Source: Planctomycetota bacterium (GTDB taxonomy: Bacteria > Planctomycetota > PLA2 > JAEUHO01). From it: a DNA stretch of 64,000 nucleotides. Made by a program: the position numbers and the translations under genes. The notes below the pieces were generated by a model. It searched no databases. It worked only from the letters and a program-made list of their open reading frames with translations, and was not told where the DNA came from. Each line of letters opens with the position of its first letter. Position 1 is the stretch's first letter. This document shows, one piece after another, positions 1 through 64,000 of this stretch. The stretch lies in NCBI GenBank assembly GCA_965222115.1, contig CBDCTJ010000007.1, positions 2,592,001 to 2,656,000 on the forward strand, given 5' to 3'.

Positions 1-654
1 AAGGATGGAACCATTCGTGCGGTGCTGAGCGGTGTAAATCCGGCCGGTTGCCAAGTGTTTTCGTTCAAACAGCCATCCAAGCGGGAATTGGATCACGATT
101 TCCTATGGCGCACGACGCGGTCTTTGCCTGAGCGAGGGCGCATTGGCGTATTCAATCGCAGTTATTACGAAGAGACACTGGTGGTCCGCGTGCATCCGGA
201 ATTCCTTGAGGGGCAGCAGTTGCCTCCGCGCTACAACGTCGATGAGTTGTGGAATCAGCGATTTCAATCCATCCGAGACCACGAGCAGCACCTGGCGCGT
301 AGTGGGACGGTCATCTTGAAATTTTGGCTAAACGTTTCCAAAGACGAGCAGCGCAATCGATTTCTTTCGCGTCTGGATGAACCCGAGAAGAATTGGAAGT
401 TTTCTGCGGGCGACGTGCGCGAGAGGGGGCATTGGGATGCGTACATGCATGCCTACGAACAGGTCATGCGGGAGACGTCGCGGCCGTGGGCGCCGTGGTA
501 CGCGATTCCCGCCGACGACAAGCCCTACATGCGCCAAACCGTCGCCTCGATTGTGGTGCAGACGCTGAAGGGGCTCGATATGTACTATCCCGAGGTGGCC
601 GAGGGCGATCGGGCACGATTTGGTGAGCTGCGACATCAACTCGAGGCCGAATAG
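1..654 (+). CDS. ppk2: Polyphosphate kinase 2 family protein (5' truncated by window edge)
   Basis: Frame open from base 1 (KDGTIRAVLSGVNPAG); PPK2 motifs SFKQPS..ELDHDFLW, IGVFNRSYYE, KFWLNVSKDEQ, KNWKFS, APWYAIPADDK. Confidence 0.93.
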   Translation, partial: KDGTIRAVLSGVNPAGCQVFSFKQPSKRELDHDFLWRTTRSLPERGRIGVFNRSYYEETLVVRVHPEFLEGQQLPPRYNVDELWNQRFQSIRDHEQHLARSGTVILKFWLNVSKDEQRNRFLSRLDEPEKNWKFSAGDVRERGHWDAYMHAYEQVMRETSRPWAPWYAIPADDKPYMRQTVASIVVQTLKGLDMYYPEVAEGDRARFGELRHQLEAE

Positions 655-716
655 CGACGAAATAGCCCGGGTGAGAGCCTCGGGGTTGTCACCCGCCTCG
701 TGTCCACTGGAACGCC

Positions 717-1835
717 GTGAACTCACGCCCCGTCAATGCCGTTCTTGATCTCACTGCCTCGTCGCGAGCAGCGGGGGCGGGCGTTGGGCGCTACGGCGTT
801 TCATTGGCATGCGCCTTGGCGGCATTGCGCGACGATGTGAATCTCTCGTTATCGATTCGTTATGGCCCCCGCGGACGGCGCAAGTCGCTTCGCGCGCAGA
901 TGGCATCTACGGGGTGGCCTGGAACCGAACTGCCGTCGATTGCCCGATGGGGCTGGTGGACGTCGCCGCCGAAGGGTGACGTATTCCACGCCGTGGGCAC
1001 GCGGATTCCGCGCCGCAAGCCGGGCAAGCGCATCGCTACAATTCACGACCTCAGCGCGTTGGACCTACCCGAATTTCTGGGTCCTCGCGAAACCGAACAA
1101 CAGATTCGACGATTGGCGCGCGCCACGGCAAAGGCCGATGCCATCATTGTGCCGTCAACGTTTACACGCGACCGCCTGCGGGCCCACTTCGGTAGCGTTC
1201 CCGCGGAGCGCGTTCATGTGATTCCGCACGGCAATTCCTTGGTGACATCCGATGACGAAGCGGTGCGCGCGTTTCGTACGCGCCATGGACTGCGACAGCA
1301 GTATGTCCTCCACGTCGGGCTCCACTTGCGACGCAAGAATCTCTCGTTTCTCTTTCAGGCCTTCGCGGCGGCCAAACACATGCGCGACTTCGACCTTGTG
1401 TTGGTGGGAGCCACCACGGCACACACGCGCGACTTGCTTGAACTCGCCGATCGATTGCGGATCTCCGAACGGGTGCGCATCTTGGGTCGCCTAAGCGACA
1501 CGGCGCTGGCCGCCGCGTATCGCGGTGCGGCGATCTGTGTCAATCCGTCGCTCTACGAAGGATTTGGACTCTCGCTGCTCGAAGGATTGGCGTCGGGTAC
1601 ACCGTGTGTCGCATCGGCCGAAGGAGCCCACGCCGATGTCCACGGGGGTACGGCAATCATTCCCGACGGGTTTAGCGTCTCGCGATGGGCATCGGCACTC
1701 GATGAATTGGCCACCGATTTGGATGCTTGGGAGCCCAAACGAGAAGCAGCGCAAGCGCACGCAGCCACATTCACTTGGGCCGCCACGGCAAAAGTCACGA
1801 CGGCGCTCTATCGACAGCTTGCGGGGCTCGACTAA
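717..1835 (+). CDS. Glycosyltransferase family 4 (GT-B, MtfB-like)
   Basis: TIHDL, IIVPS, RKN, PSLYEGFGLSLLEGLASGTP motifs. Confidence 0.9.
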   Translation: MNSRPVNAVLDLTASSRAAGAGVGRYGVSLACALAALRDDVNLSLSIRYGPRGRRKSLRAQMASTGWPGTELPSIARWGWWTSPPKGDVFHAVGTRIPRRKPGKRIATIHDLSALDLPEFLGPRETEQQIRRLARATAKADAIIVPSTFTRDRLRAHFGSVPAERVHVIPHGNSLVTSDDEAVRAFRTRHGLRQQYVLHVGLHLRRKNLSFLFQAFAAAKHMRDFDLVLVGATTAHTRDLLELADRLRISERVRILGRLSDTALAAAYRGAAICVNPSLYEGFGLSLLEGLASGTPCVASAEGAHADVHGGTAIIPDGFSVSRWASALDELATDLDAWEPKREAAQAHAATFTWAATAKVTTALYRQLAGLD

Positions 1836-1925
1836 ACACTCGAATCTCATGCGATCCGCTCGCGCGATCAAAGGGATCCAACCCGCTCTCTCCGTACACT
1901 GCCGTCACTCAGCGGAGAGTTCTCG

Positions 1926-4406
1926 ATGGCGAAGAAAAAGGCGTCCGGCGCGACTCCGGCCTATGAAAAGGCCTCGACGTTTTACTTGGGCAAGGGCATC
2001 GATCCGGGAGCGGATGCACCCCGCGACGATCTCTTGCTCTATGACGCCAAGGACCTGACGACGCACGGGATGTGTGTGGGCATGACGGGTTCTGGTAAGA
2101 CGGGTCTTTGCCTCTCCTTGCTGGAAGAGGCAGCGATTGACGGCATCCCCGCGATTGCCATTGATCCGAAGGGCGATCTGGGCAATCTCATGCTCACATT
2201 CCCCAAGCTCTCGCCGAGTGATTTTGAGCCGTGGGTGGATGAAGGTGAAGCGCTGCGCAAGGGCATGGATAAACAGGCTTACGCCAAGCGCATGGCCGAC
2301 CTATGGAAGAATGGATTGGCCGATTGGGGCCAAGACGGCGCTCGCATTCAGCGCTTTCGCGATGCGGTTGATTTGAGCATCTACACCCCGGGGAGTTCGG
2401 CGGGACGGCAACTGACGGTCTTGCGTTCGTTCAGTGCGCCCGCGGAAGCCGTGCGAGGTGACAACGAGGCGATGCGCGAACGTGTTAGCTCGTCGGTTTC
2501 CAGTTTGCTTTGTTTGCTGGGCGTGGATGCCGATCCGATTCAGAGTCGTGAACACATTTTGTTGTCAACCATCTTGCATAACGCCTGGACGGAGGGGACG
2601 GATCTAAGCCTTGCCGCCGTGATTCAAAAGATCCAGAAGCCGGGTGTGGACCGCATTGGCGTGTTTGATCTCGAGTCGTTCTTTCCCGAGAAAGATCGAT
2701 TCGCGCTGGCCATGACCATCAACAACCTGTTGGCGGCGCCAGCATTTGGTGCCTGGCTTGAAGGTGAACCCCTCGACATTCAGCGGTTGCTCTGGACGGA
2801 CGAAGGCAAGCCGCGGCTATCGATCATTTCCATCGCCCATCTCAACGAGTCGGAGCGCATGTTCTTTGTGACCTTGCTGCTTAGTGAAGTCGTGGCGTGG
2901 ATGCGCGGGCAGTCGGGCAGCACCAGTTTGCGTGCGATCGTATATATGGATGAAGTGTTTGGCTTCTTGCCTCCCACGGCGAACCCGCCCTCCAAACTGC
3001 CCATGTTGACAATGCTCAAGCAGGCGCGTGCCTACGGCGTGGGCATGATGCTCGCTACGCAAAACCCCGTGGATCTTGACTACAAGGCGCTCAGCAATAT
3101 GGGCACGTGGTTTCTCGGTCGCCTCCAGACGGAGCGCGACAAAATGCGCATTTTGGATGGTCTTGAGGGCGCGTCCCGTGCAAGCGGTGCATTCAACCGC
3201 GCGGAAGTCGAGGCCACCTTGTCGGGCCTCAAGAGTCGTGTGTTTCTCATGAACAACGTACACGACGATGGGCCGATGCTCTTTCACACGCGCTGGGCGC
3301 TTTCCTACCTTCGTGGCCCGCTTACACGCCAACAGATTAAAGTGCTTTCCGGGCAAAGTCCAGCGCCCGCCAAGCCGGTCGCAAAGCCCGCAACGAAGGC
3401 CGCCAAAGCGGCAACCAAGAGAGAAGTCGCCAAGGCTGATGGGGCGGTTCCTGTTTTGCCGCCTGGCATTGAAGCGCGTTACGTCGTACGTGAAAAGGCC
3501 ATGCGCGACGGTCAATCCTTGCTCTATCGTCCTGCATTGATGGCGCAGGGTCGGCTGCACTTTGTGAATGCGCGGCGCGATATCGATCAATGGGATGAAG
3601 AGGCACTCTTCGTTGCGTTGGAGGGCAAGGCCACGCGCCCCGACCTATGGGCCGATGCCACACCGCTCGGTACGTCGCTCTTGGAGGTCGAGGACGAACC
3701 CGAGGAGGGCGCGCGATTTGGCGAGTTGCCCGGCGCCGCCACCAAGAAGACCAGCTATACGTCGTGGAAGAAGAGACTGAAAGATCACTTCTATCGTGAG
3801 CGTACATTGATGCTCTTTCGTTGTCCCGCGCTCAAGCTTTATTCCGAAGCTGGCGAGAGTGAAGGCGACTTCCGCGCGCGCATGCAACTTGCCATTCGTG
3901 AGAAGCGCGACGAGGCGATTGAGAAACTCAAGAACAAGTATCGACCGAAACTCGAGCGTCTCGACGAGCGTATTCGCAAGAGCGAGCAAAAGGTCGACAA
4001 GGAACAAGAGCAGTACGAGGCGGCGAAGTCGTCATCCGTCATGTCCTGGGGCAAAACGATTTTGGGCGCCGTGCTCGGTCGAAAACTCGGAAGCATAGGC
4101 AATGTGTCTCGCGCGGGTACGGCCATGAGCCGCTCGGCAAAGATCGCCAAAGAAAAGGAAGATGTTCGTCGCGCGTCGGAGGACCTGGACACCGCAGTCG
4201 AAAACCTGGAGGAGATGGAGAAGGCCTTTGAAGCCGATCTTGATGAACTCAAAGCCAAGTATGCCGATGACGCCTTAGAAATCGAAGACAAGCCGATTCG
4301 TCCCCGTAAATCCGACATTGATGTGACTACGTGTGACCTCGTGTGGTTGCCATGGATCGTGGATGGTGATGGCGTGGCCACGCCCGGATTTGAGATCGAG
4401 AGCTAG
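1926..4406 (+). CDS. HerA/FtsK-superfamily P-loop ATPase (DUF87/DUF853-like) with C-terminal coiled coil
   Basis: Walker A GMTGSGKT, IDPKGD, Walker B VYMDE, RAYG..LATQNP sensor; long E/K-rich helical C-terminus. Confidence 0.82.
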   Translation: MAKKKASGATPAYEKASTFYLGKGIDPGADAPRDDLLLYDAKDLTTHGMCVGMTGSGKTGLCLSLLEEAAIDGIPAIAIDPKGDLGNLMLTFPKLSPSDFEPWVDEGEALRKGMDKQAYAKRMADLWKNGLADWGQDGARIQRFRDAVDLSIYTPGSSAGRQLTVLRSFSAPAEAVRGDNEAMRERVSSSVSSLLCLLGVDADPIQSREHILLSTILHNAWTEGTDLSLAAVIQKIQKPGVDRIGVFDLESFFPEKDRFALAMTINNLLAAPAFGAWLEGEPLDIQRLLWTDEGKPRLSIISIAHLNESERMFFVTLLLSEVVAWMRGQSGSTSLRAIVYMDEVFGFLPPTANPPSKLPMLTMLKQARAYGVGMMLATQNPVDLDYKALSNMGTWFLGRLQTERDKMRILDGLEGASRASGAFNRAEVEATLSGLKSRVFLMNNVHDDGPMLFHTRWALSYLRGPLTRQQIKVLSGQSPAPAKPVAKPATKAAKAATKREVAKADGAVPVLPPGIEARYVVREKAMRDGQSLLYRPALMAQGRLHFVNARRDIDQWDEEALFVALEGKATRPDLWADATPLGTSLLEVEDEPEEGARFGELPGAATKKTSYTSWKKRLKDHFYRERTLMLFRCPALKLYSEAGESEGDFRARMQLAIREKRDEAIEKLKNKYRPKLERLDERIRKSEQKVDKEQEQYEAAKSSSVMSWGKTILGAVLGRKLGSIGNVSRAGTAMSRSAKIAKEKEDVRRASEDLDTAVENLEEMEKAFEADLDELKAKYADDALEIEDKPIRPRKSDIDVTTCDLVWLPWIVDGDGVATPGFEIES

Positions 4407-4411
4407 CATTG

Positions 4412-5563
4412 ATGGCCGATGCACCCGACCCAAATGCGCAAGAGACGGTTCCATCTGGCCCCACGTGGGTTGTACCGGCTTTGCTTTGGTTGGTGTTGCT
4501 TGCTGGGGTTGCCGTGTTCGCGTTCGCGCATCCTCGCGCCGAGCAGCACGTTGGGCAACGGGTCATTCATCAAGTTGAGGCGGGCGGGCGCGATGTGCTT
4601 ACAGGTCGCCTTGCGGGCACTGACGGTACGCCCGTTATGCCCAAGATGGGTCCAGGATCTGCAGATCGTCCCTTGAAGCTGGCGTTTATTCCGCCCAGCG
4701 ATGCGGGCAAGGCGGGCGGCGCGATCGACAAAATGATGGCGTGGCTACGCCTGCGCACGGGCTACAACATCGAAGGTGCAATCCTCAAGAACTACGGGTT
4801 GGTGATTGAACAGATCGTTGTTGGCGAGTGTGACATTGCATTCTTGACCGCGACGAGCTACGCCCGTGCGCGCTACGCTACAGAGAATAACGACAGCGCT
4901 GAAGATGACATTGAAGCGTTCCTATCCGCCGTGCGGCAGGGCAATCCAAAGTATCCAGGCAGTGATCTTGCCTACCGGGCGGCCATCATTGTTCATAAGG
5001 ACTCGCCGCTAGAGAACGTCGCCGATCTGACGGACGAGCACAAGGTAGCCGTGGGGCCGCCGACCTCAGGTGCCAGCTATTTACTTCCTACAGCGCTGTT
5101 CAATGAGCTCGGCAAGTCGCCACGCTATGTGCCGTCCGGTGGCTACATGGTGATCATTACGTCCGTATTGCAGCAGTCGGTGGATGCCGGATGCATTTGG
5201 TGGTCGCCACCCAATCCCGATAATCCCATCAACGATGCGCGCATTACTGTCAAGAAAGCATCGCCGAACGTATTCGACGACACGCGAATCATTGGTTACT
5301 CGCGATGGATTCCCAATGAACCCGTGGTCATTCGCAAAGTCATTTCGCCTGAGATTCGACAGGCCATGGCGCGCGCACTCGCGCTGTACGTAAACACAAA
5401 GGGGCGCACGGAAGAAGGGCGACGCGAACTCGAGTTGGTTGGGAACATCGTCGGCTACATTCCCGCCACCAACAAGGACTACGACGTTCTAATGGAGACC
5501 ATTGAACGATCCTTTGCAAATGACCCCGAGGGCCGACGCGACTTCATGCGAGGTCGCAAGTGA
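4412..5563 (+). CDS. phnD: Phosphate/phosphite/phosphonate ABC transporter substrate-binding protein
   Basis: N-terminal hydrophobic helix; Y.AAIIV..DS, TSGASY..P, IPNEPVV motifs; overlaps phnC start (GTGA). Confidence 0.82.
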   Translation: MADAPDPNAQETVPSGPTWVVPALLWLVLLAGVAVFAFAHPRAEQHVGQRVIHQVEAGGRDVLTGRLAGTDGTPVMPKMGPGSADRPLKLAFIPPSDAGKAGGAIDKMMAWLRLRTGYNIEGAILKNYGLVIEQIVVGECDIAFLTATSYARARYATENNDSAEDDIEAFLSAVRQGNPKYPGSDLAYRAAIIVHKDSPLENVADLTDEHKVAVGPPTSGASYLLPTALFNELGKSPRYVPSGGYMVIITSVLQQSVDAGCIWWSPPNPDNPINDARITVKKASPNVFDDTRIIGYSRWIPNEPVVIRKVISPEIRQAMARALALYVNTKGRTEEGRRELELVGNIVGYIPATNKDYDVLMETIERSFANDPEGRRDFMRGRK

Positions 5564-6345
5564 ACGTGTCGAGGCCCATAGAACCCCTGCTCTCGATTTC
5601 AGACTTGAGACTGGTCTATCCCAATGGCTACGAGGCGCTGCGGGGTATCGACGTAGACATTGGCGCTGGTGAGTTTGTAGTCATTGTGGGGTTGTCGGGT
5701 GCCGGGAAGTCCACGTTTATTCGATGCCTCAATCGCCTCGTGCAGCCCACTGCGGGAACGATCCTCTTTGAGGGCGAAGACATTACGCACGTGGAGGGCG
5801 CCGAACTTCGGAGAGTTCGACAACGCCTTGCCATGATCTTTCAACGCTTCAATCTCATCAAGCGCACGTCGGTTCTGACAAACGTGCTCACCGGCTCGCT
5901 CAATCGACAGGGGACACTGGCCAGCTTATTCGGCATGTGGCCACGGGAAGATCGCGAGCGTGCTCAGCGATGCATGAAGCTCGTCGGTTTGGAGGGCTAC
6001 GAACGGCGCCGAGCCGATGCCCTCTCGGGCGGTCAGCAACAGCGTGTAGCGATTGCGCGCGCGCTCATGCAAGATCCGAAAGTGATCCTGGCCGATGAAC
6101 CGGTGGCGTCCTTGGATCCGGCAACGTCGCATAGCGTCATGCGGCATCTCAAAGCCTTGCAGGAGGAGCAGAGACTCACCATCATTGCGAATCTCCATTT
6201 CTTAAGTTTGGCGCGCGAATACGGAACGCGCGTTCTGGCACTTAAGGCCGGCGAACTGGTGTTTGATGGTCTTCCAAAGGACATTGACGAAGACCGTTTT
6301 CACAAGATCTACGGCGAGGACACCGCCGATGTGGAGCTTCACTAG
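5560..6345 (+). CDS. phnC: Phosphonate ABC transporter ATP-binding protein
   Basis: GLSGAGKST, MIFQRFNL, LSGGQQQRVAIARAL, LADEPVASLDP. Confidence 0.93.
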   Translation: MNVSRPIEPLLSISDLRLVYPNGYEALRGIDVDIGAGEFVVIVGLSGAGKSTFIRCLNRLVQPTAGTILFEGEDITHVEGAELRRVRQRLAMIFQRFNLIKRTSVLTNVLTGSLNRQGTLASLFGMWPREDRERAQRCMKLVGLEGYERRRADALSGGQQQRVAIARALMQDPKVILADEPVASLDPATSHSVMRHLKALQEEQRLTIIANLHFLSLAREYGTRVLALKAGELVFDGLPKDIDEDRFHKIYGEDTADVELH

Positions 6346-7634
6346 TGAGTGGCGCGCGCTTCGATGCCCCATGGTCGCGCTTGCGAGCGCGTTCAAGTGC
6401 ACTCGTCTTCGACATCGTGCTCGTCGCGTATGCACTCTGGTGCGTGCAGTACATCGCGACGCACTACAATCCCGATTGGGACTTTTTACGGCGCTACCCT
6501 GGCTTGTTGATGCTCACTTCTGTTGTTGCGGTGTTGTGGCATGCAAGCGGCGCGAGCCTTGGCATCGCGGGCCACCGCCTTCGTTTTGTTCACGCCGATT
6601 CGTCGAGTCGCACAGCGGCCAATCTCTCTCAGCGACTCACGTGGGGCGTTGCAACAGCGGTTTGGATCATGCTCTTCGCGTTGGCGATTTGGTTTGTTGG
6701 TGTGACCTGGGGCTCCGCGGCAATATGGCTCGCCTTGGCCGTTGCCGCCTGTTGGTTTGCTCTGTCGCAAGGTCCCCACGATAGCGTCGCTGAGCGAATC
6801 GCCGGTGTGCGCATCATGCGCGCCCGCGAACGGGATGTGCCCAAGGAGTTGATCCCTTGGACACGGCGCCCGGCCATGTGGGCGCTGTTGATCTTGTTGC
6901 TATTGACGTTCTGGGTGGGAGTCATTGTCACTCAGTTTGCGCTCGGCGATTTGAAGGACGGATTCAATAAGACGAAACCCATGTTTCGGGAACTGGTGAA
7001 TCCCGATACGACGATTGTGTCCGACGTCGTGGCGCGCATGATCGACACCGTGTTCATGGCGCTTATGGCGTCTGTGGTCGCCTTGCCATTCGCCTTTGGC
7101 TTGAGCTTTCTCGGGGCGCGAAACCTGACTCGAGACAGCGCATGGGGGCGCGTGTTCTACGCCATCGCGCGCGTGTTTATGAACGTGACGCGGTCGATTG
7201 AGCCACTCATCTGGGCCATCATCTTTGTGTTGTGGGTGGGGGCCGGGCCCTTTGCCGGCATGTTGGCGCTTACGGTGCATTCGATTGCCGCGCTCGGAAA
7301 ACTCTACAGCGAGGCGATCGAATCGATTGACGACGGACCATTGGAAGCGATGCGCGCAACAGGTGCCGACACGCTCCAGACCATTCGCTACGGCGTGGTT
7401 CCGCAAGTCATCCCGCCGTTTCTTTCGTTCACTGTGTATCGTTGGGACATCAATGTACGCATGGCTACCATCCTCGGCATCATTGGCGGTGGGGGCATTG
7501 GCGATCTGTTGGTGAACTACAGCCAGATTGGATCGTGGTCGAAAGTGGGCACGATTATCTTCTTTATCACAATTGTTGTGTGGGCGATGGACATGGCCTC
7601 GGGGAAGGCTCGCGAACTATTGATGAAAGATTGA
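6345..7634 (+). CDS. phnE: Phosphonate ABC transporter permease with extra N-terminal (RDD-like) membrane domain
   Basis: GPFAGMLAL, KLYSEAIE, EAMRATGA (EAA loop), YRWDINVR.ATILG..GGGGIG; ~170 aa N-terminal extension. Confidence 0.9.
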   Translation: MSGARFDAPWSRLRARSSALVFDIVLVAYALWCVQYIATHYNPDWDFLRRYPGLLMLTSVVAVLWHASGASLGIAGHRLRFVHADSSSRTAANLSQRLTWGVATAVWIMLFALAIWFVGVTWGSAAIWLALAVAACWFALSQGPHDSVAERIAGVRIMRARERDVPKELIPWTRRPAMWALLILLLLTFWVGVIVTQFALGDLKDGFNKTKPMFRELVNPDTTIVSDVVARMIDTVFMALMASVVALPFAFGLSFLGARNLTRDSAWGRVFYAIARVFMNVTRSIEPLIWAIIFVLWVGAGPFAGMLALTVHSIAALGKLYSEAIESIDDGPLEAMRATGADTLQTIRYGVVPQVIPPFLSFTVYRWDINVRMATILGIIGGGGIGDLLVNYSQIGSWSKVGTIIFFITIVVWAMDMASGKARELLMKD

Positions 7635-7826
7635 TTCCTCAATCCCTCGCCGAATCCATCTCCGAATTTGAATCCTTTGCCTGGCCCTTTCCTGTATCCG
7701 CACTCGGGTCGTCGCAATTGCGCTCAACGAATTTGGGAATTTCACCTGAGTGGCGCAACGCGAGCCGCCTGCGGTTGCCCGCCCCGCAGGCTCTGCGTCT
7801 CTGCGCGAGGCGTTCTTCTTAAACGC

Positions 7827-9242
7827 CTAGTTCTTTTTCTGCCGATACAGCCACACATGCCCCGTCGCGACAGTGTCGACGTGCTTGCTACGGGTGCGGT
7901 AGAACGCTGAATACTCAGTGCGAAGCTTCTTTACGTAGCCCTGAAGCGCCTTTACGCGGGCCTCGATTTTGGCATCGTCGAACTCGGACAAATCCTCGGG
8001 AGGATTATCACTTCCTTTGTCTCCTGGATCTTCACTAGCTGCATGCTCGCCGTCCTCGGCACTCAGTGCGTTGGCCGCAGCGGCTTTTTGGAGCAATTGG
8101 CGAGCGGATTCGACCGTAGATTTGTAGCCGTTGGCCACACGCGACGCGGCATTCAATTCATCGCGCTTGACTTTGAGGGCCGCTTGGAACTTGGCCTCGA
8201 GCTTCTTGGTTTCTTCCAGGCTTACGTCCACCTTAGGGGTGCTAAAGCGCACAAGATCGCCGAGCAAGATATCGAGTGCCCCATCGCCGTCGTAGTCGGT
8301 TACCCAGAGGCGTGTACATGTTGACGGAGGCACCTCCGTATCACGCGGCAATATGCCCGATAAGCGCTTTGCTGGTCCGGGAATCAGTTCTTCGAAATCT
8401 CCAAAGGAGGGCACGCCATCGTCACCAGGATTGTTCTTTGAAATCTGGACACCGCCCGTGGTGCTTCCACTCAACAAATCGAAGTCCCCGTCGCCATCAA
8501 AGTCAACGAGATGGGGGGCCGAGTGCATGCCTTCAATCTTTAGGGGCTCCCCCTTGGCACTCTTCAGCAGGATGGGCTCGCCGGTGAATTTTGGCTCCTT
8601 CTTGGTGCCCACGTTCGTAGCAAGCAAGAACGTGCCCTCGAAGTTGCCAATGACAAAGTCAAGATCGCCGTCCTGATCCCAGTCGATGGCGAACGGTTCG
8701 GTACAGATGTGGCGTGTGCGGGGTGCATTGGGCGTATCGGTGAGGACCAGGTGCCGATCCTCGGCGGTCTTAAGCGCAACGGGTTTTGCATAGTCGCCTT
8801 CGCCTTTGCCGTACAGCACATAGACGGGTGCGTGCATGACCTTGAGCCCCTTGCCTGTGTAGCAGCCGGATACGATATCGAGGTGACCGTCGTCGTTGAG
8901 ATCCACAAACTGTGGGGTTGAACTGGCGCATCACCACACGCCCGGCACTTCGGCGATTTTGTCGCCTACACGAATCCAATCGCCCTGGGCGAATGCCGGG
9001 GCCTCGTTGGACCCGGTGTTTTTGAAGGCGTGCATCTTGCCGGATTTGAATTGTCCGACGACAAGATCCTTCAGATCGTCGCCATCGATGTCCACAAAGG
9101 TGGGGCAGGCGTATCCGGGCGACTCCACCGCGATCGGTTGATCGCCCGCTTTTAGCAGCTCGGGCTCATGAAACTCGGTGGCCCAGGCCGTGCTGCTCAG
9201 AAGGCCGAGCGACGCGGCGACAACGATCGTCTTGATACTCAT
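7827..9242 (-). CDS. Secreted FG-GAP/VCBS-repeat beta-propeller protein with in-frame UGA (candidate selenoprotein)
   Basis: ORFs 8931..9242 and 7827..8906 are in one frame, separated only by TGA (8931-8933): ...EVPGVW*CASSTPQFVDLNDDG...; signal peptide at N-terminus; DxDGDGxxD repeats on both sides of the TGA. Confidence 0.75.
8903..8930 (-). promoter_or_regulatory. Putative bacterial SECIS-like hairpin immediately 3' of in-frame UGA
   Basis: Minus-strand CCACA-GUU-UGUGG stem-loop; loop starts with G about 20 nt after the UGA. Confidence 0.4.
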
Positions 9243-9252
9243 GCGCGAGAGT

Positions 9253-10929
9253 CTACTTCACGGCGTCGTGTGTGTTCAAGCTGCCGATGCTCGCGGGGGA
9301 GAGCCCCAAGAAGTTCGCGTCGAGCGCGCCACTTACGACGGCGAACACTTCATCCTGCATGGGACCGGTTGCGTAAATAAGGGGAGACGAGAGATTGCGA
9401 CCGTTCGCTGCCGCGAATTCATTGGCTTCCGGCACGAATTGGGTGCCAAAGCCGGAGCCAGTTACGACGTTGTGCGGGAGGGAGAGCGCATACAGCGTGC
9501 CGCCCTTCGGCGTGGGTGATGCGAACAGGTCGCCAAAAGTCGTGGCAATCAATGTGCGTCCATCGCCTGAAAGTGCAACGCCAGAGATGTTTCGACCGGG
9601 CACCGATGCGCCGGATGGTTGAACGATGGGAATGCCATTGCCTACGCCGCGTAGGATGGCAAGTTGGTTGGGTGCAATGACCGGCGAGTACAACCCCTTT
9701 AGATTGAGAAGGTAGATTTCGCCCGTGATCTGGGATGGAAAGAAGCCAACATAGTTGCCCGCACCATCTTGGCCAATGGCCGGTGGTTTGGCCGCAAGCG
9801 CCGCCATGCCCATAGCGAACCACCCTTCGCGATAGCCGGATACGGCGTCATAGGCTTCTACGGCGGCAGGCGTGGCGGGAATCAGATTGAAGTTGGCGTC
9901 GGCACCAAGCGCGCCGGCCACGGTCACCAAGAGGCGGGGGGTGGGCGGATTGCCGGGCGGCGATTGTGGGTAGATGACGGAAAGCTCTACCGGATTGTAG
10001 TGAAGGGTTTGAAGGGTGCGCGTGCTACGACCCGCTTCTGGAAATTGCGATACGGGTAGCGGTGCGCCTTGCGTGACGCGAAAACACTGCAAGGTCCCCG
10101 GGTTCCAGATGGCCGGGTAGGTGTTCGTTGCATTTGCCATCGCGACGTAAAGCAAATCCTGTCCGTTTATGCCGGGCACATACGCAATGCCCTCCGCACT
10201 GCTCTGCATGAACGTGCTCGAATTGACGTACGCGCCATTGCTATCCACAAGTTGCGTCGTGGAATCGCTGTAGGGAATCGCCAGGTTGACGACCTGAACG
10301 ATGGCGCCCGTGGACGGATTGAAGACAATGAGATTGGAGAGATTGGGGCGGGTATCGGAGCCGCCGGCATTTACGAGTGCGAATCCCAGCGTGGGGGACG
10401 CCACCGCCAAGTCATTGACGAAGAACCCGAATCCAATTGGACTGGCCAGCGACGCCGGTTGCCCGAGCGCATCCACGAGATCCATATCGCGAATCATGGT
10501 GGGTAGAAAGAGCGCACTGGGTACAAGGCCGGAAGCCGTCATGTCCACAGGGACAATGCGCGCATTTGACGAGTCGATCTCATCCGCGTCAACGGTAAAG
10601 AGTGTGTCGCCGTATCGCTCCAAGTCGCTGGGGTAGGCGCCAAAGTAGGGTACGCGTCCGTGTTGATACGCGTTCTCGTTCCAAACGGGCTGTACCGTGG
10701 GTGCAGGTGGTGGAACCACGCCACCACTTCCATTGCCACCGTTTCCGTTCCCGCCGCCTCCGATGTATGGGCCATCTACGAATGGCGAACCGCCGATCAC
10801 AAACGGCGTTGATCCACCTCCGCCGCCTCCACAAGCGCTCATGAGGCATAAGGCAAGCGCTGCGAAAGCAAATCGTGAAACGGCACGGACCCGACTGCGC
10901 GGTTGTGAGATCGAATAACGTAAAGACAT
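9253..10929 (-). CDS. Lipoprotein, predicted beta-propeller, under cobalamin riboswitch control
   Basis: Lipobox LMSAC followed by Gly-rich linker; beta-rich body with IVFNPSTG, ALSGDGRTL blade-like segments; AAGGA RBS; start may be 10935. Confidence 0.75.
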   Translation of the reverse strand: MSLRYSISQPRSRVRAVSRFAFAALALCLMSACGGGGGGSTPFVIGGSPFVDGPYIGGGGNGNGGNGSGGVVPPPAPTVQPVWNENAYQHGRVPYFGAYPSDLERYGDTLFTVDADEIDSSNARIVPVDMTASGLVPSALFLPTMIRDMDLVDALGQPASLASPIGFGFFVNDLAVASPTLGFALVNAGGSDTRPNLSNLIVFNPSTGAIVQVVNLAIPYSDSTTQLVDSNGAYVNSSTFMQSSAEGIAYVPGINGQDLLYVAMANATNTYPAIWNPGTLQCFRVTQGAPLPVSQFPEAGRSTRTLQTLHYNPVELSVIYPQSPPGNPPTPRLLVTVAGALGADANFNLIPATPAAVEAYDAVSGYREGWFAMGMAALAAKPPAIGQDGAGNYVGFFPSQITGEIYLLNLKGLYSPVIAPNQLAILRGVGNGIPIVQPSGASVPGRNISGVALSGDGRTLIATTFGDLFASPTPKGGTLYALSLPHNVVTGSGFGTQFVPEANEFAAANGRNLSSPLIYATGPMQDEVFAVVSGALDANFLGLSPASIGSLNTHDAVK

Positions 10930-11071
10930 AGCCATCCTTTCGCCGGCATCGAAGTGCGGATGCGCGCAGGATGGAGGGTTCGAAAGCAAGGCCGTGCGCG
11001 TGTCACTGCCAGCCTTGCCGTCGGCCTTCCATTCCTTCGAGCCGGAAGAAAAAGAAACCAAGGAACAGGTG

Positions 11072-11300
11072 ACGAGGTCCGTCTTCTGGCTTCCGATTCA
11101 TCCTTCCACCGCGCCTTCCCATGCCGGTGAATCCTCGCGCTTCAACGAGCGCGAAAATCTACGCGGCACAGTGGCTGCACGCCCATTGGGCATGCGTTGC
11201 GGTGGTCGTCCTCGGTTACAGCGGCGGTCCCGCGGGGGAATTGCACCCCACTTCCGTTCGAACCAAGCGGCCCGAACAATCGACTTCGACACCCAGCATT
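11072..11300 (-). ncRNA. Cobalamin (B12) riboswitch
   Basis: Minus strand reads ACGGAAGTGGGGTGCAATTCCCCCGCGGGACCGCCGCTGTAA ... GCCACTG ... TGGGAAGGC ... AAGCCAGAAGAC (B12 box), the conserved B12-element motifs in the correct order; boundaries approximate. Confidence 0.9.
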
Positions 11301-11451
11301 CCGCGGCGTACGTCCCATGGAGCGCTTCGTCGCGAAATGTTCCGAATTGAAAAGAGCGGCCCGGAGAATACGGCCCCGAGACACCACTTTCCATTGTTGA
11401 CCTGGGCTTCGAGGCACGCGAAATTGCCGGCGCCTTTCAGATTCACAGCGT

Positions 11452-11527
11452 GGGGCTGTAGCTCAATTGGTAGAGCGCTTGAATGGCATTCAAGAGGTAA
11501 GGGGTTCGATCCCCCTCAGCTCCACCA
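11452..11527 (+). tRNA. tRNA-Ala (GGC)
   Basis: 76 nt cloverleaf GGGGCTGTAGCTCAATTGGTAGAGCG..CTTGA-ATGGCAT-TCAAG..GGTTCGATCC..CAGCTCCACCA; G3:U70 Ala determinant; encoded CCA. Confidence 0.97.
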
Positions 11528-11551
11528 CCACGCTGACCGACGCTACTTCCA

Positions 11552-11741
11552 AGACGTCCACCCTTCGTGCGCGTCAATCTTTCGATGCGCACTGGGCGAA
11601 TCAACGATCCGTTGGTGCTTACTCAGGGTCTCGCGCAAATGGCTAAGCCATTTACTCTTGACGTCCACGTCGCTGGGCGAATTGTTCATCGGGCGCTTAT
11701 GCCTGAGTCCGGGTTTCGGGTTTTGGGTTTCGGGTAACGGG
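11552..11741 (-). repeat. Dispersed composite repeat family A, copy 1 (inverted; single GTGGAC unit in tract)
   Basis: Reverse complement of the core seen at 42650-42740 and 62700-62766 (GTAAATGGCTTAGCCATTTGC..GACCCTGAGTAAGCACCA.CGGATC..GAAGGGTGGAC) plus CCCG heptamers. Confidence 0.85.
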
Positions 11742-11805
11742 AAGCTCAGAGAGTTGAGGAGTGGGTCTTTGAAGTTGGGGGGCCGCTTGTTGCGGGACGT
11801 GTCCT

Positions 11806-11957
11806 GAAGAAGAGGCTCACACAAAGGGCGCTAAGGAACGAAGCGCAAAGCGTTGGGGGTGCATCCAGAGAATGTGAAGAAGTTCCTTATGGCGAAACAG
11901 TTTTGGAGAGGAAGAAGGGTCTCACCAAGGGCGCCAAGATCACCAAGCGCAGCCGTA
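11806..11957 (+). repeat. Dispersed repeat family B, uninterrupted copy (empty allele of the group II intron site)
   Basis: GGCTCACACAAAGGGCGCTAAGG|AACGAAGCGCAAAGCGTTG...GGTCTCACCAAGG..CACCAAGCGCAGCCGTA aligns with the joined intron flanks 38935-38967 + 40987-41100. Confidence 0.82.
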
Positions 11958-12250
11958 CACGTGGAATGCGCGTCCTCGCCTCCGGATTAAGAGCGCGGGC
12001 GGTCATTCACATGACGATTTGCAATCAGCAAATGATTGAGTGCCAATCAGTTCGTAATCGACTGCGAATCCATGCTGTAGGCATGGCGTGTCAAGCCCAA
12101 GGGCTTTAACCCCAGGAAAAGCACATCTCCCATCCATCGCGTCCTGTAGGTACGCCGCACGACTGCGGTATTTCGTAGCTAGACACACCCCCAGGACAAC
12201 GGCTGACGGTTGTTCCATTCGTCTCACCATCGCGCTTCCCCAATGCTTCG

Positions 12251-13123
12251 TTACGTCAACAAAAACGCTGCCACCACACCCGCCGCCAACACCGCGCAAG
12301 CGATGCCCAGCCAGAAGATTCTTGTTTGGGCGGAATGCACACGATCCACAAGCATCTCGACTTGTTTGTTGAGCACCTTTTGTGTTTCGCGATGCTGGGT
12401 CATGACTTGTTGTTGGGAGCGGTGGAACACGTTGAGTGCGCGGTTCTGAGTGTTTTGAAACGTAGCGAAGATGTCTTCCTGCGTGGTCGCCATGCTGCGA
12501 ATCATCTGGAGCTGTGTTTCGGAGTTCTTGCGTGACTGGTCAAGCCCTTCGCGAATGGCGCCTGCTTGGATCTCAAGCGTTTCGGCGAGGCGGCCCTGCA
12601 AACCATCGAGGAACTGTTGTTGTTCCTTCTGTCCCAGTGCGAGTGTGCGAAGGAGATCGGGGAGGCCGTCGAGGCGCGCGAGGACGTCGCGTGTACCACC
12701 GCCCATGTGTTCGAGTTGCTTGCTGATCTGCGCGAGGCACTCGATTTCGGCACGATGAATGCGGGGGACTTGTGCCAAGAACTCGGGTAGCGCCGAAAGC
12801 GTTTGTTGCACTTGGCCGTCGCGGCTCTGGAGCGTTTCCTTGATCGCACCCAGCAGGCGCGACATGTCTTTCATGCTCGATTGCACGCCCGTCGATGAAA
12901 GCTCCGAAGTTGAGTGGCGGCCTTCGTCCGTGCTTGTAACCACCTTGGGAATCGAAACGCCTTTCTGGGTATCAGTGCGGTGGGTATCACTGCGGTGGGT
13001 ATCATCGCGATGGGTGTCACCAGGCCCTGAGTTGGCAGGTTTCGAGTTGGCACGACCATCCCCCGCCGCCGAGGCAGCCGGCGGGCGTCGTTGTTCCGTC
13101 TTTGGCTTGCTCTCGCCTTGCAC
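12251..13123 (-). CDS. Hypothetical coiled-coil protein with C-terminal transmembrane anchor
   Basis: Q/L-rich helical body, C-terminal hydrophobic helix, disordered N-terminus with THRxD x3 repeat; start uncertain. Confidence 0.65.
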   Translation of the reverse strand: MQGESKPKTEQRRPPAASAAGDGRANSKPANSGPGDTHRDDTHRSDTHRTDTQKGVSIPKVVTSTDEGRHSTSELSSTGVQSSMKDMSRLLGAIKETLQSRDGQVQQTLSALPEFLAQVPRIHRAEIECLAQISKQLEHMGGGTRDVLARLDGLPDLLRTLALGQKEQQQFLDGLQGRLAETLEIQAGAIREGLDQSRKNSETQLQMIRSMATTQEDIFATFQNTQNRALNVFHRSQQQVMTQHRETQKVLNKQVEMLVDRVHSAQTRIFWLGIACAVLAAGVVAAFLLT

Positions 13124-13265
13124 GCGAATGTCCTAGGGTCGCTCTTTGGCCACGAGGTTGTCGTCCCCGCGCTTGCGTAGGGACGGTGCCAGCATAGCAA
13201 CGCAACCAACCGTCGCCGTCGATCGAATCGCTTCGAGCGACCTTGATACGTTGTTCGGCGTAGCG

Positions 13266-13310
13266 CCCAAGTTCTTCACCCCCAAGTTCTTCACCCCCAA
13301 GTTCTTCACC
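13266..13310 (+). repeat. Perfect 3 x 15 nt tandem repeat (CCCAAGTTCTTCACC)
   Basis: Direct reading; abuts the stop codon of the minus-strand lipoprotein gene. Confidence 0.9.
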
Positions 13311-14843
13311 CTACGGCGGGTAGATGCCGTGTGCGCTGCCGATGGTTGTGATGCCGGGCACGGTGGCCGACAAGTCGACCCCTTGTATGTCATCGGTCAC
13401 GGCGTCCAGATCTTCCTGGAGAAATTCACTTTCCGTGAGCGTCCAGGTCGTTGCGTAGCCGTTGTCGAAGAGGAACAAAAAGCGTCGGGGGAACGCGAGG
13501 CGTCCCATAGCCGTCACGCTCGCGATGCCGGTGGGGCCGCCCGCCGTGTCATCGATCACAATGACAGGGGCCACTGTGCTGTAGCCGTCGGCTAGCGTGC
13601 GAACGTCGAGCGCTTCATCGGAGGCGAATCCGGCGAGACCCACGAACGCGATTTCGGCGCCTTCTGTGCTGGTGAGGGCCGGGACGGCCGAGGCGGTCGT
13701 GGTCGTTGTACTCACGCTGGCAGAGGGCACTTGGAGATCCACGAGCGTTACGCCGCCATGCGCATTGTGGCCAATGATTGCCCGCGTTCCCTGCGCAACA
13801 ATTGGACCCGCGCCTTCGGGCAACACAAACGCCTGTACGTCGGGAAGGGCATCGTCTTGATCCACTTCCGTAAACGTCTCGAGTTCAACGAAGGCGAGCT
13901 GCCCGGTGGCGCCGTCTTCACACGAAACCAACAGATGTTCACCGTTGGCATCCAGGACCATGCCGAGTGGTTCCGACGCGCCGTCCATGGGTATCGACAG
14001 CAAGATGGCCGCAACTTCGTCGCCGACTTCCACGTCGATCTTGAACACGCGCACCATGCCTTCATCATCGTCGCGATACGCTGCATAGAGATACACGCCG
14101 TCCGGGCCAAGCACAATGGCGTCTGCACTTGCAGAGAGATCGCCGAGTCCGCCTTCGGTGGAGAGTGTGACGGGGGTCATCGCTGCGTCGCCTGGTGCGA
14201 AGTAGGCAAGTGCCGTCCCGGTTCCGTCGCCATCATTTAGTTGGACCCAAATGCGACGCATGGTCCCTGCATACGCGTCCACGATGCCAACCGGATCGCG
14301 TCCAGCCGGCGTCGCGATGCTGCCCTCCAGCGTGAGGGTATCTGCGTTTAGAAACGAAACTGTGCCCGGCGAACCCACCATGATGTCGGGCGCGGTACCG
14401 GACGTGAAGTTGTATGCAAATCGATCGAGTGCGTAGCTGCCATCTTGGGCGACGACGGCGCCCTCGCCAACAGCAACGGTTAAGAACTCATTGGGCGGAA
14501 AACCTTCACCGGGCAGCGGTCGAATCAAAATGCATGAGGGGTCATCGGGGCACATGCGCATGAACACAGGAACGCCAACGCCGTTGGCCGCAACACCCAC
14601 GAGGTCACCTCGAAGAATCTCCACGGGTCGGTCGTAATGCACGCGGATTTCTGAAAGCGCGCCATCGAGAATCTCAGCACGAGCCGGATAGGTGGCGATC
14701 ACTTCAGGTCGATCGGGTCCATCGCCACCACAGGCAGCGAAGAACGATGCTAGCGCCATGACTCCGATGGAGAGGGCGCATCGAAGGCACCTAGCGTGCC
14801 TACGGATACCGGGGAAGATGAGAGGGTTTTGTTCGCTGTCCAT
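13311..14843 (-). CDS. Acidic lipoprotein with Ig-like (Big_5/CopC-like) N-domain and beta-propeller
   Basis: Lipobox FAAC-GG; PEVIATYPA..I.V.YDRPV..Y.F.SG Ig-like pattern; YVTN-like blades; start could be later (14760). Confidence 0.7.
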   Translation of the reverse strand: MDSEQNPLIFPGIRRHARCLRCALSIGVMALASFFAACGGDGPDRPEVIATYPARAEILDGALSEIRVHYDRPVEILRGDLVGVAANGVGVPVFMRMCPDDPSCILIRPLPGEGFPPNEFLTVAVGEGAVVAQDGSYALDRFAYNFTSGTAPDIMVGSPGTVSFLNADTLTLEGSIATPAGRDPVGIVDAYAGTMRRIWVQLNDGDGTGTALAYFAPGDAAMTPVTLSTEGGLGDLSASADAIVLGPDGVYLYAAYRDDDEGMVRVFKIDVEVGDEVAAILLSIPMDGASEPLGMVLDANGEHLLVSCEDGATGQLAFVELETFTEVDQDDALPDVQAFVLPEGAGPIVAQGTRAIIGHNAHGGVTLVDLQVPSASVSTTTTTASAVPALTSTEGAEIAFVGLAGFASDEALDVRTLADGYSTVAPVIVIDDTAGGPTGIASVTAMGRLAFPRRFLFLFDNGYATTWTLTESEFLQEDLDAVTDDIQGVDLSATVPGITTIGSAHGIYPP

Positions 14844-15040
14844 GGCGACAGGGTAGCGAGGCACGCCGAAACTCCGTTGGCATTCCTTTTGGGAACTCCG
14901 GGCGATTTTGGCGGGCTCGTACGGCTCCGCGGCGGGCATCGATTGGATGCGAATCGGTGGTCGTGCCCTACTAAATCCCCATTTGTTGGGGTTCGGAGAC
15001 CCTTGACGTGGGCAAAGGGGCCGACGCTTGCTTTCGTCAA

Positions 15041-15065
15041 AGTGTATGGTATGAACTAATACAGT
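15041..15065 (+). promoter_or_regulatory. YtrA-type GntR operator
   Basis: AGTGTA-N13-TACAGT, matching the YtrA consensus AGTGTA-N13-TACACT, about 60 nt upstream of the GntR gene. Confidence 0.8.
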
Positions 15066-15127
15066 TGGGTCAGTGAACCCGTTCGTGAGTCACAGACCCG
15101 GTCCGAAATCACAGCACCGTGAGCGCC

Positions 15128-15568
15128 ATGATCATCCGCATCAATCCCCAGGGACCCGATCCCATCTTCGAGCAGATCGTCTACCAGATCAAAGGGGCGG
15201 TCGCGCGAGGGGAGCTCGAAGACGGCGACAAGCTGCCTTCAGTTCGTGCATTGGCGCGTGAGGTCTCAATCAATCCCAACACGGTGTCGCGTGCATACGA
15301 GTTGTTGCATCGCGAAGGCGTCATTGTGAAGCGGCAAGGGGCGGGGTGCTTTGTGCATGTGGATCGCGCCTCGTCGATGCGCGCCGCCGAACGGTTGCAG
15401 CGGCTGCAAGACATTGCAACTCGTGCCGTGACCGACGCGTTCCATCTCGGCTGCCAACCGCCGGAAATATTGCGCGCTGTGAATGACGCATTGGGCGGCC
15501 TGTCGTTTGGTGATGAGGTGCATGGTGACGCCTCGGAACAGCCTAAGAAGCGAAGGAAAGCAAAGTGA
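15128..15568 (+). CDS. ytrA: GntR family regulator, YtrA subfamily
   Basis: PIFEQI..G.L..GDKLPSVRALA...INPNTVSRAY..L...G; short C-domain; followed by ABC ATPase. Confidence 0.88.
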   Translation: MIIRINPQGPDPIFEQIVYQIKGAVARGELEDGDKLPSVRALAREVSINPNTVSRAYELLHREGVIVKRQGAGCFVHVDRASSMRAAERLQRLQDIATRAVTDAFHLGCQPPEILRAVNDALGGLSFGDEVHGDASEQPKKRRKAK

Positions 15569-16491
15569 ACACAACATCCTCAGCCATTGTGTTTGATGAC
15601 GTCTATCGTCGCTTCAACAAGCAAGAGGTACTGCGCGGTCTCACGTTTCGCGTGGAACCCGGTACGGTCTACGCCCTGTTGGGACGCAACGGGTGTGGTA
15701 AATCCACCGCAATACGCATTCTGCTTGGATTCCTACGACCCCATCACGGTACGGCATCGATTTTAGATTGCGATAGTACACAGCTCACACCGGCGCATCG
15801 CGCGCGCATTGCCTATGTCACCGAGGGGCACAAGCTCTATGGAAGCATGAAGGTGGATCATGTGTTGCGCTTCGAAGCGGGCACGCGCAAGACGTTTGAA
15901 CTTGCCGAAGCACGAAAGCATGTGAGTGAGCTGGGACTTGATAGCAAGAAACGTGTTCGCCGGCTCTCGCGTGGACAACGCGCGCAACTTGCTTTGGCCA
16001 TCGCTGCCGCTTCAAGGCCCGAAGTGCTTGTCTTTGACGACCCCGCGCTGGGGCTTGACGCAGTGATGCGCCGCGAACTTCTCGACGCCATGATTTCTCT
16101 GTTGAGTGATCGCGGATGCGCGGTGCTGATGACCAGTCATATTCTCACCGACGTCGAACGCATGGCCGATCGCGTGGGCATCTTGCGCGACGGACAATTG
16201 ATCGTGGACGCCACCGTGGACGACATGAAGCGCCGTGTAACGCAACGTCATTGGATTCCGCAGGTGTCGTGCGAACCACCTGTGGATGCGCGCATTGTGA
16301 GTTCGCGGCCCACGCGCACCGGACACGAGCTCACGCTGGTGGATTGCAACCGTGAACTTGAGTCGCTGTTGACAAGGTCCGGTGAGACGTTGACGCGTCC
16401 TAAAACACCGACGTTGGAAGAGTTCTTTGTGAATCTCGTGGGTGGCAGTCCTGCCGTGGCAGCCGGTGATAGAAAGGAGGCCGTGGCATGA
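15565..16491 (+). CDS. ABC-2 type transporter ATP-binding protein (YtrB-like)
   Basis: GRNGCGKST, LSRGQ, FDDPALGLD, TSHILTDVE, C-terminal TLEEFF. Confidence 0.9.
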   Translation: MNTTSSAIVFDDVYRRFNKQEVLRGLTFRVEPGTVYALLGRNGCGKSTAIRILLGFLRPHHGTASILDCDSTQLTPAHRARIAYVTEGHKLYGSMKVDHVLRFEAGTRKTFELAEARKHVSELGLDSKKRVRRLSRGQRAQLALAIAAASRPEVLVFDDPALGLDAVMRRELLDAMISLLSDRGCAVLMTSHILTDVERMADRVGILRDGQLIVDATVDDMKRRVTQRHWIPQVSCEPPVDARIVSSRPTRTGHELTLVDCNRELESLLTRSGETLTRPKTPTLEEFFVNLVGGSPAVAAGDRKEAVA

Positions 16492-18656
16492 GAGCGCTAC
16501 TTCGCAAAGACTTCGTTTGGTATGCCCTGTTGTTGGTGGGGGCGACCGGAATCTTCGGCGCGGCGATTCTCTCCAATCGTGCAGACCGACTGTGGATTCA
16601 CGGCATTGAGCTTCGATTCGATGTTGTGTTCGCCGTTTGGATCATCGCCGGAGTTGTAGTGGGTTTTGTCGCGTGCTTTGCGGATCGAGCGCTGGGCACT
16701 CGCGAGTATCTATTGCATCGTCCCCAGTCTTGGTCGCGCGTGTTCTGGGTACGCACGGCGATGTGCCTTGGCATTCTCCTGCTCGCCAACGTGCTTCCCT
16801 ACGTGTATTCATGGATCAGTCCGACGGAAGACACTGGCAATCGGACGGTGTGGGACGCGAGCCGTGCATGGCTTCATCTGTCCATGGCTTCGTGCATCGT
16901 GCCTGCATTTGCTCTCGGAGCATTTGCCGCGTTGTCCCATGGGTCGTTCGTGGCTATTCTCTTCAAGCTCGGTGTCCTGGGCATGCCCACGATCTTCTTG
17001 ATGCAACGCCTCCTGCGTCCTTTGGATTCTGGATACCTCGCCTCGCCTTGGCTCTACGCGGCCGTTCAGTTGATGGTCGGTCTGTTCATCCTGCATCTTT
17101 CCGCACGCGGCTTCATCCGTGGATTCGATCGCGATGTAGATGACGCCCTGAGCGAACGAATGCCTTTACTCGGGGGCGTTGCACTTACGGCATCCCTATT
17201 GGCGGGTCTTTTCGCTGGAGGCGCACAACAGAGTTGGCAAAGGAACGTTCGACGCGCGTATCCAGAGATCATTGCTCAGCCCGATGGTGTACCCCACCTC
17301 GCCAAAGTTCGCCACATGATGCTTGAGCGCGAGAATGAAGGCGAGTTGAGGAATTCTTGGCCCAACTGGATCACGGTGCGATTCGCGGAGTTTAGAAACG
17401 AACAACACAGGCGCCGCGCGAAGCCGACGATCATGCTTGATGACAACGACCGACTCTTCCGAACGAACACGGAGGGCTGGCGTCCGTACAGCGATCAATA
17501 CTGGCATATGCAGTTGTGGCCGCGGAACCACGTTCGAAACGATTGGTCGCCCATGTTTGAAGAATCGGCGGACACGCTGCTCAATCAAATGCAACGTAGT
17601 TGGACCATTCACTCCACCATGCATCGCATCGTTCGCATTCTGCGACCGAGTGGGCGCCTCCGTGTCATGGCCCTTCGCAATCGAGGCGTTCCGTCGCTTC
17701 GGCGCAATGACCTGGAAACACTACCCAAGCCTTGGACGCGGGACTTTCAACGCGCAGACAAAAAACCGTTTGGGCATCGCGTATCGATCGTAACGGTCTC
17801 CGACGGGTCATTTCTGTTTGATGGATCCGATTTGACGCTGTGGCGGCTCACCGCCGATGTGACTCGAGGACCCCATGAGGCCTCCTTAGAGTCGATTCCC
17901 TTGCCAAAGCCCTTCCGTCCAACGGCGTTGTCGCATGCTCCGGGAAACCCACACCTTGCCAATAACCGCGTGGGAATACAGCGAGACATCCGAGACAACG
18001 TCGCGTATCTGCTCCTTGTGCAAGATGGGGACTGCTATCACTGGAAGAACGATCAACTCGTCCCCGTCGAACCGACACCAAAATTGCGGGAATTGTTGGA
18101 ACAGCAGCGTCGCATCGAAGCCGCATTGCCCATCCAACGGCGCTTGGTTTCGCGGGTTACTGCGGCAGGCATTCGGGATTCGCTCAAGCATCGCGCTGAG
18201 ATTCTGGACGAAAAGGGCCGCACGATTTTTTCGCATGACTATGAGCCCAGGACGAAATTCGAGCACGCGCTTGTCTTGGTCGGTTGTGCCTACTCCGCGT
18301 TGCGAGCCCCTCTCTTCGAACTCGGGAGTTACGCGCTTGACAGCAACCAAGCGTGGCTCTTTGATCCCTTCGTCATGGGGAACAAACGCATCGCGCCCCT
18401 GCTCTTTTGCCTCGTCGCGATGGTCATTCTCTTGCTCATCGCAATCTGGCGCATGAAACGCCTCCACATGCAGCGCTCGACGCGATTGTTGTGGCTGGTG
18501 CTAATCGCGTTGTTTGGGGTGGGCGCGTTCGTGGCGTTTTTCTTCCTCGAACGCGCCCGGGCCCATCGGCCGGTGCCACTGCGGAATTCAGGACAACGTC
18601 CCGCGCTGCTCCTTGCGTCACCGGCACGAGCCGATCACCGCGCGGTTGCTACGTAG
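16488..18656 (+). CDS. Multi-pass ABC permease-like membrane protein with large extracytoplasmic domain
   Basis: ~7 N-terminal hydrophobic helices, YLLHRP motif typical of ABC-2 permeases, soluble insert, C-terminal TM pair; overlaps ATPase stop. Confidence 0.72.
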   Translation: MRALLRKDFVWYALLLVGATGIFGAAILSNRADRLWIHGIELRFDVVFAVWIIAGVVVGFVACFADRALGTREYLLHRPQSWSRVFWVRTAMCLGILLLANVLPYVYSWISPTEDTGNRTVWDASRAWLHLSMASCIVPAFALGAFAALSHGSFVAILFKLGVLGMPTIFLMQRLLRPLDSGYLASPWLYAAVQLMVGLFILHLSARGFIRGFDRDVDDALSERMPLLGGVALTASLLAGLFAGGAQQSWQRNVRRAYPEIIAQPDGVPHLAKVRHMMLERENEGELRNSWPNWITVRFAEFRNEQHRRRAKPTIMLDDNDRLFRTNTEGWRPYSDQYWHMQLWPRNHVRNDWSPMFEESADTLLNQMQRSWTIHSTMHRIVRILRPSGRLRVMALRNRGVPSLRRNDLETLPKPWTRDFQRADKKPFGHRVSIVTVSDGSFLFDGSDLTLWRLTADVTRGPHEASLESIPLPKPFRPTALSHAPGNPHLANNRVGIQRDIRDNVAYLLLVQDGDCYHWKNDQLVPVEPTPKLRELLEQQRRIEAALPIQRRLVSRVTAAGIRDSLKHRAEILDEKGRTIFSHDYEPRTKFEHALVLVGCAYSALRAPLFELGSYALDSNQAWLFDPFVMGNKRIAPLLFCLVAMVILLLIAIWRMKRLHMQRSTRLLWLVLIALFGVGAFVAFFFLERARAHRPVPLRNSGQRPALLLASPARADHRAVAT

Positions 18657-18833
18657 GAGCCGTCGCCTGCAAGCTGGATATCTATTCGAAACACGGTGTG
18701 CGCGTCTATCAAGGGCGTTCCCGTACTGAGCAAGCGAGAGACGGAAGCGGTGTACTACACCCCGTAGGCATTTTTCCGGTGTGACCCGCGAACTTCTGGG
18801 TGTTGTCCTGCCAAGACGCGCGATACTCGGGTC

Positions 18834-19892
18834 ATGGACGTCGATCTACCGAAACGCGAGGGGCAGGCGACACGACTCGACGTTGACTTGCCGTCGGTGT
18901 TGGAACCGGTGCAAGCCGATTTGGTGCGCGTGCGTGACGCATTCGTTGGCATCGTGGCCGATGTATCGGAAGAGGCCGCAACGATGGTCAAGAGCGCGGC
19001 GGCGTTTTCGGGAAAGCAATTGCGTCCCGCACTCACTTGTTTGGCGGCGCGGGTTGCGGGCGGTGGGGTGGACGACGATGTGGCAACCGTGGCGGCGATT
19101 GTGGAGTTGATTCACACCGCAACGCTCGTCCACGACGACATCTTGGATTCCGCCGACTTGCGCCGCGAACGAAAGACGCTCAACGCCAAGTGGGGCGAGC
19201 AAGCCGCTGTGTTGGTGGGGGACGTGCTCTTTTCGAAGGCCTATCGCACGGCGTCTTATCTCGATGATCGTTTTGCGTCGCAACACCTAGCCGATGCCGT
19301 GGGTGAGGTTCTCGAAGGCGAGATTCTTCAAGATGTGCTCGCGGTGGATGTAGACGATCAAGATCACAGTGATCTTGACGCTGCCGAACATCAGTATCGA
19401 CGCATCATTCGCGGTAAGACGGCGGCGCTCTACGACGCAGCACTGCAGGTGGGCGCGCATTACGGTGGGGCTACTGAGACCGTTCGTGAAACGTTGGGAC
19501 GCTACGGCCATCACGTGGGCATGGCATTTCAGATCGTGGATGATCGTTTGGATTTGAGCGGTGACGAGGCGCGTGTCGGCAAGTCTCTAGGTCGCGACAT
19601 CAGCGAGGGCAAGCTTACGTTGCCCATGATTTGTTGGTTACGTGAACAGACGGATGCAAGTCGGGCCAAGGCCGAGGCGCTTCTTTCTCGAGCGCGAACC
19701 GATGAGGCCGCAGCCGCAGAGTTGCTTGCGGCGATAAAAGACAGCAAGGCACTCTCTGCAACCGATGACGCTGCACGACATGAATGTGAACAAGCCCGTG
19801 CGGTGCTTGCTGAATTCTCTGGCGCAGCGGATCAAGAGGCGGTTGTATGTCTGGATGCGATCGCTGCGTTCGTGTTGCGGCGGACGTACTAG
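18834..19892 (+). CDS. Long-chain polyprenyl diphosphate synthase (IspB/HepT-like)
   Basis: GKQLRP, ELIHTATLVHDDILD..RR, GEILQ, KTA, FQIVDDRLD, GK.LG.DI.EGKLTLP. Confidence 0.93.
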   Translation: MDVDLPKREGQATRLDVDLPSVLEPVQADLVRVRDAFVGIVADVSEEAATMVKSAAAFSGKQLRPALTCLAARVAGGGVDDDVATVAAIVELIHTATLVHDDILDSADLRRERKTLNAKWGEQAAVLVGDVLFSKAYRTASYLDDRFASQHLADAVGEVLEGEILQDVLAVDVDDQDHSDLDAAEHQYRRIIRGKTAALYDAALQVGAHYGGATETVRETLGRYGHHVGMAFQIVDDRLDLSGDEARVGKSLGRDISEGKLTLPMICWLREQTDASRAKAEALLSRARTDEAAAAELLAAIKDSKALSATDDAARHECEQARAVLAEFSGAADQEAVVCLDAIAAFVLRRTY

Positions 19893-19922
19893 AGCCCGGA
19901 CTATTCATGAATAGTCCGGGCT
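19893..19922. repeat. Perfect 30 bp loop-less palindrome AGCCCGGACTATTCA|TGAATAGTCCGGGCT
   Basis: Direct reading, immediately after the polyprenyl synthase stop. Confidence 0.85.
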
Positions 19923-19948
19923 AGCTTCGGTATTTGGTGGAGCGATTC

Positions 19949-20000
19949 TTGGAAGAAGAGGGGCTCACCAAGGAAAGGCGAAGGGCACCAAGCGCAGCCC
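19949..20000 (+). repeat. Dispersed repeat family B, partial copy
   Basis: TTGGAAGAAGAGGGGCTCACCAAGG..GGGCACCAAGCGCAGCC matches 11903-11955 and 41057-41098. Confidence 0.65.
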
Positions 20001-20271
20001 GATGTTCGGTTACGGCGATCAATGGGAAAGGTTCGGGAGAAAGGGCTCCGAAGGAGCCAAAGCTGATAGCTAAGGGTGAGCGAAGCGAACCCTGTGATAG
20101 CAAAGGGTGTACGACGAGCGAAGCGAGGAGAAACCCTGGATGCAATCGAATTCTTGATTTCGCCTCTTGGCGCGAAGGAAGATTCACGCCACGCGCATCG
20201 AAGGGCCGAATCAAGAGTCGCGTAGATTGGGAAATGGCGGAGCCATCGCGGTTTCCCCTCGTGACCTCGAC

Positions 20272-22092
20272 CTACCGAATCACATAGGCCGCACCGGCAT
20301 CAAAGGCAGTGTTGTTGGTTTGATCTCCGCCGATGAGCGTCGCGTTGCTGCTCTCAAGTTCTGCGCCGATTGCGTACGAGTCGGAATTCAGCGAAACGCT
20401 GGTGCCAAAGCGGTCGTCGGCATCGGTATTGGAAGCCTTCAGGTAGAGCGATTGAGCCCATGCGCTCCCGTCGAACTCAAAGACGAACGCTGCACCAGCA
20501 CCCATGCTGTCGTTATTGGATGCGTCACCGCCAATACCCTCGGCGTTGCCGTCTTCGCGTGGTGCACCAATAATCAGCCGATTTTCGAAGAGCTGTAGCG
20601 ATACACCAAACTCTTCGGTCACGCCAACGTCAGACGGTTTGATGTAGGACGTCTGACTCCATGCACCCCCGACGCGATCAAATACATAGGCCGCACCGGT
20701 GTCGGCAAGGCTGTTGTCGGTTTCATCACCGCCAATGGACGTCGCCGCGCTGTCTTCTCCGGGTGCACCGATAACCATTGTCTCCGTCCAACAGGTAACG
20801 CTTGCGCCAAAGCGGTCAAACGGATCGGCGTTGGATGCCTTGATGTATGCCTCTTGGATCCAAGAAGGACCGTTTCGAAAAAACACGTAGACGGCGCCGG
20901 CTTCTTCCTGCGAGTTGTCTGCTTGTCCTGATGGATTGACACCCGTTGCATTGCTGTCCTCGCCGGGTGCGCCCACAACGATGATGGTGTCGGATACGGC
21001 AACCGCACTTCCGAATGCGTCCAAGTCGTCGGTGTTGGATGCCTTGAGGTAGATCGGGGCCGACCATGACGTGCCGTCAAATTGGAAAGCGTAGGCAGCA
21101 CCGGCAGCGAATGCGTTATTGTCGGCTTCGTTCCCCCCAACGCCCGTTGCGTTGCTGTCTTCACCGGGTGCTCCAACAACCAAGGTGTCCACCTGCAGCG
21201 CAACGGCATTGCCGAAGAAGTCCTCGTTGCCTGGATTCATTGCTTTGAGATAGGTCTGGAATGACCAGGTTGTGCCCGAGCGCGTGAATACATAGACCGC
21301 GCCCGATCGCGACACGGAGTTATCGGCTTGGTTTGCCGCGCTACCGCTGGATTCGTGCGGCGCACCGACCGCAATCGTGTCTCCCGACACCGCTACGGCG
21401 CGTCCGAATTCATCAAGCATGTCGGCATTGGGTGCTTTGAGAAGTGCTTGAAAAGTCCACGTTGTGCCACTACGCACATACACGTAAGCGGCGCCCGCCC
21501 AGACATGCGTATTCACGTTTGGGTCTGAACCGTCACTGCTTTCAAAGTTCGCACCCACGACGAGCGTATCGCCATCGATAGCCACGCTGGTGCCAAAGTG
21601 ATCGCCATCGCTGGTGTTGGCTGCCTTGATGTATGCCTCAAGTGCAATGCTCGGGCGATTGATAACAATGGTGTAGGTCTGTTGCGATCCATCTTCCGCC
21701 GTAACGACGACGGTGATGGGGTTGAGCCCGGTCGCTAGCGGGATGGATTGCGAAGGGGAGCCACTCGGCACGGCCATGCCGTCAACGAGAATCGTCGCCG
21801 TCGCATCATCCGCGGTCGGTTGAATCGTTATCGATGTGTCGCCGGTAGCCACACGGGCGGTATAGGCTGCAACGGCGGGATCAAATGCGGGCGTGAGAGC
21901 ACCTAGGGATAGGACCAGCCCACTTAGGTCGGCCTTATCGCTCAATGGTCCGTCACCTCCGGAACCGTTTCCACCCCCGCCGCCTCCGCCACCACCGCAA
22001 CCGATCAGGAGGGCGGCAATCAGTGCCAAGCTCCCAGTCGTGAACGACATTCGTTGAGGGGCATCACGTCGGACGCGGGTTAACCATGGCAT
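20272..22092 (-). CDS. Lipoprotein with cadherin-like beta-sandwich and seven integrin-alpha/FG-GAP repeats
   Basis: Lipobox LIGC + poly-Gly; LTPAFDP..Y..V..ITVVVTAEDGSQQTYTI; repeated YIKASN..D.FG.SVA.....VGA..E...GA.YVF; start uncertain. Confidence 0.88.
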   Translation of the reverse strand: MPWLTRVRRDAPQRMSFTTGSLALIAALLIGCGGGGGGGGGNGSGGDGPLSDKADLSGLVLSLGALTPAFDPAVAAYTARVATGDTSITIQPTADDATATILVDGMAVPSGSPSQSIPLATGLNPITVVVTAEDGSQQTYTIVINRPSIALEAYIKAANTSDGDHFGTSVAIDGDTLVVGANFESSDGSDPNVNTHVWAGAAYVYVRSGTTWTFQALLKAPNADMLDEFGRAVAVSGDTIAVGAPHESSGSAANQADNSVSRSGAVYVFTRSGTTWSFQTYLKAMNPGNEDFFGNAVALQVDTLVVGAPGEDSNATGVGGNEADNNAFAAGAAYAFQFDGTSWSAPIYLKASNTDDLDAFGSAVAVSDTIIVVGAPGEDSNATGVNPSGQADNSQEEAGAVYVFFRNGPSWIQEAYIKASNADPFDRFGASVTCWTETMVIGAPGEDSAATSIGGDETDNSLADTGAAYVFDRVGGAWSQTSYIKPSDVGVTEEFGVSLQLFENRLIIGAPREDGNAEGIGGDASNNDSMGAGAAFVFEFDGSAWAQSLYLKASNTDADDRFGTSVSLNSDSYAIGAELESSNATLIGGDQTNNTAFDAGAAYVIR

Positions 22093-22341
22093 GGAGCGCT
22101 CCTCGATGGCAGATGCACGCGTGTTAGGCACTGGGAACTGAATCCCAACGCGGATGAATGGCAGCCAATCCGCGCCTGAGCTGGCGCCCTACGCATTTAC
22201 CTCTGATTTTGAGATCAACCCGCGGTTTTCCGTGCCGCTGCATCCGCAAGGTAGCACGAAGTGAGATTCTGAATTCTCAGGTGTGAATGGTCTCGGACAA
22301 GAATCTCCCCGAGGTCGTAGGTCTCGCGCTACGCTGTGCCT

Positions 22342-23214
22342 ATGCGATGTCTCCTCTCGCGCTGGTACGTCCTCCTGATTCTGGCCTTTGCTCTGTGCAT
22401 TGAAGCACCGCGGCTGGCGGGCGCGGCCGGGTACCAACTCGACGGTCAAATGGCGCGTGAGATTACGTTTTCAAGTGGCCTCTATGGGGCTGACGCCTCC
22501 ACGCCGTTGTCGTCGTTTCGCGGGCACGTGGTGTGGATCAAGTTTTGGCTGCGTGACTGTCCCGTGTGTCAGGCGCAGATGCCCGAGGCGCAACGCATGC
22601 ACGAGCGGTACAACCGCGCGGGGTTGGTCGTGCTCACGGTCATGAATCATTGGCAACCCAATCAAGTAGAACCGCTAATGCGTCGCAACGGGTGGAACTT
22701 TCGCGTGGGCATTGATCGCCATGGCCGCATGGGTCGTCGGTATGGTGTGGGACGTCGCCCCACGGACTATTTGGTTGATATTGATGGGCGCATCGTGGCG
22801 AGCAATCGGGTGAGCGCGTCTCAGGTGGAGCGCGAGTTACGGAAGTATCGGGCACGCGAATATGACGGTCGTGTTCCGCGCGTTGCCAACTGGAGCCACG
22901 TACGTGACGCGGCCATCCGCGACGACTATGGCGCGGCACTCCGCTTGGCCGAGTCGATGAAAGACGCCACCAATCCCGCGACGGCTGCGCGCCAACAGTT
23001 GAAGATCCTTGCTACGGAAAAGGTCAACCATCAGGCGGAGTTGGCTCGGCGAGGGGCAGCTCGAGGACGCCGGGCGCGGGCGGTGACAGACCTTCGCAGC
23101 TTGTATACGGCGTACCGTGGCACGAGTCTTGAGGCGTACACAAAGCAGATTTACGACAAGTTCTTGGCGTCGTTGTCTTCGGGCCACAAAACGCGCCAGC
23201 CGATTCGTCGCTGA
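22342..23214 (+). CDS. Secreted TlpA/ResA-like thioredoxin-fold redoxin with helical C-terminal extension
   Basis: Signal peptide; LSSFRGHVVWIKFW..CPVC; YGV..RPTDYLVDIDGRI. Confidence 0.82.
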   Translation: MRCLLSRWYVLLILAFALCIEAPRLAGAAGYQLDGQMAREITFSSGLYGADASTPLSSFRGHVVWIKFWLRDCPVCQAQMPEAQRMHERYNRAGLVVLTVMNHWQPNQVEPLMRRNGWNFRVGIDRHGRMGRRYGVGRRPTDYLVDIDGRIVASNRVSASQVERELRKYRAREYDGRVPRVANWSHVRDAAIRDDYGAALRLAESMKDATNPATAARQQLKILATEKVNHQAELARRGAARGRRARAVTDLRSLYTAYRGTSLEAYTKQIYDKFLASLSSGHKTRQPIRR

Positions 23215-23508
23215 CTACGAGGTCTCATTCCAATGCGTGATTGGCCGAGCGTGCCGCCGCGAGATAGGTCGCAAATACCAGATGCGATTCCCACAGGTCA
23301 CATCCCTCGTGACAATGCCATGACGCGCGAAGAAGCGCTCCAGGAGATAGGCGGCCTTGTCGGGTAGCTCGAAGGTGCCCTATTGCTGCTTTGCCTGGGA
23401 TTTGCAACCCGCGGGCGCTAGTCTGTGTGCGCGGTGGTCCGACACCGTAATTGCCGACGCGTCGGGAGGGGCGCGTCGGTGATTCACATCCCAAGGGAGG
23501 GAACCGGT

Positions 23509-25014
23509 ATGGAATCCGTGGGACGAATCAATTTGGATCAGGCCCATTCGAACCAGGGAGCCACGTCACCACGTGTCGCGCCTGTGCTACTGCGATTCGC
23601 GATGTTCACGCTTATCGCAGTTGGACTCATCACTGCCTCCACGGCCTGCCGTGGAACCCGCCTCACATCCAACGCCAACGGTGGCCTCGACGCGGTGTTG
23701 TTTCCGGTTCATTTGACACCTTCATCTGTCCCTCCGGCCTGCAACCAATGCATCTGCGCACGCAAGTGGGTGCCAGCCGTCACAAAGACCGTATGTAAGA
23801 CGGTGTGCGTAAAGCCCGCCAGCGTGAGCAAGCATTGGAACCCGCCCGAGTATGGGTACCGCATGAAGCTCAAGTGCGTTGAAGCTGCCGGAATCAAGCA
23901 CGAAGTCACTCCCGCCGAGTTCAAGATTCGCCGCAAGACCGTCATTGTTCGTCATGGCAGTGAAGTCGTGGTGCCCGTGGTGTGCGATACGTGCAACACG
24001 GGGACGTGTGGCGACCCGTGTGGCGATGCCTGCGGTACGTGCGGGCCGGTCGAAAAGACGTGTGGCTGCTGGAAGAAGGAAGTCATTCCACCCATCTTTG
24101 CCGAGAAGTGCGAGAAGGTCTGCATTGGCCCGTCCCGAACGAAACTCCACTACAAGCCCGCGCAGTATCGCGAAGTGCAAGAGCGCTATATCGTCAAGCC
24201 GGCGACGTGCGTTGAGATCCCCGTCCCCGCACAATACAAGACGATTCGCCGCAAAATCACCATCCGTCCCGGCTACTGGAAGAGCGTCCGCCGCGTGCTT
24301 TGTAGCGAATGTCGCAGCGCGGGGCACACGTGTGAACCGCTCGTCGCAACGGCGGCTGAGTACACACCTTCCTATATGGCACCACCAACATTCACGGTCG
24401 AGCCTGTGATTTCCCCCGATTGTTCCATTTGCGACACGCCATCGGAACTGCCGGAGCCCGCTCCCATCATTGAGCAGGAACCTGCGGTCGTAGCCGAAAT
24501 GCCAGCGCCCGCGCCGGTTGAAGCACCTGCTCCTCTTCCCGCTCCTTTTCCCGATGCGCCGGTTGCAAAGGCAAAGGTAGGCAAAGGCCTGCCATCGCTT
24601 CAGGTCGAGCTGGTGGACATGAATCCATCGGGTTCTGATGCCGGCGTGTTCTCGGTGGGCGACAGTGTCCGCTATCGCCTGATTGTGTCCCACGATGGTG
24701 GCACCGAGGGAATGACCGCCATGCGCGTCCAGTTCCGCTTGCCCCCGAGCCTGAGCTTCGTTTCCGGGTCTGGCGAAGGCATCGTGTCCATCACAGGAGC
24801 TGGACAATCGGCGACATCGAGCGACTTCACGTTACCCGTTGGCGAGTCACGCACACTGAATGTGCTTGCGCGAGTGGACGCTGCACCCCCGGGGCGCATG
24901 GTGAAAGTCACCGCCGATGTCAATACGGTAGACGGCACCATGCTGGCCACCGAGACGGAGAGCACCACCTTGGTAGGCTCATCCTCGTCTGGCGCTGAAT
25001 ACTCCGAACGGTAG
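23509..25014 (+). CDS. Cysteine-rich envelope protein (OmcB-like) with C-terminal DUF11-like domain
   Basis: STAC lipobox; V.VKPA/PAQY.T repeats with many Cys; Pro/Ala linker; VGDSVRYRLIV.H.G..LPPSLSFVS domain; GGAGG RBS. Confidence 0.7.
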   Translation: MESVGRINLDQAHSNQGATSPRVAPVLLRFAMFTLIAVGLITASTACRGTRLTSNANGGLDAVLFPVHLTPSSVPPACNQCICARKWVPAVTKTVCKTVCVKPASVSKHWNPPEYGYRMKLKCVEAAGIKHEVTPAEFKIRRKTVIVRHGSEVVVPVVCDTCNTGTCGDPCGDACGTCGPVEKTCGCWKKEVIPPIFAEKCEKVCIGPSRTKLHYKPAQYREVQERYIVKPATCVEIPVPAQYKTIRRKITIRPGYWKSVRRVLCSECRSAGHTCEPLVATAAEYTPSYMAPPTFTVEPVISPDCSICDTPSELPEPAPIIEQEPAVVAEMPAPAPVEAPAPLPAPFPDAPVAKAKVGKGLPSLQVELVDMNPSGSDAGVFSVGDSVRYRLIVSHDGGTEGMTAMRVQFRLPPSLSFVSGSGEGIVSITGAGQSATSSDFTLPVGESRTLNVLARVDAAPPGRMVKVTADVNTVDGTMLATETESTTLVGSSSSGAEYSER

Positions 25015-25276
25015 GCTTCCTTCGCCCCGTTGGCGTGAAATCGCATCGTTTTAGGTCGTGACCGAATTTCGCGATTGGGCGAAACGGGACGCTGGTTTCA
25101 AGCCCGACCCGGGGTAGAAGTCTCACTGTCGGTGCGAGGATCGAAGGATCCGAGGAGGCCTCACGGAACAGTCCGGATCAGGACCCGAAGACACGGCGCC
25201 AGGACCGAATAAAGAGAACGGTACGCAGCCGCCTTCTCCAGGCGATGCATTCGAACAAGCGCCATCCGAACATACA

Positions 25277-27124
25277 TTGCCTGATTCGTCCACCGCCGCA
25301 TCAAATGCAACGCAGTCCGATGATTCAGCCGCTACAGCGCCAAGTGGGCCAGCGCCTCACAAACATGAGATCCTGAAAGACAGCAAGCACGGCGGCTTGG
25401 GAGAGTTGGCTTCGACCGCCATCTGCGGGAACGACATTACGTCGTCGTGTCTCTATGTTTCGGGGTTGGCCGTCATTGCGGCGGGGCCATGGGCACCGGT
25501 GGCACTACTCCTCGTGGCCGTCTTGCTATGGATGTTCCGCAAGATTTACGCCGAAGTTGTTGGCGCTCTGCCACTCAATGGTGGCGCCTACAATGCCTTG
25601 CTCAACACCACGAGCAAGTCACGCGCATCGGTGGCCGCGTGCCTGACGATACTTTCGTATATGGCGACGGCCGTTATCTCTGGTATCGAGGCCGTCCACT
25701 ACATCGGCCACCTCGTGAATGGACTCGATCACACGGTCACGCTGTGGGCCACCGTTGGTGTGTTGGCATTCTTTATGATGCTGACCATCGTAGGCATCTC
25801 CGAATCGGCTGTGGCCGCGATTGCTATCTTTTTGTTTCATATCTTCTCATTGCTCTTGTTGCTTGGGGTTGGGATCGTCTTCCTCTCGTCAAATGGCCTG
25901 GGCAATCTCATGGAGAACTTGTCGGCGCCAGCACCGGGGGGCATCGGGAAGGCCCTGTTTTTCGGGTTTTGCGTTTCGCTACTGGGGATTTCGGGCTTTG
26001 AAAGCTCATCGAACTTTGTGGAAGAGCAGGCGGATGGGGTGTTTCCGAAGACGCTGCGCAATATGTGGATGGCGGTCTCATTCTTCAATCCGGTGATGGC
26101 ACTGCTTGTGCTTGCCGTAATTCCCATGGCGGCCGTGGAGCCAAACAAGGGCGCGCTGCTTGCGCACATTGGTCATGAAACCGGTGGCGCGTGGCTCTCA
26201 ACGCTCATCAGCATCGACGCCGCCCTCGTGCTCTGTGGTGCCGTGCTTACGAGCTTTGTCGGCGTGAGCGGGCTTGTCCGACGCATGACGCTGGATCGTT
26301 GCTTACCTCAATTCCTTCTCAAGACCAACCGCAAGGGCACCACCCATCGCATCTTGATCGGGTTCTTCCTGCTCACCGCATCGGTGTTGTTTATCACGCA
26401 GGGCAATCTGGATGCGTTGGCCGGCGTGTATACGATTTCATTCCTTTCCGTGATGGCACTCTTTGCGTTGGGCAACATTCTGCTCAAGGTCAAACGCGAT
26501 CGATTGCCGCGACCGGTTCGTGCCGGGTGGATCACGGTGTTGGTGGCCATGGCTGGCGTGATTGTGGGCATTATTGGCAATGCGACGCGCAACCCCGAGT
26601 ACTTTGGCATATTTCTTCAGTACTTCATTCCTGCCATGCTCGTGATCACCCTCATGTTGGCGCGCGTGCCCGTGCTGAAGGCCGCTTTGTTTGCTACCAA
26701 GGGCATGATGGAACGTGTTCGAACACCGCTCGCGAAGTTTGCCGGATCGCTCGAGCAGCACATCGAGCACATTAACTCACAGCAGTTCGTGTTCTTTACG
26801 CGCGGGGACAACCTCGCCAATCTCAATCGCGCCGTGCTGTATGTGCGCCGAAACGAACACACCAATCGCATGAAGATTGTGACGGTGCTTCGGCCCGGCG
26901 AGCATGTTCACGAACGATTGACGCAGAACATCGACTTCTTGGATGAGGCGTATCCCGACGTCGTCATCGAGTTTGTGACCCTGGAAGGTAAATTTGGGCC
27001 CGAACTCGTGCAGGATCTCTCGCGCAAGTGGAACGTGCCCACCAATTTCATGTTCATCGGCTCGCCGGGCGATGGCTTCATGTATGGCCTCGCCGAACTG
27101 GGCGGGGTGCGTCTGATCATCTGA
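25277..27124 (+). CDS. APC-family amino acid/cation permease with C-terminal soluble domain
   Basis: STAICGNDITSSCLYVSG (TM1), GGAYN, GISGFESS (TM6), ~12 TM helices, C-terminal alpha/beta domain. Confidence 0.88.
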   Translation: MPDSSTAASNATQSDDSAATAPSGPAPHKHEILKDSKHGGLGELASTAICGNDITSSCLYVSGLAVIAAGPWAPVALLLVAVLLWMFRKIYAEVVGALPLNGGAYNALLNTTSKSRASVAACLTILSYMATAVISGIEAVHYIGHLVNGLDHTVTLWATVGVLAFFMMLTIVGISESAVAAIAIFLFHIFSLLLLLGVGIVFLSSNGLGNLMENLSAPAPGGIGKALFFGFCVSLLGISGFESSSNFVEEQADGVFPKTLRNMWMAVSFFNPVMALLVLAVIPMAAVEPNKGALLAHIGHETGGAWLSTLISIDAALVLCGAVLTSFVGVSGLVRRMTLDRCLPQFLLKTNRKGTTHRILIGFFLLTASVLFITQGNLDALAGVYTISFLSVMALFALGNILLKVKRDRLPRPVRAGWITVLVAMAGVIVGIIGNATRNPEYFGIFLQYFIPAMLVITLMLARVPVLKAALFATKGMMERVRTPLAKFAGSLEQHIEHINSQQFVFFTRGDNLANLNRAVLYVRRNEHTNRMKIVTVLRPGEHVHERLTQNIDFLDEAYPDVVIEFVTLEGKFGPELVQDLSRKWNVPTNFMFIGSPGDGFMYGLAELGGVRLII

Positions 27125-27217
27125 CGACTGCGCCATCGATTCACCTCGATGCGGACCGCGAGTATCCTCATCCCTCGTCAAAGCGGTTGACGCGCGCAGG
27201 TTGCGCAGGAGGTATGT

Positions 27218-28372
27218 GTGTCCTATTCCTTCCAGAATGCCAAGACGTGGTTTCGAAAGAGCTTTTCTTGGCTCATGAATGAACTCGATGATGAGGCGCA
27301 GCAGCTACTCCTCATGTCGCTTGAGCCGATGTACCTCGACGCGGGGGAAGCTCTTTGCCGGTTTGGCGAATACCACGATGCCCTCATTTTTGCTCCGCTA
27401 GGAAAGTTGGACGTGAGCAAATCGGCGAGCCGCAAAGCGAAGGCTCCTACGATCATGCTTCAGCCTGGTACGGGTGTTCTGGTGGGAGACTTGGGTGCGG
27501 TTCGCCCCGGTAAGGCATCTGCCACGGTCAAGGTTGGCAAGTCCATGCCGCTGTTTCGCCTCCGCTACGACAAGCTGCGCTGGCTCGTGGACTCGGACCA
27601 TCCCGAAATCGCGGGACAGATCTACTTGCGCCTTGGCAAACAAATCGCGTTGCGGTTGGCGCGCGCTTCGGCGGTTCGCTTTGAGAGAAATGAAAATGAA
27701 GAGGGGGAACTCATGTTCCCCAGTGCTATGGCGATTCGTGACGGGATCGAAGACGCGTATCGAAACGTCCGGATACGAATTCCTCGGAGCCATTCGGGCG
27801 ATACGTTGTCTTCCATCGAGGCGAAGAACACGAGTGAGACCTTGCTAAAGCGCATGCTCGAAGAAAAGGAACTCTGGCCACTTGGGTACAAGCGTGGTGA
27901 TGTGCCGCATGACGTGGAAGAGCGCGGCGCGACCGATACGCCGGAAGACATGGGCAAACAGTCAATTGGATTCTTGTCGCGCGCGGCGGAGCTGTTGTCG
28001 TACCAAAACGCATCAATCGTTTCTCAGGGCGATCCAAGCGACGCGGTGTTCTACATCATTGAAGGCGAGTGCGGACTTTCGGTGGAAGGAGATAAGGACG
28101 CCGATTTCGAGATTCAGAAGCCCATGGGACCCGGGCGGCTGTTTGGTCAGGTGGGGTTCTTTCTCAATGACGAGCGCACCGCGACGGTGCGGGGATCCTG
28201 TCGGGTGGCCGTGTTTCACGTGGCGTTAATCAATATGGTCATGAGTGCGGGCATCACAGGTACTCGCGTCGGAAGCCACTTCCTTCGCTGGATGGCCGCG
28301 GAGATTGCCGACGATGCCCGCGAGTTGAATCGCCGCATCTGGGAGGCGTTTCAGCAGCACGAGCGAGGGTAG
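27218..28372 (+). CDS. Protein with two cyclic-nucleotide-binding (CAP_ED) domains
   Basis: L.AGEALC.FGE..G.L.V..GD; IVSQGDPSDAVFYIIEG..GRLFGQVG...RTATV. Confidence 0.75.
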   Translation: MSYSFQNAKTWFRKSFSWLMNELDDEAQQLLLMSLEPMYLDAGEALCRFGEYHDALIFAPLGKLDVSKSASRKAKAPTIMLQPGTGVLVGDLGAVRPGKASATVKVGKSMPLFRLRYDKLRWLVDSDHPEIAGQIYLRLGKQIALRLARASAVRFERNENEEGELMFPSAMAIRDGIEDAYRNVRIRIPRSHSGDTLSSIEAKNTSETLLKRMLEEKELWPLGYKRGDVPHDVEERGATDTPEDMGKQSIGFLSRAAELLSYQNASIVSQGDPSDAVFYIIEGECGLSVEGDKDADFEIQKPMGPGRLFGQVGFFLNDERTATVRGSCRVAVFHVALINMVMSAGITGTRVGSHFLRWMAAEIADDARELNRRIWEAFQQHERG

Positions 28373-28459
28373 GGCGCGCGTTCCAGTTGCAAGGAACTGT
28401 CGCTTGGTCGAATTGGTGGAATCCGTGAGGTACCCGAGGCAGGATTGGCGTACTAGCTA

Positions 28460-30100
28460 GTGGACGGAGATCGCAACGCTGGCATGAACGCGGCGAGCGG
28501 CGTCCCGAATGGAGAATGGATCATGATCCGCGCACGTTCACTCGGGAAAGGCGATTGGGCACTCGGGAAAGGCAATTGGGCACTCGGCCGAGTCAATTGG
28601 GTTGCGTTGCTGGTGTACACGATGCTTGTGTTTGCGCTCGCATCGTGCGGTGGCGATACGGATTCGTCGGTTCGTCACGGTGATCAGGCTGCTCGCTCCA
28701 ATCAGGAGCCGGTTGACCACGGAGACCCGGACAATACTGATCCATCCGATCCTGACGATAGCCAGCCGGCGGGATGGACACCTCGAGGCGGCGGCGAGGA
28801 TCCGTTTGGTGACGACCTATTGGATGACGACGTTGGCGTCGCCAGCCCCACGAGCGCCGCTGTACCGCCAAGTCTTGTGCCACCGGGGAAGAACCCCGAC
28901 GCGGTCGATGTCACCGTCTACTACGCCACGAGTCGTGCGCGCGGTGGGTTTTCCCTCAACGCCTACAAGCGACAGTTGTGGATCGGTGGAGCCTTACTCC
29001 TTTTCGCCGCTTTGATGTCCTTCTTTGGGCCCCGGTGGTTTCGCGGACGTTGGAAGTTTTCGCCCGCCTCGCTCAGAACCGTTACGTGGCTTTTGTTGCT
29101 CGCCGGCGCATTGTGGCAGGTCCATGAGATTTATGGCGACTACCAACGCGACAAACGGTGGGGCTTCATCTACACCGGTGACCGTCGCGTGGCGAATGCC
29201 GGGGAAGATCGCTATACATCTGACCTCGGCCAAGTCACGGTGTCGGTACCCTTACGTCGTGAACGTGGCACCATGCACACCGAGCGCTGGTGGAAGGGCG
29301 AGTTCATTCCCGATCCCGTAAAGCACTTCGTTCTCACCGACATCGATCCCCAGGCGGAAGGTGAGTACTTTCAACACGTGCGTGGTCGTGTGACGTCTGA
29401 TCCCGATAAGAGCGCATTCGTGTTTATTCACGGCTACAACACGACCTTTGAGCGTGCGGCGCTTCGAACCGCGCAGATTGCACATGATCTGCAATTCAAG
29501 GGCGCGCCAATTTTCTACAGTTGGCCCTCCGACGCGATCAAGACCGCCTATTTTGTAGACCGTGACGACGCGGAATGGGGCAGTGGCCACTTGCGCGAGT
29601 TCTTGAAGAATCTGAAAACGAAGTCGGGCGCGGAGATTATCCACCTCGTCGCACACAGCATGGGTACGCGGTGTCTCTGCAAAGCACTGCGGGATCTTGA
29701 GCCCATGGGTGATGGCCCCGACTTTCAGTCAATCATTCTCGCGGCACCCGACTTAGACGCCGACGCGTTTGAAAACGAAATCGCCCCACGCATCGGTAAG
29801 CGTGCTCACATGGTTACGCTCTACGCAAGTGCCAATGACGAAATGATCAAGCTCTCCTCCGAGTTCAATGGCAACCGACGGGTGGGGGATGCGACCTACC
29901 TCGCGCACTACAAGGGTTACTCCTCCGTCGATGCGATCGACGTATCGGGCATCTCTCAGGGTCACTCGTATATGGGCAATAACGGACGCGTCCTCTCGGA
30001 TGTCCGTGCGCAACTGATTCAGCGGCTCCCGGCGAAAATGCGCCCGGGCCTGCGCTGGGTCAACGAGCCACCTCATTGGATCCTTGAAGATCTTCGGTAA
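28460..30100 (+). CDS. Alpha/beta hydrolase (DUF900-like), membrane-associated
   Basis: VYYATSR, FVFIHGYN, YSWPS, nucleophile VAHSMG, ILAAPD, YASAND, HSY; LASC lipobox; start uncertain (possibly ~28523). Confidence 0.85.
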   Translation: MDGDRNAGMNAASGVPNGEWIMIRARSLGKGDWALGKGNWALGRVNWVALLVYTMLVFALASCGGDTDSSVRHGDQAARSNQEPVDHGDPDNTDPSDPDDSQPAGWTPRGGGEDPFGDDLLDDDVGVASPTSAAVPPSLVPPGKNPDAVDVTVYYATSRARGGFSLNAYKRQLWIGGALLLFAALMSFFGPRWFRGRWKFSPASLRTVTWLLLLAGALWQVHEIYGDYQRDKRWGFIYTGDRRVANAGEDRYTSDLGQVTVSVPLRRERGTMHTERWWKGEFIPDPVKHFVLTDIDPQAEGEYFQHVRGRVTSDPDKSAFVFIHGYNTTFERAALRTAQIAHDLQFKGAPIFYSWPSDAIKTAYFVDRDDAEWGSGHLREFLKNLKTKSGAEIIHLVAHSMGTRCLCKALRDLEPMGDGPDFQSIILAAPDLDADAFENEIAPRIGKRAHMVTLYASANDEMIKLSSEFNGNRRVGDATYLAHYKGYSSVDAIDVSGISQGHSYMGNNGRVLSDVRAQLIQRLPAKMRPGLRWVNEPPHWILEDLR

Positions 30101-30732
30101 TCGGAACTCAATTCACTTCTACGCTTGCGTCGAACTCATGCCCATTCATGTCCCATTGGTCGTGACCCTCACATTTCACGAATAGCACGCCAAGTAGCAG
30201 TGTCCGTTTGTTGGGGCATTCTCAATTCGTTCACACTCCTAATGGAGCGTGACTCACGCTCCTTTCTTCATAGTTATCTTCAATGAGGGGGTCAATTAGA
30301 CCGCTTCGTGTAGAATTCATGACTCGTGCATCGCAAATCGTCCCCAATTTGGGACCATCTCGACCACTATTGTCGCTTTTTTCATCATTTGCACTTAGGT
30401 AGGTCTTGATCCTGTTAGTCACTCAGCTAGTGTGTTCAATCCGTTGAACGCAGCCGGTCGCGAAGCGCAATTTCTCAAACATTTTGAGCGATGCCCACGG
30501 CCAGTAGGTTCATCGTAATTGCCTGTAAATAGGAGGTTTACGCCAAATTTATCGCGTCGTGGTGCAGTGGGCACTACGCGTGCGTATTGGCGGGCGAAGC
30601 CGGTTTTCTGCGTGCAATTTGCCAACGACCTAACGTTGAGAAATACGTGACGTTGAGGCACACGCGCGTAGGTGGAGGTAGGCAGAGGAGCCCCACCCGT
30701 CCGGCGTCGTGAATCAACTGGAGTTTTCACCC

Positions 30733-33700
30733 ATGTTCAAACGGTTCTTCATCCCCGCGCTATTGCTCATAGCGTTGGTGCCGTTTTGCGGTGTGATTCA
30801 GGATGCGTTGGCAACGCCACCGTCCTGGGATCCCGCAGGCGCAGGATTTCAGGGTCTTCCCGACAACGACGACGACAGCGCTCGTTTCATGGTCCTTTCA
30901 GGACCGGCCAACAATTCGTTGGTTGGTACCGAAAACGGGCCCGGCGAAACGTTCGTTCAGCTTGTCTTTACGCCAGCGTCCGATAGCGACCCCATTCGGG
31001 TTGGCATTTTCGACGCGAATGGTATTGGCGTATGGGATCAGCGTGCGTTCGGCATCTTCCTGAACAAGGCGCCCAATATTCGCTATCGTCTCTATGCCGA
31101 CCCGGCGGGCGATGCGCTATCGCTTCTTCAGGATGGCGTGGCCGCCAACGATCCTTCGGCATTGGTCACGACGAACTCCGAGACCGACTACGACCCCGAT
31201 GCCACAACGGACAATGCGTGGGTTTCGTTTTTCGATCAGCCCGCGTCGGCCGTGCCCGCCGCACAGTCTGCCAATGGCTCGTACCGCTTCTTGATGCGGA
31301 TCTCCATGACGCCTGCTGCAGGATCATTCGCCTTGCAGGGGCCCGAGCGTGCCGGTCACAAGATTGCGTTTAACGGTACATACATCCTTCCCGGTGGAAC
31401 CGTGTTTGGCTTTGCCGGTGGTGCAGTGGATGAGCGCACCATTGTGGGTACCGAGAATCAGGCGATTCACGACACGCGTGATCCCAACACCTATCTCACC
31501 AAGTCGAGTGCGCCGGTTCCGGTTCAGAACGCAGGTACGCCCTACTTGTTCAACGGTGTGTTTGACTTCCACTTCCGCTCGTCCAACGCGTGCGAAGACG
31601 ACCTCGTCTTCAGCGAGGCCGATGCGGACTATCAGACGCCCACCACCGCGGGCCAGACCAAGGCCAACCCGCTTGTCGAGCCGGCCCTCGTCGGTATTCC
31701 TCCCGACAACGTGCCCTATTACTTGCGACCCGGCGACACGTTCAACTTCCGTGACGTTAGTGCCTTCCTGATTACGGATGACATTGGGAATGGCCCCCGC
31801 CCCGTACGTTGGTCGATTTACCCCGTTGCCGACATCACCACGCCCCCCGATGGTGCCAATACACCGGCTGCGCCGCAGTTCACCGACGTGGCCAACGCGC
31901 CCAGCAATCACGCGTCGATTACAGCAGCCAAGCAGGCTGGAACCTTCCAAGCCAGCACCATGCCCAAGGAGGATATCCTTGCGAACCCGGGCTTTTACCG
32001 CGTGCGTTGGGAAAGCGTGGACATCTCCAACTTTGTGTTCATGAAGTTCAATGTGGACGTTGGTACCACACCCGTCGCACCGAGGGCTAGCGGACGCATC
32101 TTCTGTGACGCCAATGACAATGGTGTTTATGACGACGGTACCGATATGCCTTGGAGCGGTGGCGCGGTCAACTTGAGCGTGCAACGCATCGACTGCCAGT
32201 CCAAGGCGCCCGTCGGTGCACCCATTCCGGTCGTTACCAATGCCGCTGGCGAGTGGACCCTTCAGGGTTTGCTTGAGGGTTGCTACACGCTTGACGTAAC
32301 CGACACCATTAGCTTCTCGCTGTCCACGGGCGTGACGCTCCCCATCGAATTCGAACTCGACGGTGATGACTGTGATAAGCAAGTCGATATCGGGTATCAG
32401 TGCACGCAGTCCATCTGTGGTGAGCTGTTCTGTGACGACAACGGTGACTGCATCTTCAATGGCAACGACGGCGTCTTGCCAGCGGGTGCTAGCGCAACGA
32501 TCGTCGTAACGCCTATCGATCCCGTGTCCAAGGACGCCATCGGCCCGGCGATCACCAAGGTTCTCGACGGAACGGACTCCCATGAGTGGTGTGTTGACGG
32601 ACTCGCCTTCGGCACCTACCTCATTACCGTGGATTCCACGCTTAATATTGTGGATAGCCCATGTGCGGTGGAGAGCTACGAACGTACGCTATCGGCCGAT
32701 ACAACAGGACAGATCGATGACGTGATCTTCCCGCTCGTTTGCCTTGAGCAGATTTGCGGTCGCATCTACTGTGATGATGACCTATCTGAGGATTACACGG
32801 CAGGCGATGACCGCGAGCTTGAAGGTGTTCAGGTAGAAGCCCGCCCCAAGGGGGAACCCACCGCCGATCCCATCACCGCGACCACCGATGAAGACGGCAA
32901 TTACTGCTTGCCCGTGCCTCCCGGTGAGTGGGTGGTCATGGTGCCCATGCCACAGGTGCCTGCGCTTGATGGCGTTTCGCCGGCCACCGGGCAGTTGCTA
33001 AGCATCGAGGTGGATGCCCGTAATGGCTCCATTGATGACATCGACTTCCGCTTTGACTGCAGCTCGACCATCTCCGGTCGTGTCTTCTGCGAAGGGCCCA
33101 ATGAGGACTGCGACGGCGAGTACGACCTAAACGTTGACGACGCGCTCGAGGGCATTGTGCTTGAGCTTGTACGCAATGGAAGTGTAGTCGCCGAAACCAC
33201 CACGATTGCCGACGGCACCTACATCTTCTCGGGTGTAGCGCCCTCAAAGGCATTTCCTTACACCGTTCGTGTCAAGGCGGGTCAGGCAGCGCTTGCTGGC
33301 AAGATCGGCCCCGCACCAGAGAACTACACCGACATCGAGGTGCCTAATGCTGGCGAGTTGACCAGCACCATTACCGGCCTCGACTTTGCCTATTGCCTAC
33401 TTGAGGTGTCGGGACGCGTCTTCTGTGAAGGTGGCCCCGGCGGCGATTGTGACGGCGACTATGACGCCGGCACCGACCAGCCGCTTGCTGGCATCGATGT
33501 CATCCTCAAGAAGGACGGCGTTCAAGTCGGTCAGCCTGCGCAGACCAACTCAGAAGGCATGTACACCTTCAATATTCTTGAGGTGGCCGACTACACGGTT
33601 GAAGTGGTGCCCGGTCAACCCGAACTTGAAGGGAAGCTTGGCCCCACGCCCACGTTCTGGGATGCGAAGTTCACCGAGCAAACCGGTGGCAATCGCTCCA

Positions 33701-36700
33701 TTCGCGACTTGGACTTTGCCTACTGCCGAACAACGGTGGCCATCTCCGGCAAGATCTGGTGCGAACGTCCCACGATTGGCAATGGCGCTGGCGCCGTGAG
33801 CCCGTGCAACAACACCTACGACCCAACCGCCACGGTGGGCGAGGCCGGTGGCGACACCGACTCGTTGCTCGCTGGCATCGAGGTCGAACTGATATCGAAC
33901 AACGTGGTTGTGGACACCGCCACCACAGCAGGCAACGGTCGTTACATCTTTGATGATCTGGCTACAGGTACCGACTACACCGTGCGTGTGAAGGCGGGCC
34001 AGGCAGCGCTGGCCTCCAAGGTCGGCCCCGCACCCGAAGACATCGATGTCAGCGTACCGCTTGACGTTTCCGACTTCAGTTCCGACGACAACGACTTCGT
34101 TGTGTGTCAGCTCTGGATTTGCCCGCTCGCCTGGTGCGACGTGGACGGAAGCGGCCTGCGTGAAGCCACGGCGACCTACACCGAGCCGGTCCTGAACCTC
34201 GCTTGGGAGATTCGTCCCCAGGGTCAGCCAAACGCTGATCCGGTGTTGAGGGGTACCTCCTGCGATTGGATTGACGCGCCGTTTACCGCGCCGAATCCGG
34301 CAGAGGGTGTGGACGTGCCTCCGGGCGCGTGGACGCTCACCATCATTTCGCCCACCGGCGAGAATGCACCCACGCCCGCCGCGGGCACCACGTTCGATTT
34401 CGTCGTCGACGAGAGTTCCACGTTCCCGTACCTGCCACACTTCCCGTATGACTGTGTCCTCACGGTCAAGGGTCGTTTCTGGTGCGATGGTGGTTCACCC
34501 GGTTGTGATGGCGTATTCCAGCCTGAGAACGACACACCGCTGGCCGGCATGCAAGTTCGTCTTGAGCAGATTGATGGCACGAATGTCGTCAATGGCCAGA
34601 CCAACGGCGCCGGTGAGTACACGCTCTCGACCAAGATTCCCGGTACGTATCGGGTGCGCTTGATTGATGCGGATCTCCCGGGCAAGACGGGGGCCTACCA
34701 CAACGGTGTGCTTGTGACCGGACCGATCGGCTCGTTTAGCGCCAACGGTGGTAGCCGCACCTACGAAGACATCGACTTCTATTACTGCCCCGAGCCGGGT
34801 CGTTTGACAGGTCTCGTCTTTGAAGAGAGCCACGAGCGTCCTTGCGACGGTGAGTTGCAGCAGGACGAAGAAGCCAATGGCCTTGCAGGCGTGACAGTGA
34901 CCATTACCGGTCCGCTTAACGCGTCAATCAACACGAACCAAAACGGCATCTACGTGTTCAACAATCTGCCTGCCGGTGACTACAACGTCACGGTGGACGG
35001 GCAGGACATGGGCACCTTTGGGGTGTCGCCGTCTTCCGCCACGTCGGTCCCAGCGCTCATCACGCCCGGTGGCACGACGACCGTCAACTTCGCGGGCTGC
35101 CGCCCAGCGAAGATTGAGGGTTACGTGTTCAAGGATCCCGTAGGCGATTGCGACGGTGAGTACGCCAACGGTGAAGGCCTTGAAAACTGGCAGGTCGACT
35201 TGATCCAAAACGGTGCGGTTGTCGCTTCAGAAACGACCGATGCGTTTGGCAAGTATGAGTTTGGCGACTTGGACGCTGGCGATTACACCGTCGAGCTCCA
35301 AATCACCGAACCTACCGCCGGTGACAACTGCTACCTCGTGAGCCCCGCCGACAAGCAAGTCGACGTATCGCTCCTGCCCGGTGAAACCGAGCGCGTGGAC
35401 TACGGTCTTTGCGCACAGGCACTTGCCGGTCGCGTGTGGAGCGAGGTCTTCGAGCAGCTCAATGGCGTTTGGGAGCCCACCGAAGACACGCCGCTCGCCG
35501 GTGTTTCGGTAAGCATCGAAGGTGTTTCGGGTGATGCCCTTGGCTACACCGACGAAACCACCACCGACGCGCAGGGTAAGTATCGTTTCGACAACTTGCC
35601 CACGGGTCAGTACGAGATTGTTGTTACGGATAATGCCGGTAACCAAACGATCCTATCGGGCCTCGAGGCACAGGACCCCACGCTTCGCGATCCGTCGCTG
35701 GCACCGGGTGACTTTGTTGACGATCAGGACTTCTACTACACGAGCACGATGCAAGCTGTATCGGGCCGCGTGTGGAAGGAGACCTTCGGCGGCACCAACG
35801 GTGTGTGGGAGCCCACAGAGGACACGCCCCTGGCCAACGTTGAAGTTGAAATCACCGGTGTAACGGGTGATGCCGTTGGATACAACGACACCACCACCAC
35901 CGACAATCAAGGCTTCTACTCGTTTGACGACATTCCGGCCGGTTCGTACTTGATCAAGATCACCGACAGCGCTGGCAATGTGACCATCGTGGAAGGCCTC
36001 ACCGGCCCGACGCCCGATGAGCGCACGCCGAGCGTGGGTGTGAATGAGACGGTGCCCAACCAGGACTTCTATTACGTCGATCCCACGCAGTCGCTAAGCG
36101 GCCGCGTGTGGCAAGAGGTCTTCGAGGATCTCAACGGCATTTGGGAGCCCACGGAAGACACGCCGCTGGCGGGTGTCAACGTGACCATCGAGGGCACATC
36201 GGGCGACGCGCTCGGCCAGACGTTTGATACCAACACGAATGCGGACGGGTTCTACCAATTCGACAACATTCCCACCGGTACCTATGACGTCTACGTCACC
36301 GACAACGCAGGCAATCAGGCGATTCTTGGCGAGCTCATCGCTCAGGATCCCACGTTGCGCCAGCCCACGGTGAATCCCGGCGACAACATCGTCGAGCAGG
36401 ACTTCTACTACACCGGCACGATGCAGACGCTCTGCGGTCGTGTGTGGCAAGAAGACTACGCCGAGCTCAACAGCATTTGGGATCCCGACAATGAGAACGA
36501 CACGCCGCTCGCCGGTGTGGAAGTGAGCATTACGGGTATTGCCGGCGACGCGGATGGTTACAGCGACACGATGCTTACGGGCGACGATGGCCGCTACTGC
36601 TTCCAGGGCATTCCGGCCGGAACCTATCGGGTTGTGGTCACGGACAGCGCTGGCAACGAGACCATTCTCGGTACGCTCGACGCGGTGCCGCCGACCGAGC

Positions 36701-38775
36701 GCACGCCCGACGTACCGCTCAATGGCAACGTGGATGACCAGGACTTCGTCTACACAACTACGGACCAAAAGCTCTGTGGCCGTGTGTGGCAGGAGGACTA
36801 CACCAACACCGATGGTGTGTGGAACCCTGCGGACGACACGGGGCTTGTGGGCGTGGAAGTGTCTATCGAGGGCGTCGATGGTCCGGCGACGGGCTACACG
36901 GACACCACGTTCACATATGGCGAGGGCACCCCCGACGTTGGCATGTACAACTTCGAAGGCATCCCGGCCGGCACCTACATCGTCAAGATCACCGACAGCG
37001 CAGGCAATGTGACGATCACGGAAGGCCTTGTTGGCCCCACGCCCGATCAGCGCACGCCCGACGTACCGGTGAACGGCGCTGCGCACGATCAGGACTTCTA
37101 CTATGTCAATCAGCCTGTTGGTTGCGACGATACCCAGGACATCTGTCTGAAGATCTTCGGCGAGCCCATGGACGCCTGTGATGGCGTCTTTGATGACGGC
37201 GTTGATATGCCACTTGGTGGCGTTGAAGTCTTCGTACGTGCTCAGGGTCAGACCGACGGCTACATCGCTTCGGGCTTCACCGACGCGAACGGCGAGTACT
37301 GCTTCATGGGCTTGGAGCCCGGTATGTACGAGGTCTACCCGGGTGGCAACCAGGAGATCCTGGCGGGCTACGAAGTGTTCAGCGACGGACGCGATTGCCG
37401 TCCTGTGGAGCTCAAGTGTGGCGAGGACGTCTATGAGGCGTTTGGCTTCTGCCCCACATGCAGCGAGCCTTCTTGCTGTGAGGGTTACCTCCAGCAGCTC
37501 TGCTTCGAGTCCGAGCACTGTGCATGGGACCTAGAGCCCGGTGATCTCATCACCGTTCGGGCCACGCTCTATGATGGCGATGCCGTGATTGACACGGTGG
37601 AACTTGCCTACGAAGATGCGTTCCCGGGTGCTGCGACGGGTCTCGATGGCGTGCTTCGCATCGACCACGTGACGGTACACCCCTGGGGTTCGGCCATCGT
37701 CAAGGTCTGTGCCATGGCCGACGCCGACAGCTTCCCAATGGGTCACTTCGGCGGTACGAACTATCGCGTTGAGGTGAGCTTCAACAAGGACACCGCCGCG
37801 GGTCACACACGCTTCATGTGCGAAGACGTGCGTCCCGGCAGCCTGTTCACCTACTCGGAAGCCTGTGGCGACATGCCGCCCTGCGACATCGTCGTTGAGG
37901 ATCCCTACCAGTGGCTTGCCCAGTGCCTGCCCGAGTGCGAAGCGCGCTTCTTGGTGTTGAAGACGCTCAGCTACGACGGTTGGAAGAAGTGCAACGGAGA
38001 AGATCCCGAGCAGTCGCTAAGCGGACGCGTCTGGTGGGAGCTTGAAGCCGACGAAAACGGTGTATGGGAGTCGGACGCCGACAATCCGTTCGAGGGTCTA
38101 GCGGTTGAGCTTGTGGGTACCAGCGGCGACGCTGCCGGTTACTCCGAGACCACCACCACGAGCACCGACGGCACCTACGCGTTCATGGACATCCCGACCG
38201 GCGCCTACACGGTGATGGTCAAGGATTCGGATGGCAACGACATCATTCTCTCGGGCTACGACGCGCGTGATCCCACGAGCTACGGCCCCACAGTGAATGA
38301 CGGCGACAACGTCACCGACCGCGACTTCTACTATGTAGAGCCCGCGTGCAAGATCGACTTTGGCCCTGAAGTGTTCACGTACACCTACCGTGTGCCCTGT
38401 GAATACAGCCAGGGCGATGTCCACCACGTTGAGTTGAAGTTGCTGTTGGGTGAAACCGACAACATCATCGACCGCGTCGCAACCGAGTGGGAAGGTGAGT
38501 GCTTCAAGGGCGAGCTCGACAGCCGCTTTGGAAACCTCACACTCCTTGAGGCGTGCAAAGTGGGTGTGGACGGTGACGACTGCCTCTACGAAGTGACCTT
38601 CCGCGTCAATCGCGACTGCGACTGCGATTCGGTAGACACCGATGGTGACGGTGAAATCGATCGCTGGACCGACGCCCGACTCTGCACGACGGTGGATTGG
38701 GTCTTCAGCGATGACGACGAGATGGTTCGTCTTTGCCCGGATATCAACATGGAGCACGTGCCGAACGACGTATAA
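30733..38775 (+). CDS. Giant (~2680 aa) secreted SdrD-B/Cna-B repeat surface protein, Cys- and Asp-rich
   Basis: GGAG RBS, signal peptide; many modules SGRV(F/W).E/D....NG..D.PL.GV.V...TT.A.G.Y.F..L..G.Y.V...DF.Y; near-identical ~113 aa units 35420-37110 and 38010-38340. Confidence 0.88.
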   Translation: MFKRFFIPALLLIALVPFCGVIQDALATPPSWDPAGAGFQGLPDNDDDSARFMVLSGPANNSLVGTENGPGETFVQLVFTPASDSDPIRVGIFDANGIGVWDQRAFGIFLNKAPNIRYRLYADPAGDALSLLQDGVAANDPSALVTTNSETDYDPDATTDNAWVSFFDQPASAVPAAQSANGSYRFLMRISMTPAAGSFALQGPERAGHKIAFNGTYILPGGTVFGFAGGAVDERTIVGTENQAIHDTRDPNTYLTKSSAPVPVQNAGTPYLFNGVFDFHFRSSNACEDDLVFSEADADYQTPTTAGQTKANPLVEPALVGIPPDNVPYYLRPGDTFNFRDVSAFLITDDIGNGPRPVRWSIYPVADITTPPDGANTPAAPQFTDVANAPSNHASITAAKQAGTFQASTMPKEDILANPGFYRVRWESVDISNFVFMKFNVDVGTTPVAPRASGRIFCDANDNGVYDDGTDMPWSGGAVNLSVQRIDCQSKAPVGAPIPVVTNAAGEWTLQGLLEGCYTLDVTDTISFSLSTGVTLPIEFELDGDDCDKQVDIGYQCTQSICGELFCDDNGDCIFNGNDGVLPAGASATIVVTPIDPVSKDAIGPAITKVLDGTDSHEWCVDGLAFGTYLITVDSTLNIVDSPCAVESYERTLSADTTGQIDDVIFPLVCLEQICGRIYCDDDLSEDYTAGDDRELEGVQVEARPKGEPTADPITATTDEDGNYCLPVPPGEWVVMVPMPQVPALDGVSPATGQLLSIEVDARNGSIDDIDFRFDCSSTISGRVFCEGPNEDCDGEYDLNVDDALEGIVLELVRNGSVVAETTTIADGTYIFSGVAPSKAFPYTVRVKAGQAALAGKIGPAPENYTDIEVPNAGELTSTITGLDFAYCLLEVSGRVFCEGGPGGDCDGDYDAGTDQPLAGIDVILKKDGVQVGQPAQTNSEGMYTFNILEVADYTVEVVPGQPELEGKLGPTPTFWDAKFTEQTGGNRSIRDLDFAYCRTTVAISGKIWCERPTIGNGAGAVSPCNNTYDPTATVGEAGGDTDSLLAGIEVELISNNVVVDTATTAGNGRYIFDDLATGTDYTVRVKAGQAALASKVGPAPEDIDVSVPLDVSDFSSDDNDFVVCQLWICPLAWCDVDGSGLREATATYTEPVLNLAWEIRPQGQPNADPVLRGTSCDWIDAPFTAPNPAEGVDVPPGAWTLTIISPTGENAPTPAAGTTFDFVVDESSTFPYLPHFPYDCVLTVKGRFWCDGGSPGCDGVFQPENDTPLAGMQVRLEQIDGTNVVNGQTNGAGEYTLSTKIPGTYRVRLIDADLPGKTGAYHNGVLVTGPIGSFSANGGSRTYEDIDFYYCPEPGRLTGLVFEESHERPCDGELQQDEEANGLAGVTVTITGPLNASINTNQNGIYVFNNLPAGDYNVTVDGQDMGTFGVSPSSATSVPALITPGGTTTVNFAGCRPAKIEGYVFKDPVGDCDGEYANGEGLENWQVDLIQNGAVVASETTDAFGKYEFGDLDAGDYTVELQITEPTAGDNCYLVSPADKQVDVSLLPGETERVDYGLCAQALAGRVWSEVFEQLNGVWEPTEDTPLAGVSVSIEGVSGDALGYTDETTTDAQGKYRFDNLPTGQYEIVVTDNAGNQTILSGLEAQDPTLRDPSLAPGDFVDDQDFYYTSTMQAVSGRVWKETFGGTNGVWEPTEDTPLANVEVEITGVTGDAVGYNDTTTTDNQGFYSFDDIPAGSYLIKITDSAGNVTIVEGLTGPTPDERTPSVGVNETVPNQDFYYVDPTQSLSGRVWQEVFEDLNGIWEPTEDTPLAGVNVTIEGTSGDALGQTFDTNTNADGFYQFDNIPTGTYDVYVTDNAGNQAILGELIAQDPTLRQPTVNPGDNIVEQDFYYTGTMQTLCGRVWQEDYAELNSIWDPDNENDTPLAGVEVSITGIAGDADGYSDTMLTGDDGRYCFQGIPAGTYRVVVTDSAGNETILGTLDAVPPTERTPDVPLNGNVDDQDFVYTTTDQKLCGRVWQEDYTNTDGVWNPADDTGLVGVEVSIEGVDGPATGYTDTTFTYGEGTPDVGMYNFEGIPAGTYIVKITDSAGNVTITEGLVGPTPDQRTPDVPVNGAAHDQDFYYVNQPVGCDDTQDICLKIFGEPMDACDGVFDDGVDMPLGGVEVFVRAQGQTDGYIASGFTDANGEYCFMGLEPGMYEVYPGGNQEILAGYEVFSDGRDCRPVELKCGEDVYEAFGFCPTCSEPSCCEGYLQQLCFESEHCAWDLEPGDLITVRATLYDGDAVIDTVELAYEDAFPGAATGLDGVLRIDHVTVHPWGSAIVKVCAMADADSFPMGHFGGTNYRVEVSFNKDTAAGHTRFMCEDVRPGSLFTYSEACGDMPPCDIVVEDPYQWLAQCLPECEARFLVLKTLSYDGWKKCNGEDPEQSLSGRVWWELEADENGVWESDADNPFEGLAVELVGTSGDAAGYSETTTTSTDGTYAFMDIPTGAYTVMVKDSDGNDIILSGYDARDPTSYGPTVNDGDNVTDRDFYYVEPACKIDFGPEVFTYTYRVPCEYSQGDVHHVELKLLLGETDNIIDRVATEWEGECFKGELDSRFGNLTLLEACKVGVDGDDCLYEVTFRVNRDCDCDSVDTDGDGEIDRWTDARLCTTVDWVFSDDDEMVRLCPDINMEHVPNDV

Positions 38776-38796
38776 CGTCAGACGCAAGTGAACCCG

Positions 38797-38873
38797 CCGC
38801 GCCTAGGGACTTGGGCGCGGTGACTTCAGTGATTCACATTCGTGGGACGCCTTCCGATAGGGAGGCGTCCCAC
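38797..38873 (+). terminator. Two GC-rich hairpins after the giant gene (probable terminator)
   Basis: CCGCGCCTAG-GGAC-TTGGGCGCGG and GTGGGACGCCTTCC-GATA-GGGAGGCGTCCCAC followed by AGTTCGTTTT. Confidence 0.6.
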
Positions 38874-38967
38874 AGTTCGTTTTGGGGCGGGACGCCTTGG
38901 GAGTACGGGCGCTTGCTGGCCGCACGGCGCATCGGGGGAAAGAAGGCTCACACGAAGGGCGCAAAGA

Positions 38968-40986
38968 GTGCGACAGGCCAAGCCTGGACAAGGAGGAACT
39001 CATGACGTGACGAAACCTTGTGATGGAGCCCAACGGGTAACCAATCCCGTCCGGCCAAGCTGACCGAGCAGCCGGAAGCAAACCTAGCGCGCTCTGTGGG
39101 TAACTGCGGGGTGTGAAGCACTAGGCAAGCGTGTGTGCGGGCTGTGTGATTGAGCCTCGAAATTCTTATGACTGCGGTGGCCGACGATGTTCTTTGATCG
39201 GAAGGCACCATCGGAGACGAGCGTGTAGGTCTGCTCCCTCCGGCCCGCCGGGGTCTATGAGCAGGGCACGTACACAAAGGGGCTTCCCCAGGAACCTGTG
39301 AGATCCCATGCTGTCCTTCGAGAACTCGGCGCGGAAGGGCCGTAGACACTTCCAGCAATACGCAGCACGAGGCACACGCTTGTGTTGGGTGCGAAACAAG
39401 CGTGTGAAACGAAGGTACGGCGTCGCGAAGTCACCCGAGCGGCGCTGGACGCAGGTGGGAAGTCGGAGCGCTCCGTAGTACCGATGAACGGGGGGAACCT
39501 TTCACCAAGGGACCCTCGGGAGGGATGGGAGCGCCGCTATGTGTACTCCGTAGGAGGGAACCATGACAGAGATCCCAAGCTTTGATCCCGTGTTACCGAA
39601 ACTCCGACGGATCGCAATGCTTGCGAAGCAATCCCCGGAGATGGCGTTCACGTCGTTGAACTCCGCTCTGGACATGACGTTACTGCGTGAAGCGCATCGG
39701 CGAACGCGCAAAGGAGGCGCAACGGGCATAGATCGCCAGACGGCGCAGGATTACGCGAAGGACCTGGAGAGCAATCTCCAGAGCCTGCTAAACCGTGCCA
39801 AGTCCGGCGACCGTTACCGCGCACCTCCTGTGCGACGTGTGCATATTCCCAAGGACAAGCCCGGGGAGACTCGGCCCCTGGGGATACCGACGTTTGAGGA
39901 CAAGATCCTCCAACGCGCGGTGGCCATGATTCTGGAATCCATCTACGAACAGGACTTTGACTCCTGCTCGTACGGTTTCCGGCCTGGCCGCTCGGCACAC
40001 GATCTGTTGGCTGCACTTCGTAACTCGATGATGAACATGAACGGCGGGTGGGTGCTTGAAGCCGATATCCGCAAGTTCTTCGACAGCGTCGATCACGCGC
40101 AGCTAATGGACGTGCTTCGCAAGCGGGTGCGAGATGGTGTGATTTTGCGATTGATTGGCAAGTGGCTAAATGCAGGTGTCATGGAGGATGGCCGCGTGAG
40201 CTATCCCAAAGGAACTGGTACGCCGCAAGGCGGAGTGATCTCCCCCGTGTTGGCCAACATCTTCCTCCATGAAGTGTTGGACACCTGGTGGAAAGAAGAT
40301 GTCGCCCCTCGCATGAAGGGGGAGGCGCATCTCTTTCGTTACGCAGATGACTTCGTGATTGTATTCGCTCGTGAAGCGGATGCACGGCGTGTGATGGACG
40401 TCGTTCCAAAGCGCTTCGACAAGTACGGCCTTGCCATCCACCCAGATAAGACTCGCTTGGTGCGATTCAAACGCCCGCGGCACTACGACTCCGATCATGA
40501 TTCGGAAACGTTCGACCTGTTGGGCTTTACGCATCTATGGAGTCGATCCCGTAAGGGATACTGGGTGATTCGGCAGTTGACCGCACGAAGTCGGTATCGC
40601 CGCGGTCTGACGCGGATGTCCAAGTGGCTCCGCTCCGTCCGCCACCAACCTGTGCATTGGCAGCGTACAAAACTGGCACAAAAACTCCAGGGGCATTACG
40701 CCTACTACGGGGTGACTGGCAATACGCGTCGGCTGCACAACTTCCGGCGGGAAGCCATACGGCTTTGGAGGTACTGGCTGTGCCGCCGTTCACAGCGCGC
40801 CAAGATGCCATGGGATCGTTTCAACCGACTCCTACAGCATCACCCCATTCCACCATCACGTGTCACGCGCTCGATCTATCGCGCCACCTAATCGGCGACC
40901 CACATAGCGAGGAGCCGGATGCGGTAATCCCGCACGTCCGGATCTGTAGGGGGGCTGGGGAGGGAAACCTCCCCGGCCTACCCGAC
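38968..40986 (+). mobile_element. Complete group II intron (~2.0 kb)
   Basis: 5' GTGCGACAGG; domain V GAGCCGGATGCGGTAATCCCGCACGTCCGGATC (~40912-40945); domain VI with bulged A ending CTACCCGAC; EBS1 TCTTTG (39191-39196) complementary to exon CAAAGA (38962-38967); both ends supported by the empty allele at 11836/11837. Confidence 0.93.
39563..40891 (+). CDS. ltrA: Group II intron reverse transcriptase/maturase, no HNH endonuclease domain
   Basis: RRVHIPK..RPLGIP..DKILQ, SYGFRPGRS, DIRKFFD, GTPQGG.ISP.LANI.L, YADD, FDLLGF, domain X GHYAYY. Confidence 0.96.
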   Translation: MTEIPSFDPVLPKLRRIAMLAKQSPEMAFTSLNSALDMTLLREAHRRTRKGGATGIDRQTAQDYAKDLESNLQSLLNRAKSGDRYRAPPVRRVHIPKDKPGETRPLGIPTFEDKILQRAVAMILESIYEQDFDSCSYGFRPGRSAHDLLAALRNSMMNMNGGWVLEADIRKFFDSVDHAQLMDVLRKRVRDGVILRLIGKWLNAGVMEDGRVSYPKGTGTPQGGVISPVLANIFLHEVLDTWWKEDVAPRMKGEAHLFRYADDFVIVFAREADARRVMDVVPKRFDKYGLAIHPDKTRLVRFKRPRHYDSDHDSETFDLLGFTHLWSRSRKGYWVIRQLTARSRYRRGLTRMSKWLRSVRHQPVHWQRTKLAQKLQGHYAYYGVTGNTRRLHNFRREAIRLWRYWLCRRSQRAKMPWDRFNRLLQHHPIPPSRVTRSIYRAT

Positions 40987-41140
40987 AACGAAGCGCAATG
41001 CGTTGCGGGGAGATGTTTGAGAATGCGTGGAGATATTCGGAGGCGGAACTGGGCTTGGAGCGGGAGAAAGGTCTCACCAAGGACACCAAGCGCAGCCGTA
41101 GCTGAGAAATTCTCCTCCGAATGGAGATGAATGTTCCTGA

Positions 41141-41611
41141 TCACAAGGTGAGTTTCAGTCCTTCATGACTGGGCACGAATCCCAAGGATTGATAGAACGA
41201 GTGGGCTTCGGTGCGTTGCTTGTCGGTTGTGAGTTGGGCCAGCGCGCATCCTCGTTCGCGCGCCCTATGGAGCACGGTTGAAATCAACTGCCTCCCGTAA
41301 CCCGAACCGCGGTAGGCACGTGCCACACGAACGCCTTCGAACTGGAGTCGCTCCGAGGCGTATCGCGAGAGCCCAGGAATGTACGTGACTTGGGCCATTG
41401 CCACAATGTCGTCGCCGAGCACGCCCACAACGATTTCGTTTCGAGGATCTGCGCAAATCGCATGCATCGCTGCGATGTACTTGGGTCGATGCTCTGCCTC
41501 GACTCGCTCGCGGTGCGCCCCTAGCTCATCGTCTGCCAAAAGCCCTACGAGTGTGGGAACGTCTTCGACGGTACCTGACCGAAATCGAAGAATCGGGTCG
41601 CCGCTACTCAT
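41141..41611 (-). CDS. GNAT family N-acetyltransferase
   Basis: LLADD.LG..RE; EGVRV...RG.G.G; QLTTDKQR..AH.FY..LGF..SHEG. Confidence 0.9.
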   Translation of the reverse strand: MSSGDPILRFRSGTVEDVPTLVGLLADDELGAHRERVEAEHRPKYIAAMHAICADPRNEIVVGVLGDDIVAMAQVTYIPGLSRYASERLQFEGVRVARAYRGSGYGRQLISTVLHRARERGCALAQLTTDKQRTEAHSFYQSLGFVPSHEGLKLTL

Positions 41612-41752
41612 CGGATGCTCCTGGATACACATTTGACGATGCCTAGTCTATTTGTAGAAATTCCAGGCGAATATCGGGCGCCTATTCACGAAATTCGGCG
41701 TCGTGAAACTCGCATTTGGTGCCAGGCCTAGAGTCGCAGAATTCGTGTTCTA

Positions 41753-41933
41753 TTCGTTACCCGTTACCCGAATCCCGTCACCCGGACTCAAGTGTGATCG
41801 CTCAATGATCGATTCGCGCCGGTTCGTGGACGTGGACGTGGACGTGGACGTGGACGTGGACGTGGACGTGGACGTGGACGTGGACGTGGACGTGGACGTG
41901 GACGTGGACGTGGACGTGGACGTGGACGTGGAC
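41753..41933 (+). repeat. Family A copy 2: CCCG heptamers + linker + perfect (GTGGAC)18, ending 2 nt from the four-helix-bundle stop codon
   Basis: CCCGTTA CCCGAAT CCCGTCA CCCGGACTCA; tract 41826-41933. Confidence 0.92.
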
Positions 41934-41935
41934 GA

Positions 41936-42310
41936 TCAAGGCTCGTCGAACCTTCGTTGAAGCACGAACAACATAGCGGCGGATCGCTCTAGTATGTTCA
42001 TGACACCTGAGATTGCGGCCTCGCTGGAGAGTCCGAGTAGTAGAGCCTGATGTAGAGCGGCAATGGCCTCGGTGCGTTCGGCGTGTGCGATGTCGTACGC
42101 TTTGCGTTTCTCGGCTGGCCGTCGTTTCGAGAGTCCTTCGGCGACGTTTAGGGCAACGCTGACACTTGCGCGCCTGAGCTGATCTGCGAGCTTTGCGTGG
42201 CCCCGAGGCCATGCCGCGCAGGTTGCTACGCACTCGACTGCCGCGGCCTGCGAAGCACGGTAGACATCGAAGCGTTTGAGGTACTCGAGCGTGGAAGTCG
42301 CGCTTGTCAT
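41936..42310 (-). CDS. Four helix bundle protein (23S rRNA intervening-sequence protein / Avd-like fold)
   Basis: 124 aa; FDVY..S, LADQLRRASVSVALNVAEG..R, IA..E..E..AAL signature; GGAG RBS before ATG 42310. Confidence 0.88.
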   Translation of the reverse strand: MTSATSTLEYLKRFDVYRASQAAAVECVATCAAWPRGHAKLADQLRRASVSVALNVAEGLSKRRPAEKRKAYDIAHAERTEAIAALHQALLLGLSSEAAISGVMNILERSAAMLFVLQRRFDEP

Positions 42311-42510
42311 GATGGAACTCCGGCGTGAAAGGAGCGCAAGCCGTTTGCTCGCGTGTGCCCTTCGCAAAAGAGCCGAAGGCGAAGGAGGGCGCACGCGAGC
42401 GGACCGTACGAACAAGGTCCCGCGTGGACTCGGCAACCCGTTCCATGCTGGAGTTCCATCACAAGCGGCGCCCGCGCGTACCGGTCGCGCATGAGTTACC
42501 GATGGCCTGC

Positions 42511-42740
42511 CCCGAATCCGTCACCCGTTACCCGAATCCCGTCACCCGGACTCAAGAGTGAGCGTCCGATAATCGATTCACGCAGGCTCGTGGACGTGGA
42601 CGTGGACGTGGACGTGGACGTGGACGTGGACGTGGACGTGGACGTGGACGTCAAGAGCAAATGGCCTTGCCATTTGCGCAAAGACCCTGAGTAAGCACCA
42701 GCGGATCTTTGATCCGCGCGGTGCGCATCGAAGGGTGGTC
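42511..42740 (+). repeat. Family A copy 3 (full): heptamers + (GTGGAC)10 + hairpin core
   Basis: Tract 42590-42649; core GCAAATGGC-CTT-GCCATTTGC..GACCCTGAGTAAGCACCAGCGGATC-TTT-GATCCGC..GAAGGGTGGTC. Confidence 0.92.
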
Positions 42741-42795
42741 GTCGTAGGCCAAGGGCGCGAATCGGTGCCAGGAGCGAACGTGTGGAAGGGGTGAG

Positions 42796-43218
42796 CTACT
42801 CGCGCCGTACGTACTTCTGCAGCTCTTCCACATGCTCCTGCTCTTCGCGCACCATGCCGCGTGCGTACTCTTCAAGGGCGACTTCGTTCTCGGGAATGAG
42901 TTTGAGGAGCGCAAGGTAGCCATCAACGGCGGCCTTCTCTGCTTCGAGGTTGGACTCAAGCATTTCCTGGACATTGAGGCTCTTTGTTTCCCAGGCCTTT
43001 TGGGCCTCAATATTGGGCTGACTGCCAAGCGAAACGATCTTCTCGCCAAGTTGAATGGCGTGCTGCAGGCTCTCTTGCGCATTCGCCCGCAGGTAGTTGA
43101 CGATGGGTTCACGGCCCCAACCGAAGACCATGAAGCTGTGGTGGAGGTAGCGATTGACGCCTTCCATTTCCATGGCGAGCAGACGATTGAGCTGATCGAT
43201 GAGCGCTTGATTTTGCAC
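42796..43218 (-). CDS. bfr: Bacterioferritin / ferritin-like protein
   Basis: GTG start after GGAGG; LN.LLA.E...RY..H, ES..HA..L.EKI..LG..P, E..AV..Y, EEQEH ferroxidase pattern. Confidence 0.85.
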   Translation of the reverse strand: MQNQALIDQLNRLLAMEMEGVNRYLHHSFMVFGWGREPIVNYLRANAQESLQHAIQLGEKIVSLGSQPNIEAQKAWETKSLNVQEMLESNLEAEKAAVDGYLALLKLIPENEVALEEYARGMVREEQEHVEELQKYVRRE

Positions 43219-43286
43219 GGGGCCTCCGAAGGTCAGGGTCAGCCGCAGAGGGTAGCCCGAGTCGTGGCTGAGGCTACGATCCTCCC

Positions 43287-43847
43287 GTGGGAACATTTCG
43301 CCGCTACACCACCGAGGAATTGATCGCGAGCCGACCCACGATGGGGGAACGGGAACGTACGCGTCTGCCCACCATTTTGCTGCTCGACGACATTCGATCG
43401 GCCAGCAACGTGGGCTTGATTTTCCGCCTCTGCGATTGCCTGAACATCGCCGAATTGTGGTTGGGGGGCATCTCGCCGTATCCCGGCGTATCGGACCGTG
43501 CCATGGCCCGCATGGAGAAAACGGGTGTGGGGGGGAGTCTCGAATCGGTTCCTTGGCGCCATGTGCCCGATGCATTCGAAGCCGTTCGCGCCAGAAGGGC
43601 AGATGGCTGGCGCGTGATTGCCGTCGAGCAGGGAGTGCCGTCAATCAGCTTGAAGGAATGCGACTTCGGCGAGCGCGCCATAATCGTCTTGGGCCACGAA
43701 CGTGCGGGCATTCGCGACAGCATTCTGGGTATCGCAGACCAGGTCGTGTCGCTACCGATCTATGGCGTCACCAACAGCCTAAACGTCGCTACCTGCGCCG
43801 CCGTCGTGCTCTACCACGCCGACACCAAGCTCACCCGCCCCTCCTGA
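43287..43847 (+). CDS. TrmH/SpoU family RNA 2'-O-methyltransferase
   Basis: LDDIRSASNVG.IFR, IVLGHE..GI, LPIYG..NSLNVAT. Confidence 0.9.
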   Translation: MGTFRRYTTEELIASRPTMGERERTRLPTILLLDDIRSASNVGLIFRLCDCLNIAELWLGGISPYPGVSDRAMARMEKTGVGGSLESVPWRHVPDAFEAVRARRADGWRVIAVEQGVPSISLKECDFGERAIIVLGHERAGIRDSILGIADQVVSLPIYGVTNSLNVATCAAVVLYHADTKLTRPS

Positions 43848-43898
43848 TGTCTGGCGCGCCACAAAAGCCTGGCTTTTGCGGCGCACACGATCTCGCCG

Positions 43899-45698
43899 TT
43901 AGCGTCTGGGCGGGCGGATGACTAGAGGTGTGTTCTTACCAGCCCGTACCGTCGCCGAGGCGGTCCCAAGGCTCGTTCCGCCCAGTTCGACATTGAATGT
44001 GTACTTGCCTGGCGGAAAGGGTCCCAACAGGGTGCCAGTAGCGACGTGAACCCTAGGGCTGACATCAGAGACGGAGATAGGTGCCATTGTGTCGCCGTCA
44101 TTCTCTTGTTCGGCCCAGGGGATGAGTCCTCGGTCGCTTGCGGTGAGCCACAGTGTGCCGATTGACTGCGGCACGACCGCTTCAGGTACGACGATCAAGA
44201 ATCCAGCCGGTGCGAGCGTGAGTCGCGTCGTTTCGTCTTTTGCTACGGTAGATGTTCGGACGGCTTGAAATTCATTCGTCGGGTATTTGCGACCGCCTTT
44301 TGTGAGATACGCATACAGGTGTCGAATCGTGTTGTCGCTTGTCTTGATGCGCCAGGCGCTAGCACTCATCGGTTTGACGTCGAACGAATCGACCCACGAG
44401 TTTCGCTCGCCATCCACGATCTGTGCGTACACGTCCAACGACGTTTCGCGTGCATCGACGTTTTTCGCAGCGAATTCAACCGTGGTGGTGGGGGGGCTGG
44501 GTTTGTTGTTGCGCTTGTGTCTAGTACCGCGCGCGGCCTTCTTCCATGGCGGGGTCCCCTCTATGCGCACGGCGACCTCGGTTGATTCACCGGGGCGCAC
44601 CTCAAGCTTCGATTCGCCGTGAATCGTCCAGTACTTGCCGCATCGCAACGTCCATGTACCCGGTCGCACGACTGCGCGACGTAGCGAATTGGAGCGAGTC
44701 AGATTCTTGCGACCCTTCAAGGCGGGGTTGGTAATCCAAAGTGTGGGCACATGCGGCGATTCGTTGGTGACGTTTACTACGATGCGTCCAAGTCGAACGA
44801 TGGGTACCGTGATCGTCTCGCCTGCGTGTACATGATGAGTGTGTCGCATCGGCTTGAATAGCGCTGGAAACGTGTCGGATGTTTCTGCGCGATGTAGTAG
44901 ATGGCTAGGCGATGTTACGGCGAGTCGATACGTACGATCGACGGCCAAATTTGAAATGGTGCCTATAGGTCCACGGATCTTCGTACCACTACTGGCATTG
45001 TGGAGAAGTTTGTTGCTCAACGAGTTAGCATTCTTCTTGCGCTGCTCGTATGCGTTGGCCTGCAGAATCGAATCCGAAAGGTCGATCGGTCCTCCTTGTG
45101 CGTTCTTCAACTCGATGCGGATCTCGCCGGTCTTCGGCAGATGAAGATCAACGGTGGGCGTCGATCCCGAAGTCACATGCACGCTCTCGGCGAGGTCGCC
45201 GCCCGACGATTGGCGGATCCCTATGTGCCACCACCCGGCTTTGGGCAGCGCCAAGACAGTGTCATGTTCACCTCGCCACGACTTTCGAACTCCACGAGGG
45301 TCATCATCGGCCAACGCGCGCTCGTCAGCGGGCACCGCGAAGAGGGATCCGACCGGCTTCCTCTTGGTTGCTCTCGGAACTCCGTGCACACGAACACGAA
45401 CGCGAGCAGCTATCCAGGGAGATGCTTCAGCGCCACGAAGTTCTTGATTCGCCGGATTTTCGCCCTGGACGTCGGCTCGATCTAGATCCGTAGATGAAGG
45501 TGCGTCGACTAACGGTGTGCGACCTGAAAGTGTCCCCGTCGACAATGTGTTTACAGGCGACAACGTGTTTACAGGCGACAACGACTGAGCGGCGTCCTCT
45601 TTAGAGTCACCAACATCCGGCTGTGGTGTGCCCACGAGAATCCACGTCACCAGCATGGCAGCGAGCGCCACAAGCATCGTAATCAGCCACGATCGCAT
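43899..45698 (-). CDS. Hypothetical membrane-anchored protein with beta-sandwich (carboxypeptidase-regulatory-like) modules
   Basis: N-terminal TM helix; PG.W/Y..V..GE.T.V repeats; LSPVNT x2 duplication. Confidence 0.6.
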   Translation of the reverse strand: MRSWLITMLVALAAMLVTWILVGTPQPDVGDSKEDAAQSLSPVNTLSPVNTLSTGTLSGRTPLVDAPSSTDLDRADVQGENPANQELRGAEASPWIAARVRVRVHGVPRATKRKPVGSLFAVPADERALADDDPRGVRKSWRGEHDTVLALPKAGWWHIGIRQSSGGDLAESVHVTSGSTPTVDLHLPKTGEIRIELKNAQGGPIDLSDSILQANAYEQRKKNANSLSNKLLHNASSGTKIRGPIGTISNLAVDRTYRLAVTSPSHLLHRAETSDTFPALFKPMRHTHHVHAGETITVPIVRLGRIVVNVTNESPHVPTLWITNPALKGRKNLTRSNSLRRAVVRPGTWTLRCGKYWTIHGESKLEVRPGESTEVAVRIEGTPPWKKAARGTRHKRNNKPSPPTTTVEFAAKNVDARETSLDVYAQIVDGERNSWVDSFDVKPMSASAWRIKTSDNTIRHLYAYLTKGGRKYPTNEFQAVRTSTVAKDETTRLTLAPAGFLIVVPEAVVPQSIGTLWLTASDRGLIPWAEQENDGDTMAPISVSDVSPRVHVATGTLLGPFPPGKYTFNVELGGTSLGTASATVRAGKNTPLVIRPPRR

Positions 45699-45737
45699 GC
45701 ACCCAGCATACGCCACCTGTAGAGATACGTTCCAGTG

Positions 45738-47030
45738 CTATCTGAGAAGCCACTCGGTGGCTTCCGCGGCGGTCCCCACCTTCGCCGTTTCACCGTCATG
45801 CATACGCTTGATGTGTGCGCCGTCGTCTTCGTTTAGCGTAATGACATAGGCGACACTCTTGCGATCGGCGTGACGCATCTGTTGGCCGTGCTTCTTGCGG
45901 GTGGGGAACACTTCCGTGGCGAATCCCGCGTCGCGGAGATTCTCCGCCCACGTAAAGGCCGCGCCAATCCCCTGGTGTTCGGGAAATGCGATCATGACAT
46001 CGACAACGCCTTGCGTGTCCTCGCCCTCTTCGATGGCTTCCAACGCGTCGAGCAAACGCGTTACACCGATGGAGCAACCCACGCCGGGGAAGTCGGTCTT
46101 CGTATAGAGCCGCGCGAGATTGTCGTAGCGACCGCCGGATCCCACACTGCCAATGTCGGGCAACGACTGGTGTTGCGCTTCCAGGACGATGCCTGTGTAG
46201 TAATCGAGCCCTCGTGCAATCATTGGATCGATGCGAATCGACGACTCAGGCTTGCCGGTTGAACGCACCAAGGCACGCACCTCGCGAAGTGCGTCTACGG
46301 CCTTCTTACCGTCGTCGTCTACCGCCGCCTCGAGTGCCGCCAATGTGGATTCATCGTTGTCTTCAGGCGTACTCGCTTCGAGCAGTTCGGATGCCTGTGC
46401 GGCGGAAAGTCCCGCTTCCTCGAGTTCGCCCAGCACGACATCGCGGCCGCGTTTTTCAAACTTATCAATGGCCCGTAGCACGCTCGGCCCACTGTCGGAC
46501 ACGCCGAATCGCGCCAGCATGGCGTTGAGAATGCGCCGATCGTTCACACGAATGGTGATGGGGCCTGCATCGATGCGTTCATACGCGGTGAGCATAAGGA
46601 TCAAGATTTCGGCGTCGGGCAATACACCGGTGGCACCCACAATGTCGGCATCGCACTGCAGAAACTCGCGCGCGCGCCCTCGTTGGGGACGTTCGCCACG
46701 CCAGCACAAGCCCACATGCGACCGGCGAAACGGCACGGGCAACTCACCCTGGTGTTGGGCGATGAATCGTGCGAGCGGAACCGTTAAATCAAAGCGCATG
46801 GCCACTTGGCGTCCGCCCTTGTTGGTGAACTCAAACAGTTCGCGATCGCTGTCTTCGCCCCCCTTGCCTTTGAGGATCTCGGCCAACTCCAGCACGGGTG
46901 TTTCGATGGGTGCGTAGCCGTATGCGATGAACACGTCTTGAAGTGTTCGCACCATTTTCAGTTGACGATGCGCACGGTTTGGCAATAAATCGCGAAAGCC
47001 TTTGAGTGTGCGCGGTTGAATGATGGACAT
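45738..47030 (-). CDS. hisS: Histidine--tRNA ligase
   Basis: KGFRDLLP, RFDLTVPLAR, WRGERPQRGR.REF.QCDADI, RGLDYYTG, GGRYDNL. Confidence 0.96.
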   Translation of the reverse strand: MSIIQPRTLKGFRDLLPNRAHRQLKMVRTLQDVFIAYGYAPIETPVLELAEILKGKGGEDSDRELFEFTNKGGRQVAMRFDLTVPLARFIAQHQGELPVPFRRSHVGLCWRGERPQRGRAREFLQCDADIVGATGVLPDAEILILMLTAYERIDAGPITIRVNDRRILNAMLARFGVSDSGPSVLRAIDKFEKRGRDVVLGELEEAGLSAAQASELLEASTPEDNDESTLAALEAAVDDDGKKAVDALREVRALVRSTGKPESSIRIDPMIARGLDYYTGIVLEAQHQSLPDIGSVGSGGRYDNLARLYTKTDFPGVGCSIGVTRLLDALEAIEEGEDTQGVVDVMIAFPEHQGIGAAFTWAENLRDAGFATEVFPTRKKHGQQMRHADRKSVAYVITLNEDDGAHIKRMHDGETAKVGTAAEATEWLLR

Positions 47031-47114
47031 GGCGAATTCCTAGACGCTTCATGCGTACTCCACAGAGATTACGAGACGCTAGGATTCGAGCGCAGGTTTC
47101 CTTGCGGCCTGAAT

Positions 47115-48674
47115 TTACGCCTTCGGAGCACTCAGTGGCTTTAGGCCAGCGGCGGCCAGAAACGTTCCATCCGCAATGGCGGCTTTCACCTTCGCGAGCG
47201 AATCCTTCCAGAGTCGGTCCTTTGCACGGAAGGGGATAAGCGTGCGAACGGCATCCACCACGGCTTGGACACGCTTGGAAGGAGACTGCGCACGCAGTTC
47301 GATCGCTTGCGCGGCTGCCATGATTTCGATGGCGAGGATCCCACGCACGAGTTCCGCCACATCGAGGCAGCGCCGCGCCGCGATGGGCGCCATGCTCACG
47401 TGATCCTCGATGTTGGCGCCGGTCGGGATCGAGTCGGCCGTCGCCGGCACACAGAGTCCTTTGCTTTCGGAGGCAAGTGCGGCGGCAACATACTGCGGAA
47501 TCATGTAGCCGGAGTGCAGACCCTTTTCCGGAGTGAGGTACGGAGGCAATCCCTCGTTCATATGCGCGTCAACCAGCGTAGCCGTACGTCGCTCGCTTAT
47601 GCTGCCCAACTCATGCGTGCACAAGCGTAGGTGATCGGCGGCGAGGCCAAGCGCTTCACCATGAAAGTTGCCACCCGAGAGTATGTCTTCGCCGAACACG
47701 AGTGGGTTGTCGGTTGTGGCATTGATTTCACGCGCGAATACGCCGGCTGCAAAGGTGAGCCCCTCGGCTGCGGCGCCATGCACCTGCGGCGCACATCGAA
47801 TGCCATAAGCATCTTGCGGCGAAATGCGTTTACCGGGAATGGCATCCGACGGAGCGTCGATGAGTTTGCTGCCGCGCAGCAGCTTACGGATGCGCGCCGC
47901 ACTTGCTTGTTGACCGACGTGGTGGCGTGCTGCGTGCAAGCGGTCGTCAAACGCTTCCGAACGGCCTGCGAGTGCTTCGGCTGTCATTGCGGCCGCAACA
48001 TCCGCCATTGTTGACAGCGTCGCGGCTTCACGCCAAGCGCGCAACGCAATCGAAAGCGTGATCTGCATGCCGTTGACGAGTGCCAGACCTTCTTTCGCCG
48101 CCAACCGAACGGGTGAAATTCCGGCCTTTCGTAGCGCGGCTGTGGCCGTCATGCGCCTTCTACGCACATGCACATGGCCCCTGCCAATCATGGGCAACGC
48201 GAGATAGGAAAGTGGCGCCAAGTCGCCACTCGCGCCAACGCTCCCACGCGAGGGGACCTCCGCAAGGATGTCGTTCTCGTAGATTGCGATCATCGTGTCG
48301 AGCGTTGAACGGCGAATACCGGAATGGCCCTGCGCGAGGGCGTGAATGCGTAGGAAAAGCGCGAGTCGCACCGTCTCATCGGAGAGCAACGGCCCATCGC
48401 CCATGGCGTGACTCTGAATAAGATTGTGCTGCAACGTCGTGACTTCGTCCGCCGAGATCGCCATGTCCGCGTTGCTGCCAAAGCCCGTGGTGACCCCGTA
48501 GACCCATTCCTTGTCTTTCACGGCCCGTGCAATGCGAGCCGCAGACGCGCGGATGCGAGCGGCGGCCCCCGATGCCAGTTTCAGAGTAACGCCGTGTTGC
48601 GCCGCATCCATCACTGCGTCGATGTCGAGCCTGCCGCCCACGGCTCGGATCGACGAAGTTTTCGAGTTGCTCAT
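47115..48674 (-). CDS. hutH: Histidine ammonia-lyase
   Basis: YGVTTGFG, LIQSHA, MIO motif GASGDLAPL, KEGLALVNG, QDAYGIRC.PQVHG, TDNP, GGNFHG, EDHVSM. Confidence 0.93.
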   Translation of the reverse strand: MSNSKTSSIRAVGGRLDIDAVMDAAQHGVTLKLASGAAARIRASAARIARAVKDKEWVYGVTTGFGSNADMAISADEVTTLQHNLIQSHAMGDGPLLSDETVRLALFLRIHALAQGHSGIRRSTLDTMIAIYENDILAEVPSRGSVGASGDLAPLSYLALPMIGRGHVHVRRRRMTATAALRKAGISPVRLAAKEGLALVNGMQITLSIALRAWREAATLSTMADVAAAMTAEALAGRSEAFDDRLHAARHHVGQQASAARIRKLLRGSKLIDAPSDAIPGKRISPQDAYGIRCAPQVHGAAAEGLTFAAGVFAREINATTDNPLVFGEDILSGGNFHGEALGLAADHLRLCTHELGSISERRTATLVDAHMNEGLPPYLTPEKGLHSGYMIPQYVAAALASESKGLCVPATADSIPTGANIEDHVSMAPIAARRCLDVAELVRGILAIEIMAAAQAIELRAQSPSKRVQAVVDAVRTLIPFRAKDRLWKDSLAKVKAAIADGTFLAAAGLKPLSAPKA

Positions 48675-48714
48675 GGGGACCTGATCTCCGAGTCCAAGAT
48701 GGTCGCCCTACACG

Positions 48715-50805
48715 CTACTCGTCGGGACCTGGATCACCATCAATGAGCCGCACCAGTTCGTTCTCGAACCACTCACTGTTTACACGGCCTCGTACGCGTA
48801 CCGATTCAACAGTAATGTCGCCGCCGCTGGTAAAGAATCCAATGCGCGCGGGACCCATCGTGCTGTCGTTGTCGCCTTTCACGGTGCCCTTCACCGAGGC
48901 TTTGTCGGTCTTGCCCTGAAAACTCGCCGTGCATTGGTGCTTCTTGCGCGCAAAGCGAATGGTTACGCGGTCACCGTGCTTGATGGATACTTTGGATGCC
49001 GCGTCGAGTTTGATGAATCCGTGTGCGTCGGCGTCGGCATCGGCCCACACGCCTTGGCCGATGTACCAAAGAACATGGCCGGGCTCCTTGCGGGACGCCG
49101 CGCCCTTCTTCAGTTGAAAGTCCTTATTGTTAATATTGAACAACACGGCGCGATAGCTTGTGCTGTTCTCTAGCGCCATGGCGCCGAAGTCTGTCGCCGT
49201 TTCGGCCCGAATCGTTGCTTCCACAATGACGTCGGGATCAAACACGACGTTTAAGAAGAGTCCGGTCGCACCGCGCAATCGCATGCCGTTCTTTACGTGA
49301 CCGCCTTTGAGAGCGAGGTGGCTTGCAAACGGCTGCTCTAGACGCCAGTCCGATTCGGCCAACGCCTTGTCGGCCATGTTGTACGTGACGTCGATGGTGG
49401 GATCTTTTGCCTTGGACGGGGCCCGAAGCAACCCGGTTGAACCCATGAGTCCGGCACGTGCGGCCTTTTCCCCATTTCGAATTTGGAAGCCGTGCATTTT
49501 TACAGTTTCCGACTGAGCATATTTCTTGAGTAGTGATGTGTAACTTTCCAACGCGATGTCGTAGTGGCCTGCCAATAGTTGGAGGCGTGCTCTGCGCCAC
49601 GCGGCCCGAACTTGATCTTCGCGACTCGTACCGGGATTGGCCGCGTTGGGCGTCGGCTTATCGGGATCGGTCGTGCCGGGCGAAGGCTCCTTCGGCGGTC
49701 GTGGTCGATCTGGCGTGCGCGTCGGCGGTGTGTCTTTGGGCGGCACACGTGGGGACTCGGCCTCTTTGGTCACCACGCGCAACGAGGCGCGTTCCAGCAG
49801 GGGTAGAAGTGTTGCATGCAGATCCGGCGGCAACTGCAGCCCAGCGGCAAGCAGCAGTTGATAGGCCTGTCGCGGCGAGCGCACAATCATGGATGCTGCC
49901 CGTGAGCGCACGTCGTCGGCATAGCGTTTCGCTTCTTGCTCCACTTCGGAGAGCAGATCATCAACGCCGACAGCGGCTTCGCTTGCGCCATGGGCCTCTT
50001 GAAAACGGTGAATGGCCTCCAAGCTCTCTCGATATTGTCGAAGTGCGCGCAACGACTCGACTTGCTGATTCAATTCGCGACGGGTCGCCTTCGCGAGCGC
50101 CGAATTTGCGGTGCGCATACGGTCAATTACGGCATCTGCGTATCGACTTTCTGGGTGTAGCTCCAGATACGAGGTCGCGGCTCGAAGTATCTGCCCTGGA
50201 TCGTTCCGTTGGCGATCGGCAAGTTGCACGAAGCGTTTGTATTCCCGGTACGCTGATGTTTCCTTGGGTGCGGCACTCGCGTGCTCGTCGAGCGCAATGT
50301 CGTAGGACTTGGTCTTCTTGGCATCACCTAGTGTGAGTGCAAAGTTGAGTGCCTTGACCGTCGCAAACAAAATCAGTCCTGCGCCCACGAGTTTGAGTGC
50401 AGTAGCAATTCCTCGACTGGGTGCGGGCGCGTTGCGTTCTTCCGTCGGGCGCGTGAGCCGCTGCGCCGCTTCGCGAGGTGGTGGGGGCGGCGCAGATTTC
50501 TTCGTTGTTGCGTCGGACTGCGTGCGAAAAAGTGCCGTCTTTCCAGCTAGCCGAATGCGATCACCATCCTCGAGACGTTTGCCGTCTGTTGTCTCCCCAT
50601 TCACCTCGGGCTGCGGCGCATCGGGTAGAGGTCGAACCCAGAATCCGTCGGGCTTGCGCGTGAGTGCGACAAGCGCTTCGGGGAACGGCGTGTCCTGCGC
50701 GCGAAGTCCGTCCCGGGCGCCGGGGCCCACAAAAACGCTGTCCTCGAGCACGTCGTACTCAAGAAGCCCGAGGGGGGACGGCAACAGCAGTTGCGCGTGG
50801 CGCAA
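48715..50805 (-). CDS. Membrane protein with degenerate FHA-like N-domain, helical region and beta-rich C-domain
   Basis: VNG.....L.DGDRI.L FHA tail, one TM helix, Pro-rich linkers; AAGGAG RBS before TTG. Confidence 0.6.
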   Translation of the reverse strand: MRHAQLLLPSPLGLLEYDVLEDSVFVGPGARDGLRAQDTPFPEALVALTRKPDGFWVRPLPDAPQPEVNGETTDGKRLEDGDRIRLAGKTALFRTQSDATTKKSAPPPPPREAAQRLTRPTEERNAPAPSRGIATALKLVGAGLILFATVKALNFALTLGDAKKTKSYDIALDEHASAAPKETSAYREYKRFVQLADRQRNDPGQILRAATSYLELHPESRYADAVIDRMRTANSALAKATRRELNQQVESLRALRQYRESLEAIHRFQEAHGASEAAVGVDDLLSEVEQEAKRYADDVRSRAASMIVRSPRQAYQLLLAAGLQLPPDLHATLLPLLERASLRVVTKEAESPRVPPKDTPPTRTPDRPRPPKEPSPGTTDPDKPTPNAANPGTSREDQVRAAWRRARLQLLAGHYDIALESYTSLLKKYAQSETVKMHGFQIRNGEKAARAGLMGSTGLLRAPSKAKDPTIDVTYNMADKALAESDWRLEQPFASHLALKGGHVKNGMRLRGATGLFLNVVFDPDVIVEATIRAETATDFGAMALENSTSYRAVLFNINNKDFQLKKGAASRKEPGHVLWYIGQGVWADADADAHGFIKLDAASKVSIKHGDRVTIRFARKKHQCTASFQGKTDKASVKGTVKGDNDSTMGPARIGFFTSGGDITVESVRVRGRVNSEWFENELVRLIDGDPGPDE

Positions 50806-50909
50806 AGTTGGTCTCCTTGGTTGGTGTTGGGGGCACGAGCGTCGCGGCTCGCGGTATCCTGCGACGGGTGCAGGCTGCGTAGTCTAGTGCGCGAACTCGG
50901 TAGTTTAGA

Positions 50910-51119
50910 ATGACGAACACGAACCAAAGCGAACCGGCCTCAGCGACCGACCTCGAAGGCGTCGAAAGGCCCCATTCTTCGCTTGCGACCTGGCTCCTGT
51001 GGGGCTGGGCGTTGCTCGTTCTCGCTTGCTTGGCCGCCGTACTCATCCCCTGGGACGACCTCGCTCTGGCGCTCAATCTACGTTCGCTCATGCGATTGGA
51101 CGTGGGTGGCGTCCGATAG
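50910..51119 (+). CDS. Small membrane protein
   Basis: 69 aa, single hydrophobic helix, 10 nt upstream of dut. Confidence 0.45.
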
Positions 51120-51129
51120 GCTTTTCAGC

Positions 51130-51600
51130 ATGACCCAGCAGCTCTCTCTCGACGTTGTTGTCCTGCCGCACGGCGAGGACTTGCCGCTACCGCAATACGA
51201 GACGGGCGGAGCGGCGGGTATGGACCTCATGGCGGCGATCGATGGACCCATCACGCTGTCGCCGGGCGAGCGCACGCTTGTGCCGACCGGTTTGTGCGTT
51301 GACATTCCACCGGGATTTGAGGGACAGGTTCGGTCGCGCAGTGGCCTGTCACTCAAGCACGGCATTGTCTGTCCAAATAGCCCGGGTACCGTGGATTCGG
51401 ACTATCGCGGAGAATTGCGAGCCATTGTGGCCAACCTGGGGAGCGAGCCGTTCGTCATTGAACGAGGTATGCGCATCGCACAGTTCGTGTTGAGCCCAGT
51501 GGTTCAGGCGGCCTGGCATCGCGTGGACGTGCTCGAGGAAACGGCGCGCGGTAGTGGCGGATTTGGCTCCACAGGCGTGGAAGCGAGCGCGCGCGTTTGA
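51130..51600 (+). CDS. dut: dUTP diphosphatase
   Basis: [43 protein letters not shown]. Confidence 0.96.
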
Positions 51601-51633
51601 CTTCTCCCTCGAGGGGCCTGAGAATCTGCCTCA

Positions 51634-53442
51634 ATGAGTGAACCCATTCTGCATATCAAGGGTCTTCGGACCTATTTTCACACCGAAGACAAGGTCGTCC
51701 GTGCCGTCGATCTCAAGCCCGAGAACGAGATTCTCATTCGTCCGGGCCAGACGCTCGGCGTGGTGGGGGAAAGTGGCTCGGGAAAGTCGGTGACCGCCCT
51801 CTCCGTGATGCAGTTGCTGCCGCCCGAGACGGCGGTCATTGAAGGCGGCGACATCTCCTTCCTTGGCAAGGACATCGTTCGCTTACCGCGCGACGAAATG
51901 CGCCGGCATCGCGGCAAAGACATCGGCATGATCTTCCAGGAGCCCATGACGTCATTGAACCCGGTCTTCCGGGTAGGGGATCAAGTCATGGAGCCCATCA
52001 TGCTCCATGAAAAGGTTGGGCGCGAAGAGGCCCGCGAGCGCGTGCTGCAGCTCTTCCGCGAGGTGGACATTCCCGATCCTGAACGGCGTATTGATAGCTA
52101 TCCCCACGAAATGTCGGGTGGCCAGAAGCAGCGCGTCATGATCGCCATGGCACTTTCCTGCAATCCCAAACTGTTGATCGCCGACGAGCCCACCACCGCG
52201 CTCGATGTGACCATTCAAAAGCAGATCTTGGATCTCTTACGCCAGCTTCGCGACGAGCGCGGCATGGCGATTCTCTTCATTACGCACGACTTGGGTGTGA
52301 TTGCGGAAATCGCTGACGACGTGGCCGTCATGTTCCAGGGACATTTGGTCGAGTTTGGCGACGTGCTTGAGATCTTTGAGAATCCCAAGCATCCCTACAC
52401 GCGCAGCCTGCTTGCCTGTCGCCCCACGCTCGACACGAAGTATCGTCGGCTGCCCACAACGTCCACGTTCATGGATTGGCACATCAACGACGAACATCAA
52501 CTGGTCATCAACGAGAAACCCGTATCGGCCGAAGCGCTCAAGCGCCTTGAGACCACAGGTCGCGATCGATTGACCGATCCGGAGGGAGATCCACTTCTGG
52601 AAGTGGACGACCTCAAAGTCCACTTCCCCATTCGCAAAGGTGTTCTTGGGCGCGTAGCCGATTACGTCAAAGCCGTGGATGGCATCTCGTTCAATGTATG
52701 GCCGGGGCAAACGTTGGGCCTCGTCGGCGAGTCCGGCTGCGGAAAGACCACAGCAGGACGTGCGATTCTTCGTTTGATTGAAAACAAGGGCGGTGTGAAG
52801 GTCGAGGGCACGGTCAAATATGAGGGACGCAATCTCGACGACATTCCTCGCAGCGAGTTTCGCGCCCTGCGTCGCAAGATGCAGATCATCTTCCAGGACC
52901 CCTATTCCTCGCTCAACCCGCGCATGACCGTGGCCGACATGATCGCCGAGCCCATGGAAGTACATAAGCTCTACGCCACCAAACGCGAGCGCACCGATCG
53001 TGTGGTTCAGCTACTGGAAGAAGTGAGCCTCAAGGCCGAGCACATGAACCGTTACCCGCACGAGTTCTCAGGCGGTCAGCGACAACGCATCTCGATTGCC
53101 CGCGCGCTCGCGCTCGAACCATCCTTTATTGTGTGCGACGAATCGGTGTCGGCACTCGACGTTTCGGTACAGGCACAGGTACTGAACATCTTGAAGGACT
53201 TGCAGGAGAAGCTGGGCCTTACCTACATCTTCATTAGCCACGACCTATCCGTGGTGAAGTTCATGTCCGACATCATGGCCGTCATGAAGGCGGGCAAGAT
53301 CGTGGAAATGGGTGACGCCGAAGACATCTACGCCAACCCGCGTGAAGACTATACACGACGTCTGATCGACGCGATTCCTCGCGATGACCTCGACTTCTTA
53401 CGCAAGCGTCGTGAAATGCGGCGAGCTGCAGGCGTTACTTAG
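51634..53442 (+). CDS. Peptide/nickel ABC transporter ATP-binding protein, fused duplicated NBDs (DppD/F-like)
   Basis: Two GESG.GK(S/T), IFQ(E/D)P..SLNP, YPHE.SGGQ.QR, DE..ALDV. Confidence 0.93.
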
Positions 53443-53447
53443 GCCGG

Positions 53448-53708
53448 CTAGTCTTTTCCGCCCAAGAACTGAACGACGGCAAGCAAGACCACGGCACCGC
53501 CAGTTGCTGTAATGAGCGAGTTGAGCGTTTCATTGTCCGTGAGCGTGAGCCCGAGCTTGGGAACCAGAATGCCGCCAATCACGCCGCCAATCAATCCAAG
53601 GATCGCGTAGCGAATCAGGCCGCCCTTGCCACCCAAGAGCACGGAGGCCGCCCAGCCTGCGACGATTCCCATGAGAACCGGGACGACGTATGGGCCCAAA
53701 TCTTCCAT
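53448..53708 (-). CDS. GlsB/YeaQ/YmgE (transglycosylase-associated) small membrane protein
   Basis: G.VAGW.A...GG...ILG.IGG.IGG...A..GA.VLL. Confidence 0.85.
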   Translation of the reverse strand: MEDLGPYVVPVLMGIVAGWAASVLLGGKGGLIRYAILGLIGGVIGGILVPKLGLTLTDNETLNSLITATGGAVVLLAVVQFLGGKD

Positions 53709-53850
53709 GGCACTATCTCCGATTGGCGCTGCGCGTCTCGCCCGCCGTGACAGCGGGCATCGTGATTCGAACTGCTGGCGGCGTCAATGGAATAGTCGTG
53801 CCTTTACCGCGAACTGGGCATTGTCTGCCATTGATCGGTACGCTGGTCCC

Positions 53851-54831
53851 ATGACCGAATCCAAGATGAGTGACATTTTAAGTGTCGATCTGCTCCGCTA
53901 CGAGACGGGCAACGCCGCCCAGCGACGGGATGTGGTCGACGCCGTTACGAAGAGCCTGGAGACCGGGTTTGTCTACTGCGCCCACGACATGCCCGCCGAG
54001 GTCATCGATCGTGCCTACGAGTTGCTTGCCACTTTCTTTCATCTCGATCGCGACGTGAAACTCGGCTTCATGGTGCCGGGCTCTATGGGGCAGACTGGCT
54101 ACACGGGCCTACTCGTTGAGACGGCCGCCATCTCGGACACGCCGGATTGGAAGGAAATGTTGAACTGGGGCATCGAGCTGCCTGATGGGCATCCACTGGT
54201 GCGCAAGTTTCCGCATCGTTACATGAAACGCGGCTTTCCCGACGATGTGGTTCCTGGCATTGGCGATGCCCTTTCGTCACTTTACGACACGCTGCTCGAT
54301 CTACAGCGTCGCGTATTGCGCATCGTCGCTGAAGGTCTGGGTGTTCATGCGCACTACTTTGACGGCTGCCTTAAGGATGGCCCCACGCTTTGCCGCGCAC
54401 TTCGTTATCCGCCCATGGACGAGGCACCGGAGGGCGATCATGTGTGGTCGGAAGAGCACGCCGACATCAATCTCATTACGGCATTGCCCCGTGCAACGAC
54501 GAAGGGATTGCAAGTAAAGATTGGGGAAACGTGGGTAGACGCCGTACCGCCCGACGGACACGCCATCATCAACACGGGCATGATGTTGGAGCGCGTGAGT
54601 AACGGTCGCATTCCGTCCGGCATCCACCGCGTCGTTGCCGATCCAAGCCTGCGCGGCGAGCGCTATTCCGTTGTGCAATTCTGTCATCCAACGCCGTGGA
54701 CCATTCTTTCGCCCGTTCCTAGTTGCATTGATGCCAATCACCTGCAACAGCACCCGCCCATCCAGGCCGGGGACTGGCTCGATCAAGTGCTCTATGACAT
54801 TAATCTGCTCGAAGGCGCGCGACGCGCATGA
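53851..54831 (+). CDS. Isopenicillin N synthase-like 2OG-Fe(II) oxygenase
   Basis: GF.Y..H, GY, DWKE, LRYPP, HAD..LIT, GLQV, INTG.ML, HRV, RYS. Confidence 0.88.
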   Translation: MTESKMSDILSVDLLRYETGNAAQRRDVVDAVTKSLETGFVYCAHDMPAEVIDRAYELLATFFHLDRDVKLGFMVPGSMGQTGYTGLLVETAAISDTPDWKEMLNWGIELPDGHPLVRKFPHRYMKRGFPDDVVPGIGDALSSLYDTLLDLQRRVLRIVAEGLGVHAHYFDGCLKDGPTLCRALRYPPMDEAPEGDHVWSEEHADINLITALPRATTKGLQVKIGETWVDAVPPDGHAIINTGMMLERVSNGRIPSGIHRVVADPSLRGERYSVVQFCHPTPWTILSPVPSCIDANHLQQHPPIQAGDWLDQVLYDINLLEGARRA

Positions 54832-55826
54832 CGAAGGAGTATCGACAACTCACGTATCGCGGCCAAGTGCAACGCTTACGGGAACTAGGACAATCTGCAC
54901 TTTCGCGATTCGGCCTACCGCCGTCTGCACCGCTCAAACTCTGCAGTCACGGCGAGAACACCGTGTTTCAGACCCGTGACCGAAGGGGCAAACGATATGC
55001 CCTGCGCATTCACCGCGCCGACTATCAAACACCGAAAATGATCTCTTCAGAAATGCAATGGCTCGCCGCCCTAAGGCGCGACACGGATATCGTGGTGCCC
55101 AAACCGAGGAAGGGTCGTGACGGGCACTTCGTTCAGCGTGTAGATCACAATGGCGTTCCCGGAACTCGAAGTGTAGTACTTTTGGCGTGGGTACACGGTC
55201 GATTCCGAAGGCTCAGCAGGAATGCGAACTACTACCGCATGCTCGGCGAACTGGCCGGTCGCCTGCATTCGCATGCGCGCGTATGGAAGCGACCGCGCAC
55301 CTTCTCTCGCCGGTCGTGGACCACGGCTGTCTTGTTTGGCGAAGCGCCCGGCTTTGGCGACCCCATGCTCGCGCCACGCCTAAGCAATCGAGATCGAGAT
55401 CTCTTTCTCGTCGCCAAGAAACGAATGCGAGCAGATCTACGTCGATTGGGCAAGAACAGGGCTGTATGGGGCTTGATTCATGCCGACCTACACAGCGGCA
55501 ACGTCGTCATCGCGGACGATCGCGCACGACCTATTGACTTCGATGACTGCGGCGCAGGGTGGTATGGCTATGAGATCGCTGTAGCCCTCAGATCCGTTTT
55601 GGATGCCGGGTTCTGGGATCGCGTCGACTGGTTTCGTGAAGGGTATGAGCCACAAGCCGCGCTCGATGAGCGAACGATTGAAGCGTTGCCGTGCTTTTGT
55701 GCGCTGCGCATGCTGAGCATGGTGGGGTGGTTGACTGATCGCTCGGACAACCCGCGCTTGGCGACGCGACTGCCGAGTTGGATTGCGCTTACTCGTAAAC
55801 AGATTCGGATTTATCTGAATAGGTGA
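54828..55826 (+). CDS. Aminoglycoside-phosphotransferase/type II homoserine kinase family kinase
   Basis: GENTVF, LRIHR, LIHADLHSGN, IDFDDCG; overlaps the oxygenase stop (ATGA). Confidence 0.85.
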   Translation: MTKEYRQLTYRGQVQRLRELGQSALSRFGLPPSAPLKLCSHGENTVFQTRDRRGKRYALRIHRADYQTPKMISSEMQWLAALRRDTDIVVPKPRKGRDGHFVQRVDHNGVPGTRSVVLLAWVHGRFRRLSRNANYYRMLGELAGRLHSHARVWKRPRTFSRRSWTTAVLFGEAPGFGDPMLAPRLSNRDRDLFLVAKKRMRADLRRLGKNRAVWGLIHADLHSGNVVIADDRARPIDFDDCGAGWYGYEIAVALRSVLDAGFWDRVDWFREGYEPQAALDERTIEALPCFCALRMLSMVGWLTDRSDNPRLATRLPSWIALTRKQIRIYLNR

Positions 55827-55860
55827 GTTGGGCGTCTAGGCTCGTTGGACGTGGGTCTAT

Positions 55861-56066
55861 CTCACGCAGAGCCTCAGAGGTGCGAAGGCGCAGTGGGAAG
55901 TCCGCCCGATTCATCAATTGCCTAATATTGAGGCGGACCATTCCGTGCGCGCAGTTTTAGAATTCCAAGTATGAGCTTTTTCTTCAAGAACCGTTTCGCT
56001 ACCAGCGTCCCTCACTCGCAAGGCCGCGCCCCATAACGCGCCGCTCTCTGCGCCTCTGCGCGAAAT
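55861..56066. repeat. Imperfect inverted pair of CGCAGAG-type repeats
   Basis: CTCACGCAGAGCCTCAGAG at 55861 and CTCTGCGCCTCTGCGCGA at ~56046; the right arm also occurs at 7791-7808. Confidence 0.5.
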
Positions 56067-56124
56067 GAGGCGCGTGCGCCGACTAAGCAGGTGATCACAC
56101 TCCACGAAGATCGTGAATTCGATG

Positions 56125-56230
56125 CCGTGGCCGTGGACGTCGAGAGCAAATGGCTTTGCCATTTGCACGAGACCCTGAGTAAGCGCCAGCGGATCTTTGA
56201 TCCGCGCAGTGCGCATCGAAGGGTGGACGT
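56125..56230 (+). repeat. Family A copy 4 (core with ~2 hexamer units, no heptamer arm)
   Basis: GTGGCCGTGGACGTCGAGAGCAAATGGCTTTGCCATTTGCACGAGACCCTGAGTAAGCGCCAGCGGATCTTTGATCCGCGCAGTGCGCATCGAAGGGTGGACGT. Confidence 0.9.
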
Positions 56231-56308
56231 TTAGGAACCGCTGACACCGTCGATTGAAAGAACCGTCGCGAAGGGAATGCGAGATTGGCGGATGGCGCTC
56301 GTCCGGAA

Positions 56309-56346
56309 CCCTCACCCCCAACCCCTCTCCCAGAGCGAGAGGAGAG
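56309..56346 (+). repeat. CCCTCACCCC..CCCCTCTCCC..GAGAGG palindromic intergenic repeat
   Basis: Resembles a widespread REP-like intergenic motif recalled from other bacterial genomes; single copy here. Confidence 0.5.
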
Positions 56347-56444
56347 TTGGGACTTGCGGTGGGTGTGACCTGGATTTGCGCAGCAACCTGAGCAGTTACG
56401 GCCAAGGCTCTAACGAGACCTGTTTGGCGCGGTATGCTGGCCCC

Positions 56445-58499
56445 GTGAAGCGGGTACTCATACTTGTCGGAATCGCAGCTCTTGTTGCCGCGCTCTACGT
56501 TGGATGTCCGAGCGCAGGTAACGATGTCGAATCGAACGACGTTGTTTCCGCCAATGAGCCCCTGCAGCAACCGGAGAGCGACGCTCCGCTGTTGGTGGGG
56601 CATGGTGCCGAAGTCGATTCGGTAGACAAGAAGCCTCAAGACAAAGTCGGCCAGTCGACAATGCGGCACACGCTCCGTTTGCGTTTGGTGGGCGTTGAAG
56701 AAGGTGAGTCGGCACCGTTCTCAATTGCGCTCATCCACCCCCATGCGGGGAAGAACGAGGTCTTTCGCGTTATGGGCATGCAATTAAAGCCCTCGCTCGA
56801 GACGACGTCACGTCTTGTAGAGCCCGAGATTGACATTGCGGCAGTTGTGAGCGAGGGACCCGGGCGCATTCGCGTGGTCGTTAAGCATCCGAGGTACAGC
56901 ATCGGTGAGGCTGAGTTTGACCTAGCCGACCTGCGTTCATCAAAGCGCGTTGAGTCAATCGACCTTGATGTCCACCTTGCGAAGAGCTATTCAATCAACG
57001 TTCTGGTCCGCTCACCCGTGAATGACGAATCACAGCATGGTGGCGTCGTCGTCCATCGTGTCAATGAGCAAGGCGCAATCATTCAGAAGTTGGACGACTA
57101 CCGTAGCCCCGTAGGTGTCGATCGGAAGGTCGGCAGAATCTCAAAGGAAAAGACGTTTACGCTCCGCGTACCAAGCCCCGGTCGCTACGCGGTGTCCGCT
57201 GTCGTGGGTGCGTTTCCAATTCAAACGCGAGTGATCGACGTTGTTGATCGCGAAATTACGCTCGACCCCTTCGTTATTGCGCAAGGTCTGACGATACGAG
57301 GTCGTGTGATGGTCAAGGGGAAGCGCGCGGCATCCGCGGGTATATCTGCCACGTGCAAGGACTTCACGACGGCGGAATGGCCCCCGTCGTTCACTTTCGC
57401 GCATTCGCAATGGACGATTAGGGAGGGAAGGCCCGTACGCGCTTCTCACAGTACCGATACGAATGAGCATGGAGAATACGAGCTAATAGGACTTTCTGAC
57501 ACAGCGTATCTGGTGCGACTTTCGCTTGTTCAAGAGTGGGCCATCGACGAACGAATTCTCAATGAGCAGTGCATTGAAACCCCCCCGCGCGACGGCGTAG
57601 ATTTCTCGATTGAAGGCGCAACCGTCACTTTGAAGCTTCAACACGATGGAGAACCACCAAACAATGTACGCGTTGTATTTGTGCGGGCGCCGATTGACGA
57701 TTCCGAGTCCGGGCATCCGCAGTTCAGTAGGTATGCAGATGATGCGGGGACGGGAATCTTCCTTGTGTGCCCCGGCGTGGATTACACAGTAGTCGTTGTT
57801 GGCGATACGAGCGATGAGTTGATGCGGTTCAAGTTGGCACCTGTGGGAGTCGGCGAACATTTCGAGCGCGAAGTAGCGTTACCCAGCATTGAAGCCCGTG
57901 GCACCATTGTCGTTCGACCCACTACGGCGGATGGGGGCGCGCTCTCCTACGTCAGCGTTAGCGTCAATCCCGTGCGAAAAGACGGTCAACGATTCGGCGG
58001 AGTAGGGATTAGCACGAATCTTGAGAACGGCGCCGTAGCGATTGATGATCTAAAACCGACGGTATGGGACGTAAGCGTGTCAACCAAGCAGGGTGTCGAC
58101 TCGGGTGACGATAAGTTTTATCTAGCGGCTAGCAAACGCGTGAGACTCCCGCCTGGAAAGACTGTAGAGGTACCATTGACAATGGCGGTGGGCGGGCGGC
58201 TCGCGATGTCGGTAGTCAATGCCAAAGGAGCGCTCCTGCCGGCCAGCGTTGGTCTCATGCAGGAAGAGAGAAAGGGTCCGCCGCTCGTGTTTGTGAATCC
58301 TTCATCTGTGAATCGAATCTCTCGCGAGGAGCCACGTCACGGCCTTGCGCCCATCACGTCGGGCTTCCAATCCGAATCACTTCCGGTTGGCGAGTATTCG
58401 CTCGTCGTAGTTCACAAGGGATACAAGGAGAGGCGCGTTCCGATCGTCATCTCGCCGAAGAAGATCACACGAGTACGTGTTGTGCTCGAGGCGGAGTAA
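56445..58499 (+). CDS. Hypothetical exported protein with carboxypeptidase-regulatory-like beta-sandwich domains
   Basis: KR + hydrophobic helix + VGC; I.GRV...G...T...G.Y.L.GL, L..G.Y.L...H.GY modules; convergent with and abutting the iscS-like gene. Confidence 0.65.
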   Translation: MKRVLILVGIAALVAALYVGCPSAGNDVESNDVVSANEPLQQPESDAPLLVGHGAEVDSVDKKPQDKVGQSTMRHTLRLRLVGVEEGESAPFSIALIHPHAGKNEVFRVMGMQLKPSLETTSRLVEPEIDIAAVVSEGPGRIRVVVKHPRYSIGEAEFDLADLRSSKRVESIDLDVHLAKSYSINVLVRSPVNDESQHGGVVVHRVNEQGAIIQKLDDYRSPVGVDRKVGRISKEKTFTLRVPSPGRYAVSAVVGAFPIQTRVIDVVDREITLDPFVIAQGLTIRGRVMVKGKRAASAGISATCKDFTTAEWPPSFTFAHSQWTIREGRPVRASHSTDTNEHGEYELIGLSDTAYLVRLSLVQEWAIDERILNEQCIETPPRDGVDFSIEGATVTLKLQHDGEPPNNVRVVFVRAPIDDSESGHPQFSRYADDAGTGIFLVCPGVDYTVVVVGDTSDELMRFKLAPVGVGEHFEREVALPSIEARGTIVVRPTTADGGALSYVSVSVNPVRKDGQRFGGVGISTNLENGAVAIDDLKPTVWDVSVSTKQGVDSGDDKFYLAASKRVRLPPGKTVEVPLTMAVGGRLAMSVVNAKGALLPASVGLMQEERKGPPLVFVNPSSVNRISREEPRHGLAPITSGFQSESLPVGEYSLVVVHKGYKERRVPIVISPKKITRVRVVLEAE

Positions 58500-59654
58500 C
58501 TACGGCGCCATCGCTCGCAGTTTTTTAACGATGCCGGGCACATCTGCAAGCGCCTGATCAACATCGTCAACCGTTGAATAACGTCCCAACGCAAATCGGA
58601 TCGTGGACGTGATGGCCGCACGCAGCAGGCCCATGCTGCCGAGAACATAACTTGGGCGCATGTCGCTACTCGTACAAGCGGATCCGGTGGCCAAGGCGAT
58701 GTTGCGCGCGGCAACAAGGACGGCTTCGCCCTCCACGTCTCCGAAACTGATGTTTGAGACGCTGGGGATGCGTTCTGAGGTCGGGCCGATGGCGACGGCG
58801 CGCTCTACACGTTCGATCATTTTCTGTTCGAGTTTGTCTCGTAGTCCGGCGACTCGCTTGGCGTCATCGTCTCTATGCGCGTCACACAGTGTTGCCGCAA
58901 CGCCGAACCCAACGGCGCCCGGCACGTTGGGTGTGCCGCCGCGAAGTCCGCGCTCGTTGGACCCGCCGTGAATCAATGGCGCCAGGCGCACGCGGGGTCG
59001 CCTACGTCGAATGTAGAGCGCTCCAATACCCTTAGGGCCGTGCATGCGGTGGGCGCAGAGCGTAATCAGATGTGCAGGCAGCGTCTTCGTGTCGATCGCC
59101 GTCCACAAGGGACCGACCCGCGCATCGACGTGAAGCCATGCTCCCCTTTCGTCACAGGCCTTCGCGATCTCATGGATGGGCTGTAGCGTGCCCACCTCTT
59201 GATTGGCGAGTTGAATCGAAACGAGGATCGTGTCATCGCGAAGCCGGCCTGCGACGCCAACGGCATCCACGCGGCCATCTGCATCACAGGGAACGACATC
59301 TACCTCATAGCCCTGCGACTTTAGCCACAGGCAGCAGTCGAGCACCGGTCGGCTCTCGACTTCTGAGGTGATGATGTGTTTGCCATGCGAAACGCGAGCG
59401 AGGGCGGCGCCCTTGATGGCGAGGTTGTCCGATTCGGTGGCGCCGCTGGTGAAGATCACTTCGGCGGGGTGGGCGCCAATGAGTTCGGCGACTTGTTCGC
59501 GCGCGGTGTCCATGGCGCGTTCGGCGGCCCAGCCGTAGGCGTGTGCGCGGCTGCCAGGATGACCGAATCGCTCGCCGAGGAACGGCAGCATGGCCTCGAC
59601 GACTTCGGGCGCGGGTTGGGTCGTTGTGTGATTGTCCAGGTAGTGCACGTCCAC
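58500..59654 (-). CDS. IscS/NifS-like cysteine desulfurase homolog lacking the PLP lysine
   Basis: YLDN.TTT, FG.P.S..H.YG, IFTSGATESDN, ANQEVGT.QP, GPKG.GALY, R.GT.NV, TGSAC; but CAHR replaces SAHK. Confidence 0.85.
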   Translation of the reverse strand: MDVHYLDNHTTTQPAPEVVEAMLPFLGERFGHPGSRAHAYGWAAERAMDTAREQVAELIGAHPAEVIFTSGATESDNLAIKGAALARVSHGKHIITSEVESRPVLDCCLWLKSQGYEVDVVPCDADGRVDAVGVAGRLRDDTILVSIQLANQEVGTLQPIHEIAKACDERGAWLHVDARVGPLWTAIDTKTLPAHLITLCAHRMHGPKGIGALYIRRRRPRVRLAPLIHGGSNERGLRGGTPNVPGAVGFGVAATLCDAHRDDDAKRVAGLRDKLEQKMIERVERAVAIGPTSERIPSVSNISFGDVEGEAVLVAARNIALATGSACTSSDMRPSYVLGSMGLLRAAITSTIRFALGRYSTVDDVDQALADVPGIVKKLRAMAP

Positions 59655-59774
59655 GAATATGCACGGGCGAATCCATTCTCGCGCGAGATTCGCGAGCCCC
59701 GACGGCCGTCTGTTGGCTACGATGGAGGTCGTGTGCCGCTCACGGATGCACGGTTCAGATCTAAGGAACGTCCC

Positions 59775-60104
59775 ATGTCGATCACTCTCACCGAAACGGC
59801 CGCCAACAAGGTTCGCGATTTGATGGCGCAACCCGACCAGTCCGAGGCCACGGGCCTGCGCGTAAAGGTTGTCGGGGGCGGATGCTCAGGACTCAGCTAC
59901 GAGATCGCGCTTGAACGTGAGCCCAGCGAGAACGACCAAGTCATTGAGTCCGAAGGCATCAAGATCTACCTCGACCCCAAGTCGGCGCTCTTCATCTCCG
60001 GCACGCAGATTGATTACCACCAATCGCTCATGGGTCAGGGCTTTGCGTTCAAGAACCCCAACGCTACCGGCACGTGTGGTTGCGGCACGTCGTTCACCGC
60101 GTAA
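59775..60104 (+). CDS. iscA: A-type Fe-S cluster carrier (IscA/ErpA)
   Basis: ITLTETA, LRV.V.GGGCSG.SY, F.NPNA..TCGCG.SF; AAGGA RBS. Confidence 0.93.
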   Translation: MSITLTETAANKVRDLMAQPDQSEATGLRVKVVGGGCSGLSYEIALEREPSENDQVIESEGIKIYLDPKSALFISGTQIDYHQSLMGQGFAFKNPNATGTCGCGTSFTA

Positions 60105-60128
60105 CGAAGCGAATCCAAGGACACACTC

Positions 60129-60710
60129 ATGACTTCCGTTCCCCTGCGCCACTTTGTGGAAGAGGCGTTTGGGCGCTACGGTCCGCAATTCGGTGGACAC
60201 TTTCCCGCAGGATTTGATTGGTTGGCGCTATGCGCGTCGGCACCACACCTCGCAGAACGCATCGACGTGGACGCGGTGGATTCAAGCGACGAAACGCAGG
60301 CGGCACCTGTACGCAAACGCGCATTTCTCTATTTTCAATTTGGATACATTGTGGCGTTGTCGGCGCTTGCCCTGCGCGCGCCCTATCCGTGGGCGCCTGA
60401 AGACGCACTTGAGTTGTTGATGGGCCCACTGTCGGGCGAACAAGAGTCGGCCTTTGTGGCGCTATGCGAATCGGTACTCGGTCCCGTCGAACACGCCTTG
60501 GCGACCGACGACGACGGATCCGCCGAACTCGTTGAGGGTCTCGTTGATCTGGCCGAAGTCGCTTGGTCGGCCACGCTGGATCTCATGGCCGAGACCATCC
60601 CAGATGCCAGCGACGCGCCTGCCGTGCGTGCCGTGTGTGTGGGCCTCGCTCGCACATCGTCGGTCTTGGCCGCGTTTCGTTGGGTTGTGGGTGCGCCTAC
60701 AGCCAAGTAA
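60129..60710 (+). CDS. Hypothetical alpha-helical protein
   Basis: AAGGA RBS; operon position between iscA and the TPR gene. Confidence 0.55.
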   Translation: MTSVPLRHFVEEAFGRYGPQFGGHFPAGFDWLALCASAPHLAERIDVDAVDSSDETQAAPVRKRAFLYFQFGYIVALSALALRAPYPWAPEDALELLMGPLSGEQESAFVALCESVLGPVEHALATDDDGSAELVEGLVDLAEVAWSATLDLMAETIPDASDAPAVRAVCVGLARTSSVLAAFRWVVGAPTAK

Positions 60711-60733
60711 GCATTGGTGTATTCTTTGACGCT

Positions 60734-61408
60734 ATGAGTACGCCATCCGAACTAGCTGAGGCACTCGACACGATTCGTGAGCTTCGACGTGCGAAGAAGG
60801 CCGACGAAGCGCGCAAACACATCGAGACGCTATGCGCGGCGATCCCAAAGGACGCAGATCCATTGGAGCGCGCAAAGGCCCTCTTGGTTCGTGCGGACAT
60901 GCGCTCACACGCCGATGAACACGATGCGGCGATTGAGGCCTACCTCGCCGTGATTGCCGAATTGGACAACGTGGGCGAAGGTACTCAGGCGGCGATATCC
61001 GTAAACAATCTCGCGTATCACTACGCCATGCTCGACCGCCGCGACGAGGCGATCGACGCGCTCCGCGAATCGGTGGAGCGCCGTCGCGTCCTTGCCAAGC
61101 AGCCCTACCTCTTGCGCGCCTACTTTAATCTCGGCTATTGGTATCTCGAGTGGGATCGGCTGGCCGAAGCCGAGAGTGCATTTCGCGTTGCGATTCAAAT
61201 GGGACGGGTGTGGCAGGAGCCAGGTGAGCTGGGGAAGTCACTGCTTTACCTCGCGCGATGCGTGGCACGTGCCGACCAAGCTGACCGTGCAATACTGGCC
61301 TACACGGAAGCGATTCCGAATCTTCGTGCTGCCGACCAAGACGCCCTTGTGACCGAGGCTACGAATGAACTGGCGTCGCTGTCGTCTGTGCCTGGTGGTG
61401 CGCGCTAA
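60734..61408 (+). CDS. Tetratricopeptide repeat protein
   Basis: NNLA..Y......EA, FNLG..Y......AE..F..A, LA......A...Y..A repeats. Confidence 0.78.
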   Translation: MSTPSELAEALDTIRELRRAKKADEARKHIETLCAAIPKDADPLERAKALLVRADMRSHADEHDAAIEAYLAVIAELDNVGEGTQAAISVNNLAYHYAMLDRRDEAIDALRESVERRRVLAKQPYLLRAYFNLGYWYLEWDRLAEAESAFRVAIQMGRVWQEPGELGKSLLYLARCVARADQADRAILAYTEAIPNLRAADQDALVTEATNELASLSSVPGGAR

Positions 61409-61515
61409 CCAACGATTTTGGGCGCGACTTCGCCCGTTGCATTTGCTCGTCGCGGAGTACTATCACGCGCGCGATCCCTACGCATCCCGAGTCCGCGAGA
61501 GGAGTACGAACCGCC

Positions 61516-62496
61516 ATGACGAAGGTCGAGAAGAAGGACATTGAACGCGTCGTCATTATCGGATCCGGCCCTGCGGGCTGGACCGCCGCAATCTACGCCG
61601 CGCGCGCCAATCTCGAACCGCTCGTCTACGAAGGTTCACCGTCGCAAGAGATGATTCCCGGCGGGCAGTTGATGTTCACGACCGACGTCGAGAACTACCC
61701 CGGCTATCCTGAAGGCGTGCAGGGCCAAGACATGATGGCCGACTTCAAAAAGCAAGCCGTGCGATTCGATACGCGCGTGATCACCGAAGACATCGTGAAG
61801 TGTGAGTTCGACAAGACGCCGTTCGTGTTGCACGACGAATCGGGAAATACCATCAAAGCCCATTCCGTAATCATCGCCACCGGCGCGAAGGCCAAATGGC
61901 TGTGGCTCGACAATGAGCAGCGCCTTGCGACGAGCGGTGGCGGTGTATCCGCTTGCGCGGTTTGCGACGGGGCGTTGCCGGTGTTTCGCGACGAGCACTT
62001 GATGGTTGTGGGTGGGGGTGATACGGCCATTGAAGAAGCGTCCTACCTCACCAAATACGCAGGCAAAGTGACCATCATTCACCGCCGCGACGAACTTCGC
62101 GCCAGCAAGATCATGCAGCAGCGCGCGTTTGATAATCCGAAGATTGAGTTTGCGTGGAACAAGCAAGTCGTTGATGTGCACGGCGACGAATTCATCACGG
62201 GTGTCAAAATGAAGGACACCAAGACGGGCGACGAAAGCGACGTGGATTGCAAGGGACTCTTCATTGCAATCGGTCATCAGCCCAATACGAAGTTTCTCGA
62301 AGGTCAGATCACGACTGACGAGTCCGACTACATCATTCATGCCGAACCCGGCACCACGCGAACCAATATTGAAGGCGTTTTCGCCGTTGGGGACGTTGCC
62401 GACAAGATGTATCGCCAAGCCGTAACCGCCGCAGGCTCGGGCTGTATGGGTGCTTTGGATGCCGAGCGTTGGTTGGCGGCGAAAGGGATTCACTAG
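61516..62496 (+). CDS. trxB: Thioredoxin-disulfide reductase
   Basis: IIGSGPAG.TAAIY.AR, GGQL..TT.VENYPG, SACAVCDG, GGGDTA.EEA, HRRD, GVFA.GDV.D..YRQA.TAAG.GC. Confidence 0.96.
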   Translation: MTKVEKKDIERVVIIGSGPAGWTAAIYAARANLEPLVYEGSPSQEMIPGGQLMFTTDVENYPGYPEGVQGQDMMADFKKQAVRFDTRVITEDIVKCEFDKTPFVLHDESGNTIKAHSVIIATGAKAKWLWLDNEQRLATSGGGVSACAVCDGALPVFRDEHLMVVGGGDTAIEEASYLTKYAGKVTIIHRRDELRASKIMQQRAFDNPKIEFAWNKQVVDVHGDEFITGVKMKDTKTGDESDVDCKGLFIAIGHQPNTKFLEGQITTDESDYIIHAEPGTTRTNIEGVFAVGDVADKMYRQAVTAAGSGCMGALDAERWLAAKGIH

Positions 62497-62525
62497 CCAG
62501 AATCCTACGGAGTGGAGATGGGTGT

Positions 62526-62766
62526 CCGTTTCCGGTACCCCGATACCCGATACCCGAATCCCGTCACCCGTTTCCCGTATCCCGTCACCCGGACTCATAA
62601 GTGGACATCCGATGATCGTTCGCGCCGTTCGTGGACGTGGACGTGGACGTGGACGTGGACGTGGACATGGACGTGGACGTGGACGTGGACGCGGACGTGG
62701 AGAGCAAATGGCCTTGCCATTTGCGCGAAGACCCTGAGTAAGCACCAGCGGATCGAAGGGTGGACC
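62526..62766 (+). repeat. Family A copy 5: ~8 CCCG heptamers + 11-unit GTGGAC tract (2 variant units) + core with internal deletion
   Basis: Tract 62631-62696; GCAAATGGCCTTGCCATTTGC..GACCCTGAGTAAGCACCAGCGGATC|GAAGGGTGGAC. Confidence 0.92.
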
Positions 62767-63116
62767 TCAAGTAGCGCAAAACGATTTCGTACCGGTCGCG
62801 AACTGTTGGATTTGGGTCCGCTCGACCGCAATCCGGCGCCCACGCAGTCTCCGACGCCTGCTCCCCCCCCACTTCGGCGTCTCCGCGTGAAACAAATCGC
62901 ACAATTCGTACCGGGAGCAAATTGTGAAATTAACAATTCGTGCCGGGAGCGAAATGTGCGAATGCACCGCCAAGCCCACGCACAGGATTTCTCCTGACAA
63001 CTTTCGCAGTGTGGCTTCGTCACCTTGGTGAGCCCCGACCTCGCTGGTGTCGAGCCGAGCTGGCCCTGGGTATCGAGTTTGCTGGCGAGGTCGTGGGCTT
63101 TGTTGGCGGGAGCGAG

Positions 63117-64000
63117 CTACTTTTCGGTAGTCAACGTCATGATGGTGCCGATGTCATTGGCACAGAAGTAGAGTTCACCCTGGGCATCCTGGCAGATACT
63201 GGCGAGTTCCGGCACGTCGCCAATCTTCTGCCAGTTCGAGGCGCGCGTATTCGTACCGTTGCCGGTGACCGTGAGGGCGTAGACCTCGCCGCGCATGTAG
63301 TCGCCGATGATGAACTTGCCTTTCAGAGCCCGCACGCGCGAGCCGGTATACGTGGCACCGCCCACACCGGCAGAACCGGTTGCCTTGCCTCGGGTCCACG
63401 AGAACGTACTGCGTACGATGCCTCGCGGAGGTTGTTGCGTCGTTTTGACGCGGCGAGGACCCGCGAAGTACGGCCATCCGTGATTTCCGCCACGCACGAC
63501 CTGCGTGAGCCACTCGTTGCTCTGTGGACCGGTGGTGCCGGGTTCTACCGTCCACATGCGACCCTGCGTATCCCACCAAAAGCGCCATGGGTTGCGAAAG
63601 CCGTAGGCCCAGATTTCACCACGGACTCGGCCCGAGCGCGCATGCGTGGCCCATGGATTGCTCTCGGGCACTTTGTAATTTAGGCCCGGTGACCGTCCAT
63701 CAACATCGATACGTAAGATCTTGCCCATGAGACGTGCGGGACTTTGGGCATTGCCGTCGGCGTCATTCTTGGCACCGCCGTCACCAATGCTGATGTAGAG
63801 GTAGTTGACACCCTTTTCGGGTCGAAAGCCAAGACAGCCCGCTTGATGCATCGGAAAGCGCTTGGGAACACGAATCATGTCGCGGCGACTGGCCACTGAC
63901 ACGCGCCCGTTTGTCACTTGGAACTCGGCCAATACAAATGCGAGCTTCTTGGATGGCATGGCGGGGTTGTCGTGCGGCGTAACGAAGCTTACGTAGATTT
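63117..64000 (-). CDS. PQQ-dependent glucose/sorbosone dehydrogenase family protein (5' part beyond window)
   Basis: H.AG.L.F, LYISIGDGG, GKILRIDVD, P..NP, EIWAYGFRNPWR, GGNHGWP; frame open to window end. Confidence 0.88.
   Translation of the reverse strand, partial: IYVSFVTPHDNPAMPSKKLAFVLAEFQVTNGRVSVASRRDMIRVPKRFPMHQAGCLGFRPEKGVNYLYISIGDGGAKNDADGNAQSPARLMGKILRIDVDGRSPGLNYKVPESNPWATHARSGRVRGEIWAYGFRNPWRFWWDTQGRMWTVEPGTTGPQSNEWLTQVVRGGNHGWPYFAGPRRVKTTQQPPRGIVRSTFSWTRGKATGSAGVGGATYTGSRVRALKGKFIIGDYMRGEVYALTVTGNGTNTRASNWQKIGDVPELASICQDAQGELYFCANDIGTIMTLTTEK

Follow-up and report, generated by a model that had tools for sequence, protein, structure and literature searches.

A cobalamin riboswitch paired with an unannotated beta-propeller lipoprotein, a candidate corrinoid-capture protein, in a B12-auxotrophic order of Planctomycetota

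Propeller lipoproteins of known B12 regulons and the present locus

Most bacteria require vitamin B12 yet cannot synthesize it, and, to our knowledge, how B12 is acquired in non-model environmental phyla is largely unknown. The targets of cobalamin riboswitches that we know of so far serve uptake, biosynthesis or B12-independent isozymes. Among the described systems, the closest to the lipoprotein reported here are the BtuG proteins (BtuG1-3) of Bacteroides thetaiotaomicron, whose structures (PDB 3DSM and 8BMZ) are cited in PMC6143338 and PMC13616437. BtuG was reported to be exclusive to Bacteroidetes (PMC6143338), and the ligand face of BtuG2 is reported to carry a strong negative charge (PMC13616437). 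BtuK1 and BtuK2, also from Bacteroides, are described in PMC13616437 as lipoproteins consisting of a PKD Ig-fold and a seven-bladed propeller, and BtuK1 binds cyanocobalamin.

We analysed a locus of a Planctomycetota genome at which a cobalamin riboswitch stands before a single lipoprotein gene; the whole stretch of DNA analysed, 64,000 nucleotides in length, is called the window below. With BtuG, this lipoprotein shares B12-riboswitch control, a lipoprotein signal, a seven-bladed propeller (predicted here) and an acidic surface, and the hosts of both are B12 auxotrophs with MetH and without MetE. BtuG genes adjoin btuB, and BtuG caps BtuB, whereas the lipoprotein gene here has no neighbouring btuB and belongs to a putatively monocistronic unit. 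The proteins further differ in that the present propeller is attached through a tether some 40 residues long. Its propeller domain is also long, comprising about 484 residues as compared with about 300-400 in seven-bladed propellers of the PDB, with only about 290-315 residues aligned. PF16819/DUF5074, the presumed family of BtuG, gave no match at E<=1 in the lipoprotein, in the 24 family members or in the genome, nor was any found in 22 other genomes of the order (0/16 in f1 and 0/6 in f2) in the phylum sample, and the same model did give a match in the Bacteroides thetaiotaomicron genome as a control. BtuK resembles the lipoprotein in being a seven-bladed-propeller lipoprotein of a B12 regulon. 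No description of this lipoprotein family was found among the papers listed on B12 or cobalamin riboswitches in Planctomycetota or on propeller lipoproteins in cobalamin-riboswitch regulons.

The riboswitch, its leader and the lipoprotein

The features of the conserved part of the locus are as follows.

11452..11527, plus strand: tRNA-Ala(GGC), a synteny marker, since a tRNA lies beside the riboswitch in most homologous loci
11059..11303, minus strand: cobalamin riboswitch aptamer (RF00174), from the covariance-model score over the full model, 1-189
10936..11058, minus strand: leader that runs from the aptamer to the start codon, a candidate expression platform, from folding and a terminator scan
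9253..10935, minus strand: lipoprotein gene, an open reading frame of 560 aa from the ATG at 10935 or 558 aa from the ATG at 10929
10831..10935, minus strand: signal peptide and lipobox (LMSA-C), from the translation and the alignment
10708..10830, minus strand: Gly/Pro-rich flexible tether of about 40 residues past the lipid-anchored Cys, from pLDDT and the alignment
9256..10707, minus strand: predicted seven-bladed beta-propeller domain with insertions, residues ~75-558, from AlphaFold

The riboswitch matched RF00174 over all 189 model positions (64.5 bits, gathering score 31.5, E 1.2e-13). Stretches of the conserved core and of the B12 box (GGUGCAAUUCC, CUGUAACC, GCCACUG, GGGAAGGC and AGCCAGAAGAC) were aligned to the RF00174 consensus. 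This aptamer is the only RF00174 match in the whole 4.55 Mb genome. It belongs to the same aptamer family as the switches of canonical cobalamin-riboswitch regulons (btuB, btuFCD, cob/cbi, metE and nrd), and the same logic of repression by B12 would be expected; unlike in those regulons, however, its sole target is an unannotated family. The genome keeps none of the usual targets under a riboswitch, and its btuCFD-like cluster has no riboswitch either; a BtuF-like binding protein is encoded on C7 at about 433-434 kb. No terminator-like site was seen on the minus strand within the leader. In the minimum-free-energy fold of 196 nt, AAGGA and the AUG region lie inside a local hairpin (z -2.5), and this modelled hairpin might serve as part of the expression platform.

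The protein is 558 aa long in its database copy and carries a lipoprotein signal of the signal peptidase II type (...FAFAALALCLMSA-C-GGGGG), the lipobox Cys (C33) of which is invariant in 24/24 aligned homologues; from this signal, the lipoprotein is likely to be located in the envelope. Residues 30-46 and 58-68, in the tether, have an AlphaFold pLDDT below 50, and the Gly and Pro runs of the tether are conserved in kind throughout the alignment. The remainder of the AlphaFold model is an all-beta, confident seven-bladed beta-propeller. All 24 members of the family are acidic (median pI 4.57, median net charge -17), and the family alignment contains no invariant His, Cys or Met suggestive of cobalt coordination. 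Neither Pfam nor NCBIfam gave a match to the lipoprotein, and in a profile search against the PDB sequences (listing threshold E<=10) nothing came up beyond a best match at E 0.17. Judged by sequence comparison, the lipoprotein falls into a narrow family of Planctomycetota for which neither Pfam nor NCBIfam has an entry; its closest homologue (P0003) has 74% identity, and a metagenome scan for close relatives gave a single weak partial match.

Most of the structural description in the original prediction held up under this analysis. It had placed a full B12 element on the minus strand at about 11300-11072 and had proposed a covariance-model check, which returned the full-length match given above; it had also described a lipoprotein of about 558 aa with LMSAC and a Gly linker, and had called the protein a beta-propeller, in agreement with the 558-560 aa reading frame, the GGGGG that follows LMSA-C, and the AlphaFold model. 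Its statement that no btuB, btuFCD, metE or nrdAB gene is adjacent was likewise correct: the neighbours are the tRNA-Ala(GGC), two ORFs without a family, and, in addition to the gene discussed in the last section, the following transporter.

4409-7634, opposite strand: phnD/C/E-like ABC transporter

Conservation of the pair and the B12 economy of the order

We compared 23 homologous loci, five of which are cut at the 5' end. RF00174 was found directly upstream of the lipoprotein gene, on the same strand, in all 18 loci having upstream sequence, and outside the order in three of four distant homologues (G095, G119 and G143), so that homologues do keep the riboswitch, as the original prediction had suggested should be checked. 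When the best 48 first-look candidates per genome were scored for all 40 genomes of the order, exactly one RF00174 match was obtained in 36 of them and more than one in none; these are related MAGs, and the counts are not independent. The match lies immediately upstream of a family member in 32 of the 36 genomes (29 members recognised by protein search and three divergent ones by hhalign, with probabilities of 100, 100 and 99.9). In the other four (G005, G018, G022 and G027), the switch and a 5'-truncated lipoprotein gene are on different contigs, at contig ends. On these counts, no gene other than that of the lipoprotein stands under riboswitch control in this B12-auxotrophic order.

The usual synteny, found in most loci, is a tRNA followed by the lipoprotein gene and then by NfeD-FloA genes; the latter were found after the lipoprotein gene in five annotated homologous loci. 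The riboswitch-lipoprotein unit is read as monocistronic. The downstream gene has a start signal of its own, a TANNNT-N6-8-start layout read by eye, in 14/18 homologous loci. A DUF3352 protein considered as a conserved downstream partner was rejected, being present only at L038 and L039 (genomes G034 and G035, of one genus); in the genome studied here, DUF3352 matches are about 95 kb or more away from the lipoprotein.

The order lacks late steps of cobalamin synthesis: CobS, CbiB and BtuR were each found in 0/40 genomes, and CbiC and MetE gave no match in the present genome. MetH, on the other hand, matched in 40/40 genomes (36 above the cut-off), and the order must therefore import B12. In addition to MetH, the present genome has methylmalonyl-CoA mutase, IcmF, a B12-radical-SAM protein and a PduO-type adenosyltransferase. 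One genome of the order, G032 (93% complete), has neither riboswitch nor lipoprotein; it is the only one with a strong MetE (509 bits), and no other genome has as its sole MetH match one restricted to the N-terminal homocysteine-methyltransferase part of the model (154 bits). G032 retains three B12-binding domains. The joint loss of the lipoprotein and MetH in this genome links the lipoprotein gene to the B12 economy. In G039 (86% complete), MetH is present, and neither switch nor lipoprotein was found. Two TonB-dependent receptors occur in the genome, at C7:218723 and C7:2509248. The nearer of them is about 92 kb from the lipoprotein gene, which thus has no such receptor beside it in the window, and both look siderophore- or heme-like. 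Transporter genes are not linked to the lipoprotein anywhere in the order.

Proposed function, the adjoining FG-GAP gene and rival readings

We consider, with a probability of roughly 60%, that the lipoprotein is a corrinoid-capture protein under the control of the B12 riboswitch, and that the FG-GAP gene next to it is a mere neighbour with a probable promoter of its own. Corrinoid capture is the best reading of the comparative sequence data because the protein is a beta-propeller specific to the lineage, placed under a riboswitch in genomes that are B12-auxotrophic. In a B12-replete cell, the cobalamin riboswitch would repress this single acidic lipoprotein gene. The most likely activity of the lipoprotein is to bind corrinoids outside the cytoplasm, from where they would be fed into uptake. 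It would thereby be a functional analogue of BtuG and BtuK from an unrelated sequence family, with no dedicated BtuB as a neighbour. A further proposal, which we put forward tentatively and regard as somewhat doubtful, is that the lipoprotein is a stand-alone, BtuB-independent invention of the Planctomycetota, that B12 acquisition in the order is regulated at this one step, and that the vitamin is passed on to an uptake route other than a dedicated TonB-dependent B12 receptor. In that case, unrelated phyla would have arrived independently at the use of propeller lipoproteins for B12 capture.

The gene downstream in the window has the following features.

7827..9242, minus strand: FG-GAP repeat protein gene of 471 codons (Pfam FG-GAP_3 at 7.9e-15)
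9250..9255, minus strand: TAGACT, a hexamer resembling a -10 box, 7 nt ahead of the FG-GAP ATG and overlapping the lipoprotein stop codon

This gene contains an in-frame TGA at codon 104 (window 8933-8931; motif W-U-C). The UGA column is the same, with the motif W/G-U-C, in 10/10 aligned FG-GAP copies, and one TGA is present in 26 of the 28 FG-GAP matches among those listed for the order, the other two being C-terminal fragments. A tRNA-SeC (anticodon tca) is present on contig C7, and a selD match of 150.6 bits was obtained that is read through stops and lies at a contig end. No SECIS hairpin past the UGA was evident by minimum-free-energy folding (77 nt from the UGA, -15.7 kcal/mol, z +1.19). 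Taken from the sequence, the UGA is probably a selenocysteine codon; no description of an FG-GAP selenoprotein was found in the literature on selenoproteins and FG-GAP.

It had been proposed originally that this Sec/Cys propeller and the lipoprotein, apparently co-transcribed, form one B12 module in which the lipoprotein captures the corrinoid and the other protein binds or reduces the cobalt centre. The 10-nt gap on which this idea drew is real (lipoprotein stop TAG at 9255-9253, FG-GAP ATG at 9242), and co-transcription is possible because the gap is so short and no terminator-like site lies between the genes; both proteins are also exported, to judge from the signal-like N-terminus of the FG-GAP protein, and the U-C pair could be redox-active. 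Co-transcription is not safe to assume, however, since the FG-GAP ATG is preceded by its own leaderless-type -10 box (TAGACT and 7 nt). In this genome, TANNNT-N6-8-start signals show an enrichment of about 10-fold at gene starts, a sigma-70 promoter scan of 7500-11600 gave 0 sites, and the FG-GAP gene probably has its own leaderless promoter. The distribution of the two genes also speaks against the partnership. At none of the 23 homologous loci was an FG-GAP homologue found within 6 kb. Such homologues occur in 19/40 genomes of the order and adjoin the lipoprotein gene in this genome only, the other 18 having them elsewhere; in G008, for example, contig C44 carries the closest copy (58% identity) and contig C10 the lipoprotein. 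Moreover, 17 of the 21 genomes with no FG-GAP homologue at E<=1e-10 still have the lipoprotein. The NfeD-FloA genes of the present genome are on another contig than the lipoprotein, which points to rearrangement, and the best explanation for the FG-GAP selenoprotein gene is that of a lineage-specific neighbour placed by rearrangement, outside the conserved unit. We therefore regard the two proteins as very improbable partners. Of the module originally predicted, the lineage-specific corrinoid-capture part gains comparative evidence from the riboswitch pairing, the auxotrophy and the propeller, and the FG-GAP part is not upheld.

Apart from corrinoid capture, two other roles of the lipoprotein itself have to be weighed. 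The protein may be an extracytoplasmic enzyme of the lactonase/YVTN-propeller type or a corrinoid-processing factor, induced at B12 limitation and, for example, releasing or remodelling corrinoids held in environmental complexes instead of binding them with high affinity; riboswitch control and auxotrophy would fit such a role equally well. Look-alikes found with a protein language model were clusters named 'Lactonase, 7-bladed beta-propeller' and YVTN (scores 0.90-0.91), and YncE of E. coli (3VGZ) and Lp49 of Leptospira (3BWS) were among the top structural matches (the best 50 of hundreds of near-tied propellers). These structural scores are, however, tied with those of non-enzymatic eukaryotic WD40 proteins, and the likeness to YncE and Lp49 is thus one of fold class only; the structural comparison proposed in the original prediction, as far as these best 50 matches go, supported the propeller fold. 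Pfam YNCE (PF21783) and Lactonase (PF10282) matched none of the 24 members at E<=1, and no obvious conserved cluster of catalytic metal-binding His/Asp was visible by eye in the alignment; we consider this reading unlikely. We know of no link between B12 and either YncE or Lp49. A role unrelated to corrinoid acquisition, either as a cell-surface or envelope protein tuned to B12 status as an environmental cue or as an extracytoplasmic substitute for a B12-dependent process, would agree with the housekeeping synteny of most loci, with the missing transporter linkage and with a structure that has no B12-specific feature. We nevertheless consider it improbable. The established targets of cobalamin riboswitches are those named at the outset, the co-loss with MetH in G032 speaks against it, and an exported substitute is hard to picture because the B12-dependent enzymes found in this genome are all cytoplasmic.

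Corrinoid capture by the lipoprotein, if confirmed, would be of interest beyond this locus. An entire uncultured order of Planctomycetota has no late cobalamin-synthesis genes, depends on MetH, and places its sole B12 switch before one unannotated lipoprotein family. Should that family bind corrinoids, it would represent a new B12-capture scaffold beyond the Bacteroidota, working with no partner BtuB, and would add to the ways of vitamin scavenging that are known. The gene could become a metagenome marker of B12 dependence, and its product a new high-affinity binder to study. Riboswitch context would also have proved able to assign function to dark protein families, in a case in which the true signal, the riboswitch-lipoprotein pair, could be distinguished from the misleading adjacency of the selenoprotein gene.

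Among the distant homologues, those of G095 and G119 have an N-terminal Ig-like IPT/TIG domain ahead of the propeller, and therefore share the domain order described for BtuK, an Ig-like domain followed by a propeller; the window protein, unlike BtuK, has no Ig-like domain, and the comparison is with the description of BtuK and not with its sequence. ORFs of 645 and 626 aa downstream of these two homologues were rejected as a conserved partner, being unrelated to each other and to DUF3352, and may be spurious frames. In G095, a gene for an MsrA-BtuR/CobO fusion adjoins the riboswitch in divergent orientation.

Pairing of the cobalamin riboswitch with one lipoprotein family

The features of the locus, in window positions, are as follows.

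11059-11303, minus strand: cobalamin riboswitch RF00174 (whole-window Rfam scan; 64.5 bits against a gathering score of 31.5, E 1.2e-13, model positions 1-189 of 189)
9253 (end) to a likely start at ATG 10935 (560 aa) or ATG 10929 (558 aa), minus strand: lipoprotein gene, the next minus-strand ORF after the riboswitch
7827-9242, minus strand: FG-GAP gene of 471 codons, with FG-GAP repeats (PF13517, 7.9e-15) and an in-frame TGA at codon 104 (8931-8933)

The original prediction had described a B12 riboswitch, a lipoprotein, a 10-nt gap, and a UGA-containing FG-GAP gene with no B12 genes adjoining, and this description proved correct in every point. The Rfam match spans the full model, and its alignment contains the conserved core and the B12-box region. 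The TAG stop of the lipoprotein gene (9255-9253) is separated by 10 nt from the ATG of the FG-GAP gene at 9242. No btuB, btuFCD, metE, or nrd genes adjoin the riboswitch-lipoprotein unit in the window; its neighbors are a convergent phnD/C/E-like ABC transporter, tRNA-Ala(GGC), and ORFs without family. The plus-strand genes at 1926-7634, which converge on the FG-GAP gene, encode a HerA-like ATPase of 826 aa and, after it, the PhnD-like binding protein, PhnC, and PhnE of a phosphonate-type ABC transporter. Elsewhere in the window, group II intron domains at 39041-39263 and 40910-40986 (plus strand; RF02005, 113 bits, and RF00029, 42.5 bits) mark a mobile group II intron.

No intrinsic terminator was found in the leader between the aptamer and the lipoprotein start, and folding of this leader indicates that a local hairpin may cover the ribosome-binding region. 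At other loci, the aptamer match ends 13-161 nt ahead of the chosen start codon, which is a rough figure.

When prokaryotes were scanned at one genome per species, 23 homologous loci emerged, all from Planctomycetota MAGs. In each of the 18 loci whose sequence extends upstream of the lipoprotein gene, RF00174 immediately precedes that gene in the same orientation; the remaining five (L008, L017, L019, L021, and L022) start inside the lipoprotein gene. Protein searches of 40 genomes of the order, which largely cover the same genomes as the 23 loci so that the two counts are not independent, detected the lipoprotein in 35 including this one, namely in 28 of 28 others of its own family and in 6 of the 11 sister-family genomes. 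With the best 48 first-look candidates scored per genome, RF00174 occurred exactly once in 36 of the 40 genomes and never more than once; this genome gave one match with 150 of 173 candidates scored. Cross-tabulation of coordinates placed the switch immediately upstream of the lipoprotein gene in 29 genomes. In three others (G030, G034, and G035), the ORF after the switch was found by profile comparison to be a divergent family member that had escaped the single-protein search (probabilities 100, 100, and 99.9; E 1e-40 to 7e-36), and hence the switch precedes a family member in 32 of 36 genomes. In G005, G018, G022, and G027, the lipoprotein gene runs off the end of a contig and the switch is found on a different one, in three of these genomes within about 200 nt of that contig's end. 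The lipoprotein gene is 5'-truncated and no switch was found in G007 and G024, and neither element was found in G032 and G039.

When 401 genomes sampled across the phylum were searched by profile, only four more genomes, all outside the order, carried the family: G095, G119, and G143, each with RF00174 just upstream of the homolog (86-109 bits), and G063, with a partial match near a contig start. The cobalamin aptamer is genuine and is strictly paired with one exported lipoprotein family in the order and in three outlying genomes. Separately, in one genus of the sister family, the gene right after that of the lipoprotein encodes a DUF3352 protein of about 658 aa, with gaps of 13 and 48 nt (L038:1588-3567 and L039:1425-3401, both minus strand); this adjacency is not conserved beyond these two loci.

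A candidate corrinoid-capture lipoprotein in B12 auxotrophs

The lipoprotein matched no Pfam or NCBIfam family, and no published description of its family was found in the open-access literature. Among 5.8 billion proteins searched by word index, 38 relatives turned up (42-74% identity), nearly all of 500-564 aa, none with a Pfam domain, and the named ones annotated as 'hypothetical protein' from Planctomycetes. Against 1.84 billion cluster representatives, a profile of the family had only 73 matches at E<=1e-3 and 24 at E<=1e-30. Judged from these searches, the family is very narrow. The N-terminus comprises a signal peptide that ends in the lipobox LMSA-C, then GGGGG and a region rich in Gly and Pro. 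An alignment of 24 members shows no change at the lipobox Cys, and its conserved motifs include PIGFGF, NAGGSD, QSGAE, and GFGDLF; all 24 members are acidic (median pI 4.57, median net charge -17). AlphaFold2 run on this alignment (mean pLDDT 84.0, pTM 0.85) modeled the N-terminal 70 residues as disordered and residues about 75-558 as all-beta, and the predicted fold is a beta-propeller. Language-model look-alikes were lactonase or YVTN-type propellers (0.90-0.91).

CobS, CbiB, and BtuR/CobO were each found in 0 of the 40 genomes of the order and MetH in all 40 (36 over the curated cut-off); accordingly, the members of the order are B12 auxotrophs and depend on the vitamin to make methionine. 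CobS, CbiC, and MetE were not detected in this genome (90% complete). It has five B12-binding domains and encodes MetH (1265 aa), a fused methylmalonyl-CoA mutase, IcmF, a B12-radical-SAM protein, a CarH-like regulator, and a PduO-type adenosyltransferase. For import across the inner membrane, it carries a btuC/btuF/ATPase-like cluster that scores below equivalog cut-offs and is without a riboswitch; its two TonB-dependent receptors are similar to receptors for siderophores and heme rather than to BtuB. G032, a sister-family genome (93% complete) and one of the two genomes without both riboswitch and lipoprotein, holds the order's only strong, full MetE match (509 bits, C86:16791-17756; all others <=112 bits). 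Full-length MetH was not detected there, the sole MetH match (154 bits) being confined to the N-terminal homocysteine-methyltransferase portion of the model. As a single case, G032 agrees with a gene whose usefulness follows the need for B12, and it seems to have changed over to B12-independent methionine synthesis and lost the B12 unit; it nonetheless keeps three B12-binding domains.

Cobalamin riboswitches shut off expression when B12 is abundant; the genes they control serve uptake or biosynthesis or encode B12-independent isozymes. A biosynthetic role for the lipoprotein is excluded because the pathway is absent, and an isozyme role is implausible because the lipoprotein is exported while all B12 enzymes found here are cytoplasmic; therefore, acquisition remains. 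PMC6143338 and PMC13616437 describe Bacteroides BtuG and BtuK1 as lipoproteins under riboswitch control whose seven-bladed propellers bind corrinoids through a single acidic face, with BtuG capping BtuB. This nearest precedent, together with acquisition as the role left, led us to the proposal that the lipoprotein, tethered via its lipid and a 40-residue linker, would capture corrinoids and hand them to an uptake route encoded elsewhere, to which we assign a probability of about 0.6. The original prediction of a corrinoid-capture protein is partly supported, by conserved riboswitch pairing, propeller fold, and auxotrophy, and capture itself is proposed from this context. The case is strongest in its clean 'one switch, one gene' regulon and in the auxotrophy.

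The lipoprotein is proposed to work like BtuG but outside the BtuG family, which PMC6143338 reports as confined to Bacteroidetes. PF16819/DUF5074, presumed to be the BtuG family model, had no match in the lipoprotein, in any of 24 relatives at E<=1, or in this genome; the control genome of B. thetaiotaomicron gave a match, and the phylum sample gave weak partial matches in 11 of 401 genomes, none in this order. Whereas BtuG caps BtuB, the lipoprotein here has no adjoining btuB. The G095 and G119 homologs have an IPT/TIG Ig-like domain ahead of the propeller, which recalls the PKD-plus-propeller layout of BtuK as a likeness of layout alone. Divergent beside the G095 switch (L085:9762-10904, plus strand) lies an MsrA-BtuR/CobO fusion of peptide methionine sulfoxide reductase and ATP:corrinoid adenosyltransferase, a small independent link to corrinoid metabolism.

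The FG-GAP gene: linkage, transcription, and predicted selenocysteine

The FG-GAP protein had been put forward as a partner in one B12 module, and this idea is not supported by co-conservation: by tblastn, none of the 23 homologous loci has an FG-GAP homolog within 6 kb. In the five annotated loci (L004, L005, L006, L010, and L020), genes for NfeD1b, a short NfeD, and the flotillin FloA come after the lipoprotein instead, and most other loci have ORFs of the same sizes there. Because NfeD and FloA lie on contig C3 in this genome, the FG-GAP gene was placed beside the lipoprotein by rearrangement. FG-GAP homologs occur in 19 of the 40 genomes of the order, and in the 18 besides this one always away from the lipoprotein; the closest copy (58% identity), in G008, is on C44 and the lipoprotein on C10.

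Co-transcription of the two genes, also predicted, is left half standing. No terminator-like site was found between them, so read-through is possible; on the other side, the FG-GAP ATG has its own TAGACT (9250-9255, minus strand) 7 nt ahead of it. Read by eye, a TANNNT hexamer (TACCAT, TAGGAT, TAGACT, TACGAT, TACAAT, TATGAT, or TACACT) lies 6-8 nt before the start of whichever gene follows the lipoprotein in 14 of 18 homologous loci (L002-L006, L009-L012, L014, L015, L018, L020, and L023). Across the whole genome, 159 of 2303 first start codons in long ORFs have this layout ahead of them (6.9%), versus 328 of 48,710 internal ATG/GTG codons (0.67%). TANNNT-N6-8-start thus reads as a leaderless-transcript signature, and suggests that leaderless mRNAs are common in this lineage of planctomycetes. 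We infer that the unit under the riboswitch normally yields a monocistronic transcript, and transcription of the FG-GAP gene may well begin at a start of its own.

The UGA-containing family, with homologs in L050-L058, has no NCBIfam family, and no published FG-GAP selenoprotein was found in the open-access literature. A SECIS hairpin after the UGA was not evident by simple MFE folding. Exactly one TGA is present in 26 of the 28 FG-GAP matches listed, the two without being C-terminal fragments, and in ten aligned copies it falls at one column, in the motif GVW-U-C-(T/A)SSTPQF or G-U-C-VGFGPQ. This genome has a tRNA-Sec on contig C7 and a selD match at the very end of contig C1 (G000:C1:654443-655201, minus strand; 150.6 bits, with five TGA and one TAA read through) that may be frameshifted, mis-assembled, or partly in the wrong frame. 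The conserved TGA column, tRNA-Sec, and selD match thus point to a probable selenoprotein family with a predicted U-C (Sec-Cys) pair.

Follow-up and report, generated by a model that had tools for sequence, protein, structure and literature searches.

An in-frame UGA probably decoded as selenocysteine in a predicted exported FG-GAP beta-propeller protein of a planctomycete

The gene at positions 9242-7827 on the minus strand of the window (the whole 64,000-nucleotide stretch of planctomycete DNA analyzed here) in all probability uses the UGA at codon 104 to encode selenocysteine (Sec), as judged from comparison with its homologs. The joint reading of the locus, as one gene for an exported FG-GAP beta-propeller protein that would insert Sec by the canonical bacterial route and carry a putative redox-active Sec-Cys pair, is very likely. 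The evidence consists of the conservation of the TGA codon across the family, a downstream hairpin maintained at the RNA level, and the Sec machinery encoded in the genome.

Gene layout and protein architecture

The gene forms a single frame of 471 codons followed by a TAG stop, with one internal TGA (Table 1). It had been described in a preliminary description as two ORFs joined by an in-frame UGA in the context VPGVW-TGA-CASSTPQFVDLNDDG, and this layout was confirmed: the table-11 ORFs 9242-8931 (103 aa) and 8906-7827 (359 aa, GTG start) share one frame, and the codon directly after the TGA encodes Cys. Gene callers split the gene into these two ORFs, and the GTG from which the downstream one is called (8906-8904) falls within the 3' arm of the hairpin described below. 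Both segments, 103 aa at the N-terminus and 359 aa at the C-terminus, aligned to full-length homologs across the TGA; the frame contains one in-frame UGA and is otherwise open and supported by homology. Of the W-U-C motif originally proposed, the U-C dipeptide was retained in the Sec forms, whereas W was found in some subfamilies only and was replaced by G, S, Y, or T in others.

Table 1. Features of the gene and its predicted product (positions in the window)
Feature	Position	Strand	Basis or remark
Whole gene, 471-residue predicted exported FG-GAP beta-propeller, probable selenoprotein	7827..9242	-	Stop TAG at 7829-7827
Predicted signal peptide, residues 1-21 (MSIKTIVVAASLGLLSSTAWA, cleavage after AWA)	9180..9242	-	Read by eye from the sequence
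Beta-propeller domain, residues ~27-340	8223..9164	-	AF2 secondary structure, invariant Asp/Gly columns, Foldseek
UGA codon 104, probably read as selenocysteine	8931..8933	-	TGA in 141 homologous genes, TGT/TGC in 7
Cys105 (TGC), vicinal partner of Sec104	8928..8930	-	Invariant in 44/44 aligned sequences
SECIS-like hairpin CCACA / GUU / UGUGG, encoding Pro-Gln-Phe-Val-Asp	8903..8915	-	UGA-to-loop distance, 20 nt
Long antiparallel helical hairpin, residues 342-452 (helices 342-397, 423-452)	7887..8219	-	AF2 model
C-terminal beta-hairpin, residues 455-466, conserved G-x-V-W-L-Y	7845..7880	-	AF2 strands 455-460, 462-466

The N-terminus, MSIKTIVVAASLGLLSSTAWA/TE, resembles a signal peptide, and most of the 65 homologous genes listed encoded a comparable hydrophobic N-terminus followed by F-E-x-P-V-R-L. 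The read-through protein matched FG-GAP_3 (55.6 bits; cut-off 26.9) and FG-GAP (25.2 bits; cut-off 22.1) in Pfam. The AF2 model of the 471-residue protein had a pLDDT of 88.5 and a pTM of 0.85, with pLDDT dropping to 53-60 in the loop joining the two long helices (approximately residues 401-420). The propeller carried five DxDxDG-type loops (D51, D114, D187, D247, and D316), and the Pfam scores, the AF2 fold, and the Foldseek matches all placed the protein among the FG-GAP/VCBS propellers (PF13517, PF01839). In the C-terminal G-x-V-W-L-Y motif, G461 and V463 were invariant across database homologs and W464 was nearly so. The proposed 471-aa secreted beta-propeller with a vicinal Sec-Cys pair was consistent with the FG-GAP matches, the AF2 model, and full-length Cys-Cys homologs, its export being predicted from sequence.

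No NCBIfam family was assigned to the read-through protein, and no thioredoxin-like domain was detected in it with Pfam and NCBIfam; its motif is an adjacent U-C pair rather than CxxU or UxxC. A search of Pfam for an ASPIC/UnbV domain (E<=0.1) was also negative. Across the family, no Cys-type residue other than Sec104 and Cys105 was invariant, and the AF2 secondary-structure string suggests that these two lie in the loop leading into the opening strand of blade 2.

Immediately upstream, a 602-aa ORF (9253-11061, minus strand) had no Pfam match and did not recur next to homologs. Among 30 loci with flanks of about 1.5 kb, no recurrent neighbors were found beyond closely related genome groups, the largest neighbor cluster comprising five loci.

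Conservation of the UGA codon across the family

Matches to the protein at E<=1e-20 were present in 101 of the 401 genomes sampled from the phylum Planctomycetota, and 97 of these harbored a form with a single TGA; several copies were often present in one genome. The family was also found in MAGs labeled Verrucomicrobiota, Lentisphaerota, KSB1, Bacteroidota, and WOR-3. A family of this frequency in the phylum, with further members in other phyla, would noticeably enlarge the known bacterial selenoproteome. Because gene callers cut its members at the TGA and most entries start after it, the full-length exported protein is invisible in annotation; most database matches covered 76% of the query and began after the TGA.

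All of the best 30 loci carried TGA-Cys at the same column. With further loci included, 141 Sec forms (133 distinct over 60 nt) and seven Cys forms were obtained. The codon at the column was TGA in 141/141 Sec forms and TAA or TAG in none, and Cys followed directly in all Sec forms found. The seven DNA-level Cys forms had Cys-Cys (TGT/TGC) at the TGA column, and Cys-Cys was invariant there in 11 full-length database proteins. The residue aligned with the UGA, for which Trp had been named as the outcome adverse to Sec decoding, is accordingly Cys. Orthologs from Sec-using organisms thus keep the UGA column, and Cys homologs align to it.

The hairpin downstream of the UGA codon

The CCACA-GUU-UGUGG hairpin noted earlier at about 20 nt past the UGA was borne out by its pairs (C8915-G8903, C8914-G8904, A8913-U8905, C8912-G8906, and A8911-U8907; loop G8910-U8909-U8908) and by a UGA-to-loop gap of 20 nt. 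As outlined in the source consulted, the published bSECIS model specifies a loop of 3-9 nt on a stem of 4-16 bp located 16-37 nt from the UGA, a G at loop position 1 or 2 followed by G or U, and an MFE of -7.5 kcal/mol or lower (PMC13188914). By that outline, the hairpin agreed with three of the four constraints (GUU loop, 5-bp stem, and 20-nt spacing), and its 33-nt core (5 bp plus triloop), at -5.3 kcal/mol, lay above the energy limit. As a single sequence, the hairpin was no better than chance: the MFE of a 54-nt stretch was -9.0 kcal/mol (z = +0.89), and 167 of 200 shuffles folded at least as well. Further, an Rfam scan of 8700-9100 (E<=10) returned three chance-level matches and no SECIS family. 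Since the gene's own hairpin is weak, the case for a SECIS element rests on comparison across homologs rather than on folding energy.

The loop began 19-20 nt past the UGA in 137 of the 141 Sec forms, most commonly as AGUUC, GUU, GGU, or AGUUG, and 112 of the 141 were at or below -7.5 kcal/mol (median, -10.8). Codon usage in the stem was strongly skewed. The stem Pro codon was CCA in 56 of 77 genes, compared with 8.5% of the 1857 Pro codons found elsewhere in these genes; the stem Val codon was GTG in 59/59 (39.6% elsewhere), and the stem Ala codon was GCG in 17/17 (40.5% elsewhere). The codons also occurred in matched pairs: among the 77 Sec forms, CCA+GTG was found in 55 and CCG+GCG in 17, followed by CCG+GTG (G-U; 2), CCC+GTG (mismatch; 2), and CCA+ATG (1). 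The lone CCA+ATG form also bore a C-G to U-A change at the neighboring pair.

Paired cells made up 76.9% of the total; slid controls gave 22-46% and shuffles 73.6%, with none of 500 shuffles reaching the observed value. When the residues encoded by the SECIS were left out of the protein tree, 17 changes were counted on one side of the stem and 13 on the other. Among 11 independent pairs, the partner shifted in the same direction in approximately 7.4 and in the opposite direction in 0 (sign test, median p 0.016), and compensatory switches between A-U and G-C recurred in the stem. RNAalifold recovered just four consensus pairs, with a small covariation term (-0.35 kcal/mol). All five core pairs were present in 105 of 124 Sec forms and four in the other 19, whereas the seven Cys forms retained 1-4 of the five and never all five, with C replacing G at the third position of the Val, Ala, or Phe codon. 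The hairpin in the TGA forms is under RNA-level selection and is lost in the Cys forms. Strictly associated with the TGA forms, it offers a clean natural test set for minimal SECIS elements.

Possible role of the Sec-Cys pair

In the proposed mechanism, Sec104-Cys105 would cycle between a selenolate/thiolate and a selenenylsulfide, and the pair would serve as an extracytoplasmic redox center for thiol/selenol-disulfide exchange. In one subclade of Sec forms, a DsbD_N domain (PF11412) was fused C-terminally in 3/3 genes (L118, 38.9 bits; L119, 36.7 bits; L120, 23.4 bits; cut-off 25), and the below-cut-off match in L120 ran up to the end of the sequence available for that locus. This fusion links the family to periplasmic thiol-disulfide exchange. 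A DsbD-type relay may keep the pair reduced, in trans for gene 9242-7827 and in cis, by fusion, in that subclade. We regard an extracytoplasmic redox role of the pair as an evenly balanced proposition.

Alternatively, the pair could form a soft-metal or metalloid site (e.g., for Hg, Cu(I), As, or Cd) on an exported, lectin-like propeller, functioning in sequestration or sensing, in which case the UGA would still encode Sec. Vicinal Cys-Cys binds Hg in mercuric reductase, which may serve as a precedent by analogy. In keeping with such a site, the nearest solved folds are binding proteins rather than enzymes (PVL lectin, integrin alpha, CRTAC1, and UmbA4), and the protein is without a thioredoxin-like domain. 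On the other hand, the DsbD_N fusion throughout the L118-L120 subclade points to electron transfer, and no metal-resistance gene recurred beside the family gene in 30 loci. A metal site is considered unlikely.

If the redox reading is extended, the gene may represent the founding type of a large unrecognized class of extracytoplasmic selenoenzymes, with a Sec-Cys selenenylsulfide, DsbD-type recharge, and an envelope or extracellular substrate. We advance this only tentatively, leaning somewhat toward doubt. If it were true, a sizeable share of the environmental selenium use by these bacteria would have gone uncounted.

Selenocysteine machinery and decoding of the UGA

A check for selA, selB, selC, and selD, called for in the preliminary description, gave a largely positive result. 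The genome encoded tRNA-Sec (71.6 bits, cut-off 47; SeC/tca by ARAGORN), selA (480.7 bits), and selB (346.6 bits), all above curated cut-offs; selD was present but frameshifted in the assembly. The hairpin, situated inside the coding sequence 20 nt past the UGA, would recruit SelB with Sec-tRNA(Sec).

The selD locus (G000:C1:654443-655201) scored 150.6 bits and contained five TGA and one TAA codons, and several frame changes were indicated by tblastn. In 10 of the 11 relatives with a match, selD scored 332-368 bits and contained one TGA; the eleventh (G403) had a partial match of 284.7 bits without an internal stop. Taken at face value, this difference would suggest that selD is a pseudogene and the Sec pathway dead in the organism, leaving the FG-GAP gene as a recent relic that ends at the UGA and yields a 103-residue fragment. 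A search of sequencing runs returned two DNA runs from one study (0.40 and 0.23 of sampled words) and no RNA run. Compared with the selD locus, short-read contigs from two runs showed 0-2 substitutions and 1-12 gaps per piece. Indel sites numbered 12 listed and 42 more over 2695 nt, with sizes of 1-2 nt, and the damage started 436 nt from the contig end. Because the differences were of the indel type and lay by the contig end, the frameshifts probably reflect long-read consensus error rather than decay. An intact selD frame could not be rebuilt, and the evidence, which consists of short contigs from runs possibly of the assembly's own sample, points to assembly error. In addition, selA, selB, and tRNA-Sec were intact, both halves of the FG-GAP gene were open, and its hairpin was kept, all of which make a dead pathway very improbable.

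In the 401-genome sample, selA was found in 96 of the 97 genomes that carried a TGA form, compared with 194 of the 304 others, a co-occurrence that a Fisher test overstates since selA is common (290/401) and related genomes are not independent. The exception, G063 (90% complete, 410 contigs), carried a TGA form with no selA match, and a Cys-only genome, G344, likewise had no selA match. TGA served as an ordinary stop genome-wide, ending 346 of 1305 long ORFs, and selA and selB contained no internal stops; genome-wide reassignment of TGA was thereby ruled out.

The UGA might instead be a conserved true stop, or a leaky one read by near-cognate Trp or Cys tRNA; the locus would then yield two separate polypeptides, or small amounts of a fusion, in either case without selenium. 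In gene calls and public databases the parts are indeed treated separately, most matches begin after the TGA, and an in-frame GTG is available in the downstream ORF. Nevertheless, this GTG sits inside a conserved blade and the hairpin arm, and no separate signal peptide precedes the second part. Moreover, the exclusive use of TGA over TAA and TAG in 141 genes, the aligned Cys in the Cys forms, the RNA-selected hairpin at SECIS distance that the Cys forms have lost, and the near confinement of TGA forms to selA genomes all argue against a stop, whether true or leaky, and we hold its probability to be minimal.

A sequencing error or recent nonsense mutation restricted to this assembly, for which the local indel errors at selD might be cited, has next to no likelihood, given that the same TGA occupies the column in about 140 genes from other genomes, that the selD errors are indels rather than substitutions, and that the 471 codons contain no frameshift; conservation of the TGA rules out sequencing error as its source.

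Comparison with known systems

The family was not found in the selenoprotein catalogs, reviews, and method papers searched, and its placement outside the classical selenoprotein families, as first suggested, held in the literature and family searches, with one qualification. Table S9 of Kim et al. (2016; PMC4807772) lists planctomycete FG-GAP/ASPIC candidates; according to that table, three of the four candidates were positive by bSECISearch, and the closest match had Gly opposite Sec. As far as that table describes them, these candidates resemble the present family in being planctomycete FG-GAP proteins annotated as two genes around a TGA. By the same description they are set apart in having ASPIC/UnbV and Sec aligned with Gly, whereas no ASPIC/UnbV was detected here and Sec aligns with Cys.

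In the features described in the sources consulted, the gene resembles E. coli formate dehydrogenase-type genes in its in-frame UGA, the stem-loop within the ORF, and the need for selA, selB, selC, and selD. Compared with known bSECIS genes as presented there, its stem is minimal (5 bp, and 5-8 bp in most of the family), with an energy above the published limit. It also differs from known bacterial selenoprotein genes in that the host protein is a predicted exported beta-propeller without a thioredoxin-like domain. An FG-GAP beta-propeller scaffold and a location outside the cytoplasm would both be new to the selenoprotein reviews searched.

Close counterparts are the Cys-Cys homologs (database proteins P0054, P0058, P0062, P0077, P0087, P0089, P0012-P0014, and P0018; loci L059, L071, L113-L116, and L125). 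They match the protein in architecture and in the invariant dipeptide column and are 29-39% identical along the whole length, but the Sec position is occupied by Cys and the downstream hairpin has not been kept. The DsbD N-terminal (alpha) domain that is fused to Sec forms L118-L120 was absent from the protein of gene 9242-7827 in the Pfam search.

An adjacent Cys/Sec pair occurs in the C-terminal Gly-Cys-Sec-Gly of thioredoxin reductase, where an eight-membered selenenylsulfide ring serves in electron transfer. In the present protein, the order is reversed (Sec-Cys), and the pair appears to be internal, on a propeller loop rather than on a flexible C-terminal tail; further, the protein is predicted to be exported and has no flavin domain.

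Foldseek matches of the AF2 model included UmbA4 (9oee_A), the Psathyrella velutina lectin (2bwm, 2bwr), CRTAC1 (9etn_A), integrin alpha headpieces, and a Tc toxin TcB-type propeller. For these FG-GAP chains, E-values ranged from 3e-8 to about 1e-4, with low TM-scores (0.25-0.38) and identities of 14-20%. To our knowledge, neither Sec nor a conserved vicinal Cys pair is present in any of these. The protein shares with them the FG-GAP blades with DxDxDG calcium-type loops, and it adds to this common fold the helical hairpin of residues 342-452.

Reading frame and conservation of the TGA codon

A continuous 471-codon frame, closed by TAG, was found for the FG-GAP propeller gene (see table), and its sole internal TGA is codon 104, in the context VPGVW-TGA-CASSTPQFVDLNDDG. 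The preliminary description had proposed two ORFs sharing one frame across a TGA, and this arrangement was confirmed. ORF calling with table 11 cuts the gene in two: the first ORF (103 aa) has an N-terminus resembling a signal peptide, and the second (359 aa) starts at a GTG, which falls within the 3′ arm of the hairpin downstream of the TGA. No frameshifts were detected across the 471 codons. Pfam assigned the read-through protein to FG-GAP_3 (55.6 bits) and FG-GAP (25.2 bits); NCBIfam gave no match. In a search of 5.8 billion proteins, most matches spanned only 76% of the query and started right after the TGA, the mark of a family systematically truncated by gene callers. Eleven longer database matches aligned over both parts of the gene, all with Cys-Cys at positions 104/105.

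To sample the phylum, six-frame translations of 401 genomes, stops being read through, were searched, and matches at E<=1e-20 were obtained in 101 genomes. Nearly all matches spanning residue 104 contained exactly one TGA; the stop-free spanning matches were two, in genomes G375 and G344. The TGA form was present in 97 genomes, and W/G-TGA-Cys occupied the same column in all of the 30 best loci. After the locus set was widened by 60 further regions and by 80 named loci from a profile search with the Cys form, the tally reached 141 genes with TGA at this column (hereafter Sec forms; 133 distinct over 60 nt) and seven with TGT or TGC (Cys forms). The TGA is thus shared well beyond this assembly, and the Cys expected of homologs at this column was found in both the 11 database proteins and the seven Cys-form loci.

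The named Sec-form records were mostly from Planctomycetota MAGs. Others carried the labels Verrucomicrobiales, Akkermansiaceae, Lentisphaeraceae, Victivallales, KSB1, Marinifilaceae, Chitinophaga, and WOR-3, MAG labels being fallible. Several genomes hold two to four family copies, and in L045 (G359:C4) and L053 (G397:C1) two same-strand family genes lie no more than about 1.5 kb apart, each having a TGA and a hairpin of its own. Two loci from MAGs labeled WOR-3 (L183 and L188) had TGA-Cys in the homologous column (SSG-U-CQG...). Their downstream sequence differed, the family hairpin was absent where it normally lies, with 2 of 5 core pairs, and these loci may use another SECIS or may not be Sec forms.

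Features of the gene, its surroundings, and its homologs (window positions unless residues or a locus are named)
Feature	Location	Strand	Remarks
FG-GAP gene, read-through frame	9242-7827	-	471 codons + TAG
In-frame TGA	8933-8931	-	codon 104
Hairpin, 5′ arm	8915-8911	-	CCACA
Hairpin, loop	8910-8908	-	GUU; UGA-to-loop gap 20 nt
Hairpin, 3′ arm	8907-8903	-	UGUGG
602-aa ORF	9253-11061	-	ends 10 nt before selenoprotein ATG
tRNA-Ala (ggc)	11452-11527	+	only tRNA in the window
Propeller	residues ~27-340		five DxDxDG-type loops (AlphaFold2 model)
Long antiparallel helical hairpin	residues 342-397 and 423-452		AlphaFold2 model
C-terminal beta-hairpin	residues 455-466		carries conserved G-x-V-W-L-Y (AlphaFold2 model)
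DsbD_N	C-terminal, in family gene L118:847-2238		38.9 bits
DsbD_N	C-terminal, in family gene L119:466-2328		36.7 bits; domain has C-x4-C then LPP
DsbD_N	C-terminal, in family gene L120:838-2145		23.4 bits (cut-off 25); match reaches last residues of locus
PG_binding_1 (peptidoglycan-binding)	within family gene L163:532-1983		55.1 bits; inserted between blades

Selection on the hairpin

The hairpin previously described about 20 nt past the UGA, CCACA-GUU-UGUGG, is indeed present. Taken singly, it is unremarkable: the 54-nt stretch around it folded at -9.0 kcal/mol (z = +0.89), 167 of 200 shuffles folded equally well, and its 33-nt core reached -5.3 kcal/mol. The case must therefore rest on comparison. 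As given in PMC13188914, the bSECIS consensus comprises a loop of 3-9 nt with G within the first two positions followed by G or U, a stem of 4-16 bp, a UGA spacing of 16-37 nt, and an MFE <= -7.5; the window hairpin falls within the three ranges for loop, stem, and spacing and outside the energy limit.

In 137 of the 141 Sec forms, the loop started 19-20 nt past the UGA. The most frequent loops were AGUUC (38), GUU (37), GGU (20), and AGUUG (11), and 112 of the 141 forms folded at or below -7.5 kcal/mol. These family-wide features fit the consensus as that text gives it.

An ungapped alignment of the hairpin region (63 columns, 77 Sec forms, 74 distinct rows) contained a helix core of C-G, C-G, A-U, and C-G, with an additional U-A in 64 of the 74 distinct rows. 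The third pair, which joins base 3 of a Pro codon to base 2 of a Val/Ala codon, was A-U in 53 rows, G-C in 17, G-U in two, and unpaired in two. At the codon level, the 77 Sec forms combined CCA with GTG (55), CCG with GCG (17), CCG with GTG (2, wobble), CCC with GTG (2, mismatch), and CCA with ATG (1); in the last gene the neighboring pair was altered on both sides, from C-G to U-A. Synonymous choice at this site was extreme relative to other positions in these 77 genes: the stem Pro codon was CCA in 56 of 77, compared with 8.5% of 1857 other Pro codons, the stem Val codon was GTG in 59 of 59 (39.6% elsewhere), and the stem Ala codon was GCG in 17 of 17 (40.5% elsewhere).

In this alignment 76.9% of cells were paired, compared with 73.6% in column shuffles (none of 500 reached the observed value) and 22-46% when the 3′ partner was slid. 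RNAalifold was more cautious, retaining four pairs with a covariation term of just -0.35 kcal/mol. Because kinship among sequences can mimic covariation, a protein tree was built after masking the residues that the hairpin encodes; on it, the two sides of the third pair required a minimum of 17 and 13 changes. Phylogenetically independent pairs that differed on the 5′ side numbered 11; in about 7.4 of these the 3′ side had changed in the matching direction, in none had it changed in the opposing direction, and in about 3.6 it had stayed unchanged, the latter being G-U intermediates (sign test, median p 0.016).

The Cys forms served as a control. All five core pairs were kept in 105 of 124 Sec forms and four in the other 19, and 15 additional Sec forms in which Ser or Leu replaces the Pro kept all five, compared with 4, 3, 1, 2, 2, 3, and 3 of 5 in the seven Cys forms, a small control group. 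Base 3 of the Val/Ala/Phe codon was C, not G, in all seven. Amino-acid conservation alone is thus not the source of the hairpin, since the Cys forms would otherwise share it. Together, codon choice and covariation argue that the family hairpin is under selection as RNA.

Selenocysteine machinery

The preliminary description tied its proposal to selA, selB, selC, and selD. In the window's genome, tRNA-Sec (71.6 bits, cut-off 47; SeC with anticodon tca by ARAGORN), selA (480.7 bits), and selB (346.6 bits) were identified, and selD (150.6 bits) was found frameshifted in the assembly, with several internal stops and frame changes that make it resemble a pseudogene there. One part of selA lies at the end of contig C1 and the other at the beginning of C7, and these ends therefore probably adjoin in the genome. 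Just 3′ of selA, selD lies 436 nt from the C1 end; it begins ...AAGG-TGA-AAK. Short-read contigs (two runs, one study) differed from the selD locus by 0-2 substitutions and 1-12 gaps per piece, and over the 2695 nt of G000:C1:652943-655637 (L019, outside the window), the final ~2.7 kb of C1, 12 indel sites were listed with 42 more, each of 1-2 nt. Agreement in base identity with dense short indels points to contig-end consensus error, not gene decay, and selD is therefore probably intact in the organism, with the proviso that both runs could derive from the sample used for the assembly. Among 11 relatives in which selD was matched (loci L193-L198 and others), 10 have an intact gene with a single TGA (332-368 bits), which makes selenophosphate synthetase a selenoprotein as well in this lineage; the eleventh, G403, gave a partial, stop-free match (284.7 bits).

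Sec use appears very common in this phylum, selA being found in 290 of the 401 genomes. It was detected in 96 of 97 TGA-form genomes, compared with 194 of 304 others; the direction of this association is clear from the genome sample, and its Fisher p overstates the significance because related genomes are not independent. The lone TGA-form genome without a selA match, G063, is an assembly of 410 contigs with 90% completeness. Of the Cys-only genomes, G344 had no selA match and G375 had one. TGA is an ordinary stop in the window's genome, ending 346 of 1305 long ORFs. With the conserved TGA, the selected hairpin, the Cys-form control, and the selA association all supporting the selenoprotein reading, we consider Sec decoding of this UGA very probable.

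Predicted structure and possible function

An AlphaFold2 model was built from a 44-sequence alignment (mean pLDDT 88.5, pTM 0.85). In Foldseek it resembled the FG-GAP propellers of UmbA4, Tc toxins (TcB-type), Psathyrella lectin, CRTAC1, and integrin alpha, with E-values from 3e-8 to about 1e-4 and low TM-scores (0.25-0.38). Sec104-Cys105 is predicted to lie in coil preceding the first strand of blade 2, a loop that would correspond to the 'FG' position, which in integrin-type propellers is part of the ligand-binding face. Of six Cys-type positions, only 104 and 105 were invariant (44/44); Cys180 was present in 27 of 44 sequences.

An invariant vicinal pair alternating between Sec-Cys and Cys-Cys is expected of a redox-active center. 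DsbD alpha is a periplasmic thiol-disulfide relay domain, and a C-terminal DsbD_N domain (PF11412) was found by Pfam, among long family members, in all three genes of the 'KTPVY-U-CIASSPQFVDY/H' Sec-form subclade (L118-L120), past the conserved C-terminal motif. The peptidoglycan-binding insert of L163 fits a periplasmic location. Loci L034 and L046 carry an insert of about 110 residues instead, that of L034 weakly matching TPR_17. On the preferred reading, an extracytoplasmic selenol/thiol-disulfide exchange center would sit on a ligand-binding propeller and be kept reduced by a DsbD-type relay, a proposal to which we give roughly even chances; the main alternative to this redox role is that the Sec-Cys pair binds a soft metal.

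Within 1.5 kb of the gene, no neighbor was conserved across 30 loci, and this holds for the 602-aa upstream ORF, whose start resembles that of a lipoprotein (…LMSACGGGGGGS…) and for which Pfam gave no match.

Comparison with known selenoproteins

Literature searches pairing 'selenoprotein' with 'FG-GAP' or with 'Planctomycetota' returned nothing relevant, judged by titles and the openings of abstracts, and 'selenocysteine' with 'VCBS' returned nothing. Propeller, FG-GAP, VCBS, and Planctomycetes were likewise unmentioned in the main texts, searched by term, of a 2026 review (PMC13188914), a 2022 review (PMC9312934), and the deep-Sep paper (PMC12013277). One precedent was identified, Table S9 of Kim et al. 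2016 (PMC4807772), with ASPIC-type candidates and one 'hypothetical' candidate with Cys. Unlike the ASPIC type, the window protein lacks any ASPIC/UnbV match, and its Sec aligns with Cys; the entry 'hypothetical (C)' may belong to this family. The mechanism of recoding is canonical, and the new element is the family itself: an exported FG-GAP propeller selenoprotein, split by annotation and absent from the catalogues examined.

Follow-up and report, generated by a model that had tools for sequence, protein, structure and literature searches.

Family A repeats of a Planctomycetota bacterium combine a hexamer-bearing module linked to PF05635 genes with a two-hairpin core

Family A repeats in the analysed window

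The window analysed here, a stretch of 64,000 nt of a Planctomycetota bacterium (GCA_965222115.1, contig CBDCTJ010000007.1, hereafter C7, positions 2,592,001-2,656,000), carries family A repeat material at five sites, with a gene for a four-helix-bundle protein between two of these. Family A is built as a mosaic from two non-coding modules: the L-module, which combines C-rich heptamers with a 45-nt box and a hexamer tract, (GTGGAC)0-33, and a two-hairpin core. The features are as follows, in window coordinates.

11556..11662, minus strand: copy 1 core, hexamer-linked type (nhmmer match C7:2603571-2603672)
11663..11741, minus strand: copy 1 L-module, with one hexamer unit, 45-nt box and heptamer tract (period 7 at 11710-11735)
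41753..41825, plus strand: copy 2 L-module, with heptamers (CCCGTTA...) and 45-nt box, no core after
41826..41933, plus strand: copy 2 (GTGGAC)18, perfect (TRF 18.3 copies, 100 % match)
41936..42310, minus strand: four-helix-bundle gene, type 1, 124 aa (PF05635 / TIGR02436)
42311..42510, minus strand: leader of the type-1 gene, conserved, about 200 nt (fold MFE -100.4 kcal/mol, z -2.92)
42511..42589, plus strand: copy 3 L-module, with heptamers and 45-nt box
42590..42649, plus strand: copy 3 (GTGGAC)10, perfect (TRF 10.5 copies, 100 % match)
42650..42740, plus strand: copy 3 complete core, with hairpin 1, GACCCTGAGTAAGC, hairpin 2 and GTGCGCATCGAAGGGTGGTC (fold z -4.51)
56127..56138, plus strand: copy 4, two hexamer-like units (GTGGCC GTGGAC), without heptamers or box upstream
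56139..56230, plus strand: copy 4 complete solo core (fold z -4.23)
62526..62630, plus strand: copy 5 L-module, with about 9 heptamers and 45-nt box
62631..62696, plus strand: copy 5 tract of 11 hexamer units, 2 of them variant (ATGGAC, GCGGAC; TRF 12.0 copies, 93 %)
62697..62766, plus strand: copy 5 core, hairpin 2 deleted (...GCGGATC joined to GAAGGG...; fold z -2.17)

Five copies had been described in the initial annotation, and repeat material could be located at all five sites, but the core is present at only four, copy 2 being without it. The 14-mer GACCCTGAGTAAGC, previously ascribed to every copy, occurs four times rather than five in the window (about 0.24 expected; a count of 4 was reached in 0/100 shuffles). 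The tract lengths of 1, 18, 10, 2 and 11 units agree with the sequence and, for the long tracts, with TRF, and the hairpin 1 loops are CTT, TTT and TTA as described. Hairpin 2, also given as part of the core, is intact in copies 3 and 4 but degenerate in copy 1 and deleted in copy 5. In copy 1, where hairpin 1 reads GTAAATGGC-TTA-GCCATTTGC, the 3' end of the core is partly duplicated and the heptamers read G-rich on the plus strand; this copy does follow tRNA-Ala (11452-11527), but begins 26-28 nt past it rather than 25. The tract of copy 2 stops 2 nt short of the stop codon of the PF05635 gene, copy 3 has the terminal letters GGTGGTC, the core of copy 4 lies 47 nt upstream of an ATG at 56277, and copy 5 begins 30 nt past a stop codon at 62496. 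All copies are indeed intergenic, with the window copies of the cassette lying between protein-coding genes (GNAT and ferritin-like), but the PF05635 gene between copies 2 and 3 had been overlooked. The mosaic build, the four-helix-bundle genes, the recurrence of the core in other phyla and the polarity centred on the terminus had likewise been passed over.

The L-module and PF05635 gene cassettes

Genome-wide, 45 copies of the 45-nt box and 41 (GTGGAC)n tracts of at least two units could be distinguished, the longest with n=33 (198 nt). Perfect tracts are found with n ranging from 0 to 33 at otherwise similar junctions, the same grammar recurring at more than 30 places. These lengths are taken from a single assembly (7 contigs, 90 % complete), and short-read contigs from four public runs break at the tract, so that such repeats are evidently hard to assemble. 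That assembly artefacts account for the long perfect tracts or even for whole copies is nevertheless scarcely credible, considering this recurrence, the sequence differences among copies, their unique flanks and the location of tracts of up to 198 nt inside the long contigs of a 7-contig genome.

PF05635 is a very large protein family for which we know of no function, and its proteins were first seen within rRNA intervening sequences. The 124-aa product encoded between copies 2 and 3, antisense to the L-modules, matches PF05635 (6.3e-15) and TIGR02436 (6.5e-14). There are 18 PF05635 genes in the genome, all intact, and 16/18 have L-module parts on both sides within 350 nt, while 26/45 of the 45-nt boxes have a PF05635 gene no more than 350 nt away. 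As judged from dN/dS values of 0.11 (type 1, 10 copies) and 0.07, at a dS of about 0.6, the 18 genes are under purifying selection. In the predicted fold of the type-1 leader, a long hairpin joins the start-codon region to an upstream complement. The stem at the start region is formed by the leader only; no arms enclosing the ORF in a stem were found, and the arms of one array share one orientation. None of the window cassettes is located in 23S rRNA, and no rRNA was matched in the window at the Rfam gathering score.

Among relatives, all of them outside the host genus, the number of PF05635 matches per genome is patchy and ranges from 0 to 21. Flanking arrays of 6- or 7-mers were observed at 4/9 of the relatives' PF05635 loci (L214, L216, L217 and L218). 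The array arms are inverted in two of these four (L214 and L216) but direct in this genome, and the cassette logic may thus differ. The arms flanking one cassette are 92 % identical to each other, with up to 95.5 % identity to another locus; flanking arms are thus not mutual closest relatives, and there is no LTR-like signature. Conservation of the 45-nt box is in modest excess of the neutral expectation (0.70 vs 0.56-0.61), and no consensus fold was found for this box.

The L-module is best read as the repeat arm of small gene cassettes of the PF05635 (rRNA-intervening-sequence) type, in which arms of one orientation alternate with PF05635 genes. Such cassettes may be gained, lost and rearranged by arm-arm recombination, which would leave solo arms behind (copies 1 and 5, for instance), and tract length would shift by slippage or unequal exchange.

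The two-hairpin core

The core was matched 44 times in the genome by nhmmer (36 at E<1e-12) and 39 times by a covariance model, which had 0 matches in the 60 relatives outside the genus. Of the cores, 19 are linked to hexamers and 17 are without hexamers. The two modules also occur separately, with L-modules lacking a core found inside arrays, and cores lacking an L-module comprising the 17 with other first hairpins as well as copy 4 of the window. Pairing in the core 3' half amounts to 93.8 % over 33 genomic copies, with changes on both sides at 10/17 pairs (0/500 shuffles), and hairpin 1 is foldable in 33/33 copies despite wholly different sequence between subfamilies. The initial annotation had proposed REP-like selection on secondary structure, with covariation among collected genomic copies as the check, and the covarying pairing of these 33 copies supports it. 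On the strand as written, G-U exceeds A-C at paired positions (20 vs 7), and for the window cores both strands fold nearly equally well. When copies 3 and 4 are folded at minimum energy, the flanking units pair, GACGUC with GACGU, which provides another reason for a hexamer unit on the far side of the core.

The hexamer on both sides had been taken to suggest either insertion into the tract with target duplication or a built-in template. The core would then be a miniature transposable element whose insertion into GTGGAC tracts duplicates GTGGACGT, or which carries a tract-extending template. Hexamer-linked cores are flanked by hexamer units on both sides, with about two far-side units in three copies (C7:2443682, C7:2668600 and C7:2939124), which speaks for such an element. 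However, at the corresponding positions the 17 hexamer-free cores have distinct but likewise conserved flanks, GCGTGTC... and ...GGGCCGAA, and thus GTGGACGTC and GGGTGGAC of the hexamer-linked cores look like part of the element and not like a duplicated target. The 19 hexamer-linked cores share common junction motifs with small variants, which a single ancestral fusion followed by copying explains as well as repeated targeted insertion. Furthermore, the four inverted pairs of cores do not display MITE features, as their first hairpins differ, their interiors (130-400 nt) are unrelated and flanking direct repeats are absent, and neither a transposase nor, PF05635 apart, any recurrent gene was found beside the cores. 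Neither target duplication nor a built-in template is supported, and a miniature element of this kind is considered very unlikely; instead, the two modules may have been fused once and thereafter copied together.

Occurrence of the core 3' half in other phyla

The 3' half of the core, CCTGAGTAAGC-hairpin-GCGCATCGAAGG, has an 11+12-nt frame which is found exactly in 111 metagenome and 46 genome stretches, the five phyla being Bacteroidota, Acidobacteriota, Gemmatimonadota, Bdellovibrionota and, in another member, Planctomycetota. Of the unique instances in other organisms, 107/107 have a complementary pair immediately outside CCU/AGG, and the strand as written folds better in 74/83 instances. 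A GIY-YIG gene is encoded directly downstream on the same strand in 12/80 metagenome loci and within 600 nt in 8/46 genome loci, and tRNA genes occur nearby in 4/20 loci from other organisms and 9/46 genome loci. The neighbouring nucleases of other phyla match UPF0213 structures. No small GIY-YIG gene was found in this genome, a PF01541 search of the 90 % complete assembly returning only a 608-aa ORF, taken to be UvrC, nor was a driver enzyme found.

The core may belong to a family of folded elements which has spread horizontally; its members have two hairpins as well as an internal loop that is purine-rich and conserved, and elsewhere they accompany small GIY-YIG nuclease genes near tRNA genes. 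In this genome, without the nuclease gene, it may be orphan or co-opted. Its activity is most likely that of a single strand in folded form (DNA or RNA), in the manner of REP or NTS-type repeats.

Alternatively, the core could be a structured RNA (a processing/stability element, cis-regulator or small RNA) produced from the written strand, with the CCUGAGUAAGC / GCGCAUCGAAGG loop as a protein-binding or tertiary motif. The covariation, the G-U excess and the better folding of the written strand in other organisms are consistent with this, although a fixed tandem G-A motif accounts for part of the strand difference. For REP-like DNA it is unusual that the 23 conserved nt are identical over five phyla. 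Where the element occurs in other phyla it is always on the sense strand, ahead of the GIY-YIG ORF (12/12) and right after tRNA genes, and would be transcribed there. However, head-to-head core pairs occur four times, the orientation relative to the upstream gene is the same in 23 and opposite in 13 cases (on crude gene calls), and the core matches no Rfam family, whether the gathering threshold or E<=10 is applied. The window at the gathering score included only a group II intron, tRNA and a cobalamin riboswitch, positions 41700-42800 at E<=10 gave two chance-level matches, and 20 loci from other organisms gave only tRNAs. Absence from the 60 relatives, yet presence in distant phyla, fits a travelling element better, and a structured RNA appears unlikely.

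Terminus location and replication polarity

The cumulative GC skew of C7 reaches its maximum at about 2.76-2.78 Mb, and 28/28 clusters on this contig lie within 520 kb of it, in a region which represents 34 % of the contig. The L-clusters are oriented with replication in 20/22 scored cases (1 tie; p=1e-4), compared to 59 % of the genes of the terminus region, and the core-only clusters in 6/11 (2 ties). As the core is without replication polarity, a single-stranded DNA argument drawn from polarity covers the arms only; for the arms, polarity and confinement to the terminus region together indicate a replication-linked step or selection. Within 5 kb, a tandem array may contain as many as 8 boxes or cores.

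The L-modules could also be host sites for the organisation of the terminus domain, polar or domain-marking and not selfish. They would be recognised by a protein which binds DNA or translocates along it, and this might be the pentameric four-helix-bundle protein itself. The clustering of 28/28 around the skew maximum, the flip of orientation there in 20/22 scored L-clusters and the purifying selection on all 18 associated genes are compatible with such a role. Irregular copy number and spacing, tandem arrays, tract lengths of anywhere from 0 to 33 units and the patchy number of PF05635 genes among relatives, typical of selfish genes, argue against it, and terminus regions commonly collect mobile DNA. 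Such a host function is regarded as highly improbable.

Interpretation and significance

Family A is best read as selfish mosaic DNA which would act in folded form and vary in tract length via slippage or unequal recombination, a reading that we give about an even chance of being correct. A more speculative proposal, quite unlikely in our estimation, is that the PF05635 ring protein and the heptamer/hexamer arms form a replication-coupled system of an undescribed kind, in which the protein would read its own repeats on the fork-exposed strand. Cassettes would then be copied or retained solely in one polarity and pile up where forks meet, a pan-bacterial nuclease-target hairpin would have been captured along the way, and (GTGGAC)n would be a working part (a protein-loading array or recombination register) and not a by-product.

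The 18 conserved PF05635 copies, set in a fixed, replication-polar and terminus-confined repeat grammar, offer testable handles in the strand, the repeat and the end. The core 3' half constitutes a folded motif of 50-60 nt which is identical over five phyla and lies outside the Rfam matches and the published Ssn motif; small GIY-YIG nucleases of an uncharacterised group may use it as a recognition site. Furthermore, paralogous junctions with perfect hexamer tracts of 2 to 33 units could be fast-changing sites, and as such are candidates for strain typing or for phase variation.

Comparison with known systems

The BOX elements of Streptococcus pneumoniae comprise a left module, variable tandem units and a right module, are dispersed in intergenic regions and have predicted folds. 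By description only, family A resembles these in its modular build with variable tandem units, its intergenic location and its foldability, but the BOX unit measures tens of nt compared to 6 here, and BOX is without a link to a gene family.

With REP/BIME and REPIN repeats, family A shares short, structured intergenic repeats with conserved stems, which occur singly, as inverted doublets and as mosaics and cluster with other repeat families. It differs in that the core, about 95 nt in length, has two hairpins plus an internal loop that is conserved, and in that the conserved half of the core is identical across phyla. No core, box or hexamer tract was matched near either of the two PF01797 (Y1, RAYT-type transposase) matches in this genome; the stronger is at C7:1411691, and the weaker (35.6 bits, C7:1066506) is flanked by family D repeats and not by A or B.

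REPIN doublets and RAYT transposases are named in the discussion of the paper on the NTS/Ssn system (Chenal et al. 2025; PMC11893778). Like the motifs of this system, which are associated with the Ssn ssDNA nucleases, the core is a hairpin repeat that has an orientation and is flanked by conserved, non-palindromic sequence, and it is present in many copies around genes. A further likeness is the roughly 100-aa single-domain GIY-YIG gene which adjoins the core element in other phyla. In contrast to the Ssn system, this genome is without a small GIY-YIG (cd10448-type) gene flanked by repeats. The published Ssn-related motif (SRM) pattern had 0 matches inside the 44 core matches and 19 in the whole genome (5 in the first Mb vs 6-12 in local shuffles), and was found in 2/126 other-organism loci carrying the conserved half.

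The likeness to the 23S rRNA intervening sequence of Coxiella (PMC4990558) extends to a PF05635 ORF (S23p) preceded by tandem heptamers, whose number there varies among strains, to a stem involving the 5' region of the ORF, and to a suspected selfish or mobile nature. However, the cassettes described here lie outside rRNA, form arrays of up to several genes and have direct instead of inverted arms. They additionally incorporate a hexamer microsatellite and the 45-nt box, and are terminus-centred and polar.

Composition of the family A elements

Repeat family A is a mosaic of two parts, an arm (the L-module, made up of C-rich heptamers, a 45-nt box and a hexamer tract) and a folded core with two hairpins. 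Read 5' to 3' in its own orientation, the complete element comprises three to nine C-rich heptamers (CCCGNNA), the 45-nt box (...CCCGGACTCAAGTGTGAGCGTCCGATNATCGATTCACGCCGGTTC), (GTGGAC)n, GTCRAGAG, hairpin 1 (GCAAATGGC-NNN-GCCATTTGC), GCGAAGACCCTGAGTAAGCAC, hairpin 2 (CAGCGGATC-TTT-GATCCGCG) and finally CAGTGCGCATCGAAGGGTGGAC. The 14-mer GACCCTGAGTAAGC occurs four times in the window, against 0.24 expected, with at least four occurrences in 0/100 shuffles, and TRF distinguished two hexamer tracts at 100% match (18.3 and 10.5 copies) and a third at 93% (12.0 copies). The five copies of the initial annotation hold in outline, all five places having been read, but the uniform build ascribed to them, with all parts including the core in every copy and hairpin 2 in every core, does not, as the copies differ as follows.

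Family A copies and the gene lying between two of them (window coordinates)
11552-11741, reverse strand: copy 1, hairpin 2 degenerate, end duplicated in part
41753-41933, forward strand: copy 2, without a core
41936-42310, reverse strand (opposite to copies 2 and 3): gene of 124 aa, missed by the initial annotation
42511-42740, forward strand: copy 3
56125-56230, forward strand: copy 4, without the left part
62526-62766, forward strand: copy 5, from which hairpin 2 is deleted

The gene between copies 2 and 3 matches PF05635 (23S rRNA intervening-sequence protein, 6.3e-15) and TIGR02436 (four helix bundle protein), and the array is bordered by ordinary genes, for a GNAT acetyltransferase and a ferritin-like protein. 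A sigma-70-type promoter scan of 41600-42850 gave 0 sites (shuffle mean 0.6). Short-read contigs from four public runs of one sample break at the repeats over 41940-43400, with next to no cover at 42577-42625. The array is flanked near 41720 and 42765 by the motif GGTGCCAGG. A target duplication was rejected as the explanation, the motif being part of a separate 32-nt hairpin/tandem repeat with copies throughout the genome. This 'family D' hairpin (CACAATTGGTGCCGGGAGCGAATTGTG-like, ~32 nt long), which often forms tandem copies, is present at 62916-62965, at 1066196-1067466 on the contig containing the window (C7) and in many other places (66 pattern matches genome-wide, many of them chance-like). 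As several copies flank a Y1-transposase match (C7:1066506), it looks like a REP/RAYT-type pair.

Distribution of arms and cores in the genome

The genome-wide collection of copies foreseen by the initial annotation was made on the 4.55 Mb assembly (7 contigs), where a core profile search returned 44 matches, 36 of them at E<1e-12, and a covariance model of the core, likewise foreseen, returned 39. Forty-one (GTGGAC)n tracts of n>=2 (largest n=33) and 45 copies of the 45-nt box could be distinguished. By alignment, the 36 strong cores split into 19 hexamer-linked cores, in which hairpin 1 is of the GCAAATGGC type or a close variant and hexamer units stand on either side, and 17 hexamer-free cores, which have the common 3' half and a quite different hairpin 1 (e.g. 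GATTCCGAGGGTCGAAGACCCGATGGAATC or GTCCAAGGGC-ATA-GCTCTTGGAC). The latter are set in conserved flanks (GCGTGTCGGAGA... and ...GGGCCGAAYYA) and contain neither hexamers nor box nor heptamers. Core-less L-modules also occur, and include every L-module standing between two PF05635 genes. The arrays alternate L-module and gene, with one orientation for all L-modules of an array, and cores usually stand either where the last L-module ends in its hexamers or on solo L-modules; the exception is at two loci, where a core-bearing L-module also precedes a gene. The hexamer-linked core probably derives from one fusion and would have spread along with the arm. The reading of inverted core pairs as MITEs was rejected. 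No driver gene was found beside the cores; apart from PF05635 genes, the only recurrent neighbours are spurious ORFs that run through the repeats. The cores have the same orientation as neighbouring genes in 23 cases and the opposite one in 13, on gene calls from a rough home-made tool.

Three L-modules or cores directly adjoin a tRNA gene at its 3' end (C7:2316281-2316460, C7:2846500-2846614 and window 11452-11741), always with the hexamer/core end toward the tRNA (the two outside the window read by eye). A cobalamin riboswitch (11059-11303, reverse strand, 64.5 bits) lies ahead of a 602-aa ORF (9253-11061) which has no Pfam match. A further repeat, 'family C' (AAGAAGAGGCTCACACAAAGGGCGCTAAGGAACGAAGCGCAAAGCGTTGGGGG; window 11790-11870, C1:521100-521300 and C5:77300-77400, the latter two on other contigs), is often found beside cores. 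Its sequence (...GGCTCACACGAAGGGCGCAAAGA / AACGAAGCGCAATGCGTTG...) is also the insertion site of a group II intron at window 38944-41004 (Rfam matches 39041-39263 and 40910-40986; reverse transcriptase ORF 39563-40891, PF00078), which is present in three genome copies at ~99.6% identity and has a giant 2688-aa ORF (30709-38775, forward strand) just upstream. Contig C6 (48,116 bases) has a G+C content of 39.7%, against ~59% elsewhere in the assembly, and could represent a plasmid, a phage or contamination from binning.

Fold of the core

The core is folded and covarying. Its structure was tested on 33 genomic copies (alignment A1), in which the 3' half comprises ACCCU/AGGGU, a tandem G-A, one G-C pair, GCAC/GUGC and hairpin 2. 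This half is 93.8% paired, compared with 22-47% for slid-control structures, and shows changes on both sides in 10/17 pairs, counts that are not independent events as the 33 copies are paralogues in one genome; 0/500 shuffles reach these values, which supports the selection on secondary structure proposed in the initial annotation. Hairpin 1 folds in 33/33 copies, mostly within a short GUC/GAY closing stem. G-U/U-G combinations exceed A-C/C-A (20 versus 7, leaving out one pair absent in the hexamer-free group), and the written strand is thus the better-folding one. Fold energies of window copies 3 and 4 are -44.7 and -44.2 kcal/mol (z -4.5 and -4.2), those of their complements -42.0 and -40.9 kcal/mol. 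In both folds the left, hexamer-derived GACGUC pairs with a GACGU on the right, which provides a structural reason for the hexamer unit on the far side of the core; for this unit the initial annotation had suggested either insertion of the core in the hexamer tract with duplication of a GTGGACGT unit as target, or a built-in template for extending the tract. The core probably acts as a folded single strand. The hammerhead, k-turn and sarcin-ricin motifs were rejected on comparison by eye, their key positions misfitting, and Rfam scans matched no family to the core or to the corresponding element in other organisms.

PF05635 genes and their arms

The arms are linked to PF05635 genes. A tblastn search of the genome with the window protein identified 10 close copies, 83-94% identical to it and antisense to the repeats (type 1), as well as 8 copies in the same sense as the repeats with about 41-43% identity (type 2), and a Pfam search likewise gave 18 PF05635 matches. 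Type-1 stop codons lie 2-6 nt from a hexamer tract and the starts ~230 nt from the following L-module's heptamers, and type-2 starts lie ~200 nt downstream of a tract. Parts of L-modules occur within 350 nt on both sides of 16/18 genes, and 26/45 boxes lie within 350 nt of a PF05635 gene, the other 19 being solo. All 18 genes are intact, with dN/dS values of 0.11 in the 45 type-1 pairs and 0.07 in the 28 type-2 pairs (dS ~0.6), indicating purifying selection; they are old copies that have been maintained, with no fresh duplicates among them. The 45-nt box has a mean pairwise identity of 0.70, against 0.56-0.61 expected at the synonymous divergence of the genes, and no consensus fold was found for it on either strand. 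The type-1 leader (window 42296-42515, reverse strand) forms a long hairpin (-100.4 kcal/mol, z -2.92), conserved in other type-1 copies, in which the start-codon region pairs with an upstream complement and a ~17-bp stem covers the start codon; no Rfam family matched it. Cassettes and solo arms would arise via recombination between arms, and tract length would alter by slippage or unequal exchange.

Among 40 relatives, PF05635 copy number is patchy (0-21 matches), and arrays of 6- or 7-mers adjoin the gene in 4/9 of their PF05635 loci:

Short-repeat arrays at PF05635 loci of relatives
L214 and L216: inverted heptamers beside the PF05635 gene
L217: several (CGTGGC)n arrays facing complementary arrays
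L218: hexamers and (GGGGATC)n between two divergent genes

Position and polarity on the chromosome

The clusters lie around the terminus, and the arms have a polarity there. Cumulative GC skew along C7 is lowest near 0.58 Mb and peaks near 2.76-2.78 Mb, where gene-strand bias also flips, and the turning points at ~0.58 and ~2.77 Mb are taken as origin and terminus. All box/core clusters on C7 (28/28) lie within 520 kb of the skew maximum, a region representing 34% of the contig. Of the clusters containing L-modules, 20/22 scored point with replication (1 tie, p=1e-4; the count takes in two clusters on contig C3), compared with 6/11 core-only clusters (2 ties), and 59% of the genes of the region are co-oriented with replication. 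The polarity belongs to the arms and not to the core, and the written strand of the L-module is thus the leading-strand sequence, i.e. the lagging-strand template. The window itself lies 115-180 kb before the terminus.

The conserved half of the core in other organisms

The conserved half of the core occurs across phyla, with GIY-YIG and tRNA genes as neighbours elsewhere, and is absent from the relatives searched. Neither the exact frame CCTGAGTAAGC-N18-34-GCGCATCGAAGG nor the covariance model had a match in 60 relatives, of which 28 belong to the same family, 11 to the same order and 21 to other families of the phylum. BLAST with the cassette matched only short GTGGAC/GTGAAC tracts in relatives. 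The exact frame is present in 111 metagenome stretches and in 46 stretches of species-representative genomes, assigned by record titles to the Bacteroidota (Chitinophagaceae, Rikenellaceae, Bacteroidales, Ignavibacteriales and Balneolaceae), Acidobacteriota, Gemmatimonadaceae, Bdellovibrionales and one other member of the Planctomycetota; as the search fixes 23 nt, their variability in nature cannot be read from it. Complementarity holds in 107/107 unique instances for the pair that borders CCU/AGG on the outside (U-A 72, C-G 31, U-G 4; shuffle mean 86, maximum 94) and in 77/107 for the next pair (shuffle maximum 73), and the inner hairpin has at least 7 pairs in nearly all 107. The written strand folds better in 74/83 instances from other organisms, partly due to the fixed G-A motif.

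Tandem arrays of the element (~85 nt) begin immediately 3' of a tRNA gene in soil contigs and are followed by a small GIY-YIG ORF. In 12/80 metagenome loci an ORF of this kind is the immediate downstream neighbour on the same strand, and in 8/46 genome loci (three phyla by record titles) one is present within 600 nt; a tRNA gene is nearby in 4/20 and 9/46 loci, respectively. Of the 312 ORFs neighbouring these elements 150 were scanned, and none proved to be a PF05635 gene. Literature matches to the conserved 11- and 12-mers were, among those listed, only adapters, primers and aptamers.

Comparison with known systems

Small single-domain GIY-YIG proteins (Ssn; cd10448) cut single-stranded DNA at oriented hairpin repeats flanking their own genes (Chenal et al. 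2025, PMC11893778). The Ssn motif, tested in its published degenerate form (the supplements of that paper may list closer variants), matches 0 cores and 2/126 loci from other organisms. The nucleases adjoining the element elsewhere match two UPF0213 structures, and in an NCBIfam scan they matched no model above its cut-off. This genome has no small GIY-YIG gene, its sole PF01541 match being a 608-aa ORF that is taken as UvrC. By these tests of motif, nuclease and gene presence the core is not a member under the published definition, yet in its associations it behaves like an Ssn-type repeat. For the arms, the comparison is with the intervening sequence of Coxiella, where two or three tandem heptamers precede the ORF in a strain-dependent number (PMC4990558); in the present genome the arms are direct and not inverted, with a hexamer microsatellite and the 45-nt box added.
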